From assembly GCA_907165135.1 (NCBI GenBank), contig OU015569.1, positions 3,968,001 to 4,032,000 of the forward strand: a DNA stretch of 64,000 nucleotides, read 5' to 3'. This stretch comes from Oikopleura dioica (Eukaryota > Animalia > Chordata). Shown here piece by piece: positions 1 to 64,000 of this stretch. The position numbers and the translations under genes are program-made. The notes below the pieces were generated by a model, which had not been told where the DNA came from, ran no database searches, and saw only the letters and a list, made by a program, of their open reading frames with translations. The number at the start of each line of letters is the position of its first letter. Within the stretch, counting starts at the first letter, position 1.

Positions 1-32
1 ACGCTCACTTTTACACTATATCTCTGTCTTAC

Positions 33-228
33 CCTGAAGTTGTTCCCGGTCAGTATTCATCTCGACGATTAATAGCAAACGACAGTTGGATCTCACGAAT
101 TCAAAATATTTTCTTGCAAGTGCAAAATTTTCCTTTCGCAGATGGGTTTTATACGGTTCATGTCCGGCACTGACAAACCAGAGCACCACGAACGAGCCAC
201 CGTGAGAAGAAAGCCGTTGTCGATTCAA
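33..228 (-). CDS. Possible coding exon of a gene running off the left edge (product unknown)
   Basis: Open frame LNRQRLSSHGGSFVVLWFVSAGHEPYK...REQLQ ends at a strong donor CAG G|GTAAG (GT at 32-31). No recognisable domain. Confidence 0.2.
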
Positions 229-867
229 ATGAAAAACTCAGAGCGCGCAGTCCGACTTGCCGTTGTTGATGAAATCTTGCTACCCCGGTGACCTTAGTCT
301 GATTTTCAGATTTGACGTTTCCTTGAAAAGTCATTCCGGCATTTCAAGCCAGGGGCTGACAAAACTTCTTTCTGTTGGGAAATTCAATATTTCAAGGATT
401 TCCAAGCAAGCTCATTTCATTTTCATAAAACTTAGTCGCGCGAGTTGTGTCAAATTTATAATTAAAAATTTTCTTCCTTGATCCCATAGATAAATAAAAT
501 TTGTTGCACAACTGTGGTAGTATGACTTGGTACTTCTATTTGCATGAGGTAAATTCGAAATATAATGAAGACATTTTAGGTAAGTATCGTAACATAAGTA
601 ACGTATACTGTATTGGCAATACAGCATTTCACAAGTAAGATACCACAAGTAAGATTAGTTTACAACAAATTGAAGGAGATTCTATTGAGACAGATATGTT
701 TCAGTGTTAATCCAAATCTGTCTCATATAACTCGCAAATAATGTCCGAGATGATTTTTGTAAGCCATTTTAATTCGTGAGATCATAAAATTTATTATCGA
801 TTCTGAGCAATCTTCGTCGACCCATTTTTACGTTGAAAACCGAGTTTTTACGGGGCCCCGTCGGTCC

Positions 868-958
868 GGCTGGCTAGCGCAAGTGGTAAAGCCGCCGGAC
901 TGAAGAGGCGAGTCGGGTTGAGTCCACTGCAGGTGGCAGGTTCGATTCCCTCTCCCGA
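868..958 (+). ncRNA. tRNA-derived Pol III-type unit (SINE head or tRNA pseudogene)
   Basis: A box TAGCGCAAGTGG at 875-886, perfect B box GGTTCGATTCC at 939-949, and a Phe-like loop CTGAAGA at 900-906. The anticodon, T and acceptor stems do not pair, so it is not a functional tRNA. Confidence 0.6.
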
Positions 959-1024
959 GGTAAGTTTATCGTCACTCGAATGTATATCGATGGCGATCTA
1001 CATAACTAAAGGATACTCCCCAAA

Positions 1025-1121
1025 AAACGCGCCTATCTGAACGAGCTCAAACTTGGAGAAGATAGGCGGTTTCTCTGGTAAACACCGGAAGTCTCCGTGA
1101 CTAGGTGAGCCAGAGTTTTTT
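1025..1121. other. Two adjacent hairpins followed by a T6 tract
   Basis: CGCCTATCT (1030-1038) pairs with AGATAGGCG (1060-1068). Nested stem CTCTGG/CCAGAG (1073-1078/1110-1115), CACC/GGTG, AGTC/GACT. T6 at 1116-1121. Confidence 0.55.
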
Positions 1122-1871
1122 CTGCAACTTTTTTTTATCATACCCATGTGTTGAAGATGTACAATTCATGTACATCCTATGCTTTCGAATATGCCTGTGG
1201 AAAATATGAAGCTATTTTGAGTATGCATCTGCCAAAAAAATATCAGACCAAAGAATGAAAACTACAAGCATGAAGAAGGTGCTTTTTTCGCCTGATTCAT
1301 ACTTTAGATAGAATTTATAACAAAAACTGGACGGAAATTGGTGTTTATTTTTTTCTGAAAAACGGATTTCAATATGGATAAAGAACAGAGGAATAGAGAA
1401 CCGGGAGCCGATGCGTAACATTGAAATAGGTTGGGAGAAAAGCAGGGAATTAATCGTTCCTTGTGTTCGTTCTGAAAATATGTTTAGAAAAAGCGCGACG
1501 GCTTATGGTACCTTTATTTCGTTAGGTATTGTTTCTTGATCACTTTTGAGCTGAAGGCTGTTCGAATCCTTCTTCTGTCTTGGCTTTTTCACGCTTCTGG
1601 GGCCGGTTATAATTTCTGCTTTTTTATTATATAGAGAAATAAAGTCTTAGTTGAGGGGGCGGCTCCACCGAAGGCTTTCTAAAAGGAGGAAGAAGGTAGG
1701 GTGGAATAAACGTAGTAAGTAATGGGTGATTAGTAGTTGGCGAAATGGACTTGAGGGCCTCAACTTGAGGCTGACTTCGAGTGAGCAAATTGTGAAATCA
1801 CAGGCGATCAAATATTCATTTGGGTGGAGGAAAGGCACGAGAGGATGAAAGCCTGGCTGTGGAGGGACGTT

Positions 1872-3375
1872 TTATTTTTTGGTAGAACCGGAGGCCTTTT
1901 CAACAGCTTTGCACTGAGATTTTTGTTTGAGCATCGTCCAGTCGAAAACGTAGTCATAGCTGGAAAAGGGTATCCAATGCGAATTCAACTACGTTCCTAT
2001 AGAAACTCACATCATCAAAAATGTGATTCTACTTTCGCAAGACAAATAATGATTATCTCCGTTGATCTGGATACCCTGGATATGATTCAGCTGCGTGGGG
2101 TTCATTTTATGGTCATTTATAATTTAAAAATTAAATGATACTTATTATTTCTGGATTTAGTTTAGCTAATTTTTCATTAATATTTAGTAAATTTTCAACC
2201 CGTATTCGTTCGGAAGAGGATTCTGAAGAGCAAAATTTATTTTTGAAAAAGTTACAATCTTTAACCTGAAGAGCTGTCGAAGGTACATGTAATCAGGCGC
2301 TTCTTCGAACCGAAGACCTCTGCAGTAGTTCAGATACATGGAGAACTCGGCGGGGAATCCCTTGGCGAGAATGTCGACAGGCGTAGACATTTTCTTCTCG
2401 GAAATTCTTTCCTAGAAAAGAAATTCTATTTCTGAAAAGGAAGAACGCTCGTACGTATTTCTGTCGTTTCGTGGCGGCCTTGAGACCCTGCCAGGGCAGA
2501 GAGGATCGGTTGAAGTACATGAGAACATAGCCCATCGATTCCATGTCGTCTCGTCGGGACTGTTCGATGCCCAAATGGGCGTTGATCGAGGCGTATCGCG
2601 CTGTGCCAGTGAGATTCTTGTCCTCGCGGTAGGGAATGTGTTGCCGCGTTCGCACGTCGCGGTATTTCTTTGCGAGACCGAAATCGATCAAGAAGAGTTT
2701 GTTGCAGTGTCGCCCGATACCCATAAGGAAATTGTCCGGCTAATGTGGTAAGTTTAAAGGAAAAGGCTCCTCTGCAATCTGTTTTTACCTTGATGTCACG
2801 GTGAATGAAGGATTTATTGTGGACGTATTCGACGCGGGAGATCATTTGATCTAAATTATGTAAAAACAGGAACACGCAAGAGAGTTTTACCTGCGAGCAT
2901 CAAGACCGTCTTCATGGTAAATCGTCGGCCGCAGAAGTTGAAGAGGTCCTCTAACGAAGGACCGAGAAGATCCATCACCAACACATTGTAATCGCGCTCC
3001 GTTCCGTACCAGCGAATGTGTGGAATTCCAATTCCGCCGTGAAGAATCTTGTACAACTTGGACTCATATAGCAGTTGGGGATGTCGCGCCTAAATTACCG
3101 ATCCAAAGTTAAGAAATTCTTCAAGAATCGAGAGAGCACCTTGATTGACTCCAACTTGATGGCAACTTCTTCGCCATTGGAAATGTTGATTCCAAGATAG
3201 ATGTCACCGAATGACCCCGACCCAATCTTTCTGACGAGCCTGTACTTGGAGGCGACGACGAAATGTCCTATATGGTTGATTTTACCCTGAAATTCGCAGA
3301 AACGGTGCTACCTTTGTAGGAATTGGGAAGTGGATAATTGGTCGGGGGCATATTGTTTATGTTACCATCTGCCAT
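1872..3375 (-). CDS. CSNK1A1: Casein kinase I alpha
   Basis: Exons 3375-3366, 3267-3140, 3089-2891, 2850-2789, 2739-2455, 2411-2266, 2222-2200, (2090-2075), 1959-1872, all with GT-AG introns. Translation gives [57 protein letters not shown] and [13 protein letters not shown], near-identical to CK1-alpha. Confidence 0.97.
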
Positions 3376-4749
3376 TGTCCGATTCTTCAGTCTTAAATGC
3401 CTAAACGGACTCGATTAAAAGTAGTTAAAGCAAAATTGAAATGATAATAAGAAACGCCGATAACACTGACATGAGCATCATCGACTGAATGAAAAAAAAA
3501 ACAAAAATAAATCAAGCGGACGAGTTGAACTTCAAAGGATAAGATTCAGAGTGAAACCAACGTTTGAGCTTTTTCATTTTAGAAATCGCTGCATCACAAA
3601 TTTGCACCGATTGAGAAGAAAGGGAGAAAGAGCAAGCACGACAGCCCGTCGAGCGGAGATTTTTGATATTAAAAAGATATTGGAGAACTGCGCGAAGCTT
3701 GGAGGAAGATAAATTTTCTCGCAAAGAAAAAAGGTATTTTTCCAAGTTTGATTCGTAAAAAATGAGGATGGGGGATTATAAGCAGGACAGAATGATCGAT
3801 CAAGGAATGTCACCAATTAACTTGAATTAACACTTTCATTCGATTTCAATAATGATATAATTATCATCATTCGATGAAAGTGAGGATTTTGGAAGAAAAT
3901 TATTCTCGGATTTAATTTTTATACTGAAGGTAGATGTGTGTGAGTGGCTTCCGCGGAAAGTGATAAATTTCAGCATATTCAAGTCAGGGTCACAGGACCA
4001 TTTCTGACGCTACCAAAAATATGCAAATAAAGGCCTAAAATCGATGCTTCTGGGATGAAAATAAAGAAAGCGAGCAAGAACGGAACTGATTACAATGAGC
4101 AGAATACACGGAGACTTATTTCGGACGGCTTATTTTTGAAAAAGACGCTGCCAAAGACTCTTGTTGTCATATTTTTCTAGAATCACGATTCCTGAACTAT
4201 TTTCCTCTTTACAAGAAAATCATGTGGAAAAGGGTTCTAGAAAAAAATTACTCAAGCAACTTTGACGATCATTTTTCTGGCGGAAAAGAAATGTAGCTGG
4301 ATGAATCACTTCATTCTCAGTCTTTCTTTCAGTCTAAAAAGCAGCTAAATAAGCAAAATTTTGTTTTAACGCAGAAAACAGACAAGGGCAAAGGTTGAAA
4401 GTCGAGGAAAGGGAGCACTACGAGGAACAGCGCGAGGAACAGCGTGAAATGCGGAAGAAGTGAAGGAAAAAGAAAGGAAAATCACTTTTTATTTGGAAAA
4501 TGGCTTCTCGAAGGGGCCAATCGAGAGGCGCCGCGGCCGAGCCAACCGCGCTCTTGAGTCCTCCACCGAGAACCACAATCTTACAACTTCAAACTTCAAA
4601 AAGAACGAATTTACTAAAGCCAAAATACTCTCAAACTCTCAACCTCCACCTTTGCAATTGGTATCTCTCAATGTTTTCGTTTATTTAATACCAATAAGTG
4701 CCTTCTTTTATTTAATTTATTTATTTGTTAAATTTGTTGAATTCAATTA

Positions 4750-4951
4750 CAGTAAAAACGCCTGGTCTGAGACGGCCTTAATCAACAAAAGCGTCCCAAA
4801 CCAGACGTTTTTTCATTTTCCTCTCTAGCGCCAATTTCACCCGCAATAAGTTAAAAATCACCGCCTGGAGCGTGTGCCTTTGATCTTTAAACGGCCCGAC
4901 CGTCCCAAACCAGGCGTATTTTTGACCGTCCCAGACCAGGCGTTTATATTG
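4750..4951. mobile_element. 202-bp MITE with TA target-site duplication (Tc1/mariner-type)
   Basis: 26-bp TIRs CAGTAAAAACGCCTGGTCTGAGACGG versus CAATATAAACGCCTGGTCTGGGACGG (23/26). TA flanks at 4748-4749 and 4952-4953. Internal copies of CGTCCCARACCAGRCGT at 4792, 4901 and 4927. Confidence 0.85.
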
Positions 4952-5558
4952 TAAAAGTGTTCGCCTTCATTCGATACGTTATCAATATTGATAATCCGAC
5001 AAAATTCTTCGCTCGTATTCTGTACTGCACTGGGAATGCTTTTACCGAAATATTACTATTTCTTCCATCGAAAAGTGCTCTTATCTTTCATATTTTATTA
5101 TCTTTCATGACTATATTTAAATCGGACCCAATTTTCATTCTTATAACAAAGGTCAAAGCGGAATCCCAGTCGAAGAGACAGTATCTTATAGAGCAAATAA
5201 ATAAAGACATTAGGCAAGATTCTGCCCAAAACATTTGCCTAAAAGGGGAGAAATTTGGAATGAAACAGAACTACACTGTACTGCTATTGAACCTTTTTTT
5301 AATGGCACTCGATGTTTCATCGTTCTTGAGAAAACCTCTCGCTGATTATCGACTAATAATTAGAGTATCTATATCAGCTTCGAGAGTTCCCTGTCGTGTA
5401 GAATTCGGTAATTGAGCAGAGCTGACTTCTTTCATTGACGCAGTTTTCGAATTCCGAAAATCACTTCAGACAAGCCAAAAACTTCATAGAGAAATTATTT
5501 TTGAAATTAGTGAAAATCGCTCTTTTTAAAAAGATGTTTCTTTTTCAGGAGGCTCGGG

Positions 5559-8500
5559 ATGGAGGCACTACCGTTTCTGCCGTTCGTCCAAATTCCGCCG
5601 AAGCTAACAGAAACGAACGTCACTCCCTCTTTATCTGGTGCTATTCGTGTGGCCATCGCACAAACGTAAGTTCAACCCCTCTTGCTTGTTCGTGTTTTGT
5701 CGAGCTTTATAATTTTCGCAGGGGGAGGAATCCAGACGAGCATCTTGGCGGCCTGCGTGAGTTCGAGACGCTGCGGAATGCGATGATCGTTGCGATCGGC
5801 GATAGTGCCATTCACAAGTCCTTTCTTGCTGGACCAAGGCTAGGGCTCAGCATATTTTCCGACGACTCTTTTTCGTTACTTAATCTAAAGCCCGCCCTCA
5901 GTTATTACGATGTCTACGGAGACGCGCTTCGGCAATATGCCGTCCAGGCAACTTCGATCTTTAAGCGCTTCAATGGAATTTACATCGAGGGAAATTCGTG
6001 GCAAACGGCGAATCAAAAGAGGAACACTGTAAAGTCCGATACAATGGCGTTTGAGATGGCCAGTGCTCTGTGGAACCATTCGCATTACCTGACCATTCAC
6101 GCGTTGCATGAACTGTCGCTTGAAAACGACGAGAACATCAAACAAGCAGCGACGAACTTCCAGCAAGCGGCCGGATGCCTGACTTACATTCTCGGAAAGT
6201 GCCATGATCTCCCTGGCAAAGATCTCTCGCCTGCCAACATCAAGCTGGGTTCAGTTCTTTTAAATAAGCAACCAGTTGATTGAAATTTTGAGTTTGAACC
6301 CAATTGAAGTTTATAGTCCTGCTCATGCTGCAGCAAGCACACGAAGTTATTGTGATTAAAGCTTTGCGCGACAGTAAACTGCAGAAAACTGCTGCCAAGC
6401 TAGCCTGGACCTGCGCCGATTACTGTGAGCAGCTTGAAGCACTTTTGCCGGAAGAAGCGGGCTACAAATCGTCGGAAATCAAGTTTCTGAAGACATGGAT
6501 CGTCTTCAAAATGGAATTCTTCCAGGCGATTACTCATTTCTGCCAGGGAATGGACGCCGAGGAGAGAAAAGAATACGGCCAGGCAGTGACGTACTTTAGG
6601 CAGGCGAGACAATGTCTCGGAAACTCGCAGAAACAGGCGGCCAAGCTCGATTCCGATAATGACTTGGCGGCGGCATTGGGATACGCGGACGATGTTATCA
6701 ATGGAAAATGCACATCCGCGGAAAACGACAATGAGTTTATCTACCACATGGCCGTCAAGGAAAGCCTCCCACCACCAGGGACTATTTCGAAACCTATTGT
6801 GAACGCAGTTCCGTGGGAGCCAGACGATCGAGAATATTTTGGAGACGTTATATCAGAAGATATCTTTATTTCGAATTCGAACTATTCGGACCGCCTGGAT
6901 CAGCTTTGGCGGGACATCAGCAAAGAAATAGACGACAAAAACAATGAGCTAAAGAGCTGTAAAGAAGCGCTTGTTATTGCTGGAATCGATTTAGAGAGCG
7001 AGAAGACCGACCGATCAGTTCTTCCTGAGAGTCTCATTCAAGCAGCTGCACAAGCAGAAAAAATGCGAAACAATTGTTCGAAGCTCACGACATGTCTCAA
7101 GTCAATCAGCAAGTACGAAAGTCAGGTCGACGAAAAAATAAATGCAGCAGAGAAAAAATTCGTCGCTGACGAAGAAATGCTCAAAAACTGTCCACCGGGC
7201 GATAGTCGAGCTAAATTCGATAAAGATCCGGCTTGGCTTGCTCTTCATGCGCGGATTATGAAAATTAAGAAAGCCGCTGATCAATCGAAGGGCCCAACAT
7301 TAACATGCAAGGATGCAGCTTCGCTGATGGCTGAAAAACTCGAAATGCTAGGAAAGGGACTAGAAGCTGTTCGCGAGGAGCTCCCGGCTGTAGTCATTTC
7401 AGACGACGACGCAGAAGCAATAGGCATGGTGTCGATGCTTCTTTCCAAGATCAGAGAAATGGAAAATCAACGAGAAGAGCAGAAAAAGCTGTTGAAAGAC
7501 GAGCTCGATGCGGACAACATCACGGGTAAATTAGCAGGAGAGCCAGAGCATCTTCACTCAAAAATATTCGACACTGAGATCGCCAAGCACGACATACGAA
7601 TCGGATATCTCCGTCAGAACCTTTCTGCCCAAGGCAACATCTTGGCTGTTTTAGATGACGCGCGAGTCAACTATGCAGGGAAAGGATGCTGATTTTTTTC
7701 ATATTCGTATTGAAAATTCGACCACTTCTCGGTCGCCTTCATAGGCGGAGTAAATAAATACTCCCACTTTACACCTACGATAACTTTTTTCCTCGCGAGA
7801 ACGTTCATTCGAGCGGGAGCGTAGGAATTTAGCGGCGTGATAATCCATAGCGCTGCTTTGAAATTGTTCGCTAGGCGCCAAACGAAAAAAAAACGGTTCG
7901 TTCGCTCAAATCATTTTCAAAAAAAATGCGAGAAAAGGGAGAAATATCAGCATCCCTAATTAAGAGATCTACAGACGTAAAAGAGACTCGACACAGCTTT
8001 ACGATGAAAAATGCTCGCAACTGATAAACGCTATAATCAATTACGACAAGATCTACGAGAAATTGATAGGAGGCCAAAAACTCCTCGAAAAGATTCTCGG
8101 CGAACTTGCGAAGCTCGATTCTCCACTGGAATCCGCGGCAACGCAACGTTCGCAGGCACTACAAAAACTAACAGCCCCCAAACGCCCAGAAAAACCTAAA
8201 CCGGTCGGGAACGCAACAGCTAATCTTCCTAAAGAGATGTTGGAGGAACTGAAAGCGCTGGGACTTGAAGATGACCAAGAGTTCATTGAATTCTTAAAAA
8301 GCTCTGGCGAAATGAAAAACGCTGCGAGCCCTTCCCAGCCGCCTGCAAACATTCCAAAACTCCCCGGTATATCGCCGAAGAAAGTGGCAAATGCGATGCG
8401 CGGCGGGGCTCCTTCTGCTCGGAACTATGAGCCACCAAATTATCAGACTCCAATCAGACCCGTCAAAGCAGCTCCACCACAATTTAACAGGCCATTGCCG

Positions 8501-10839
8501 GCAGATACAAGGAATGTGCAGTCATACAACGGTGGTCCTTCCGTTTCTGCAACTTCCGATTTGCCGCCAAAAATGAACTTTGATTCGACAGTTCGACCCA
8601 CCAAAACAAACGAAACTTATAACTTTCCTGCTTCTACACAGCAAGCTCCGACCATGAATTCGCCAAATGCTAGCTCAGAAGCGGCAACTGAACAATTTAA
8701 AAATGGAAAAACCGAGATCATTCCCGACCAAGGCACGAATATAAACGAAGTTGGTCCATCAAATACAGATCAAGTTCAATCTCAAGTGGACATCTCCAAG
8801 TTTAATCAACAACAGCATCTCCAGCAGCAACGAATGTTCAACTTTCAGCAGCAAGAACTCCAGAAACAGCAGTGGATGATGCAGCAGCAATTCCAAGCCC
8901 AGATGCAGCAGCAGCAACAGCAGATTGAGATGAAACGACGAGAACATGAAGCAAAGCTAGCTCACGAACGTCGAACGATGATGGAGCAAATGAAACAAAT
9001 GGAACAAGAGCGCTCGAAGCTAGAAGATGAACGCCTCAAATTCGAGAAAGAAAGAAAAAATCACCAAGATCATGAGAAACCAAGAGTCCAGTATGTGGCT
9101 CCTATGCCTCAGATGCCACCATCCTCGAGCTTCCAATCACAGCCAACTGGCGAGCAGTGGCTTCTCCAATATCGAAGCCAACATCAGCAACAAAGTACTG
9201 GAGCTCCTGGGAGAAATCCAACTCAGAATTTCGCTCAAGCAAATGTTCAAGGACCAATGCACTACCCGGTAGCACCTGCTGGGCCAAAATTTGTCCCTGT
9301 TTCTCGCCAAAGTCTTACAAGCTCTCCAGCTTCTACCCCTGCGCCTGCAACAAAGATTAAACAACCTTATCGGATGCCTATCATGGCTAATCTTCCCCAT
9401 CCAATCATGCCGCAGATGAGCCAGCAGCCAGTACCTCGTCCAACTAACCCTGTGCAATCAAGTCAAAGCAATCACTCAGTAATACGACAGCCCAACCAGC
9501 CTCCACTGTTGAGACCCACTATCACCTCTAAGCCAATTAACTCCATCGTACCAGTTCCGCAGACAAACTCGATCGCGACGTCAGAGATGAAGAGTACTCA
9601 AGCGAATCGAACTGAGAGCAATTTCGATTTATTATCGAACCTAAGCGAGTTCACTCCCTCACCTACAGAAAAGCCGACAAAAATTCAGAACGCTCAAACG
9701 GTACCAGTTTCAACCAGCTTCGAAACGACCAATTTGCTCAACAAAATTTCCACACTTTCGGCTTCTCGCATTACTCCTCGCCTGGCGAAAGTACCAGACC
9801 ATGCGATTCACTTAATCACGAATACAACGTACCCACCTGACCAATTTCGGATTATGAATAAAACCATCGCTGCCGCCCGATGCTCCACGCAGCATAATCG
9901 CCAACAACAATGTAATTAAAGCTTATCTCTTGTATATTTATATAAATTATTCTCTCAGTGGTTCCCTACGATGAGAACCGCGTTATTCTTCGTGGCCCGG
10001 GGAATGATTACATCAATGCTTCAAGAGTATCCACAATGTGCACCAGTATACCTTTTGCGATCGTTAGTGAAACACCTCTCCCGCCATCTCAAGATGATCT
10101 CTGGCGTATGGCTTGGCAAGAAAATGTAAGAGATTCGATTTTCTGGTTTGTGTTAACAAGGCGAATCTAGATTGAAATTTTGGTGATGATTGCCTCTCCG
10201 GAAGAAGCTACGGATGATTCCATCATGTCTTGGCATCCCAGAGGCTCGAACAGACAATTTCCGCGGGCCGGAATTATCGTCGAGTCTAGAGTAACCGAGA
10301 AGTCAGATTTTGTTTCCGTGTACAATGTTACTTTGTCGAAACAGAATATCAAGGTAAATCTGAGGACTCGCTTTGCATTCTTAATATATATACATAAGCG
10401 CATAGATTTCTTTTAATATCCTTATTATAGCGCACGATATCTGTTTACGAAATCACGCAGTGGGCGGCCCAGCTTACTCCTAATATCGAAGCTCTCGGTG
10501 CGGTAACCGCGAAGATTGCGACACGATTTATCAATCAGCGATCGAAAGATATTCCTATCACGTTCATGAGGTATTCTGTTTAAGAAAACACCGAATTTAA
10601 GCCTTTCCTTTAGTTCAAATGGTGACGCACGATGCGGAACTTTGCTATTTATTATTGTTCTTCTGATAGCACCCGACTTTCACCCCCTTTCGCTTTACAA
10701 AACCCTTCAAGAATCCCGTAGTTCACTTCTGATGTCTCGTATTTCAAAACCAGGTACTATCGATTAAAGGACTATTCGTATTCAGTCATGTTTTTTAGCT
10801 CTGGACATATTCAAATCAATCAACTCCCACATTTCATAA
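5559..10839 (+). CDS. PTPN23: HD-PTP / tyrosine-protein phosphatase non-receptor type 23 (Bro1, V domain, Gln/Pro-rich region, PTP-like domain)
   Basis: N-terminus MEALPFLPFV resembles PTPN23 MEAVPRMPMI. Bro1 motifs AFEMASALWN and LLMLQQAHE; V-domain ELDADNITGKL; long Q/P-rich exon 7965-9911; PTP motifs VPYDENRVIL, DYINAS and LWRMAWQENV. Stop TAA at 10837-10839. Confidence 0.9.
7679..7964 (+). other. Non-canonical GG-AG intron with terminal inverted repeat
   Basis: Needed to join ...VNYA to EIYRRKRD... in frame. GGATGCTGAT (7684-7693) is the perfect reverse complement of ATCAGCATCC (7946-7955). Confidence 0.75.
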
Positions 10840-10903
10840 TGTATAAAGTTCAATTCTTCCTGTTCCACGTCGAATTTCTTCTTCTCCGCCTTCAAAGATT
10901 TCT

Positions 10904-13437
10904 ATGAGTTCAAGCAATTTATATGGCATGTTTAGAATGGTGTGTACTCGTGCTAGACATCGAAAGGAAGCCCAACAAAACATCAACCAGGTGAAACGTT
11001 TCCTTGGAGAGGAACCTCAGGAGGAGTTGGACGAAAGGGACGAAGATTCGCATAGCCGTGCAGATTCTCCAAGCCCGGAAAGAGACTCTAAAGATCCAGA
11101 TTGGAATCCATATGGTGGCATAACTAAGCGCCGACCTGAACGAAAACGAAAGCCTGCAGCTAAAAAGTCTCCAGCGAAAAAGTCGAAGAAACCTCGTAAA
11201 ACCGAGAATACCGATGAATACAAGGCACCCTCCAAACGACGGAAGAAGACTTTTCCGCCTCAGGACAATGAAGATGTCGAGTCTACGCACACAACAAGGG
11301 CCACCTCGAAGAGCATGAAACTTTCGGACATTCCTTTATCGAACGAGACAATCCAGCCCCCAGCTCAAGAACCGTCAGCTCTTGATCGAAAATTCAAGGC
11401 TAAATCCTCCATTTCATTTGCAGACGCGATCAATACCACGGAGAAAACCCCCTCTGTTTTGGAATCCTCAGCAAAAGAAAGGAAAGCTAAGAAAAAGCAA
11501 AAGAAGACGAAATCTAGCCGCGCCCGAGAAAAAGCTGAAGCCGATAAAAAACAGTTGAGCAAGAAGAAAAAGGTAGCAACTTGTACCAAATATTCATAAA
11601 ATATTAACAAATGTGTTTTCAGCGCGGTGTCGAGTTCCAAAAAACAAAAATTGTGTGCCACTATTGCTCAGAATCTCTCTACGAGCACGAGGATGAACGC
11701 AGGAATGCTGAGCACCCTGAAGATGTTACTGTATTGGTAGAAACTCATCTGGCTAATAGACACAACCCTTTTCCGAGAAGCTTCGGTAGAAAGGCAATCT
11801 TTACTTGCTCGTCTTGCAAAGAAAAGTTCGAAACCGCAGATGAAGCAGCTACTCACAATCTCTACCATCGCAAAACAAGTCTCCTTGAGCTGAAGACGAA
11901 ATACAACCTCTGCGAGTCAGACCTGGACAACTACCCAAAGCTTTTCACGCCCGAAGACTATCTCTACCGATTGACCGGAGAGGGCGACGAGATGGCCGAA
12001 GGCGTTCTTCATAAAATAGAGGTAAGATGAATTACCATAAGAATTTTTTGGCCGAAAAAAATTTTTTTGAGATAAGAACATATTCTGAAAGCCCAAGTCG
12101 AAATTAGTCGATTCCCAAATTTCTAGGGCTCAATGACGTCATTATGACGTCATTTATGATGAATAAATGTCCGAAAAGGCTCCAAATTCATGAAACTTTG
12201 GAACGCTTTTTGAGGCGGTTTTTGCTGGAAATAGATTTTTCTATTGATGGCATATTGTTCGCTATCAAAAACTACGTAGGGACCCGAGGTTTATTTTTCG
12301 AACCGACCGGTTTCAAAAATTGAACCGGTCGGTAACGGTTGATATTCAATGGTTTGATCCCGGGTCCCTACGTAGTTTTTCATGGAAAATCCGAATCCGT
12401 CTAGAAAAATAAAATTAAAAAACGTTTTCGGCTCGAAAAAGCGTTCCAAAGACAAAATTTTCAAATCAGCCTGATGACGTCATAATGACGTCATCTGACC
12501 CTAGAATTTGGTGATTCTGTATAACTTTTTACGGGCTTTCAGAATATACCAATATCTCAAAAAAATTTTTTTTGCCCGAAAAATTCTTATGGTAATTCAT
12601 CGTAAGATATTTTTTCGATGGAACACTGCTAGCTTTCTTTTCTAGCGCTTTTTGATTCCGAACAACTCCAAGCGGAGCACTCCTAAATGGCCGGAATACA
12701 AAGTCTTCGATGGGATCCGCTATTATGAGAAGAGCGTCTTGGATTCCGCCTTTTTCTTGAGGGCCGACTTTGACCCAGCCCTCCTCTCTATCCAGACACA
12801 TGAAGAGACAAACGAGGATGGAGTAACTGAGGTCTACTACAATCAAGGGGACTTTCAACTGTACGTCCAGGACTTTATCTATCCTCCGGCGCAGATCATT
12901 CTCACTTTCGACGACGAATCGTTAGAGGCAACTATGGACAGCAAACGATGGGTAAGATTTCTAAAACTTTTTTAATCTTTATCCTCTTATTAGATAGAAA
13001 GCTGCAAGACAGAAGTCGAAGACGAAGATTACGATGTGCCAAACGCGATGTCCGGAGTGATCTTCGATACCGATACGGACACGGATGATGATGATGACGA
13101 TGAAATCCCGCTTCATCTTCATCCTGAAATTGCGCTTTCAGTTGCTGGCCCATCTACTTCGTTTGAAAACGCCCATGACGTCTCCATGAGTAGCAATGAC
13201 ACGATGGAGTCAACCGACATTATGAGAGACCTCGAAGAAATTGAACAAGAGGAGAAAACGGGCACAGCTTATCTTTCGGAAGAAGAGCAAGACGAAGTGG
13301 TCTCCGACGGAGATTCCGACGATGTGATCTTCAATGGATCATATATGCAGGACTTCGGCTTCGATCTCAACCCACAGAACAACAATATCCAGCCTTTGAA
13401 ATACCGACCCGACCGACGAAAGCGAACCAAGCAGTAA
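10904..13437 (+). CDS. Unknown nuclear protein: basic Lys-rich N-terminus, C2H2-like zinc fingers, acidic C-terminus
   Basis: Exons about 10904-11571, 11622-12021, 12645-12951 and 12993-13437 join in frame through GT-AG introns. Motifs CHYC...HLANRH and CSSC...HNLYH. Start could be 10904 or 10937. Confidence 0.7.
12026..12601. mobile_element. 576-bp foldback / long-TIR non-autonomous transposon inside an intron
   Basis: Left GATGAATTACCATAAGAATTTTT...TATTCTGAAAGCCC mirrors the right end. Perfect inner 20-bp inverted repeat AAAAACTACGTAGGGACCCG; central hairpin ACCGACCGGTT..AACCGGTCGGT. GTAA is duplicated at 12022-12025 and 12602-12605. Confidence 0.92.
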
Positions 13438-14169
13438 TCTGATGCAATTCATATATATATATTTATCTCTATACTGATCGACCCTTTTTTCGCATATCTT
13501 CTCTTATACAGTAGCCCATGATATTATCTCACCTAATTGAAAAAAGTTCAAATCAACCTCTTCCGCAACAGTTCTTCATAGACCAAATCTAGTGTTTCCT
13601 CTAAATCTTCAATTGCGGCTTTCTTCTAAATTAATATAGTACATATTTATTGGAGTTCTTCTGATGCTACAAATCATGGAAAACTGTCAAGGCATAACTC
13701 TCATATTCAATCAGTTTATTTTCTCCTGCTGTCGCTATCTTCCCAATTTTTGAACCGTTTGCACTCTTTTATTTTTGCCCCGTTTTTTTTCTCTCCATTT
13801 ATCTTGCCAGCCTGAGCCAAAGGCTTCCGTTATTATTTTCACTTATATTCACTGCCCTTGAAACGTGAATAATTGCAAAACCATTGTTGATCATCATGAT
13901 TTTAGAGGGCCAAATCGAGTTGTTACTACTTGAATAAGAACCAAGTAAAGGAAGAAGCTATATTTTTATTGTTCGCTTATATTGCTGCTGTATATAAATA
14001 AAGAAAAAATCAATAGTTTTTTTTGCGAAATACTTAATTTTGTAAGGCTTTAATTGAATGCAGGCAGTAACAAATTAAGGCTTGAAAGCGCCGAATTGGT
14101 AAACATTACTTTGAACTGGTGCCAGACCGGACAGGACCATCGGTACTCGATGCAAAAGCATGATAGAGT

Positions 14170-14436
14170 TCACAGAGTCGTCTTAATATAAGTTACCTTT
14201 CGCATTAAAGTTCCGATCAAGAGTCTACAGTTACTAAACTTACTAATTGATCTCTTTGGCTGATTTTTTGTCATTTTTTCAAGGACAAATATAGCTAGTT
14301 CTTTGAGCGCGTATCCGATTATGAGCAGCCCAACGAAAGTGTAAAGAAAAAGAACAATCTCTACGAAAGTGTGTATCGAGCTTGAGCTGTCCTCTGTCAT
14401 CATTTCATTTGAAATCAGAGTTCTGAGAGCTGTCAA
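14170..14436 (-). CDS. Possible exon of a small single-pass membrane protein
   Basis: Hydrophobic stretch IHTFVEIVLFLYTFVGLLIIGYALKELAIFVL and a donor AAG|GTAAC near 14196. Other exons not resolved. Confidence 0.3.
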   Translation of the reverse strand: MTALRTLISNEMMTEDSSSSIHTFVEIVLFLYTFVGLLIIGYALKELAIFVLEKMTKNQPKRSISKFSNCRLLIGTLMRKVTYIKTTL

Positions 14437-15014
14437 TACTCATGCAACACTAAATGAATCCAACCCCTAGGGGATCTGGCACTCGTATATTTCCACTTGC
14501 TCGTTGGAATCATTCTTCTGAATCAACTTTTCAGTCGATTTTCAATTCTTTGCCTTGCTAGATATGTGATCTTCTGGATTGAGTAGTTTAGGTTTATTTT
14601 CAGGTCGCAGATGTATGTAAAGAGTAAACACTACTGGGTACGTACCTTTCATCTTGACCTTTCTCGTTTCTTCTACCTTAACAGCTTTTAATAGGCATAT
14701 TTTATTGACCTGTCGATTTTATAAGACTTTAATAACTGATAGTTAGTACGTTAGCTGTATTACTTGTTCAGTAATCAAAGGCAGCTCTCAAGTCAAAATC
14801 ATTTGAGATATGATTTATTTTCGTAACATTGTTACGGCGTAAGAGACCGTACTAAATGCAAAGATGTTTATTTGATTGTCGGATTCCATGAAATTTATAT
14901 TTGACTTTATGACGAAAGTTTTCGGCATCGGAAAGGCTGAGTTGATCATAATATGTTTTTGAGAGAATTTCACGTGAAGCCTAAAAATACGCTGATTCTT
15001 CACTTTAATGGTAA

Positions 15015-15824
15015 TTAAGCATTTGGAAGTGTCGATAATTGATCTGCCGTATTCCCAGCGCATCGGACGACGACGCTTCGAAGTTCATGATGGCGGGGAG
15101 ACGATGTTTTCGAAAGTCTTAATTCGCCCGGCTGGACGCTTCTTTGTCGGACAGCACAGAAGAAGGGATGGTGATTTCGGACTATCGGGTTGAGCGTAGT
15201 AGTTGGCGCGTTCGTGTGGCGCCCTGCGGCGAAAATGAACGACGATTGGAACGTTGGACTTGCCAAGGCAGATATTGTGGCCCTTGTCCACTCTGCTGAA
15301 TTTCGGGATTTTGATTTTCTCGTTGTCCGCTTTGAACTGTGGCTAACAACTTCCGCTGACGAACGAGCGCTGCGCGAAAAAAGAAAGAGAAATAAAGAGC
15401 GATTGAGAGAGACTGGCGGGAGAGCGCCTACTCGTATAAGGGCTATTGAAAGCAATAGGAGCCTCCTGGCTCGTTTATTCACAATCTCCAAATTTGTAAA
15501 ACATTGACCTTGCTGGGCATACACGCAGACGAGATCCGACCGCAAAGCACCGAGCCACAACAAGAGATACCCGCAGCAAAATAAAATGAAAGAAGTATAA
15601 AAGAAGAAAGAACGGAGAAGCGACAAAAGATGAATGCCAATTACGAAGAAGGTAAATAACATTTTACGGGCAGCTCTAATTCGACTCGCTAAAATAATGA
15701 TGACGGAGGGATAAACTCGCCAAATGTTTTCTGCGCGCTCAGCAGAAATCCGCCTGAGCCCCTTTTGGAAACTTTGTTGAAAATAAACTGACTCGGCAAG
15801 TTCACATCCACCCAGAAGGACCAC
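15015..15824 (-). CDS. Possible multi-pass membrane protein, unknown family
   Basis: Long minus-strand frame with hydrophobic segments (LFTFFVIGIHLLSLL; FYTSFILFCCGYLLLWLGAL) and a donor CAA G|GTCAAT near 15507. Exon structure and the C-terminal frame are ambiguous. Confidence 0.35.
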   Translation of the reverse strand: MVLLGGCELAESVYFQQSFQKGLRRISAERAENIWRVYPSVIIILASRIRAARKMLFTFFVIGIHLLSLLRSFFFYTSFILFCCGYLLLWLGALRSDLVCVYAQQGQCFTNLEIVNKRARRLLLLSIALIRVGALPPVSLNRSLFLFLFSRSARSSAEVVSHSSKRTTRKSKSRNSAEWTRATISALASPTFQSSFIFAAGRHTNAPTTTLNPIVRNHHPFFCAVRQRSVQPGELRLSKTSSPRHHELRSVVVRCAGNTADQLSTLPNA

Positions 15825-16280
15825 GTTTGCTCGAGTCAGTTTAAGTATCCATTCGGCGTAATTTTACTTAGGACACTTTTGTTATATTTATGGACTTTTC
15901 GCTGGGAATTTTGGCCCATATAATGAATAATTTCATCTTAGTAAATTTTTTTTGAAAAGAGGATGCTAAAAATGAAGAAAATTTCTTTTCATAAAATCAA
16001 TCCTTTCAAACCGGAAATAGTTACTCACAATTTGACCCGTCTTTTGATTTTAAAAGCGATGCGACTTGCTGGATCTTCTTTGTATAAAATTTTCTTGAGA
16101 ATAGAGCCTGTATCGATTTGATATAAAAGTGGCGTTTTTGTCAAGATCAGTCAATCTTCACAAGTGGTGTAAATGTCTCGGAAAGTGTATGGGAAGGTGG
16201 TCGCGAGCCGTTCATCAATCGGTTAAAATGGGATTAGAGAAGGGCTCAGCCCAGCATGACCTCGCTCGGACCTGATCAAT

Positions 16281-19125
16281 CAAACTCCCCCAGCTGCCAA
16301 TTATTTTTATTCATCGTGGCCGTTATTATTCGCCATCCTTATTTTCGTAGCGACATTGACAAGGGATCTGTTTTCCTCCATTGAAAATTCAAGGCTCTTT
16401 TTAGAAGTTAACGATGAGAACGTCTTCACCCCTTTCGACTTTGCTTCTCAGGCGTGGAATGTAGACGACGGGAGTATTTATGTTGCTGACTCCTCCACGA
16501 TCCGAGTGAAGAACGGGGCAGAGGAAAGAACGGTGCCTCTGAAATCGTTGGAAGCGGACGTGCGCAGCTGTAAGCGAGGAGGCAACTCGGACGAGTCTTG
16601 TGACAACACGATCACCAATGTCCAGGTGTGTCCGGACAAGGAAGCGCAGATCGTTGCGTGTGGGACGAACGCTCTTCAGCCGGAAGTCTTCTTCCTAGAG
16701 AATGCAACGGAGACAAAGAGGCACACGCAGCAACTTTGCCCAAAGTCGGCGAAAATCGACGCCCTAGTTAAGGTATGTATAAAACGAATTCCTTGGGAAT
16801 GAAAAATTGTGCACCTGCTAACGATTTTCAAAGGTAACGTCCTGTGGCGATGAACCGGCAAAAATCCAGGGTGTGGCGGTGCACACCGAGCGCGACTCCA
16901 CCAAAATAATAACAAGCAGCCATATATTTGACTTGAAGCTCTCTTCTCCAAAATTTGTACATATTTCGTCTAGCGATGCAACTGGTGCCAATTATCTTTA
17001 CTTTTTTACCGAGACGAGCTCCGCTGGTGACTTGGCCTCTTTTGTTGGTTTTACATGTAATGGTGGTGGTGCGTCGAATCTTATCAAAATCCCGCTAAAA
17101 TGCAGTAGAGAAGATTTTGTCTTTGCGAAGATGAAGCAGGTGGTCGAGACCGATAGCATGTTTCATGTCCTCTTCGAGACGCCTTTCAATCTTTACAAGA
17201 AGACAACTATCTGCTCCTACAGTTTTCAAAACGACTTTCTTCCAGGTATAAATAAGGATTTTTTTGATAATTCAATTCAACGTTTTGAAACAAACTTTAC
17301 ATCGAAAATTATCAAGAAACTCTCACGTACACAGTGGATATATTTACCACACCAAAATTTTCAGCATAAGAAACCGAGCTCGCATCGGATTATATTTAGA
17401 AACGCTAATGAAATCGGTATGGTAGATATTTCAGAAATAAAATGAAATTCGGCGCAATAAAAATCAGTCATTCATGAAAGAGTCTAATTTTAACTCAAGA
17501 AAGAATCGAATCTGATCCGTTGAACTGCAGCCAACTCATAACTTGCTTTTATTGTTCAAATTCAAACATAACATATTTTATAAAGTTATAAAAAACGCGC
17601 GCTGCGACTCTTCCCATAACTCTGATGCCAAAATTGCCCAAACGCCTATTCTCGAGGATCGTGGAAGCGAAAGCGAATCTGGTCCATACACGTCTATTTC
17701 AACCATCTGGGATAATGTTCTACTTTTGGGCACGCAAAAGGGCGAAATCATTACTGCTACGCGCGATTCTAGCGGCGCTTTTAATATTTCTTCATCAAGG
17801 TAAGAAGCAGTGGATCCTGAAGAATCGCAAAGTGTCTATGCAATTGTAACACTTTGCCATATTGTTTACTCAACATTTTTAGGAAGCTGACACATGACAA
17901 GTGCGCTGGGGCTGTTCTCGATCTAAAATCCACCATTGTAGATGATGTGGCCACGGTGTTCGCGGCCTTTGAGACTTGTATTGCATCTGTCCCGATAAGT
18001 GACTGTTCTTCTCTTTCGACGAGCTGCTGCAAGAGGTTTATATTCGTCTTCACTTATTGTTTTTATTCAAAACACTAGGACACCTTTTTGCGAAATTATC
18101 GATGATGATTGCACTCAAACTCTGACTGACTCTCCCATTTCTTTATCTGACGGAAGCTGTCTCGCAAAAGAACGTGAGTTATAAATAAAGTCCCTTTCAT
18201 TCTAACAAATCATCCTTCTAGCAAACTCAACAGTGATTGAGACTGAGCCAATCATTCCCAAGACAACAATGGGGCCTGTGATTTTTAAACCAATCTCAGG
18301 CATCATTACAGAAGCACAAAGTAAATTTCACTTACACATTTACAAAATGGGTGCTTGATTTGATTTTTGTTTTCATTTAGCATCAATTTGTTTTAAAAAT
18401 ATACCAGACTGTTTCTGTAAAAGCTAAGTATTTATTCATTGATGTTAAATGAGCGCAACAAAATCATCATATCATTTAATAGAGTAAAATCCTAAACTTT
18501 AAGGAAGGTGCCTTCTCACTGATTAGCTATTTCGAAGCATAATAGATTTAGGCCTATCATGCTTGCAATAATGCTTTTTGATTTTCACTGGTGTTAGCCC
18601 TTTTCTGATATCAATTGTTTGACTGTGTTTAGTCCGAGCTCAAGATGGGTGCATTTGTCCCCAAAATGCGACTGTTCCCGTGGCAATCGTTGGCCTGATC
18701 GTAGCCTTTGTCGCTTTCGTTGGTGGATACTTCTGGGGGAAGTGGTAAATGCTCCGTTTTGACAATTTTTAACTTCAAATTCTAGTTCCTTCAAACCACA
18801 AGATGAGCTTCACGAATATATGGACGATTCTGAGTGGGGAATTACAAACACACTTTCGGCTTCCTCAAGTTCAACAGCTAAAACAGTACGGTTAACGATA
18901 AGACTACTTTGCTAACTTTCTATATAGCGCACGCGTATAAAAACATCACCTTCGAAGCAATCAGCAACACTTCGATCGAATAGAAGCGACGAGGGCGCGG
19001 AGACGGTTTCCGGCGCTCGGACGATTCCAGTGATGGGGGTCAGCTCTATCGGTTCCAACCGCGACCCAACGCTAAGCCCACGACGATCAGCTGACGGCAG
19101 TATCACCCACGAGTCCAGAGCGTAA
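16281..19125 (+). CDS. Divergent transmembrane semaphorin-like protein (Sema, PSI-like, TM, cytoplasmic tail)
   Basis: Hydrophobic leader WPLLFAILIFVATL; Sema hallmarks CKRGGNSDESCDNTI, IVACGTNALQP and VLLLGTQKGEI; Cys-rich PSI-like segment; TM VPVAIVGLIVAFVAFVGGYFW near 18675-18740. The start codon and the frame of the last exon are uncertain. Confidence 0.75.
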
Positions 19126-19583
19126 CATCGGCGACTTCGGAATCATAATTTATGCATACCTAGAACATGTTATGTGCGACCCTTTTTTTACTAACCTGAC
19201 TACCTCAACCAACTCCCGAGCCGAATCATACGCAAAATAAATCCCGAAAGTTCAATAGTTCAAAACCACATCGAATTTTACGATCTGAGAGAGAATACTG
19301 TATTCTCCTCTATGTTTCCACCTGGATTAAATGCAAGCATACGGCAGTTTTGGTTTCATGCATGCAGTAAATGTGGAGCCATTCCATCACTATCATAATG
19401 CGTGCAACCATGTTAAAATTTACTCATGAAGTTACGCAGGTGAAGTCAAAACTGATAGAAGACTCTGTACTGTCTAGCGGCGACGGATCTGGCATTTGCA
19501 CTTTTGTTGAACTTTGCAAGGTCCCCATAAAATGCAAGGAAGTACCAAACTGTGCTAGTCCCTTTAGTTCAAAAAAAGCAGAA

Positions 19584-22500
19584 ATGAGAGCTGCGGTACT
19601 TTTTTCCGCATTCTCTCTTATAGAGGCAGACTCTTGCGTAGCATGTAGTTCTAGAAGAATGAATTTCACTGAATGGGATGCCTTGAAATCTACAGATTGC
19701 TGGGATGATGAGGCAAGTTAATTAAGATAGATCTAGATTGGCGCAGAATTCGTTTTTTATATAGTTGATTTGCATTATATCTCTTTACTTGTATCCATTT
19801 AATATAAGAGATTATAGAAAGCACTACAAAATTCACTTGACGGTAAACCAAACTCAGTGGAACCATGCAGGAAATCAGAAATATCAGACCACCGACGCTG
19901 TGCTACTGAAATCAGAAACTGGTGGACTCCTGAAGGCAATCAGAGGGTGAGCGTCATCAGAGGATGCAAACGAATTCCCGCGGATTTAGACGATGTTGAC
20001 CAAGACGGTTGTGTTAATGAAATCGATACTACTGGAGCTCATATCAGAACTTGTTATGCACTTGGTAGACAGCCAGATGACGGAGAGGAATTAAGAGAGG
20101 TTCCAATCCAGAATGTTTTGGACTTGCTTGAAGAAGAAAACTTGAAGAACGTTAAGTGCCATGTTTGCGAAGGATACACAGCCTCTGAAGATGGATCCTA
20201 CGAAGAGTGCAGAGATGACACTGATCAAGAAGAGGGAGAATGCCCGGAGTGGGCAAGCATGGGATGTTTCCGTGTTAACAACCAAGCGCTTCATGAAATC
20301 AATGGAAATGAAAAGCGATCTGTATTGCGCGGTTGTTCCGCTTTCTCTCTCGATCAAACAAACTGCAACGAGTACGTCGAGGGTATTTTCGAATTGGGAG
20401 AGTCGTGCAAGGACACTTGCCCAGGAAACGAAGGACAAGAATTTTGCAATGTAGGTGAAGTACAGCCCCTGAATAAGTGTTACGTCTGTGATTACGAGTG
20501 GGACTCACTTGGAACAGTGAGAAATGGCGATGTTAGATGTAGATACCCTGCTACTGCTGGTGCTTTCGAACTTCAAGAGTGCCCCGACTCTGCTCCAAGC
20601 TGTGCTACTGAAATGAAAGTTCTTTGGAATCGCGATGGCAATCAAATCAATACTATTTCACGATTCTGCACCGGCGATAAAGCACCGGAAGATGAGACTC
20701 CTGAGAATAACTGCCAATCGTCAAAAGATCTTGTCAGTCAGGAATCCACGAAATCCTGTAAAACCACCTGCTATGAGCTTGGATGCAACGACAAAAATGA
20801 CATCTATAAACTCTTCTCAGTGAGAAACGATACGATCAGTTGTAACTCGTGTTACTACGATGAAAACAGGCCAGAGAGCAACAATCAAGACTGTGCGTCG
20901 GAAAATGGAGGTGAGCAAACAGAGTGTGAGCCGTTTGAAGATAGTGGCTGCTTTTCTGCTGGAAACTGGTTAACCAAGGTGAAATATTGACACTAGAGCA
21001 AATTTTATGGTGAACTTTTAAGGAAAACACTGATGGAGCGATAGGAGAATTCTTCCGCGGTTGCAGCTCATTCAACTTTAATGAGGCCGTCAAGGGATGC
21101 CATGAAGAAGTTATCGTAACCGGAAGCGGAAGTCGACAACTGAACACTTACTGCCGTGATCACTGCGAAACTGGAGATTGCAACACTGAGCCAATCGAGA
21201 ATCCTGGAATTCTCGGCGGTATCAAATGTACAACATGCAGTGCAGCCATGAACAACAGAGGGGAAATGATCAGTGGCTCTGAGAAATGTTTTTCATCAAA
21301 GGCTGAAGATATCGAGCAATTTTCGCTTAATTGTGACGCTCCAGAAGGCATGGTGGCTTTCTGTGGAAATGAAATGGACGGTGATTGGTTTTACACAGGG
21401 CAACAGATATTCCTTGTCGGCCGTGGCTGTCGATACTTTCCAGAAGGGTCGAACGGATATGGTCGATGTGAAGAATATAACGCAAATGGATATGAGATTA
21501 GACAGTGTTCGGAAGCGAAACGAGGTTCAACTGAAAACGTAGCAAACGCTGATTTGAGCTTTTTGCTAAGCAACTTCGAATCAGGAGAAGAGCTTTCTTG
21601 CTATCACTGTGCAGAAAACCTGGGTAGTGACAACCCCGAACTCTGTGAAAACGGTGGAGAGGTTAACACAAAATGTCCTTCTTGGGCCTCAACGAGTTGT
21701 TCCGACAGTAGAATCACCGGATTTTCCGCTGAAACTGGCGCTGGCTACCACAAAGGTTGCTCAACTTTTGATAAGTTTGATGAGCCCGTCTGTGATATCG
21801 CAAATACTGACTATGAAATTTGCAGAAAAACTTGCAAAGGAAATAACTGTAACTCGAAGCCGATTCCTCCTCCACCCCAGTGCCATGTATGCACCTACGA
21901 ATTCGATGACTTTGGACATTCTATTGGCAATCCAAACTGTTTCAATGAGACCACTTTGACTTCGGATACTATTCAAACTTGCGCTGAAGGTTCAGACAAT
22001 TTTATGCTTTCTTGCAAAACTTTTTTTAGGTGAAACCGTCTGCGTTACGGAACTGCAGTCCGAATGGCGATTCGGAGGGGAGCAGAGACATATCATCCGA
22101 CGATATTGCGCCAAAGAAAGTGCTCTAGGCGAGCCTTACTGTCTTGAGCACAATGGTGGTGAGGAGTCTTACAAGGATTGCTACTCAACGTGCAGTAACG
22201 ACGTTGAAAATGCTGGTAGTATCGCTTGCAACAACAATAACGATGACGTCTACTCTCTCTTCAAGCCACAAGGCAATGACCCAATTGTTACAAGCTGCAA
22301 GGTATTCAGATAAAGTATCAACCTCATCAAATATTTCAATAAAGTCCTGCTTCTACTCTGAAATCCCGAACGGTGAAGATGGAGTAATTCGATGCAAAAA
22401 TCAACCTGGTATGTTTCGGCTAAATAATGCATCTTTTTAATTTTTATTTCGAAGGCGATCAGGACAAAGTCAATTGTCTCCCATTCCAACAAGCTGGCTG

Positions 22501-22926
22501 CTACGTTTCAAACTCCTGGAGAAACACTGACGGGCAAGAGTACCAGGAAGTTTACAGGTGATTAATACCATTTTCGCGATTGAAGCATTCTAAAATTTTT
22601 TCAGGGGGTGCTCCGCTTTCCCAGAAAGTCTAGTCGATAAGGGATGTTACGAGAGTAGTGGACCAAACGGTGCTATCGAAGTTTGCAAATCCTGGTGTGG
22701 GAAGAATCAATGCAATGTAGATCAAGCCGATGAGCTCACCTCGACCACAACTACCCCTACCACAACAACGACGACAACTCCTACTACAACAACTCCTTCT
22801 ACCACGGCCTCTACTTCTACACCTGTTGAAACGACAACCACGACCACAACCCCAGACGAAACTACGAGTGCTGCAGTTACAAACTTTCTTGCCTCATTGC
22901 TTCTCGCTACTTTATGTTTTCTTTAG
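19584..22926 (+). CDS. Secreted/GPI-type protein with eight tandem Ly6/uPAR (three-finger)-like Cys domains and a Thr-rich stalk
   Basis: Signal peptide MRAAVLFSAFSLIEA; first intron GC-AG (19713-19817). Repeated CxxC...RGC...CN units; TTTTP-rich stalk at 22740-22865; hydrophobic C-terminus VTNFLASLLLATLCFL* typical of a GPI signal. Confidence 0.85.
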
Positions 22927-23241
22927 ACCTGATTTATTTGAACAAAACCATTGTCGTTTATTTTAATTAAAATCGAGCGTTGTTTATTATTCTTCAAAAT
23001 GGGAACATTTTTGGTTTTTGTAGTTAAAATCAACAAAAGGAAGGAAAAGATGTTGAATAGGAGAATCCGATGTGATGTAACCGTCAGAATTTGAAGATGA
23101 TAAGATATATGGTGTGAATAAATCGATACACTGTTGGATTTCAGTGACGTTCACCCCCCATCGCGCTCGACAAAAAGGATCATTTGGAGAACATTATGGT
23201 TTCTGTTGTAAAAGGTGGCCTAGCGCCTTTGTCTCTGTAAG

Positions 23242-26200
23242 GAGCTCGAGTCAAGAGACTTTCAAGTGGAATCTGAATTTCACGATTTCTCACTCGCCCC
23301 AAGCTGGTTATGCTACTGCTAGCAGTGCTAGCAATAGCGATAAGGTATAAATATATATATACGGAGAAGATGAGAGATTAGTGTGATAAGAGATTCACTT
23401 TTGAGGAAAAAACGAAGTGAAAATTTTGTTCAGGCATGTGAGCTGTACGAAGAGGATAGACGTGAATTCTGGAGCTACTATTCTCAGGAAATGATTATTT
23501 TCATCGATCAAAATTATTTGAACCACACATGTTTTTTGAAAATTATCATCATAAAAAGTGGTGTAATTTCGCCTCGTATAGAAACGATACGCCTTGTATT
23601 TCTGCTGGAAGATGAAGGTCAAATCTTCGCACACAGCCGCTCGAATAATAACTTGTTCGCCTTTGGTATCACCAACTCAGTTGTTCAGTTGGTGCTTCAG
23701 TCAGGCTCTAATGTACAGACATTGACTCGGAGGCTCTCCTCCTCAAGAAGTCGCTATCAAGAGATTCTCATCACCTTTCCTCAATCAGGAACTGCCGTGC
23801 TTTCGGTCAATGGCGGAATTCCAGTTCAAATTACGCTTCCTCGCTTTCAACCACTCAATAACGTCGATCAAGGCTCAATAACAAGAATAGGAGCAGGAAG
23901 ACTCTTTGGCTTTGGACAGAGTGCTACTGGCTGCGTTCGCAAGCTTTACATTAATGGACGCGGAATAAATCTAGATTTTCTTTCCAGCTGCCCTCTCAGA
24001 AGAGTCGATGAATGTGCTCGCGAGTACTGCCTTTTTCCAGAAACTGAAGAGTGCTTTAAAACAACAGGTTTCCTATTCATTAGAAATTTTGCCAAAACGA
24101 CTAATAAGCTTGCGATCGAGAGATTTCTCTGAATTTTCAACGACGTAACATCGGCAGCATTGTTGAATTTTCTTCGAGCTCACAGTGGTATCTTCATGGA
24201 TTCAATATACAAGTAACAGCACCAGTCTCATTCCAGATTTCTCTTTCAACGTAACAATATTTTTTTTAATAAAATTTGCATATAAACTTAGTAATGCATC
24301 GTTTTATGAAGAAAACGAAACACCAGCCAGCTTTAATTTACCAGTTGGAAATCATAGACGATTTTTTATGTGGCCGATGATATCGAATCGAGTATTTTTC
24401 CATATCACAAGTGGAAGTATTTCAAGATTCCGTATTCTCGGAGGAAGAATAGACGAATGTCAGCTACAGAATGATTTGCCCGGCCGCAGCTGGTGGAAAC
24501 TTGCTAAAACAGCTATAAGCGGCCCTTCAACAGCATTTGATCTCTTCAGAAATTATGGTGTGATCAATGACGAAAATCAGCAAGCCAGAGTTTCTCAGAA
24601 CACTCTCAGCTACAAAAGCAAGCTCGTTGACGAGTGGCAAAGTCTGAATATACGAAGGTAGACTGATTTTCCCAGATTTTTGCTTAAAATTCACAATTTA
24701 GTTGTTTAACGTTTTATTTAGAGTTGAAGTCAATATCATGAGGGTGACGAATGGAGGACCAAGATTAGTCTATTCTGCAATATATGATGGTGAAGGCTCG
24801 TCAAAACTCAGCTGGATTGCAAACCTTCTCTTTGTTATAGTTGACATTGGAAACACGCCAGTTACTTCTTGGTCAGAGCTATCAACAAATTTTCCAGGAG
24901 ATATAGTCGAGTTTCATGCTTCGACAGTGAATTCAACAACTGAACTTCACTTTACAAGAGCTGGAGGTCGCTTTCGAGTTCAGGACATCAGCTGCCTACG
25001 GGACGGAATCCAGGCGGATGATCCATGTGCCGACCAGTGCATAACAGACACTAATTGCCAAGCGTTTCTGATTGGAACTCAGGGTAATTTGTTGATTAAT
25101 TTGACAGGAACCAACAAAGTCTAGGATGTTGCCTTCTTTCTTCATTTAATGAAACGATCGTTGGCTTTCTTACTCAAGCTGAGAGAGAACAAGGGATTGA
25201 AGAGTTTGATACGATATTTCAAAAGACCACGCAGCCGCCTATCAATGTTTGGCCAGAAGGCGCTTTTGACTCGACAGAGATGGAACGTGGATTCCAGTGC
25301 AGATTCAATGGTCCATTATCTGAGCAGAGAGAGCTAAATCTGCACGAAGTAGGATTCTGTAAAAAGAAACGACTCGTATATTTTAGGCGTTCAACTGCGA
25401 AGATGGCGAGATCGCGTCAACAGTTGTAAAATGTTCTGAACGGGGATCACGTGGACCTCGAATATTGCTGATATATTCAAACTACGGAAGGACTCATTCA
25501 AATAGAACCTGTCCTGAGTTAAGAAATATTCCTGATGTGGACTGTGTATCGCCCATGGTTTCCCGGTTTATCGAAAGTTCATGTAATGGAAAACAGCGCT
25601 GCCGTATTGACTTGCCCCTCCTCAAAGAAAATTATCTTGGGGAGCACTGTGATGTCAATGAGGCAATGTTTCTGGATGTTCAGTACAGATGCGAAGACAT
25701 TAGCCCAGCAGAAGCAATTGATTTTTCATCTCTTGATAGCATTCGAGAGACCCCATTGAGGTACTTTCTTGCGATAACTTAAAAACTTATCTTTTGATGA
25801 ATGAATATATTCATTGATATTTTAAGAGAGCTGTATTCCGATATTCTTCATATTGTTGCTGATCCAGAGGGAGAAGAACTTCAAAAAAAGGTTTTCCAAC
25901 TTAGAAATACACGAATAAGTAATCAATGCATTTACCACAAAAATATTACTAAGCAGATCATTAACAAAATTTTAAGAGCATAAATGATTCAATATCATTT
26001 ATTGATGCTGGCTTCCGTCTAACTATTAGTGTAATTGACCCAAAGGTTCTTACTTGTCTTATGTCGTTTTCCGTCCAGTTTATGTTGAGGAACGCACAAA
26101 GAAGGTTTGTCGAGAATATTCGTTCAGATTGACGAAGTTGCTGGTTCATGTCGCGAGAACGTCACAGCCTGCCTCGCTGAAGAAATCAAAGGAACCTCTT

Positions 26201-29200
26201 GGCCAACAAGCTACTGTGGATACATTAACACTTCATGTCCAGAAGGAACAGTTGGGACCGCATTCCGAGTCTGCGGACCCAACGGATGGGAAATGCCAGG
26301 AATGGGTTTTTCAAAATAAACTATGAATATGAATCAAGATATTAAAAAATTGTGGTGGAAATTCCAAGATGAGATTTGTCCCGTTGCGTTTCGCAGAGCA
26401 ATCCAGCTGCTGTAATTGGGACTATTGTCGACGATCCAGACTACTCGGCGGCGCAATTGGCACGTTTGCAAGCTGATTTTCTTGAGCCTGATCACGAAAT
26501 TTTCGGAGGCGATGTTGCTACATCAATCTTGATGATTGATACCTTGCTACAGCTCCAGAAAGCAGAGCTCGATGAAACGAATGATTTGGGAACGATAAAC
26601 AAGAAAGCTGTCCAGGATGCGTTCTGCCTTCTCTTTTTAAGGTTTTTTTTTCCTAGTACAGTTGACTCGCTATCCACAATTTAGACCCGCACAATTTGGC
26701 CCTTTTTTGAGAAATCGGAATAACAAAATAGGGCCAAATTGTGCGAGTGAACTGTATTATGAACGGTAAGTGAACGGGTAAAAGTTCACAGAAAACCTCG
26801 GATCCGCTGTATCTAATTTGATGGACGAGAAACATCTTGATGCATGGGAAGACATCCCTAAAGATCAATGGGCTGGCCGGGCCACTCAAGGAAGCGGTTA
26901 TCGTGATTAATTACCTTTATCTCCCTTTACGCATTTTAATATTAGTAATATTATATCACGAATATTATGCATAAATTAGATTTGATATAACCTTATAAAA
27001 GCGATTGAATTGTTGGAAGAGGCAGGTTTTTTACTGGCTCAGCAAGCTTTTGCAAAGTACAACGACTCCGACCGACCTGAGATCATTGAGGTTCACAGTT
27101 CTTATCCGAACACGGCCCTTCAAGTGGCATCAGTTTTGCCTGCAGGAGGAGACTTGCCAGATGAAATTCTTTTTCCCAACCAGACGATTCCTGTCCTCCC
27201 AGAAAATCACTGGGCCACTGAATCAGGCGAAATATGGGTCCCTGTCGACAAAAGCGACCAGGAAACAACACACCAACTCGTCTTTGCTGTCTATTCGAAT
27301 CTAGACGTTCTTTTTGGCGAAGAAATCGAGGCAAGCTTTTTTTCTGTCGATATCGACGAAGAAATAGGATTGTTTGCATTTTTACAAAACTTTATTATAA
27401 AAATCCATCAAGGAGATATAATATGCATTCATTCAAGATGAAAATGTTGCTTTCGACGAAGACACAGCAAACTCATCGACTACGCTTATGACGACACCTG
27501 GGATAACAGATGGTGGAAATAAAACAACTTGTCTCGTCTTGAACAATGGAACAGAGCGGTGTACAAGTAACGATGAGTCGAAGCCGCATTTGACCCTAAA
27601 CAGCCACATTATTTCTGCGACTTTGCGTCCGCCAAATAACGACTTTTTCCAGATCAAGTCCGTCCAGGGCTGGTTTGTATATTTAACATATTTTTAATCG
27701 ATCAAATGATTTGCAATCCATGAAAAGATACTGCTCAAGCATCAGCAGGCTGCGGCGCGAGATGGGGCCGGTCAGTGCGTTTACTGGAACACGACAGCAC
27801 TCCGCTGGTCGGCAGCGGGATGCAACGCAATCGAGAGCAATAAAACACACACGGTTTGTCGCTGCAATCATTTAACGCACTTCGCAATTTTGATGGATGT
27901 TAATGCCGTTACTGCCGTTATGGATGCAATCGACATATTGGTTCTCACGATAATCACAAGGATCGGACTCATTGTTTCCGTTGTTGCACTGGCCATGGCC
28001 ACGTTCTGCTTTACTTTTATCCCAAACATGAAAAACACCAGGACAATTATTCACAGGTAAGACGAATCACCAAAAAATTAACGATTTCATTTTCGCCTAA
28101 GGAATTTATCATTCTCTTTGTTGATCGCGGAAATTATATTTTTGCTTGGCATTGAATATCAAGAAGGCGAATCACCTGCTGTCTGTGGTGTTATCGCCGG
28201 CTTCATTCATTACTCTTTCTTGGCTGCATTCAGCTGGATGGCACTTGAAGGAACACGAGTTTGCAAGACAACTTAGTTGATGTATTTTCTCGATTCAACA
28301 AGAAAAAAAAATAGCGTAGACAAGATGCATTACAGATATCTAGAGAATATCTCGTCAGTATCATTGATCATAATTTTAATGGAATATAATTATCCTAAAC
28401 TAGCTTATCAATAAACTCGTTTTCAAGGAATTCATTTATATCTTTCGCTAAACCAAGTTTTTAACGTCGATAATCCAGACAAAATGCATTATTACTACGG
28501 CTTTGGATATGCGTTGCCATTGATTATTGTTGGAATAACCTCTTTAGGAAGGGCGCTGGCACTATTTTCTGGAAAGCTATGCAATTTGGAAGTAAACGTG
28601 GCGAAGTTCTCGTAACTTGGAGTCCTGAAAATAAATCTAGCCCGAGCTTTAAAATCGAAAATTATCGTGCGCAGCAATCCGCCCTGTTCAGTCAAATATG
28701 ATCATTACGGTGATCCAGAGCGTGGACATTGTTGGATTAAAGCAAATGAATTCATGATCTGGAGCTTTGCCGGACCCGTCATACTCGTCGCACTCATCAA
28801 TTTCGTTTTTCTGGTGTCGGCGCTGCGAGTCGTCGCCACCCATCGCAAGCACTCCACTAGATCGGCTTCAAAGCTAAGCACATGGTCAGGCTGGATTAAA
28901 TCGAGTGTCGTCCTACTCAGGCAAGTTCTATTAATGGAATGGTCGTATTTATTTTCTAGTTTACTCGGTATAACATGGGGCCTTGGAGTTTTCTTCGTCA
29001 ACGTCGAAACAACTTTTGTGGCGTATCTCTTTACAATAACTAATTCACTACAAGGTAAGAACATGATAGCAACTGCTATGAACCCTCATAAATATCACAT
29101 GCTCGCACAAAAACATTCTAGCGTAGCTGGATTTTACATCTTTTAAAAACATACGATTATACGATAGAAAACATACTACTGCTCCAGATAATTCTTCTTC

Positions 29201-30285
29201 ATGAGTCAGGAATTATGAAATGAGAAATTTGCTTAATAATCTGTTAATAATCGACGAAGAACTTCGACCGAAGAAGGTTGATGTACACTTTCTGAGCGTT
29301 TCGGAAGTTTCGCTACGGAGAAGGCGCTCTAGAGCCGTGGAATGAGCGGTAACTTTTCGCGTTTATTGGAGAGTGATCACCGACGGCTCACGTCATGCCT
29401 GTTTATCTGACACTTCCGGGAGCTTTCTTGGTCGACTTATTAGACTTTCTTGAAGATCATTAGTAATGTGCTGTGTGTTAAGGTCTCTTCATCTTCATTT
29501 TCCACTGCGCAATGAACGAGAAGCTGATAATCGAGTTGAGCCGACTAACAAAACGAAGCAGATTCTGTCCAGCTTTCGTCCAGAACCGATACGATCTCAG
29601 AAAGTGGAGACCGTCCAGTAGCAGCTCCCAGTACGTAATGAAAGCTGTATTCTAGAGTGTGTTTCTCTTACTGCTAGTTACACTCTCGAAAGGTTTTTTG
29701 GTTAACGTTTAATGATAGAGGAACGTCAAGTGGGACTCGGCGTACGATTTCATCCAAATTGTCGGTGAACCCCTCGTCTAGCGGCCTCGGCGTACTCGAC
29801 GACACTTATTTCCATTCCGTCACCTTGCCTGCTGACCAAAGCAACATCGGACAAGAAGATTTACAGCCACGCAAGTGAGTCTGCTTTCATACGGCTTTTC
29901 CTTCTAAACGCTTGTTCCGCGTAAAGCGGAAATAAAAAGCTTGATCGAGCGAGTACTTTTCTCTCAAGTTTTAAGGACTTCCCGGAAAGCTTTTATACTT
30001 GGCTACATTACTCAGTCATGCGGGTTCGAATATAATGAAAATTATATTTGAATTAATTTCATTTCCAAAATAGTCAGAAAATAACAAATTAATTTTTAGA
30101 AGAACAGCGATAAGTCGAAAAGAACCCAAATGGGTTCGAAACTCGGAACAATTCAACGAAGAAATTGATAAAACAGGCAACATTTAGACATTTTTAATAA
30201 ATGTTCACGAATTTCAGTTGGCCCGACTGGGATGATCAACAAAGCCTTTGACGGGAAAATTGAAGAATCGACAGTTTCCCCGTAA
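23242..30285 (+). CDS. Adhesion GPCR, latrophilin-like (LamG, PAN-like, SUEL/rhamnose lectin, HRM, GAIN/GPS, 7TM)
   Basis: Lam[11 protein letters not shown]; SUEL YSNYGR...CNGKQRC...LDVQYRC; [24 protein letters not shown]; GPS CVYWN..RWSAAGC...[13 protein letters not shown]; 7[36 protein letters not shown] and [13 protein letters not shown]. Stop at 30283-30285. The true start lies slightly upstream and was not resolved. Confidence 0.9.
26688..26745. repeat. 58-nt intronic hairpin (about 22-bp stem)
   Basis: CGCACAATTTGGCCCT (26688-26703) pairs perfectly with AGGGCCAAATTGTGCG (26730-26745) and extends 5 of 6 more bp inward. Confidence 0.8.
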
Positions 30286-33200
30286 GTGAGGATCATTAAG
30301 TTCCTAAGCTTATGAGTTTAAGCTCTGTTGCAATGGCTGGGCGAATTTCAACGATGCACCTGGTGGAGGAACAAAGTGCCCTGTGAAATTAAGGTCGACC
30401 CTTTTAAGCTTAAAGAGACTCTTCGAAAACATTCAATTAAAACAGCCTCTTTCTCTCTCTCTGTACATTACTCTGTCTAAAATCAAAAATTCAACTTGAC
30501 CTCAGTCTAAAATTTAGACTCTAAATAATTTGCTGATGATTTCGAACATCGCTTCTCTTCATTTATAATTCCAAAGAATCGTTCTTTCTGAGAGCGATAA
30601 GTTATCGCGGATAAATCGGCAATCGCCATGTGCACTTTGCGTTTGAATATTTCCAGTCTAAAATGCACATCATTGCAAAAGATTCATTGCGAACAGAGCT
30701 TTCTTTGAACTATCGATCATTTAAATTTGATAGAAGGGCGACTATAGAATACGGCATTATCATTTCAAGCACCTGACAGGAGAGTTGCTGATCTAGAATT
30801 TTCGTTCGCTGGATAACTCACATCCTAATGCAATTTTTCGTTCAAATCAACCAAAATACGAATTTGAGAGCTCCGTTCAAGATATAATCTCCCTTACATT
30901 AGATAAGACTCCGTCGTAAAACTGTTTCTAGCTATTAAGTTTTTCTCAGATACAGTTCCGAGCATCAAAAAAAAAAATAATGGCTAAATCGTTGTTGACA
31001 CCATTAGCCACTCACTTCTTATTTGACCTAAAATGTGCATTGATTGTGGCCACTCAGATCGAATTAGCTTTTATGAGTATTTCTACTCTAAAAGCTAACT
31101 GGTTGACAAATGCATAATTGAAAAGTTGTTCACTTGAAAGCTCTTATCGTAGACATTAAGGCTTTTTGAACGGCCCTACAGTGCATGAGTGGAAACGCGC
31201 AATTAGAAACATCTAGCTTCTTTAATATTCCAGTGTGAGTATTGTCTGCATTAATATTCGCTCTCGATACCTTCATTATTAAGTGCAGCACTTTAAAAGC
31301 AATTCCTAGCAGGAAAGTCAAAAGATCGAGAAGAGCAAATGCGATTTTGTCTCCTGTTTATCGCGAGTTTATCGCACGGCGCATTCTATGGGCTAGAAGG
31401 AACGGACTTCATTTTTAAGATTAGTCGTTTGAACTCAAAGAGAAAAAATCTAAGTAGTGCCTCGTCCGCTCTGCTTATTGAGGAAGCAATGAGTTCAGAG
31501 CTCTTGAAATTTAATGGCGGCGCTCACTAGAGCCCAAAGAGCGTAACATCAAATTGAGAAAGCATCAGTCCTGCTCATTCTAGAATCTGTCCTAGATACA
31601 CTTAAAAATGCTTATAAAACGTACATTCATTTCAGTCCTCGCAAGTTTCAAATCCACAAGGTAAGAGACAAAAAAAAAAGCTCGAAACCTTCAAAATGGG
31701 TTAAGGTTGGGCAACGTATGATAAGCGACGATTTGGCGGTTCGAATTCGGAAGATCTTCTTATCCCACAACGCGCACCGCCCAAGTTGTTGTATAAAAAT
31801 TATTTGTCTGCATAAAACACTCACAAAATTCCATATGCACATGTTGTTTTAAACTCCAATAAATTATCTGGTACATCCGAGTTCATTTGGGTTAATTATG
31901 ATTTGAACTTTGCGGCGGTGGGGGACGTGTACCAGGTCTTTGTGGGACTAAGACGGTTCACGTGTCGAAATCTGCAGACCTTCTATGATGCGATGAACTA
32001 ATCACTTGATTAAGATGCCCAGGTTCCTTGAAGAGGCAATTATTTGAGCGCGCACCTGTAACAGCTATTGCCTAAACGCAACCAAGGGTCTTGATTAGAG
32101 ATGTGATCCGACGCGATCGCAATCCCTCCACATGCTGACCATTTGCGGTCGCCAATCAAAAACCACACAAACTTCCATCAATTCCACCGGCGAAGCTATA
32201 ATTTCCCAGGCCCGGGCAAACTACAGTGAATCCCATCTTTCCAATCGCATCCACCAAACATAACACGCGGAAAAGTTTGGACGAAATTGACTTTTTGATA
32301 TAAATTCTGGCGGCAGGTCCAATATCAAGTTTGGACTCGGATGTCGTCTTCCGCTTGCCAAGGTTTGAAAACAATCGGCCATTGGAAAATTTGCTTCTAA
32401 ATCTGCCTTCAGTGCGGCTGCTTGACAAAAAGTCTACACATACTGATGCATCCCAAAATATTACTATTTGAAATTAAATTTCATCAACGTCAGTCGATCT
32501 AAATCAAGGTACAACCAATTTGAATTACGAACGATCAGCGCTTCATCCATGAGGTGCTATTGCTTAACCCTTACAAGCCGGGGTCGTCGAAAATAGCGAG
32601 CAAGGCGCAATTACGTGCTTTATTCCGAAATGAAGAATAAGACACTCTAACAAATAGATGAGTGAGACGGGGTTCAAAGTGCCACTGCTTCTTTTGAACA
32701 TCCTCGAGTGAGCTGTCTTTACCAAGAAGGAAATCCGCAACTGGAGAAACATGAATCGCGTCTGGCATCGCTTGCTTTTGTAAGAGTTTATTCGCGCACT
32801 TTGGGTCTCGAGGAAAGGGCAAGTGACGTTTTGAGTAAATCAGATTAGTTCACTCACTGGTAGAACATGTCCTTATCACAATGTTTGAAATTGGTCGATA
32901 AGGGCGGAATCACCCGTTCCAAGGGGGCGCTTTTTCGACTGAACGAACGAATACAGTTTGTCGCTGGTCGGAACCACGGCGAACTCGCCGCTGGAATTTA
33001 GTGAACTTTCCAGAAAGCAACTCAAAACCGAAATTTGAAATGAGTGATTACGTTCAGTTGAAAAACATCGTCAAGTGAAACATATCCTTAGCTAATCATC
33101 ACGAGCTCACCCAAAACGAGAAGGAAATGAGTGCCCACCTGCAAAATTATGTAAACACGTGTAGGCCCTCTTTAATAAATACCCTTCAAAAGCGAAGTCC

Positions 33201-33340
33201 TCCTGCTTCAAATTACCATACGATTCCAAAATTAGTCATTCGGTATTCTTATTCTAGTAGTTAAAAGTGATTGAAAAAGCACTTACGTAAGCGAGTACGT
33301 TGATATTTCCGGGCTGAAATTTTCGAGCGGAAGCGATTAA

Positions 33341-33726
33341 GGGGGTAGAAACAGCTTTTTTCAGAAAAAGGCGATTTTTGACCGGCGATACAGACAAGAG
33401 AATCTTACATTTTCAAATTTTCTCTTCAGTTTTAGATAGATACATCTAAGATCTAGGAACATCTCCGTTGAAATTTGTTTTAGTCATCAATTATTTGAGA
33501 AAGCGGGCTCAGAAGCAACTCATCTCTCCGAAATTCTCGATTTTCGCCAGTTTTCAAACACGAATATCTCGAGTCACCTGATAGTTAAACAAATTTCATT
33601 CACAGTTTTGTGAACCTCAACCCCTTTTCTAGGAGCATTTATGAGGAATTTCCGTTCACATAAATAAATCTTATGTTTCCTTTTATGTAGCTACAGTACA
33701 AAATCGAGAAAGCTGTTTCTACCCCC
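33341..33726. mobile_element. 386-bp MITE with TTAA TSD and GG termini (Kolobok-like)
   Basis: Perfect 18-bp TIR GGGGGTAGAAACAGCTTT. TTAA at 33337-33340 and 33727-33730. Confidence 0.88.
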
Positions 33727-34374
33727 TTAAGCGACGGATGCAATTTTCGCTATGTCCGAGCTGAGAAGATTTCGTGGACATTGCTTACTTGATCAGAATA
33801 ATGGTTTTCCGGAGGCGCGTCACTTGGGGAAGTTTTCGGAAACGCGTCGTTTGTTACACTGTGTTCCTAGTGGCTACAGTCACAAATTACAGTCGACGAG
33901 TTTCAGGCAATTCAGAGCCCAAAGCATCGAACAAGTTATTTTTCGCGGAAGAAGGGCGACTAATAGGGTTTCGTATTTAGAATGACTTGGACGGGAGAAC
34001 GGAAAGGCGTAACGCGTGATTTTGTTGTTTGGATGTACTGCTTAATCGTCCAAGCCTTAGCGAAAACGGTACAGCGCAGAGCGGATTTGCGTCTCATTAT
34101 CAAGCAGGAGCTTTTCAAAGCCTCCACCCGTGGTCGGATATTTGGTCGGCCTTACTCCGGTATTCTCGGCCAGCGCATTATTCACGTTTCCGATTCTCTC
34201 ACTCGAAGCATTATAATTTATAAAGAGTTTAAAAAAATATTTAAACTAAGAATTTTTTTGTTTTATTAAAATAACATTACAGAGAGATACTTATTTTTAA
34301 CAAGCGCCAGAAATGAAAATATAAATGAAATCAGCAAGTTACTTTTTTCTATTTAAATTGACAACTCATATTAC

Positions 34375-34836
34375 ATGACTTACTTTGGTGGAAAAAGTTC
34401 ACTCCCAGTAGTCAAAACAAATAATTCACCGTTTTTCGCCACATTTTTGGAAAAAGTATCATTTTCATTATTTACTGCTTCAGATTTCATAACACGCGTG
34501 AATTTAGGCAACAGGCAGAGCGCGCAAAACTCCAGCCTCGCGCTAATAATGTTTGATAAGAGGTTTGAAAACGTACTCCCCAAGACGACTCGTCCTCGCC
34601 ATTACTGTATTGATGCAAGCGAAAGGGTGCCAAATGTGAAATGTGAAAGTTTAAAATTTCTAACTTTTGGGAGTTTGGAAGAATTGCTTGTAAATGTAGA
34701 AAGGATTAGCCGCTTGCTTAAACAAATAGAGATGTGGATAATCCAGGCTGAAGACAAGTTTCGACCATTGTTTCTTGAAGCCTGTTACACATTATCTAGA
34801 ATAAAAGAGCTAGCTAGAAAATCGAATAAGTGCTGA
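34375..34836 (+). CDS. Orphan 153-aa ORF or unplaced exon
   Basis: ATG-initiated ORF with an amphipathic-looking C-terminal half (SLEELLVNVERISRLLKQIEMW). No domain recognised. Confidence 0.2.
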   Translation: MTYFGGKSSLPVVKTNNSPFFATFLEKVSFSLFTASDFITRVNLGNRQSAQNSSLALIMFDKRFENVLPKTTRPRHYCIDASERVPNVKCESLKFLTFGSLEELLVNVERISRLLKQIEMWIIQAEDKFRPLFLEACYTLSRIKELARKSNKC

Positions 34837-35592
34837 TTTGATTCATATAAAATAATCTTTTTGACAGATGATAATTACAGTCAGTTACTAGCTATTTACA
34901 TCTATAACTGGTTCATGCATAATTTCTACTAGACGCACGTCGTGTTTCAAAAGTGTGAACATGTTTGCGCCACGAATAAATGCATATCAAACTAGGCGAG
35001 GATTTTGAAGGGAAAAAGGGCGCGGGAAGCGAACACCAATCGCGAATAGACTAATCCCGAAAGAGGCTGCAATCAAAGGGCTTCACCAACCAAAGGGCAC
35101 ACTATAGTTTTTGAAGATTACTCAAAAGCTAAGTTGGGTGTTTAGAAGGGCAGGGGCCTTATCCGGTGACTGCACGTTGCCTTTCTAAATAAACGGCTGA
35201 CCCCAGAGATCAAACTTTCGTATCTGCGCAGAGCTCTGATACTGCCAACCATTATTTTCGCTTTATGAAATTTGGCTACTGCGACGAATGTTCTATTGAC
35301 GAAGCACGTGACTCATCCCCTTTGCGCGCCGCTTGAGCAAATGCTCACTCAGTCGACTTTTCCATTCTTTCTTCTTTTAGAAAATCGGGATGAAAGCGGC
35401 GCTCTCCGCCACAGTTCCGATCCGTTCACCGCCACCCAGTTCTAACCAAACCACCATGTCTAGCTTCTCCCTAAAATTCATGAATCCTGCTTCTTAAGGG
35501 TGTCGACCATTTGTTGGACAGATTTTGTTTTGCAAATCTTAGCTAACCTGAGTTATTTGTTTCTTCTTAGAACTATTTTTCGACTATTTTAT

Positions 35593-35624
35593 GGTTAGGG
35601 TTAGGGTTAGAGTTAGGGTCAGGG
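35593..35624 (+). repeat. Interstitial telomeric repeat (TTAGGG)n, 5 units
   Basis: TTAGGG TTAGGG TTAGAG TTAGGG TCAGGG at 35595-35624. Confidence 0.85.
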
Positions 35625-38600
35625 CTATTTTCAGTTTTGATTGGAGTATATTTCAATCTTGTAAACTTTAGAAATCTAAAGAAGACAATTATTTCGAGCG
35701 GTCAAACTCGCCAAGCTTGGCGTGCATTTTGGCGAATCAATTTCCTATAGAGGCCAAACGAACTTGGTTAGCTCGACAGGCCGTTAATTATTATGGCTAA
35801 CTTCATTAAAATAAATTGTCTTTTCGCGGAAAGAAGCGAGCCTTGATCGTGGACAGTTAATCCCGTTGTCGAAATGCGTTTTGCACGCTGTTTTCTTCGA
35901 GATGCAAGTTCACCTCGATGACACAACGAAGGAAGCCGGTTCATTTAGGATCAACGTGAATAAACACTAACTGAGATTTAATCCTTGCTTTGCGAGAAGC
36001 GGTTTGGTCGACATTTCAAGTTTCGAAAACCTCAAAGTGAATAGTCTCCACCCGTGAGGCAATTCGTTTCGATTTTCTTTCTTTCAAAACGTGTCGGGAA
36101 ACGAACTTTTCTGAGTTGTTAGTTTATGTTTTGGGAAACGTGTAGATTTGTATTTGCTTTTGAATTGGAGGTGGAAAGGGGCCGGAACGAGTCTTTGGGA
36201 TTGGGCTGATCCCTCAATCTCTCTCCAGCACCGGATGCGCCCCGATTTGATAAGGACGCCCTCATGTCCGTTTATTTTGAGCCCAAACACTTTTCGAAAT
36301 CTATTTCATTCCGCTTAGTACGGCGGCTACTAGAAAACTTTATCTTGTTGAACGCGAGGCTCTTTAAATTGAATGATCCCCGGCGCAATCCGTGATTCTC
36401 GATCCCCAATCACTGTACTCCCTCCGCGGATTAGTGCTTGTTTGAACTTAAATTTTGGATGTCGAAGAAAGACTGTTTCGGGGGAAAACTCTGGTGTTAT
36501 ATATTTGCACTCGCTTCGCTGCTTCAGTTCGTCCATTCGCCCGTTTATTATTATTTAATCGTCGTTCCTGTGAATTTATAAAAAGAAAGGCAGTTAGGTC
36601 ACCCCTCTAACATGCTTGTCCAGACAGCAGTACAGTTTACCACCCGTTTTACAAGCGAACGCAACAAAAAAAAATTATAAACTGAAAAGCTCTCAATTTA
36701 CAGGGTGATTCTCAACTCCTCCAGTTCTTGCTTTATATTGTTAATTATTATTATCAGTGAGGCGGCGGAAATAAAGAAACTTTCGAGCGAGGGAAACGCG
36801 GAATGGTAGTAACGATAACAATTTGATTCGCCTCACATTTTCATCTTTTTCGGAGGACTCGTATTTTCACAACACACGTTGGTATGTCGGCAAGTAAGCC
36901 CTTCGAAAACATATTTAACGAAAGAGGAAGCAATCTTTTCTAACGTATTTTCAGTTCTAGTGCTCGACTGCTGATAGCGCCGAAGATGTGCTCGCAGAGA
37001 GGAAGCCTGACACTCTATCCATAAGCAATTCAGTAGGCGGCTTGCTATCAGTAGTGCTTTGTAGACGATAAATCCCTCCTAGTTATCCGCACCAGAGTGG
37101 TTGCTTATTTACTCTTTGATGCGGCCATCCTCTTCTTCTTTCAAAATCTAAAAACCGTCCATTCGTCAATTGGTGATCAACGAAATTCGAACAGATGTTC
37201 TGCTTGTTTACGCACCTTGTTCGCAGTCTGAATAGTTCATTCACAAAACGTGAATGAAAACTAAATATTTTACAAAATAAAGGAGCTCCACGGCTGTGCG
37301 AAACAGATTGATAAATATTTTCGCGAAATTATGTTTCTCAGAGGAGAGGTGGAGAATTGAGCTATTTATCACCTGAGAAGCGATATTCAATTAGTTTCCG
37401 CTTCTAATTAAAGTTTAGTTATGTTTATAATATAATATTCTCGTGAAAAAGGGAATTTGCTATGGGCACAACATCACGTTATATTTCCTGCTGAAAGGAG
37501 CGCTTTCAGGCCGGGTGAGTAGATTTTGCGTTATTGCCAAAATCTTTGTATAATTGCGACGCGAGCTAGGCGCCACTTGCTTTGATATCAGTGTACTTGT
37601 TGTCTGAGTACTGACTATTGCCTTGTAAATACTCCCTCGAGGGAGCTTGTTTTGGCAGCTAGCTCTAACCAGTTGAATCAAACCACACTGGGGGTCACTT
37701 CAGCCGAACAAGGCTCCATCGCCTGCTTGCCCCAAAATAAAAACCATCAAGAAAAATATCTACGCTGATTCTTCTCAGCCCTATTTCGCCTATTCCTGCT
37801 CGTTTACAGCGAGTGGCTCACCGTTGGTAATCTGCGAAGATTTACCGAACTGGCTGATCAATGATGAGTCCATTTTGGCGGAGCGCGGTTTCACGGGCCA
37901 CTACCTTCAAGACACCTCCAAATGACCACTTCGACAACCGCCAGCTCTTTTGAACGCCTGAACGTCTCGCCGCCTGGGTTAGTTGAAGACTTCCGGGATT
38001 CCGAATCCCGGATTCGTGAGCGCGGCGAAATCGGCAAGAGTGGAACTTCAATTTCTAAAGCCATCTTTATCTCCAGCTCAAGGCTTCTAAGCTAAGGGGT
38101 GTCAAACAGCTTTTGGCGTGGCGCTTATCGCTGGGCCGGCGACAAACTTGGGTGATATAATTATTCTTCTCTGTTTTATAAAGCCAACCGTTGCACAAGA
38201 TATACGTGTTCGTCGCTTCCCATCTCGTCGCTGGCGATCTTTATCAGATGCTTTTGCCATCAAGGCGAATTTCTACTTTATATAAGCTGCGATGTCTATC
38301 TGTGAGCGCATTCGGTGAGTCAACTGAGTCTGAGAATTCGAGAAAGGTTAGCGATCACGTGGCCACAATCGATTCCAAACGCAGATGTCTGTTTATCTGC
38401 GATTGATATTTAGAAAACTTTGCTGCAACTGTTGTTTGGGCGCACAAATCGCCAAAGAGCGTTCCCACGGGCCGCCCTTGCACTAAACGTAATTGGCAAT
38501 CGCTAAAGAGCATTCACGCTCGAGCAGTAATTGTTGAGATGCTTGCACGTTTTCGAGCTTGAAATGAGCAACAAAGAAAAAGTGTTTTTTACGACGGTGC

Positions 38601-41600
38601 CCCCACTTTGTAGTCAAGGAGGAAGACTCTTAATTACAGTGAGGAGAACCAAGGTCGAACAAGTACTTTTATTAAAAACAGGCTCGACAATTAATTCGCA
38701 AATTGGATTACAATTTCGCAGCAATCAATTAATTTTGAGCACCGTGAACGTGGTATTTTTGATCAGGGCCCATTCGTAACCCTTTTTGAAAAATAAAATC
38801 GTCATAAGTGACGAGATCTTCGTCGCGTGATAGATTACGTTTAGAAGGAGTTTGACCTTCTCTTACTAGTGCGTCCAGCGGTTAGCAGCTCTTTCCCACC
38901 CTGATTGTCAATCGAAGCGCACTACTTATTCGTGCAAGTGGGAAATATAGGAATGGTTGTTCTAGCTCATTTTTTTCATTATCAATGTAAGAAAAGTTGT
39001 GCTTCAAAGCTCTTGAAAGAGAGCTTCATGTTGCTTGGACAAGTCTCAATTTTGTCATCGAGTGTCCTCGCGCCACTTCCTTCACGGTGAACCATCCGGT
39101 TAAGCCGACAGGCGAACACTTACCCGAGCACTCTCCAATGCGCTACTCAGAATAAATATACCGAGCTTTTTCAACTCGCCGCACTTTCTAACCTCCAGGA
39201 ACTCACTCCAGAAGAACACAAACCTATGATGTATTTTCAACCTCTTCAAGTTTTTTATAGAACGCGAACCTGTGACATATTCCAAAGCCAATATATAAGA
39301 TTCAACTGGGTAGAGATAAATGAGGTCAATTAGTCAAAAAATTCTGCTGAAAACTTAAATTCATCCCCTGCTGTCGCCAGAAAACGGATCGCGGCTTACT
39401 TTTTATTCATTGATGTCAAGACGAGGAATATATTATCACCTTGATGAATAAAATTGAAAATATGAATCGCTAGTCAAAAGTAAATTTAATATTTGTCGAC
39501 GGAGAGAAAGTTGAAGGCTGGCTCGTGGCTGTCACGTGATGTGCAACTAGCTTTTAGCTTGATCCCCGAGTCTTTTGCGGGGATGGGTGTAACCGGAATT
39601 CGCTAATTTGTTGCTGGAAAAGGCGAGTGGCCGGTGCGCTTCGCCGAAGCTGTGTGCTGGTGACCACTTCAATTTCAAACCATTCAATCAAGCCACACTA
39701 CGGACTAATCAATTTCAAGCGCGAGAAGACATTGTCTTCGAGGAGCTTCACTGACCTTGGCCGGTTATGCACTGTGCCAGATTGTATTGCTCTAATCTGG
39801 AGGCGCACAGGCCAAGTTCTGCCAGCTCTAAGGAGCGCGCTTCGACCACAGATTTTAATACGAGATCAAGTAGGCGCACCTGCATCTCGTTCCTTAAAAT
39901 TCCAGCCAGCATTATGTGGTCTTACATGTCAGTGCGGTTCTTCTTTTGACCTCACGCCGCCGATTTCGCATCATTAATACTGACTCATCAGCCACAGTAT
40001 CTGTGTTCCGTCTTCAGTCTTTAACCTGTTCCTGGAACCGCGAATAGCAAAAGAACAGATTCTAAAACTATTTCATCAATTCGTCGATCAGAAAATAGAA
40101 ATATTTTAATTATGAGCCTGTATATGACCGAAAAACGTCTACAGCGGTAGTTACTAAAGGTGCGAGCCAAATGCCGTTTGGCATCTTTTCTTGCGTGCCT
40201 ATTTCAGCTGTATATTCGGCTAGTATCTATACTGTCTCATTCTAAATTCACGTGTTCGCCGAAAAAGAGTGATTTTTACGGTTTTAGGAAGTACGTCATC
40301 GCTATTCTTGTGTTGCAAAATGAAAGTGAGCTCAGTTGGCCGAGCGAGGTTATCTGGAATTCCTGGGATGATCTTCGAAGTGTCCCTCTTCTGGGCGCAA
40401 TTGGTGAAGGAATTGGCGACGTGCCTCGTCAAAATTAGAACGTTCGCTCCGCGCCTAAACTTACATAACAACGCCTTTATCACTTCACTCATCCTTTTCT
40501 TCGACTTTCACGGAAGAAAGTTATTTTTTCTCGAGGAAGGAAATTGCGCGCTGTCACTTGAGTTCGAATTAGAACTTGTGAAGAAAAAGGTATTTTGTTT
40601 CATTTGTTGCCCGTTTCCGGCTTTGAGGATGACGTTGCGACAGGTGCGTAGTCTTGTGTTTTCACGCTGCCAGTTGAGGATAACCCGCGTCATTTTGTAC
40701 GTTTAGGACGACGACCTTCTAACGTGGAAAAGATATCAAACTCGCAATTGGCACTAATAGAGATGCTCAAAATACAGGAAAAACTATTATTTCAAAGTGC
40801 TTTTGCAACAAGGCGCCGCTAAACTATCAGCCAGCGGATATATTCCTCTCTGCCGCAACAAGTTTATGTGGTCTTAATCTCCTTCGCTCAATGTTTTACA
40901 CTCATGTACCTGTTACTCGTAATCCTTAATTTTCGCTTTAAAAATGATCCAGTCGGTTTCTTGCTAGATTCACAAGATTCGCGTAATATAAACATTCCTT
41001 CTCAAAAATTCAAACCAACATTGAGTCCTTCTTACGCAAATTTTCAAATGGAAATTACTCTCGATTTGACTCCATTCTAGAGCCGTTATTTTTAGCTTTG
41101 CCTGAGTGCCAAGATCAATGAAATTAATTAACATTCTGACAATCAAAAATAGAAAGTGTTTTTCTCAACTTAGAGGCTTTACTTTGAACTTTGCTTTGTC
41201 TATTTGGGGTGAAATTATTTGATTGATTAGTAACAAGGAACACGTCGCCGGAAAACAACGCTGTTCTGGTGATCAATATTCGAGTGCGAGCACTGCCGCC
41301 CGTTTTGAATACAAGTTGTTGTCTTTAATCTAATTGATAAGCTTACAAGGGTAACGCCTTAGATGGCGCGCGGACAGTGTCCTTTCGACATCGTTAGGAT
41401 TAGCAGCAGCATAAGCCTCCTGCGATTCAAATATTATTGGAACATTTATGAGCCGATAGAAGGCTGACGCAAGCTGAGCTTGAATTCATATTTCGGCGAT
41501 GAACACGTTGTTTGTCGCCCCTGTGGTGCTAATCGCGCTAACAAACAAACGCTCCGCTTTACAGTGGTCTTACTCAGCTCGTAAGGTTGAAGCTTTCGAG

Positions 41601-44600
41601 GAGAGTGACGCTGGAAGGCGCTGGCGAGCTTCACAAAGTGCTCCCATGCTCTCAGCTTGGGTGCTGGTGGCAGCGGGGTCGCTCCGGCGCACGGTATGGC
41701 GGCGGACCCGCCCTTCAGCACCAAAAATTTTCCCGTGATGACTGGCACCACCACCACCACTCCTGCCCTCTTACAACTCGACCTGCGCTTTAGTCGTTTT
41801 CATATTTCCCCCGTTGGTGTAACTTTTACTAACCCCACTAGAGACTTTCAGAAGATACAGATTTCATTCTAGAGAGAGAGCGCGAATTAAACAGAGCTTC
41901 ACAACGAAGAGTGCGTCAAAAAGAAAGCGAGAAAAATAAAAATGAAAAGATGGAAAAATCACAAAAAAAGGATCAGTCAAGTATTTGCTTCTAGAGATAA
42001 AAATTTTCAAGCTCGCCCGAAAATAATCACTCAAGTATGATAGCTTAAATTTTATTTTTTTTCTTCACATCTGGGAAAATAAATTGCTTTGGGATTGATT
42101 AGATATAATTTAAAATTTATCTAGAATTTGGCTTTGATGATTTCTTGTTGCGTAAGTTGGCGCGCAAGTGGAGGGCCTGACCTAGCAGTACCAGTTTGAG
42201 GTCAAATAAAGGGTAGTGAGAAAAGCGTTTGTTGTGTGGGGAGCGCTGACTTCTTGTCGCCAAGTTTTTACTGAAAATATAAAATATATTGATTGGCCTC
42301 GACCACCCTGCCCACCCCAGAAACTCCACCATTGCAAACACTCATCAAATATTCTACTAATAAGTTAGATAAACGAAGACAAAATCTCATTTCTAAACAG
42401 TCTTTGAATTGATCTATTTTTTAAAAACTAAGAAAGGCAAATGGTACAGTCTATGGTTTAAAAATTGTCGATCCTTGTCGCGATTAGTTTTTAAAAATAC
42501 GTGTTCAGTGAGGCACGTTAGTTTAGTCTGAAAATGGAGCTTAGCGAGAGTGATGTTCCGTCAGTGAGTAGCAGTGTCTTTGGCCTGCGGAATCCTATAA
42601 TATTCGTGTTTGGCCGTCACACCAAGAGGCAATTTATGCACAGCGGCTACCTCACGAGGTGATCATCACCGTACCATTTTCGCCGATCCCCTTCACTTCC
42701 AAATAATGCTATCCACAAGGCGAAATCTCCCCTCAGATTCCTCTTCTCTTGCTAAGATATTATCAAAAGAACTTCAAAAATAAGAATACTTAAAATATTC
42801 TAAAATGATCGAATAGTATCGAGCGATCCGCTAAGAACTGATGAAAACAGTCAAAGATACTAGCATACACGTTATTTGCTTCAGATGATCGACTTGTGTG
42901 ATACAGCGAGAGGCGAAATAGGGAGCAAGAGAAGAAGCCAATTAGGGTAGCGAATTAGGAAGAAATTACTTGCTCCAGAGTACCACTTACTCAAATTTAG
43001 GCTCGGCTCGGTGACGCTTCTCCTCGTTTCTGATTTACATATTTCACGAAAGGCGGTGAAAGTCTTGTCAATAATCCTCGAATCACACTCGAGTGGAAAT
43101 TAGAGCCAATGGAGCTTTCATGCGCAATCAAATGTACCCGTAATCCAATGATAGGCATTTCCTAATCTTCCCTCTTGAATTATGAGTCCTCGTTTTGTGA
43201 AAGTTATTCTACTTTTGGGAAATTTAAATTTTCGAAAATTCTTTGAGAATCAAATGAAATGTGACGAGCGTTGCGCGAATTCCATATTCGCACAGATGTG
43301 GCAAGCTACAGTGAACTTTTTTGGACGCATGTTCCAGTAAGCCAGAAGCACTTTTTCAAAAGGGTCGAAATGGAAACAAGCTAAAAAGGGGGCAAGTAAA
43401 GAAGAAGAAAGTTTTGTTGAGCCTGTCAGCCTTGTCATCGCGTGGGAAATAGGGGCAGAGATTGATGTCCAAAGTGACTGTTATACCCTTAAAAGGCAAA
43501 GACAACTCTGTCAAGCCCAGAACTCGGCGAGTAGTGCGGGTCTCGCGTATTTGCCAGCCTCGTTCAAGCCAAAAACAAGCGTTTCGTTTAACTCATGACG
43601 TGTGATAAAGTTTCCGATAGTCTCAAAAATTCACCCCATAGATTTTGTTCTTAAATTTTGATGAATCTTATCTGTCTCGTTTGTAAGATCTACTTTCTAA
43701 CTTATTGTTATTAAACTCACTTTCTCTAGCAATTTTAATTTTGAAGATTGAGTGCTTATTCATCATTTCTAAATCTTTTCTTATTGAATTTCGAAAGACA
43801 ATTACTAAACGTACAGAAGGGATTTTTCTACTTCTGCTAGTGTGTCGGATTCGGGCGCCACTTCCATTTCTAATCCGCTCTGGCGGCCTTTTTTGATCCT
43901 CTTTGACTTTCCCTTTTCGCTTTCCGCAAAGTACTCTGCGAGCGTGAAACGCTTTTGTAAAGTTTTTTTCATTTTAAGCGTGTTCCACCGCTGAGAAGCG
44001 GTCGACTTAATGCCCAGCTTATGGCAATTTACTGCCAGAAACGCTGACTTACACTCCTTTTCTGTTAATTGCCCCTTCTTGTGAAATGCTCTCGACTAAC
44101 CAAATCCCATTCTAGATTGACAAATCGACTCGGCTCGTCATAGACTCTTTATTTTTCTAACGCTAACTCTATTAACTTAAATCTACTGGACAAAGCAAAC
44201 ATACATTCTTGTATCCAGTCGCTTGTAAATACTGCTGAATAGATATATATCGTTTTGTATAAGCTTTTGAGCGTTTCTATAAAAGTTCGTTTTTTTTTAT
44301 TTATTTCCGCGGCACGTTTAAAAACGTTAAAGACGAGTTTTAAATCGAAGTTTTAAATACTTCTTTATTAGAAAATAACGAAAACGAATTAAATAATTAT
44401 AATTTAAGGAGCTAGAATAAGAGTTTAGTTTTGCTGGAGTCTATATCTTAAACAAGAGCGTTTTGAACTAAGGAAGGTTTCGTAAATTAACATCGAGCAT
44501 TATCAATCTGACGAAATTCGATTGTTGGCGAGTGCCACGAAAATATCAACGAAAACCTCGAAAGAGACTCAACTACAGTAAGCGATTTCTTTTGATTATT

Positions 44601-44759
44601 AAAAAAGGCAGTCCGCTTGCCGCGCACTCATCAGTGAAGCGCCGCCAAGTGGCGAAGCCATAAATTATGGCCCATAATTGAACACTTGGATAATTTTTTC
44701 TTCTCTCGCGGAAGATTTTGTTGACTAAACTAACATTCAGAGGTTTTTAACTCTTACAG

Positions 44760-47752
44760 TCTGAAACTGCAACCGGCGTGAAGGACATCGCGAAGGTAAA
44801 TTTTAAAAAGTCGTACATTAGTTCGGGATGTCCTGAGCCCACCGGCACTATGAAGACCCTGAACCAGCCAGAAGAGAAGTACAGAATATAAAAACTTTCA
44901 ATCTGGGTTCTTAGAAGGTACTCAAGTCGCGTCTCTCTTTTGTAACGTTCGGGCTAGGTTATGTCTGCGATTCTAAGACGCAGTCGAACAGTTTGTGATG
45001 TTCGACCCGAGTGTGACGAGCTAGCTTCGTCCTCTTCCAAGTCTGTTAATGGCAAAAGAAAGAAGAGTATCCTGGGGAAGCTTTTCCGCTCATTTTCAAA
45101 GCTTGGCAAACGGAAACAATTCCAATCTCAACAGCAACTAAATGAAGAGCAGCTCGTCGCTCAGTCCGAAAGCGGCATCGTCGGCATTGCCCAGGCAAGC
45201 CAATGCCTAGAAAACGCGGGCCGAAATGATCAGACGCCAGGCTCAGACTCGGCATCGACAGGCTACGTCTCTGAAGGTAAAAATATTCATTTTTTGCATC
45301 ATTTAAAATGTTTGATTGAATCACGTTTGCACGTTCTAACTCTCATTGAGTTCCTCGACAGCGCTAACTGATCTGTCTAAATATTAGTCGCCCGTTCAAG
45401 CCTCATTTTTCTTATCAAATCACTAATATTTTCAAACAGGTTCATCGAGACGAGCAGGTAATTGTGCTGCGGCCCGTCTCTCTGTCGATTTGGAGAAGGA
45501 AAACAAACTGGCGCGACGGGCACACGCACGCTTTAGGTCAGACGACTCCGAAACAAGCAATGGCAACAACTTCCTACGTAACAGGTATGCAAGCGTGCAC
45601 CTCTGTGCAGCAATTAACTGGGAATGATAAGGGAGCACGGGCGTGTTCGCACGCGAAACATGCACGTTTTTACGTTACGATCGTCAGACACGGACTTGGA
45701 CAGAGACGAGACGGACCTTAACACGGACGAAGAACGCGACTCGTCAGTCTACACCGAGTCCGACTCGTCGTCCTCAGATTCCTTCTACTCGACGGACTCG
45801 TCATCCGACTCTGAGCCCTCGCAGCGCGGGCGGCGAGGAATGGCCCGTAGTGTGCGTCCGCGCAGGTCGCGGTCCGCGCTGCCCACCATTGAGCGCACGA
45901 CATCATCATTTGTTCGCTCGACACGCTTCCAGAAAGAACGGACAAGTCGAGCAGAAAACGAGTGAACAGACGCCAAGCGAGACGAACTGGACTCCAAGTG
46001 CACCAAGTCCAGCGTTGAGGGCGCGAATCCTCCAGCTAGAACTCGGCGACACTATCCCAACAGATGCGGAGTCAGTCAACTCAAAAGAACCAGTTTCCCC
46101 GAAACTGAGCGAGAAGATCACCGGCTCGCCTAAAAACGGTGCCGTCAAAAACATCGCCGCAAAGTTCACATTCGAGGAAAGTCAGTCCAATGAAGATCGA
46201 CTAGAGTTTCTCGGCAGATCAAAGGCACGGAATTTAATTTCCTAAAAAGCAGTATCTCTGAGTCTTTAGAGTTTAATTTCGTAAAATCAACCCCCGCTAA
46301 ATAGGATTTTTATGCGCCCACATCTTTAATAGATTTAATTTCAAAGCGAAATCAATTTCAGCGGGTGCGGAGGAATCGATTGACTTTTCAAATAAATATG
46401 CGATCAGTTTTACGGAATCTTGACGGGATTCGTATTCTAAAGAAGCGTTCCCCGTTTTGACAGGAGCAGCTTCCACATCAACAGCGTCCGCGTTAGAAAC
46501 ATAATCACTGACGTAATCATTACACCAAATTAACTGACTAGCTAAATCTAAATAAGTACTTATTAAAAATTCCAAAAAGTCCGTTGCACCTATTCTTGCA
46601 ACACCAATTATGCGTAAGAATCGCGTCTTGGAGAAGTTTGCGCCGAATCTGGATCTAGAGCAGAGCTCGCAAAGTTCAGACAAAGAGACTCCGCAATTAG
46701 AAAAGCCACAAGCTCTTCGACGTACTCAGAGCACAAAGATCTTGGACCTGGCGGCAAGTCTGTTCCAGCCGGGAGACGAAATCCAGACAGGCGAGAAGAA
46801 GTCACCCATCGTGGAGAAGAAGGCCGCCAGCAAGAGTCAGGTCTCGCGTAGTCAGACGATGAAGCTGTTGAGCCCGCCCATGCAGGCTCGGCGACAGAGT
46901 CAGGACTCATTCATCCGCGAGCTGCTCGAAATGGCCAAGACTGACTCTGGAACGAGTCCATTGGGTCAGAAGTCGAAGGAGGTGAGCGAATTGATCACAG
47001 TAGCCCATTTTTAATGGCAATTCAGATAAACGACTTCAAAAGTCAAATCTCCATGGCGTCGACAAAGATAATCCGCCGCAAAACTATGACCTCCGCAGAC
47101 GTTGTCGAGACTGAAAAACTGTCCAAACCGACTTCAAAAACGAGGGCTCACTCTGTCGGGCTCAACTCTTCCTCCAACCAGAAGGCCTTCCAGCCTTTCA
47201 ATGCGACTGCTGAGCTAGGTAAGTGGTCCTATTTGACCCGGGGAGGCAAAGTGAGTGGTGTAGAATTAACCAGGTTAGAAAATGACCCTAAAATAGGTAT
47301 TCAGTTTTGCGCTCGAGTTCGCTTAATGTATTTGTTTCGAAACATGCAAAAACTTTAACAAGGTTATTCCGGACTTTCGAGTGAAATGGTAATCGCCCAC
47401 AGACGTGTGAAATCTGGTCAGTTCTAATGAGATGAACTCAGCTTTGGAGCGGTTTTACCACATCTTAAACTAAAATAATTTTCAGCTAGAATCAAATCGC
47501 CCAAGCCAAAATTTTAAGTGAGCGCTTGTCTAACGAAATAAATACGCTCACCACTTTCATCCTCAGAAATACTTTTTCAACTGCAATTTAGACCCGTTCG
47601 TGGAAGAGATCTTGGCGAATAAGACCGTACCTGAGACGGTAAAACAGAAGATCCGCGAAGAGTGCTGGTCCTTGTTTAACGACCCCAAGACGCCCAAGGG
47701 TGTCAAGCAGTGCATCCTCAACACAATGATGACCAAGAGTCAGAACGAGTAG
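44760..47752 (+). CDS. Large Ser/Arg/Asp-rich unknown protein; 5' exons lie further upstream
   Basis: Phase-0 exon 44760-44795 (SETATGVKDIAK) splices to VMSAILRRS. Further exons at 45439-45585, 45630-45962, 46000-46225, 46610-46981, 47026-47218 and a final exon DPFVEEILANK...ECWSLFNDPKTPKGVKQCILNTMMTKSQNE* (stop 47750-47752). Confidence 0.65.
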
Positions 47753-47952
47753 ACCCAGTGTCATCCACCGCCGCGTCTTCTACCCTTACGTTACAGTAAT
47801 GATAGTCGATTCCCGAAACACAACAACAACAACAAACACACGACCCTCTCGAGTGAATTCTTCCTTTTGTAAAATTCTTGTTTCAAAAATTTCCCATTTG
47901 TTTTCTGTTCACCTTTTGTCTTTTTATACAAGCACCCACCCGAAAATCACGA

Positions 47953-48270
47953 CTAGATACGACATCTCATAGAGCCACCAAATGAGTTCAGTTTTGCACT
48001 TGCCCCTAATCCCAGATGCTGTATGCCAGACGGCCTCGATTTTAGCTGAAAGCCCATGTTACAGAATTCTTTGGAGTTTTGGGAATCCAGCCGCGTCGGG
48101 GAGCGCGTACTGGTACTTTTGGGTAAGGGGCACGTTTTCCAGTTAAACGTGATCGTAACGCTAGAGACCATATGATTAGAACTTTTAAGGTTCAGCCAGC
48201 TCCACTTATCAGCAGTTTTTGACATTTCGCCAGAGAGCGTCCACTTAGGCACGTGACACTGCCCGACACT
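47953..48270 (-). CDS. Possible terminal coding exon of an unresolved gene
   Basis: Trp/Cys-containing frame SVGQCHVPKWTLSGEMSKTADKWSWL preceded by an acceptor TTTTACAG. No domain recognised. Confidence 0.25.
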   Translation of the reverse strand, partial: SVGQCHVPKWTLSGEMSKTADKWSWLNLKSSNHMVSSVTITFNWKTCPLPKSTSTRSPTRLDSQNSKEFCNMGFQLKSRPSGIQHLGLGASAKLNSFGGSMRCRI

Positions 48271-48688
48271 GTAAAATAATAATGTTAAATGCTTTTCCTT
48301 GCGTCTGGCTGGTTTCGCGCGAGCCGGAGTTCCGCACCCGCACGAAGCTAGTCAGACGCCAGTACCCCCGAAATGTCAACGCTGCGATCAGTCGGAGAAT
48401 TTATTGATGTTCCTAATTGATGTCCCGCCCCAGCAATAATTAACAATCTTCTTCTTTTGCCAAACATTCAAACTCGACACTTTCAAATTGAAAATCAAGG
48501 CACAAGAGACGTTGTTGACTTCACTTGAACCGAAAATCCTTTTTTAATAAACTCCAAGTACATTTGACACTTTTTCTTTTTCTTTTGTCTTTTGAAATTG
48601 TCTCATACAGCAGGTGCACTTTTGCAACATTCTAAATCGCAATCGACGCGGGCCAAACTCAACACGCAACTTGCGAAGCTCCATTTAA

Positions 48689-49372
48689 GGGATCCCCCGT
48701 TTTGGCCATTTTCAACTGGAAATTCAGCCGATTTGAGCTGATGAATTGGGGCGTATAATATCTCTACGGATAGCCCAGGTGCTATCCGCTATTCTCTAGT
48801 ACAGAGAAGTTTTTTGCTCAAGGCAAACCTACCACTAGGAGGGGCCAAAGCTCGACATTTTCGAAAAAACCCCATTTTAGGCCATTTTTGAATCGAAATT
48901 TAGCCAAATTGGGCTTAGATAGACGCAATCTGAAACACGATTCTGAAAGAATAGAGCCTTATCTACAATCTCTAGTACAGAGAACTTTTTTGGCCAAGTA
49001 AGAAAAAAAAACTCTTAAGAAGAACTTTTTGATGCTACTTTAGCCCTTTTCTGGCTTTAATTAGCTCTCTAGCGCCAATATATGGCCAAAAATTCTAGTG
49101 CGGTCATCATATTCTTTCTCCTTGCATTCTTAGCTATCGATAGACCCCTTATTCGTCTGTTTTTGTTGACATTGAAAAGTGGAAAAAAATTTCAATTTTC
49201 ACGATAAGTACAATTTATATGCATTTTTACGACTTTCGAGGGCCAGAATTCCGGGTAAAGATGTTCGTAAAGGGGAAGTATGATACATCAAAATGATCCT
49301 CAGAACATGGGAAATCTAAATATGCTATAAAGGGGCCCCCTGATAAAGAGTTGAAAAAACAGGGGGGATCCC
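48689..49372. mobile_element. 684-bp non-autonomous element with TTAA TSD and GG termini (Kolobok-like)
   Basis: TIR GGGATCCCCC(G)TTTT versus GGGATCCCCCCTGTTTT. TTAA at 48685-48688 and 49373-49376. Internal direct repeat CTCTAGTACAGAGAA at about 48794 and 48970. Confidence 0.85.
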
Positions 49373-52300
49373 TTAAACATTCACAGAAATCAAAATCGGC
49401 AATTCATATTCAAATACAAAAAGCCTAAATTTATTGAAGAAAATAATGACAGTAAATCAACAAATAGGATATCAGAAGAGACTGCCTAATCATTTTAACG
49501 CATAATCGAATTTTATTGAACAAAATAATCATCACATGTCTATTTAAATGAATGTCAACTAAAATTCAAAAGATAGAAACTCGAATATATGATCTATAGC
49601 GACGACTGTCTGCGTTATCAAAATATTCTCATGCGCCTAGTCAGCAGCCTACTGAAATGAAGTGTGCATGTTTTTTTGCATTTGTTCTTTTTTTTTTCTC
49701 TTTGTGTTAGCTGATGTAGTATCCGTTAAGAGAAGGATTTTATTTTTCTTGAATACTCTTTACTACTATTTTGAAATAATAAAAATAAGAGTAGTGTACT
49801 AAGTTTTATTATTTTTTTTTTTTGAGTTGTTCGAAATTCGAATAGCGTTTTTCAGGGATAAGTGTCAGAAAAAAAAGAAATAAAATTAGGTTTACTGGAA
49901 CTGTCAAGTAATCGATGAAAAAGAGGAGCTGCAAGAAGACAAGCCGCAAAATCAAAGAAAACAAACTGAGACATTCTCTTGTTGGAATTTATTATAAAAA
50001 GAAAAGAGAATAGCTTCGGGTCACAGAGAAAGAAGCAGAAATGGGTCCATATCAGCAGCCTTTCACGAAGAAGAGGGTCAGGTAATGTTTCTTAGTGTTT
50101 TATTGGTTTTCAAGAATCAACTTTGATAAGTTAATTTTAAAATCAAATACCAAAAACATCGATTATTTGGATATGAGAAGCTCTATATTCTCACATAAAC
50201 TATAAGAATCTCTGCCCCTTATTTAATGCTGCTAAAGATCTTTATTTTCTACTGACTTGGATAAAAACCTTTGGAGAAGGTTATCTGCGTCTGTTGGTGT
50301 TCTATCGTTTTTTTTTGGGAATCTGGTTTCGTGTAAAATCAGTCTCGTCATAATTTGTAGCGATGGTCGACCGTTGAATCTTTGCGACCACAAATTTGCA
50401 TAATTTTGGCGATTCGCTAAATCCAATCTGACTACGAAATTTGCCATTCTATGGCTCAAGACGTTCAAAGTGGAGTAGGCGATGCATTCGAGCGTCGAGA
50501 AAGTCATTTTCCGCGCAGAGCGCAGCGGAACCCAGTGTTGTTTCAGCCCATCAAAGCAGGTGCACATTTCCTTGCTCGCCGCTCTAAAAGCACAAAATAA
50601 AAGGGCCCCTCGCTATCTAACCCAAACAGCCACAAGTTCAACTTCTCCCTCATTCCTTCCTCCAAATTGTCCTGCTACTTGTATATTGTTATCACGTGCG
50701 CTTCATGAATTTGCACAAATCAACGCGATATTTCCGTAAAAAGTAGCTGCACCTTATTGTTGTCATGTTTGCCGCACATCGCCAGCTTGTTAGGAATGCA
50801 AACTGCCTTCGTTTCCTATCTTTTCTTCGAGGGATCAGTTTTTTATTCTTCCGCTGCACCGTTGTGAGCCAAAACTAGAAGGTAATTCAATTAATCTCGT
50901 AGGGGATGCGAACCGCAAATAAACTTAATTGCCTCACTTCAGTCATTAAGATCATTATTTAGCAAGGCAAAATAATCACACGAATTCTCTAGTACACACT
51001 TCTGCATCCAGTTCCACGAAAAAACAATCCAAAAATCCCCTTTGCATCTTTGATCCAAGTCACAGTTTAATTTTTCTTCAAAACCTGAATTTTTGAAGAA
51101 CTTGGTCTCTTTTATTAAGAAATTGAATGAAGAGCGGCTTTTTTTAAAGCAAAGCCGCGAAGTAGCTTTACCAGGATTATATCGGTATTATTTTAGGGAG
51201 AGGACTGCTCTGGTGAGCGCGTTTGGAGAACTTAAGCTTGCAAAAATTGTTTTTTTTTTACAATTTTGGCAATAATTAAGATAACTCGTCAGAATCCTTC
51301 AAGGACTTTTGAAGTCAAGAGCTTGGCTCAATCGCACTTATACGATGATCACACTCTATTTGCGCTCTTTTGACTGTAACAAGCAGAAGAGTCATATTCT
51401 TGATAGGATTTGGGCAGTGAAGGGGCGACAAGGTTTTGTAAATTGAGTGAGCATGAAAAGTATTCTGCTTGTTTCGTCATTACGCTGTTTAGTGGACGCA
51501 ACTAGCATAATGTAGGAACCGAAAATTTAATTGATTCAAAATCTATCTAATTCGAATAATATTTCGGAAATTATAACGTCTTTTCCTTGGCGAGCTGCCA
51601 GCGGGAAGCCGCTCTCTATCAGACGACCATCAGTACACCACCAGAGAGAATTTTTTTTTATTTCGAAACGATCGATTTCAGTAGGAATATCAAGAAACCG
51701 TTTTTTTTACGATTTGTTCGAAGTAGCTTGTCAGACTAGAGCTGGTTAGACCTCGTCTTGTTGGTTTGGCCTCGTCTTGCTGAAACTGGTAAATATAATT
51801 ATCGGACCATAATCACGCACTGACCGGATGATATAATCAACTCTTTTGCCAAAGCCAATTTATTTAATTTAGTCTGCCGGTGAGGGAAAAGAGAGATAGC
51901 TAGAATTATAAAATTGTCAAATCATGGTATGTTTACTCAAGTATATCTGGGAGAGAAAAAAACGGAAGTGAAGAGAACTGAAAATAAATAAAGTAGTTAT
52001 TCTTCTGGTTGACGTGGTCAACGCGAGGCAGATCATCGTGACCGAATTTCGGATGAAGTCCGTAAATAAGCGCGAAATCTAATGCAAACATTTCGACATT
52101 ATTGTCAGACTTTCTAAATATGGAAAGTTCTCGCGTTCTGAAATACTAGAATTTTCGGCGCAGTTCGCCCCATGAGTTGACCCTACAGTTTATACGAAAG
52201 TATAGTTATTTAGATACTGTACTAAGAAGCGAGAGAGAGATTAAAGAAGAAATGGCTTGGCGTAAAAAAAGAGCGTTTTTGGGATTTTAATGATTGTTTG

Positions 52301-53143
52301 AGAATTTAAGTCGATTTAGTAAAATGATTTCGTCGGGAGTCGCCCGATCGTGTATCACAAGCTTTTTTCCAAAATATTTGTGATAGACACTTGTCCGCAA
52401 CTCCTTTCCGGCTCCATAAAGCGCGCAAAGTCGAGTAATTATTTTTTTCTGATTCCTCTACTGATCCTTACTACTCCGAACCTCTATTTTTAGCCCAAAC
52501 ACAGGAATTCTTATATTTTTAAATCGAAGGAATTGCAAGACAAGTCTCGGGTTTTCCTTCGCGTTTATGGCCCACTCTCTTAGACAGATGGGTATAGACT
52601 GGCAAAATAAGGCAAAGAAGGTTTCTGAATAAATATTTGCGCTCTAATTTTAAGCAGAGATGAATCGCAACAGGTGCTAAAATGACTTGAAACGTTTTCC
52701 GCGAGATTTTAATTTCGTGCTTCCAAGTAATAAAAGAAATGACTTTACGTGCAATATTGTCTATCAAGTGCGTTCGAGAAAAATATTTTTCGGCTTTGGT
52801 GATTTTCGTGATTTGAACGCGAATCCAAATTCAAGAGCTGATCAAGTAACTCCTACAACGGCACTAGAATTGTAATAAATCCCCGACACCGAAAGAAAAG
52901 GGAGCAAAATAATGTCATGTCGTACTTTATGCTGAGACGTAAATTTTACGATGATTTAACGATGTCCGAATTTGGTGAGATTTTTTGACCTTTTATTTGA
53001 GATTCGAAAGAGAAAATTTAACTAAAGAAGAATTCACTCAAGGGCTCAATATCAGAACATTTTAATCGGGATTTTTGATTGCGGAAAGTGACGAAGTTTA
53101 ATTTAGAATTGAACTCCCGCCGAATGAGAATACGATAACGACA

Positions 53144-56100
53144 ATGAGTTCGCTGAAAGTAAGTATCCGCTTCTACCATATCCGCCTTATTTCTAGCGAC
53201 GATTCAGGTGAAAAATTATTTATTTTTTTCAGAAAGCTGCCTGTGTAACAAGCACCTTCATCGAGTCGCTAGTGTTTACTGGGCCGCTTTTGGGCTGGTC
53301 ATCGCTTGCATTCTGTCTGAAAAGCGAAGGCTACTTCGATACCTGTAGCCAGCCTGTTGAGAGCGTCCATGTTTCTGCCTCCGAGAGCTCGGAGCTAGAG
53401 ACGACGTCTCTTTTAATCAACTCCTCCGAGCATTGTTCAGTCGAGAATGACACCATCTGCGCAGGTGCAAATTAATACTCGTCGGTAACAGCGATTCAAA
53501 AGTATTCAGACCAAACGAAAACCATCAACGACCTGTATACATACGCAGCCATCATTTGCAACATATATTGCCTCGCTTCTGGCTATCTGCTTGACAAGGT
53601 AAGAGAGTTTGCTTTTGTTTTGAACGGGTCGCATTGCTCGAGTAAGGCGGTTTCTGTAACACTCTTGGTGAGAGGCCTTCACAACATTAATATAAACCAA
53701 AACAAGCGCCAAGGCGAGCTTTCACGTGATGTCCGCCGCAGCCGAATCCTCTTTGAGATCGAAGTAAATCCCATTCCGAAATGGCTCCTAACTCCGCAAC
53801 GTCTACTTTTACGGCTTAGAAGCTTTGCCAAGTTACCTATTTCGGTATCTGCAGCTTCCTGTTTAGCATTTAATATCAACAAATCTAGGGGTTGCTTTGT
53901 TGCAACTACTGTCATTTAAGAAATACAGAAAGGAGCTACTTTTGAACTCTGAAATGTTAAGTTCAAAAGCAATCGTAATAAGCGCGTGCCCGCTAATCCA
54001 GTTTTAACAATATTCGATAACATTGATGGATGAGAGCTAAGCCGAATCGGCTTCAGTTACCGAGAAAGGTTCAAACAACGTGGCAGCCCGAATACAGTTC
54101 TTTTCTGTTTCAGTTTTGCCTCTCCACGGCGGATTCGGCTGTGTGAACGCTTGATTTGACTATTTTCCAAACAGAAATGCCTCGATAAGAAAAACGTGGC
54201 CCCAAAAAGATTGTTTGGAAAATTAGCATTGGCATCTCATAGACTCAACTTTGATTAATTGTTCAGCAATTTACGCTCTTTAGTCATCTTTCTTGCTAAT
54301 TTTGTTATTGTCGACTCCTTCTTTAAATATATTTGTAACATAATAGATGCCCGCTTTCGCCAAAATAACGTTGATTAAATTTATTAAAGGCAGTGTAAAG
54401 AAAGCTTTGTTTTGGCGTTTTCGAAGTTTTTCATAAGAAATCATACCTAATTAGTAATTACGTTCGAAGCTCACGAAAACTCACGATAATTAGGCGAGTA
54501 ATTATATGTGGCCTAAATAAAAGTATGCCCTATTCGATTGAATTTTCAGTACGGAACTTGGATCTCGCGCTTCCTATCCTGCCTTTTACTTACAACTGGT
54601 GCGATGCTGATGGCTATTTCCACACCAAGTAGTAGTTATCTATACTACTTTGGCTTTCCGATGATGTCTTCTGGAGGAATAGCCCTGCTTGTCTCCAACA
54701 TCCAAAGTAAGCTGCCTGATGCTCACATTTAGCAACTGCTCAGAGCTGGAGCGGGTACTTAGCAGAGTACTCAGTCTAAGTTGCGCAACTTGAAAAGCGA
54801 GAAGCGCATTTCAGGAAGTTTGCAAGAGAGATAATTCTTTGAATGGAACTTTAGTTGCGAATCTTTATCCCAGCAAGCGCGGAGTAATCATCACCGAGAT
54901 CAACGGCTTGTTCGGCTCATCCTCTGCGGTCTTTTTAATTGTCAAAATGCTCTACCAGAGGTAATTCCCGTTCCAGGCACAGTCCTGCTTATTTTATGGA
55001 CATTTACGATGGTTTCTAAAGTTTAGCGAGTAGGCTTCTTATGGATAGCTTAGCATAACCTTATAACGATAAAGTGGAAGGTATTCTCATGTACTATCGG
55101 CCCATGCAGGGTTTTTGGGATCCTATCTTTGGGGAAAGAGATTGCTTATCTTTCTCGTCCTAAAACTTTGTAACAACACTTAAATAATGTTAAGGTGCCT
55201 ATCTTAGATATTGCGACATAACGGCGTTCTTGTGTTTTGATAAGCTTTTTTTAACATGTCAAAAGTAAAACAATCAGCCGTTCGAACTTCGAAATAAGGC
55301 TAGTAGTTTTGAAGAACACGTGAAATCTTCTTCGAAATCTGTCGTTTAGTGGAATTCCTCTGTCGCGGATCATGATGTCGTACGGTCTGTTGAGCCTCCT
55401 CTGCCTCGTCAAGACATTTCTCCTCATGCCCAGGTGAGCATCTTGCTAATAGTTTAATCGTAGCGCACTCTTACAAATCTTTCAATTACACGAATCATTT
55501 TTATCACGCGCATAACAAACTTTCTTCCGTGAAAAGATTGATCTTTCAGGTACAACATTCCCTTCGACGTGCCACCTGGCTTCGATTTCGGTCTTTGCGA
55601 TCTGCAATCCAAGAAAGGTAACGTCTTGACTTACTGCTGGTCAGAAACGGTCTTGGGCAGAGAGAGGCGGCGACCGTTATTCAAATTTTATGCCTAAATT
55701 GTGAAATGCGCTTCCCACTGCGTCTCTCTCCCACGAATATTTTCAATCAGTGAAAAAAACGAATTTTACAAACTTTCCAAAATGGTAATTTTATGTGTTA
55801 GAAGTTGACGAGAGGAAGGTCGACTTGAGCAAGAAGTCTGAGAGTTTCTCCAATTCTGCAAGGCACGGGTTCTGTTTTTTATTAACTCGTTTCGGATTTC
55901 GATTTATCAAATATGTTTCTTGAAATGACCCTTTCGTAAGCTCCATGCTCTACATTGGATTTCTGTTGTTCTTCGGAATCTTACTGCTGCGCCTCAATTA
56001 TTTTCTGTCGTCTTATTTTGCCTGGCTTTCTGATCTAGGATAAGGTAGAAAAAACTAAGTGCAATTAAATGTCAGCAGATGCGCCCGGTTGTTGCGATTC

Positions 56101-57257
56101 CTTTAAACATATTCCAACAAACTGCTTCTTTCTTATAAAGCAGAGGTTTGAAGCGATCATGGTAAAGTTCAACATCCATTTTTTACCTTTTAAAAGTCAG
56201 ACGCGTCATTCCCGACTGTGATGCCCGCGCAGAGTACATTTCAAAGTACGTCAATATTCTTGGTACGGTTCAGCTGCTCGAAGCGGTCACATACGCTCCT
56301 CTAATTGGCGCTTTCTTCGACTATCTTCGGCGCTTCATCAGAAGGCGCAATGAAAATCTGCCTGAAGAAATCAGCTCTCTAAAAGCGAATTCTGTCTGTC
56401 TCTTTATCTGCCTTATTTTCGGCGTTATATCCACAATTCTGCCCTGCATCGACAACATTGGTGAGTCCTATTACATAGTAACTTGCGTAGTTGGATATTT
56501 GTGTGAACTTAGACTTGAAGCTCGAGTCATATTCGAACGATTTGATAAACTTGTGAAAAAATGATAGCATTAAAGCACTCGTGTTACATGCTTATAGACT
56601 TTGTTGAGCGAAATCGTTCTTGACGCCCTTCTTGAATCATTCTTGCTTCAACTATTTTCTAATGAAGTGTACCCTCTATCAACGCTACACAAGAGTAGAA
56701 ATACGTGTAGCTATGTTATAACAATTCTCGATTAGCATTACAAACAGTCACGATCGTATCACTTTGTCTCTACCGCTGTTTTTACGTTGGAACCATAGGA
56801 CAGGCTTGTTAACCGCGCGCATCTTACCAGGAATGTTACATTTGTAATCTGTGCGTATTGCTTCAGCCCATTGCTAAGCTACCTTTTTAACATATGCGTT
56901 CCCGGTGGAGCACTTCGGCAAACTGTATGGAATCGCTCGCGTTGTCGGTGGCTTCTCAACTTTTTTATCAAAGCCAATTTTCGCCGCAGTTGTTGAAAAC
57001 GATAATGCTTTCAAGGATGCAAATATCGACTTTACGATCGCGCTCAGTAAGTTTTAAATTTTTCCGTAAATTTAAAAAAATACTTAGTACTTTGCTTCGC
57101 CCAACCGATAAATATCTATCGCTGTGCGATGAAAAAAGAAAAAAAGTTCATTGATGAAGATGAAAACAATTTGGAAACAAGTTTCATTCAGAAGGATCAG
57201 TTCAAATTAAAATCTACCAAAATAAGTTACTTCGGAAGGCTCCCAGAATTTAGATGA
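53144..57257 (+). CDS. SLC43-family (LAT3/LAT4/SLC43A3-like) MFS transporter
   Basis: FIESLVFTGPLLGWSSLAFCLKSEGYF, GYLLDKYGTWISR, ANLYPSKRGVIITEINGLFGSSS and FLTYAFPVEHFGKLYG match SLC43 signatures. Stop TGA at 57255-57257. Confidence 0.88.
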
Positions 57258-57720
57258 ATTTTATCAAAAAAAGTGTTAGGCTAACACTCCTGGAGAACAA
57301 GTCTTAGCTCGTAAACTAATTACGCACTTCGCCTTAGGAAGCAAAAAAAGAGGTGCAAATTTGACATTTTTCCATCTCAATAAGGTTAAATGCAAGTAAA
57401 AGCGCTCCACAAATACGTCTTCATATTCTCAGGAATTGCTCTTTAGTGAACTGTAAAAGAATCACAAGGTGGACCACCTAAACTCTTCCGTCATGCTCAA
57501 CTCGCTCCAGTCAATTGCTGCCTAGATAAGTAATCCAGTTCCGATTTTATTTGCAAGTTCCATTCTCGTCATTTTTATTTCTGAATTCTTGATTAAAACA
57601 TGAACAGTCGACTCTGGGTTTCTTGATTCTGCAACACTTGTAAACTAATAAACCAATTGAAACAAGGTGACTCGTCTGTCAAAGTTTATTTGAAGAGAAG
57701 TAGTTTCGAGGAGCTACCGT

Positions 57721-58092
57721 CTATTGCTTCCCCTGCTGGGCATTGTCTCCCATGTTTTCTAGCATTTCGTGACTGAGCTCGATTTCCGCCTCGCTTGTTT
57801 CGTTTTGGCGTTTTTGGGATCCCTAACAATTTTGAAGACAGTAACTCTTTTAAATTATACCTTGGTCGTCATCCATACAATTTTCTCCATTCGATGCTTT
57901 GCCGGTGAGTCGTCAATCAACTCAGTTTTCTTGGCCAACACTCTGTCGAATAGAACAACCAATGTTCCCGTTAAAACTTAAAAGCGACTATAAGGTCATG
58001 TGATTGACTAGTTACCTACTGCTACATATAAAAAATGAGAGAATAAGTGTTGCTGCCATGATTTTCGTTGGGACTGTTGGTTTCTCTTCCAT
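57721..58092 (-). CDS. Small single-pass membrane protein, unknown
   Basis: Three GT-AG-joined exons give MEEKPTVPTKIMAATLILSFFICSILTGTLVVLFDRV...GKQ*. There may be further upstream exons. Confidence 0.4.
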
Positions 58093-58639
58093 TTTATAAG
58101 TCTCTTTTGGCAGATCAGATTATAAGTTCTGCTCAAACTCAAACAGATCTGTTCCACAGATACCTGGTTTATTATTTTTGTGTTAATAATTGAAAACGAC
58201 TTGCTACAGTTCTTCTCTGGTCAGCCCCAGTATGTATAAATATTTAAGGCGACTCCATTTCAATTTTGTTACTTTCATCGACAAATAATTTAGCCTTGAT
58301 GAGAGCTAATGAAGCTGAGTAGATCAACGATGTCTCATTTTAAATTTTCGGATATAACTAATGCCAATGAAAGTCTCCCCTTTTAAAACCAAAGCTTCTT
58401 ATGATTGCTTATGAAGGTCTTACTTTTGGTCGAATAGACATCCTATTTTTATACTAAAATGGATGTTTTATTATTTTCTTAATGATATATTTATATAAAT
58501 ATGGTAATATTGCCGTGCTATAAATATAAAAACCGTGGTGATTTTACTCTCACTCTGATGAGCAGATGAAAGGCGTCGCTGCGGATGAGGGGTCCATTCT
58601 GTCACTAATACTAAATATACCAAGAAGCTGCTTATATTA

Positions 58640-59190
58640 ACCTAGCAGAATTGAGGAGAAACGAAAATAAGAAAAACGCGCTTTTGGACAAGCATAAACA
58701 AGGTGAAGAGTTAGGTCGAAATAAGGCTTTTACCGTGGAACCTATGCAGACCTATGGATTATGACCCACCGAGAGGAAAGCCTTTCAAGGTAGTTTGCAG
58801 AGTGAATGAGTGGAGATATTCTTCAGGTAACGCATGAGGTCGACTATTACAAACCATTTCTGGAAAAAAGGGAACTATGTGCATGGATTGCAATCTGCAT
58901 TCTTGGTTCTCTCGTCTTCTGCATGTAAGATTCTAAACACATTTTCTGGGCTCGCCTGTTGTCTGCCCTCTCCAGTGCCATAACCACCATTACGGGAAAT
59001 AACAGTTTTCAGAAAACGCTGCATCAAGGAAAGAAAAACACAGTATAGACGAATGATGAGTTCAACTACGCCCGAAGATGAGTTTAACTCGACTGGTACT
59101 CTGCGAGGCCTGGGTCTCAAAATTTTTGTTCATTTGATTCGCATATTAATGAGTGATGGTTCATCACTGATGGACGTTAATAGACCCATC
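58640..59190 (+). CDS. Fragmented multi-exon membrane protein, unknown
   Basis: Short exon-like frames with GT donors: AELRRNENKKNALLDKHKQ; ELCAWIAICILGSLVFC (TM); FRKRCIKERKTQYRRMMSS. Full model not resolved. Confidence 0.3.
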
Positions 59191-60087
59191 TGATCAGGCA
59201 CAAGCAATCGTCTCAACCCTCTGGCAACCCGTTCTACGCGCTACCACAGTGGCGGCATTTTCACCACAGAAGCTTCACAGAAGCTATTCTAAATATTCTA
59301 TCAGGAATTTCTTTTAGAAAAACAAACTCGATAGCCTCTTATTCTCAGTTAAACCAGTGAGCTACATTCGATCATACAATTCAATTTCCCAAGGTGGCTT
59401 TTGTCATCGCCGGCCCTTTTTTATGAAAACTTTGGTTTTTCTGCTCAATAAATACGAAATTTTTCAAAATTGAAGAGATTGAAGGCATTTGAATAGCTGT
59501 ATTGAGTAGCAGTCAAATATCATTATCATGTTCAGAATAATCACACAGACAGAATATAAAAGGGGCAATCGATATTCGAATCGATTGCTTAAAAGACCAT
59601 GCCACTTTATATATTCACGAATTGGCAGATTTATAATCACTTTCTTATTCAGCAGAGCTAAAATGAAAACTCCAAGTAATCGGTGGGAACAAACCCTCGC
59701 TGGCCTTTTTCGTTCTCGATCAACGACCAGCCATCAGACAAACTTCGAAAGAGTGATAGCTGCTCGTTCTTCGACACGGATATGCAGCGCTCAAATTCAG
59801 CCTAGCATATGATACAAATAATAATGTCGAGGGATAAACGTATGTTAAAAGAAAGTTCTTTACTTTTGTATCAGTTCCTTGAATGAAAACATGGCTCTGC
59901 AAGGTCGACCCTTTTCCTCATCCGCTGAAGGCGGCGGCGGCGGTGCAATTGATTTCTTATCGGAGCTCAACTCATTTTCAAAATATCAGTTAGAGATAAA
60001 CCAATCTTCTGAATGTATTCTCATCGTTAGAAGGGTGCTGCTTCCCAGCTGCCCGCATAGTGACACTTTTTTAAGCCATTGTCCTGA

Positions 60088-62452
60088 TTATTGTGCACCT
60101 CGCTCAGCTAATTCTTCGTAAATAGATGAAAAAAACTTCTGAAACATTCAGATTCGAATAGAATTTTTTTAAAGGGTGGAAAACGGTGAATGCGAAATTT
60201 ATTTAGTACGAGCCACTCCTTGGGTTTTAGTTTCTCGATGGGATTGTTGTACTCGGCGCGCTCCGTGTGGTATTGTTTGGATTGTGCGGATCTCGCTACA
60301 TTGGAAAGTTTTGGCGATGCCGGATTCGACTTATTCCGCGCCTTGTTGCGGATGCGTTCGTAAATCTTCGCTGGGGAACGCGATCGACGTGGCGTTCCTC
60401 GCGGGGGCAGTGCTGGCGAGTTACTCGCAGAAGTGGCAAAACTCTTCTCGGGATACGGATCTTATCAATAGTAATGCGAACTCAGAAGGCGCAAATTACC
60501 TTCATAAATTCTACTTGATTGAGTTTCGGAAGTGTTGCTGCGATCGACATACATGTAGCTGCCAGTTCCGAAGGAATCCGCCTCGTCAGGTACCTGTTCG
60601 GGAGCTTCTGGAAGGAGACTACGCCCTCCTATTGAGATTGAACGCTGTCTATTTCCGACGGACGACGAGTAAAACTCATTTAGCTTCTTCTCTCGCAGAG
60701 ATGATCGAGGCTTTTAGAGGAGTCTCCAGACAGTCTTTCATAAAACAAATATTGAATGGATTGAGCTGTCGCTAGTTGTAACCCTTTCCGGAAGCGGTTC
60801 TACGAGTCGATTGTAGCTCCTTCTTATCGAGGAATGGCCGGAGTCCCGCTCCACTCGAGGTGAACTTGGCGCCAGCTTTCGCGAAATCGTCGGCGTCGGC
60901 ATTCCCAAAGTGATCTCATCAAATTTTAAATTCTTCAGATTTGGCAGTTCCACTTCGGCAGGACGCGGGTAATCAACGTTTTCTTTTTGTAGCTGTTTTG
61001 TGACCTCTACCTGTAAAACGAGCTTCTTAATCAGATGAATAAACGAAAGTGTGTTTGATTCGAAGCGTTCCTGATCGTCATTAGGATTGACAGAAGAGAT
61101 GGTCATTTTCAATTTTTTGAGTTGCGCAGAGCGCTTCTCAATCAGATTAGTCTCAATCTTGACAATGTTAGTGAGTAGCTCGAGCCACGTGTTCGAATTT
61201 TTCGAATACACTTCTTGTAGAGTACGACATGCGTTTGGTATCACGTGCTCAACACTTGATCTTTGTAGTTGATTGAACTTATCCACTTGCAGAGAATATT
61301 CTTCTGTCGAACTCTGGCATCGAGTTTATAAACTGCGCATTTAGTAAAAAGAGAGTATTCTTCGATTTCTGACTATCAAACTTGGATTGTTTATAAACAC
61401 GTATCTCAAAGAGGGCCATCTTATCAGCGTAGACGACTCTGTACTTATCAACGTCCTTGGAGTTCTGGTGCTTTTCGTAACTGTTGAGTGCTTTACAATG
61501 GGCCTTTGCTCGCCGCTCGTTTTCGTATTTAGCCTTCTGAAGTGCTCTCCTCGCGTCACTCAGGCACTCCCTATCTCGACGTAGATCTGTAATAACGTAG
61601 TCTTTGGTCCGCGATAAAGTGAAAACCTCCTGTTCAATCGACACGTTCTGGAGTTCCTCGAGCATTTCTTCCGCCAGGTAGCAATTACTCTTACGCAACA
61701 CTCGCGCCACAGGAGAGTTGCTATCTGTTCCTTTAGAGGACTTTTCGTGCGTGTCTGCTTTCGCGTGGCAGTAGTCGAAAAGCGCATAGAAAGAGTTGAA
61801 GCAGCTGTCCTTAGACTTGTTCGTCTTCAGATGATGCTTCTTGCAAATATGCTTCAACTTTTTATTAAATTCTTGCTTTTTTGGGTGAACATTCTTTTCG
61901 CGCCGACAACACTGCTAGCTGAATAATATACAGCTGGCATACGTCTTCGATTGTGTCGTCTAAGTACACATCTTTCAGAACATAGCATACTTCGCATAAA
62001 ATGACAACGGTTAATACTATAGATCTCTGCTGAAACCACTCTGTCTTGCCGCCAATTGTACGCTACTGTTATCATTCAATTTTTCCCCATGTAATTTGTC
62101 CCGATAAACTTGGAGAAGTCGTAAAGCAGTCTTTGAAATTGATCAATCTCAATTTTCAATTTATACTTTTCATTCTCAAGCTAGAGTTCTAGCTTCAATT
62201 CAGCCTCGAAAATGAATAGTTTCGATATATGAGTTTTGGCTTTTATAAATTGGCAGCCGGAAGAGTCGGCATTTAGAGAATTGAACAAAAAAGCTTACCG
62301 CTCTTTCGATATGCTCCTCTCAAAAAGTTCACCATTTCCTTTAGCGCAGCGATATCTTTTAGCAGCGAAATCAACTGTAGGCTTGCCTCGCATCTGTAGT
62401 CAATTTCCTGGAGAAGCTTCTCTGGCGAGTACCACAAAACGCCCCAATCCAT
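60088..62452 (-). CDS. F-BAR domain protein (CIP4/FNBP1-like N-terminus) with a Tyr/Pro-motif tail and no SH3
   Basis: MDWGVLW resembles CIP4 MDWGTELW. KDIAALK|QEFNKKLKHICKKH resembles KERTEVEQAYAKQLRSLVKK. EYSLQVDKFNQLQ...IPNACRTLQE resembles EYAAQLQRFNRDQ...MPQIFDKLQD. Stop TAA at 60090-60088. Confidence 0.7.
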
Positions 62453-62909
62453 TTCTCACTCTTCTACTAAATCAACAATTCTCGGAACAATTCGAAAGTC
62501 GGCTAATAGCGCAAGAAAAATGTTTATTTCTCGGATGACTGAAAGAGCAGAGGAAAGGTTGTCAGATGTATGCATTAGGTTGTTTTACACCCGAGGCAAT
62601 GACATCTGATTTTACGTCGTCGCATATCACATAATACTATGATGTCCGGCAAAATCACATTTATAGAGCCCCGTCTAAGCTCATTCGGAAAGCTCCTCAC
62701 TTTCGTTACAAAAATCGATGTTTAGGAGAAATCAGAAGAGTGCCTCGCGCTGCGCGGTCACGTGATTACCGAACTCCCAAATTATTACCAGCTTTGGACA
62801 AAATAGAGCAAATTTTTCGATGAAATAAGAAGTGAGACTGATTTTTAGAAGTGGAAAGAACATGAGGTGCTTTTATTCATTCTGCTAAAAATATACATGA
62901 CAGGAGTTT

Positions 62910-64000
62910 TCAAGCAATGGCCCGCTTCATACAAATAAATGGAAGTCTTTGGCGGCAGTTTTCTGGTGAGAATTTGGAGCTCATTTCTAAATGCAATTTT
63001 AAGATTAGGCAGATTGTTTCTTCTGACCTAGTTTTCCACAGAAGAAGCTTTTATCGTGCGTTCGAGGCTTCGAATTCCAGAACAGTCTTCCAACTGGTTC
63101 CTTGGTGACCCACTGCCACTTCTCGGCGTCCATTTTAAGCCCTATCCAAAAAGCAGTTCTTTCTTCGAGCATGAGTGCTTTTGAAAGGCGTCGGCTGTGA
63201 ACGACAGCTAATGTCGAGTCCTTCAAAATAACTCAGATGCATTATAGCTATAAAATATAATTTCTCACCTGCTGCTTGCATTCGTAAAGAGCGTTCACCC
63301 AGTTTTCGGGTGTTTGCACCTTTTTGAAGCAGTTTCCTTTGATCATCTCCCACCCTGTTGGGCATGAAGGTGCTTTGTTTCTGTTTGAAGATTTAAGAGC
63401 ACTTCGAGGAGACGATTTCGGTATCCAAATATTTCCGTCGCATAAGTAAGTCGTTCCTCCTACATCATCGACGAATATTGCTCCCGAAATCGAGCTTTAA
63501 CAAAATTTAGACATTTTTTTAGAAATAAAAGCCGAGGAAGCTAAAAAGAATCTTTTGGCGCCCCCAGAAATAAATTGATAGAACTCGTAAATGAGTTCTG
63601 TTGCTAATTTTATTGTAAATGTCAGACATTTACAAAAAAATATCTCGTTGCGTATTAACATCGAACTCTTGCTGTTGATGTTTGAAAAGTAATTGACATA
63701 CGGCGTGCATGTAGTGAATTCTTCTTTAGAAGTGGCAATGTCCTTGCGCCCGGAGCTCGCCAAACGTGCTCGTTTTCGTCGAAGTGCCCAGTCACCGCGA
63801 TCTCAAGAATTATTACAAATCCGCTAATTTCGCTGTTTTTCGTGTGTACCTGGCACTACGAAATCTTCCGAGTAGGCATCCGACACTGTAGAGCCCGAAT
63901 GGTAAGTCCCTTTATCAGGGTCTATCACGGACGGATCTTCGATCACATGTTTTGTGGGCACCCGATTTCCAGCTCCTAAACAAGTGTAACTTCGGAAATG
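62910..64000 (-). CDS. C-type lectin domain protein (5' part outside the window)
   Basis: Spliced C-terminus CPTGWEMIKGNCFKK..NWVNALYECKQQ..FWIGLK..WQW..FWNSKP..FFCGKL..NCRQRLPFICMK* is a canonical CTLD. Stop at 62912-62910. Confidence 0.85.

Follow-up and report, generated by a model that had tools for sequence, protein, structure and literature searches.

The stretch analysed here, which we call the window, comprises 64,000 nt of Oikopleura dioica DNA (GCA_907165135.1, contig OU015569.1, positions 3,968,001-4,032,000, forward strand), from a host genome assigned to the Oikopleura dioica complex. Its genes include a PTPN23/HD-PTP-like gene, a gene with a LamG-coding exon, an adhesion-GPCR gene, a membrane-protein gene and an F-BAR/SH3 gene. 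A sequence-only reading had listed ten segments as GA-AG or GG-AG introns with a stem between their two ends. All ten do start with GA or GG, end in AG, follow an exon that ends in AG and carry the stems described. Below, a/b gives the distance of a stem from the 5' and 3' ends of its intron, and d is the 3' offset minus the 5' offset.

The PTPN23/HD-PTP-like gene holds a GG-AG intron of 286 nt (7679..7964, + strand) with a perfect 10-bp closing stem at 5/9. Its MFE fold closes at the same position with 16 pairs (fold z = -4.95), and the stem extends into a terminal inverted repeat of roughly 40 nt that is imperfect (88% over 17 nt, 75% over 24 nt). The predicted junction, ...ARVNYA|E|IYRRKRD, agrees with the protein continuity of CBY23028.1 and two further homologues. 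A putative GA-AG intron of 71 nt (23488..23558, + strand) precedes the LamG-coding exon and has a stem of 12/13 at 3/9 (d = 6), and a putative GA-AG intron of 158 nt in the membrane-protein gene (56039..56196, + strand) has an 11-bp stem including one G-U at 3/7. The boundaries of both come from reading-frame logic only; the reading frames flanking the latter join correctly.

The introns of the adhesion-GPCR gene all lie on the + strand. I1 (26616..26784; GA-AG, 169 nt) has a weak closing stem of 5-7 bp at 4/8; its MFE fold closes at 1/5 and contains strong internal structure (z = -6.1). I2 (26891..27001; GA-AG, 111 nt) is closed by 6 bp at 5/9, I3 (27368..27437; GA-AG, 70 nt) by about 11/15 at 0/3, and I4 (27668..27727; GG-AG, 60 nt) by 10/12 at 3/7. 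The stem of I6 (28251..28427; GA-AG, 177 nt) matches at 11/12 and begins with the first intron base (0/3), and that of I7 (28548..28691; GA-AG, 144 nt) is AGGGCG/CGCCCT, 6 bp at 2/6. On the - strand, the F-BAR/SH3 gene carries a GA-AG intron of 463 nt (61876..62338) with the stem GGTGAAC/GTTCACC at 5/8 and a phase-0 junction, DIAALK|QEFNKK. An unbiased signature scan surfaced one more putative GA-AG intron in this gene, outside the earlier list (59802..59877, - strand, 76 nt). It splits the SH3 domain and has the stem TGATACAAA/TTTGTATCA at 4/8, where its MFE fold also closes, with 14 pairs. Spliced, the gene would read ...CRAMFSFK|AEFERCISVS...; unspliced, it meets a stop after 6 codons.

For eight of the ten listed introns the boundaries have independent support, which comes from RNA joints, from orthologous sites that lack the intron or from introns of orthologues. 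The RNA reads come from a diverged lineage that is <90% identical to the window. Within the slide that AG allows they fit I1 (joint 26613/26783, both=2), I6 (28247/28425, both=6) and I7 (28545/28690, both=2) exactly, and they join I3 weakly (2 reads, which also confirm the CTAG|ACC junction of the L001-type orthologue). The RNA-seq check that had been proposed was passed by three introns and weakly by one; for 23488-23558 neither read depth nor an orthologue was found. A search for intron-less orthologous sites, also proposed, gave exact sites in other lineages for six listed introns: 7679-7964 in the Bergen reference OdB3 (loci L017/L011), I1 and I2 in L002, L003 and L013, I3 and I4 in L002, and I6 in L003. 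The intron at 7679-7964 is also missing from two further homologues. With all claimed introns removed, the GPCR gene becomes an open frame of 622 aa.

With AG present at both junctions, every listed boundary can be slid by at least 2 nt. The rule that intron +1 faces -4 or -5 whatever the stem sequence, which describes 9/10 introns in unconstrained folds, hence depends in its wording on the ...AG convention, but the constant geometry is independent of that convention. Placed by this convention, all ten introns show the AG|G[AG]...AG of the published GA-AG/GG-AG class, and six have its A at +3. The exons that follow the introns begin with A, T, T, C, A, A, G, T, T and C (purine in 4/10).

Our comparison of pairing and offset with controls bears out the register at the scale of the window. 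In their order along the window, the best ungapped diagonals of the ten introns (d) are 4, 6, 4, 4, 3, 4, 3, 4, 4 and 3. On diagonal 3 or 4, the pairing score is 5 or higher in 9/10 listed introns, compared to 3.9% of 20,000 motif- and length-matched pseudo-introns drawn from this window; it is 7 or higher in 4/10 and 0.4%, respectively. In unconstrained MFE folds of whole introns all ten are closed end to end by 7-19 pairs, the outermost of which lies at d = 3-4 in nine. The same closing is found in 2.8% of pseudo-introns (n = 400), in 2 of 44 ORF-joining GT-AG candidates and in none of 12 GT-AG sequences verified by RNA or orthology. At the pseudo-intron fold rate, the binomial probability of at least 9/10 is about 1e-13. 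Mean whole-intron fold z is -1.9 for the non-GT class versus -0.19 for the GT-AG candidates. The stems are generally 5-14 bp long, with 5' spacers of 0-5 nt and 3' spacers of 3-9 nt. The 3' spacer is the longer by 3-4 nt (5 in some relatives) and is A-rich (..AAAG), not pyrimidine-rich. Eleven different stem sequences share one geometry, and this geometry is specific to the GA/GG-AG class in the window.

One could argue that the boundaries were picked, consciously or not, such that AT-rich ends seem to pair. The boundaries do slide, and the stem-plus-register signature alone is no intron finder: it has 116 matches in the window and 85-124 in shuffled versions. However, most boundaries have the independent support given above, neither the matched nulls nor the GT-AG controls reproduce the register, and orthologues that the sequence-only reading never saw show it too. 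We consider such an artefact extremely improbable.

The lineages we compared are near saturation, with only 40-45% identity at four-fold sites. Of 13 orthologous introns, 11 have MFE folds closed at d = 2-5. The orthologues of I1 are introns of 69 nt in L001 and L005, and those of I2 measure 73-92 nt, with the core GTTATC/GATAAC retained in L005 and one change each in L001 and L007. I4 corresponds to a GG-AG intron of 181 nt in L001 and a GC-AG intron of 296 nt in L007, both with stems at d = 5. In L001, L005 and L007 the stem of I3 has a different sequence, AAAGCAGTT/AACTGCTTT, in an unchanged register; these orthologues and the window have just two pairs in common, the outer TG/CA at 3,4/6,7. 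OdB3 has a GC-AG intron of its own, with a 6-bp stem at 2/7. A putative intron absent from the window, Ix (L001, L005, L007), has a stem of 8-10 bp at d = 4. The exon before it ends in TG and the only possible readings are AT-AG, GA-CA, TA-GA or AC-AT, yet the geometry of 2-3/6-7 is kept. Stems in this register are thus found again on orthologous contigs of other lineages, OdB3 among them, although neutral divergence is near saturation.

Conservation follows the ends of the introns. Interiors are unalignable across lineages and score like shuffles: I6 and an unspliced contig of another lineage align over about 16 nt per end with 362 unrelated letters between, and I7, identical in L008-L010, aligns to contigs of another lineage over its first 15 and last 11 nt only. 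Cross-lineage identity is 52-100% at 5' offsets 0-11, 76-100% at 3' offsets 0-3 and 52-81% at 3' offsets 6-15, with a neutral-looking dip to 29-43% in the spacer at 3' offsets 4-5. Within the window's lineage, differences number 0/90 in arms, 1/56 in tails, 29/585 (5%) in interiors and 22/1867 in exons. Together these counts point firmly to purifying selection on both arms. As for pairing itself, 75% of cells pair in the true register compared to 35-40% in slid registers. The compensatory substitutions that one would look for were no commoner than in the control: in this small sample the true register has 9 pair types with double changes and the slid ones have 3-10. Likewise, G-U versus A-C mismatches, hand-counted from alignment tables at about 9 to 5, show no significant skew. 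Arm conservation therefore stands, and pairing as the selected property is suggested by complementarity, by the diversity of stem sequences and by one near-complete stem replacement, that of I3 with its two common outer pairs.

The missing covariation signal would fit conserved ends that serve another function, as protein-binding splicing enhancers or as embedded regulatory or small-RNA elements, with complementarity incidental or secondary. So would the F-BAR intron, whose 335-nt orthologue in L016 has the identical stem and is alignable over about 100 nt per end, far beyond the stem. Such a function would have to produce eleven different stem sequences in one geometry and complementarity in every lineage compared, and an Rfam search returned no matches; we regard it as improbable. 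Mirtrons, in which the whole short intron is a stable pre-miRNA hairpin with a 2-nt 3' overhang, are rejected: introns of 60-71 nt fold at only -5.8 to -11.2 kcal/mol, too weakly for mirtron-like hairpins, the others are 111-463 nt long, and the overhangs are 3-9 nt.

Where do the stems come from? Judging from the empty sites, stem-closed introns come and go between lineages, although the polarity of gain and loss is a parsimony inference only. Inverted repeats, one of the criteria for transposon-derived introns, were found at the intron ends, and the longest belongs to what is apparently the youngest intron (7679-7964, absent in OdB3). A target-site duplication, another criterion, was not found: the junction repeats are AG in 7/10 and otherwise AAG, AAAG or AAGGAA (the last at both junctions of I6), and the empty site of the youngest intron has no duplication beyond AG. 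Nor did the multicopy family search that had been proposed find a paralogous copy of any intron within the 64-kb window or about 70 kb of further loci. With target-site duplication and dispersed copies both not found, the step of birth by insertion is weak. The earlier suggestion that these are decayed transposon-born introns has partial support: the six exact empty sites and the roughly 40-nt inverted repeat agree with birth by insertion, while duplications and, in the sequence compared, further copies were not found. That a splice site came from the target duplication is not supported here, given AG-only repeats in 7/10 and no second copy in this sequence.

If the stems were merely decaying terminal inverted repeats of MITE-like insertions without present function, lineage-specific presence and absence and a longest repeat in the youngest intron would be expected, and non-canonical splice sites in Fritillaria do consist of transposon inverted repeats (bioRxiv 10.1101/2025.08.15.670264; PMC11282704). 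However, the arms persist where four-fold identity is 40-45% and interiors are randomised, and they show no polymorphism where interiors show 5%; duplications beyond AG and further copies were not seen either in the sequence compared. Since the arms are conserved across lineages, with the register kept at near-saturated divergence, and within the window's lineage, we reject purely neutral relics, an account that we hold to be very improbable.

We think it probable that an inserted intron brings its stem along and that selection then maintains the stem so that the two ends of a weak-donor intron pair. These introns would have very weak 5' splice sites (AG|GA and AG|GG, with GC and even AT starts in relatives). 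Both intron ends would be joined by a short RNA helix within the molecule, set in by 0-5 nt from the 5' cut and by 3-9 nt from the 3' cut. Inserted DNA may bring in the inverted repeat, as it does elsewhere when intron insertions bear such repeats, and the repeat may then decay to a minimal stem of 5-7 bp, which selection would hold. It would be held because it brings a nearly signal-less donor beside the acceptor, so that a single U2-type spliceosome pairs the right sites. Compensation for a weak donor had been one of the original suggestions, and arm conservation, the 0/90 arm differences, the excess of pairing in the true register and the in-register stem replacement in I3 all speak for it. 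One further point counts against our explanation. A stem whose first base lies at +3 to +6 would cover positions with which U1 and U6 normally pair, and would therefore have to open during catalysis.

Alternatively, geometry itself could define excision. Ruler-like recognition, by a specialised spliceosomal factor or a non-spliceosomal activity, would measure the cuts from the closing helix, and terminal dinucleotides would take a secondary part. Stem sequences all differ and 5' offsets range over 0-5, yet the difference between offsets is constant at 3-4; Ix keeps its geometry without regular termini, and the 3' spacer is sequence-neutral at offsets 4-5. The Euglena code N3-CDG...CH'G-N5-6 likewise has asymmetric spacers, and pairing is experimentally essential there (PMC12501133). 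Yet all ten window introns retain AG|G...AG, the minimal spliceosomal signals, and the register is not invariant (one intron has d = 6, relatives have d = 2-5). We judge this mode of excision unlikely. Its wider form, a chordate intron class recognised by shape rather than splice-site sequence, in which the helix sets both cuts with the 5' cut 3-4 nt nearer to it, as an independently evolved analogue of the euglenid code, is a doubtful though slightly more credible proposition. If it were true, any inverted-repeat-bearing insertion into an exon could be excised at once as an intron.

In O. dioica, GA-AG, GG-AG and GC-AG introns are annotated as 11-12% of introns (PMC8008620, PMC7072748). Their GA donor has AG upstream and A downstream, and a U1 variant or an unknown factor has been proposed (PMC7072748). 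The listed introns share the dinucleotides, the exonic AG and the +3 A with this class, for which only a flanking consensus and not an end-to-end stem or register is described (PMC8008620, PMC7072748); we found no publication describing the stem register for Oikopleura.

Similar introns are known elsewhere. Nonconventional introns of euglenids are also non-GT, pair their ends a few nucleotides inside the junctions, have a 3' spacer longer than the 5' spacer and coexist with conventional introns in the same genes (PMC12501133). Their spacers are 3 versus 5-6 nt; those of Oikopleura are 0-5 versus 3-9 nt and differ by 3-4. Euglena agilis and E. gracilis require CAG/CTG-type motifs (+4, -8) and a purine at the first exon base, and circular products are reported (PMC12501133). 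Oikopleura, a chordate host, has no common motif, retains AG|G...AG and has a downstream purine in only 4/10. The sister larvacean Fritillaria borealis has only a U2-type spliceosome and lineage-specific non-canonical introns with terminal inverted repeat ends, which derive from non-autonomous DNA transposons (Henriet et al. 2019, as relayed by 10.1101/2025.08.15.670264 and PMC11282704). Most Fritillaria introns, according to these two sources, have AG-AC or AG-AT termini, and they show target-site duplications and form repeated families, in contrast to the GA/GG-AG termini, no duplication beyond AG and no family copies in the Oikopleura sequence compared. Introner elements of Amoebophrya are non-canonical as well, and inverted repeats of 8-20 nt join their ends; direct repeats of 3-5 nt over the boundaries would likewise lengthen the 3' spacer by 3-5 nt (PMC7789003). 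They form strain-specific repeated families with clear direct repeats (PMC7789003), unlike Oikopleura, where 7/10 introns have AG-only repeats and stems are conserved across deep lineages.

How a single U2-type spliceosome splices the 11-12% of introns that are non-GT has been a question since the O. dioica genome paper. A class-specific conserved stem in a fixed register is a concrete hypothesis for non-GT splicing that can be tested by mutation, and larvacean gene prediction gains a practical rule from it. The stem connects Oikopleura with Fritillaria and its transposon-derived introns and, as a case of convergence, with the nonconventional introns of euglenids. It also suggests a route by which insertions into exons may first be tolerated and then become permanent introns.

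All ten listed segments begin with GA or GG directly after an exonic AG and end in AG, as the sequence-only reading had claimed. An ungapped comparison of the first with the last 25 nt of each intron also reproduced the stems and offsets it had proposed. We describe a stem as a/b when it starts a nt inside the 5' cut and b nt inside the 3' cut; the register is the difference d (3' offset minus 5' offset). The best diagonals are 4 for 7679-7964, 6 for 23488-23558, 4 for both 26616-26784 and 26891-27001, 3 for 27368-27437, 4 for 27668-27727, 3 for 28251-28427, 4 for both 28548-28691 and 56039-56196, and 3 for 61876-62338 (reverse strand). The rule that intron position +1 faces -4 or -5 holds in nine of these introns and fails in one. 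When whole introns are folded without constraints, the two ends close on each other in every case (7-19 pairs), with the outermost pair at d=3-4 in 9/10. Since both junctions carry the AG repeat, the position of every boundary is free to shift by 2 nt or more. The wording of the register is tied to the convention that introns end in AG; the constancy of the geometry is independent of it.

In this window, pairing in register is enriched over matched pseudo-introns and GT-AG controls. On diagonal 3 or 4, 9/10 real introns reach a pairing score of 5 or more, compared to 3.9% of 20,000 pseudo-introns from the same window (AG|GR start, AG end, lengths matched); for a score of at least 7 the figures are 4/10 and 0.4%. 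In unconstrained folds, only 2.8% of 400 pseudo-introns close with an outermost pair at d=3-4, and from this rate the binomial probability of nine or more in ten is near 1e-13. The same closure occurs in 2/44 ORF-joining GT-AG candidates and in 0/12 GT-AG intron sequences verified by RNA joints or orthology. The mean fold z of whole introns is -1.9 in the GA/GG-AG class and -0.19 in GT-AG candidates. Intron 26616-26784 as a whole has a strong fold (MFE -57.5 kcal/mol, z=-6.1); besides its weak closing stem, it contains an inverted repeat in its interior (intron positions 70-133). A reading of the introns as mirtrons was dropped, since fold energies and intron lengths are against it.

The signature describes introns, it does not find them. 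An unbiased scan of the whole window, which asked for AG|G...AG with a stem of 7 or more at d=3-5, yielded 116 matches, compared to 85-124 in shuffles; hence, the signature alone is not diagnostic. Among the matches inspected there was one new real intron, a GA-AG intron of 76 nt at 59802-59877 (reverse strand), which interrupts the SH3 domain encoded by the F-BAR gene and whose 9-bp stem (4/8) shares the register of the other introns. Two in-frame matches, 7312-7377 and 61668-61730, were discarded, as the alignment with orthologues continues across them without a break. The region 12123-12504, where a perfect 14-bp inverted repeat with the palindrome ATGACGTCAT flanks 378 nt, scores on both strands and has no obvious ORF-joining context.

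The introns themselves are supported to different degrees. We compared three bulk RNA runs that carry the same species label and are less than 90% identical to the window. At this divergence, RNA joints are exact (within the AG slide) for 26616-26784, 28251-28427 and 28548-28691, but fit only weakly for 27368-27437. RNA joints also mark two canonical introns (24068-24108 and 28057-28101) and a GC-AG intron (28921-28959). Removing all claimed introns from the adhesion-GPCR gene at 26.3-29.1 kb leaves one open frame of 622 aa that encodes a GAIN/GPS/7TM protein. When exon 28694-28918 was used as a protein query, the window's own protein was the only match. For 7679-7964, in a PTPN23/HD-PTP-like gene, the predicted junction (...ARVNYA|E|IYRRKRD...) agrees with three homologues, including CBY23028.1, which is annotated as Oikopleura dioica. 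The segments 23488-23558 and 56039-56196 are putative introns, placed solely by reading-frame logic.

CBY23028.1 comes from the Bergen reference OdB3 (GCA_000209535.1) and is 82% identical to the query. Hence, the window belongs to a lineage of the O. dioica complex other than Bergen. The 23.7-kb OdB3 sequence L017 is syntenic with window 826-14188, which is collinear with L017:2701-18456 (scaffold FN653020.1) over about 13 kb, with an exon identity of only 72-90%. Since the RNA runs also stay below 90%, the window represents a cryptic lineage other than both. In the BRO1 region of the PTPN23-like gene, window 5857-5898 (forward strand) is a 42-nt in-frame, stop-free segment whose OdB3 counterpart is a 220-nt intron, apparently GG-AG. 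The segment may be either a tiny in-frame AG...AAAG intron or coding sequence.

Relatives of the GPCR gene were found in marine-metagenome contigs: a near-identical population set (L008-L010, 97%), other lineages (L001, L005, L007) and more distant ones (L002, L003, L013). Between the window and L001, L005 and L007, four-fold degenerate sites are only 40-45% identical, the interiors of orthologous introns align no better than shuffles, and intron lengths vary up to five-fold (169 vs. 69 nt; 60 vs. 181 and 296 nt). End-to-end closure at d=2-5 is present in 11/13 orthologous introns. Across five intron families, 75% of pairing cells are paired in the true register, compared to 35-40% when the register is slid by 1-4 nt. 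The conserved blocks are 5' offsets 0-11, the terminal AAAG and the 3' arm at offsets 6-15; 3' offsets 4-5, between the AAAG and the arm, form a neutral-looking spacer. For 28251-28427 and 28548-28691, alignment with another lineage's contigs is limited to 15-16 nt at the start and 11-15 nt at the end. Within the window's own lineage, differences are found at 0/90 positions of stem arms, 1/56 of single-stranded tails, 29/585 of intron interiors and 22/1867 of exons. Both arms are under purifying selection. The stem of 27368-27437 has only two outer pairs (TG/CA) in common with the stem of its orthologues, yet the diagonal is identical.

One could argue that the stems are what is left of old inverted repeats, and the sequence-only reading indeed proposed either decayed transposon-born introns or stems under selection. 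Neutral decay is ruled out by the conservation of the arms, their complete identity within the lineage and the same-diagonal stem of 27368-27437. Purely decayed transposon relics are thus not what we observe; the comparison supports selection on the stems and, in part, birth by insertion. That pairing as such is selected we infer from the complementary arms, from stem sequences that differ among introns and from the almost complete replacement of one stem. Compensatory substitutions do not exceed the control: there are candidate pairs at 5:9 of 26891-27001 (G-C vs. T-A) and 3:7 of 27668-27727 (T-A vs. G-C), but the nine double-change pair types in the true register lie inside the range of the slid registers (3-10). 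A hand count of G-U against A-C mismatches gives about 9 to 5, a difference that is not significant.

In the F-BAR gene, the stem of 61876-62338 is unchanged in the related JGI contig L016. About 100 nt at each end of this reverse-strand intron can be aligned to L016:1102-1436 at roughly 80-85%, an identity above that of four-fold sites in the GPCR gene and reaching far past the stem. The intron may contain an extra embedded element; an Rfam search of the whole window, this intron included, gave zero matches.

The GA/GG-AG class is evolutionarily unstable, its introns being present in some lineages and absent from others, and intron-less orthologous sites, which the initial reading proposed to look for, do exist. 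OdB3 lacks intron 7679-7964 at an exact empty site, and the junction is likewise uninterrupted in two further homologues. Both 26616-26784 and 26891-27001 are absent from L002, L003 and L013, 27368-27437 and 27668-27727 from L002, and 28251-28427 from L003. A putative intron of relatives only, which we call Ix (L001:2632-2747, L005:924-1174, L007:336-417), is missing from the window at about 27066-27070. It has a stem of 8-10 bp at d=4 and follows an exon ending in TG, so that its possible readings would be only AT-AG, GA-CA, TA-GA and AC-AT. OdB3 has a GC-AG intron of 152 nt (L017 ~9452-9616) whose donor, GCTACG, departs from the consensus and whose 6-bp stem lies at 2/7; at its site (6666-6678) the window is in frame straight through.

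The youngest intron, 7679-7964, carries the longest repeat, with 10 perfect base pairs inside an imperfect inverted repeat that spans about 40 nt (fold z=-4.95), and older, shared introns have stems of 5-7 bp. This fits introns that are born with an inverted repeat, which then decays until only a minimal stem is maintained. Transposon-derived non-canonical introns with inverted repeats have been published for Amoebophrya (PMC7789003) and for Fritillaria (as summarised in 10.1101/2025.08.15.670264 and PMC11282704). Classical transposon marks are missing from the GA/GG-AG introns. The direct repeats at the junctions consist of AG only in 7/10 introns, the empty site of 7679-7964 shows no duplication beyond AG, and comparing all ten introns with the window and the fetched loci returned only orthologues, no second copy. 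The suggestion of duplication-derived splice sites and dispersed copies is not borne out in this material. Possible origins are a transposon whose duplication is very short, a stem-closed intron that was reverse-spliced into an AG| site, or an insertion made during repair.

The GA-AG class of O. dioica and its AG|GA-A consensus have been published without a mechanism (PMC7072748, PMC8008620). Our full-text literature search, which covered neither Henriet 2019 nor Denoeud 2010, found no closing stem or register rule in Oikopleura introns, in agreement with the earlier remark on novelty. Donors of the class retain only AG|G, often with A at +3. Their 3' counterparts, the intron tails, are rich in A and not in pyrimidines (47% A at -8 to -3 vs. 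23% in GT-AG candidates). Larvaceans have one spliceosome only (10.1101/2025.08.15.670264). The most economical reading is that the helix would stand in for weak linear splice signals, juxtaposing donor and acceptor for this single spliceosome. Since the stem would occlude +4 to +6, positions that are normally base-paired with U1 and U6, it would have to function at an early stage and open afterwards.

More boldly, one may propose that the distance from the helix sets the cut sites. Ix, which does not start with G, and the sequence-neutral spacer point in this direction, as does the Euglena code N3-CDG...CH'G-N5-6, for which experiments show that pairing is required (PMC12501133). In a distant Oikopleura-like lineage, a GT-start intron (L003:1096-1195) has the non-consensus donor GTTGGG, an A-rich 3' end (ATTAAAG) and closing helices TTG/CAA and TCCACA/TGTGGA at d=5-6, a hint that a weak donor, and not the dinucleotide, defines the class. 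In weak-donor introns, the stem is a real structural feature, specific to the class and conserved. Judging from sequence comparison, it is likely to play a role in the pairing of splice sites.
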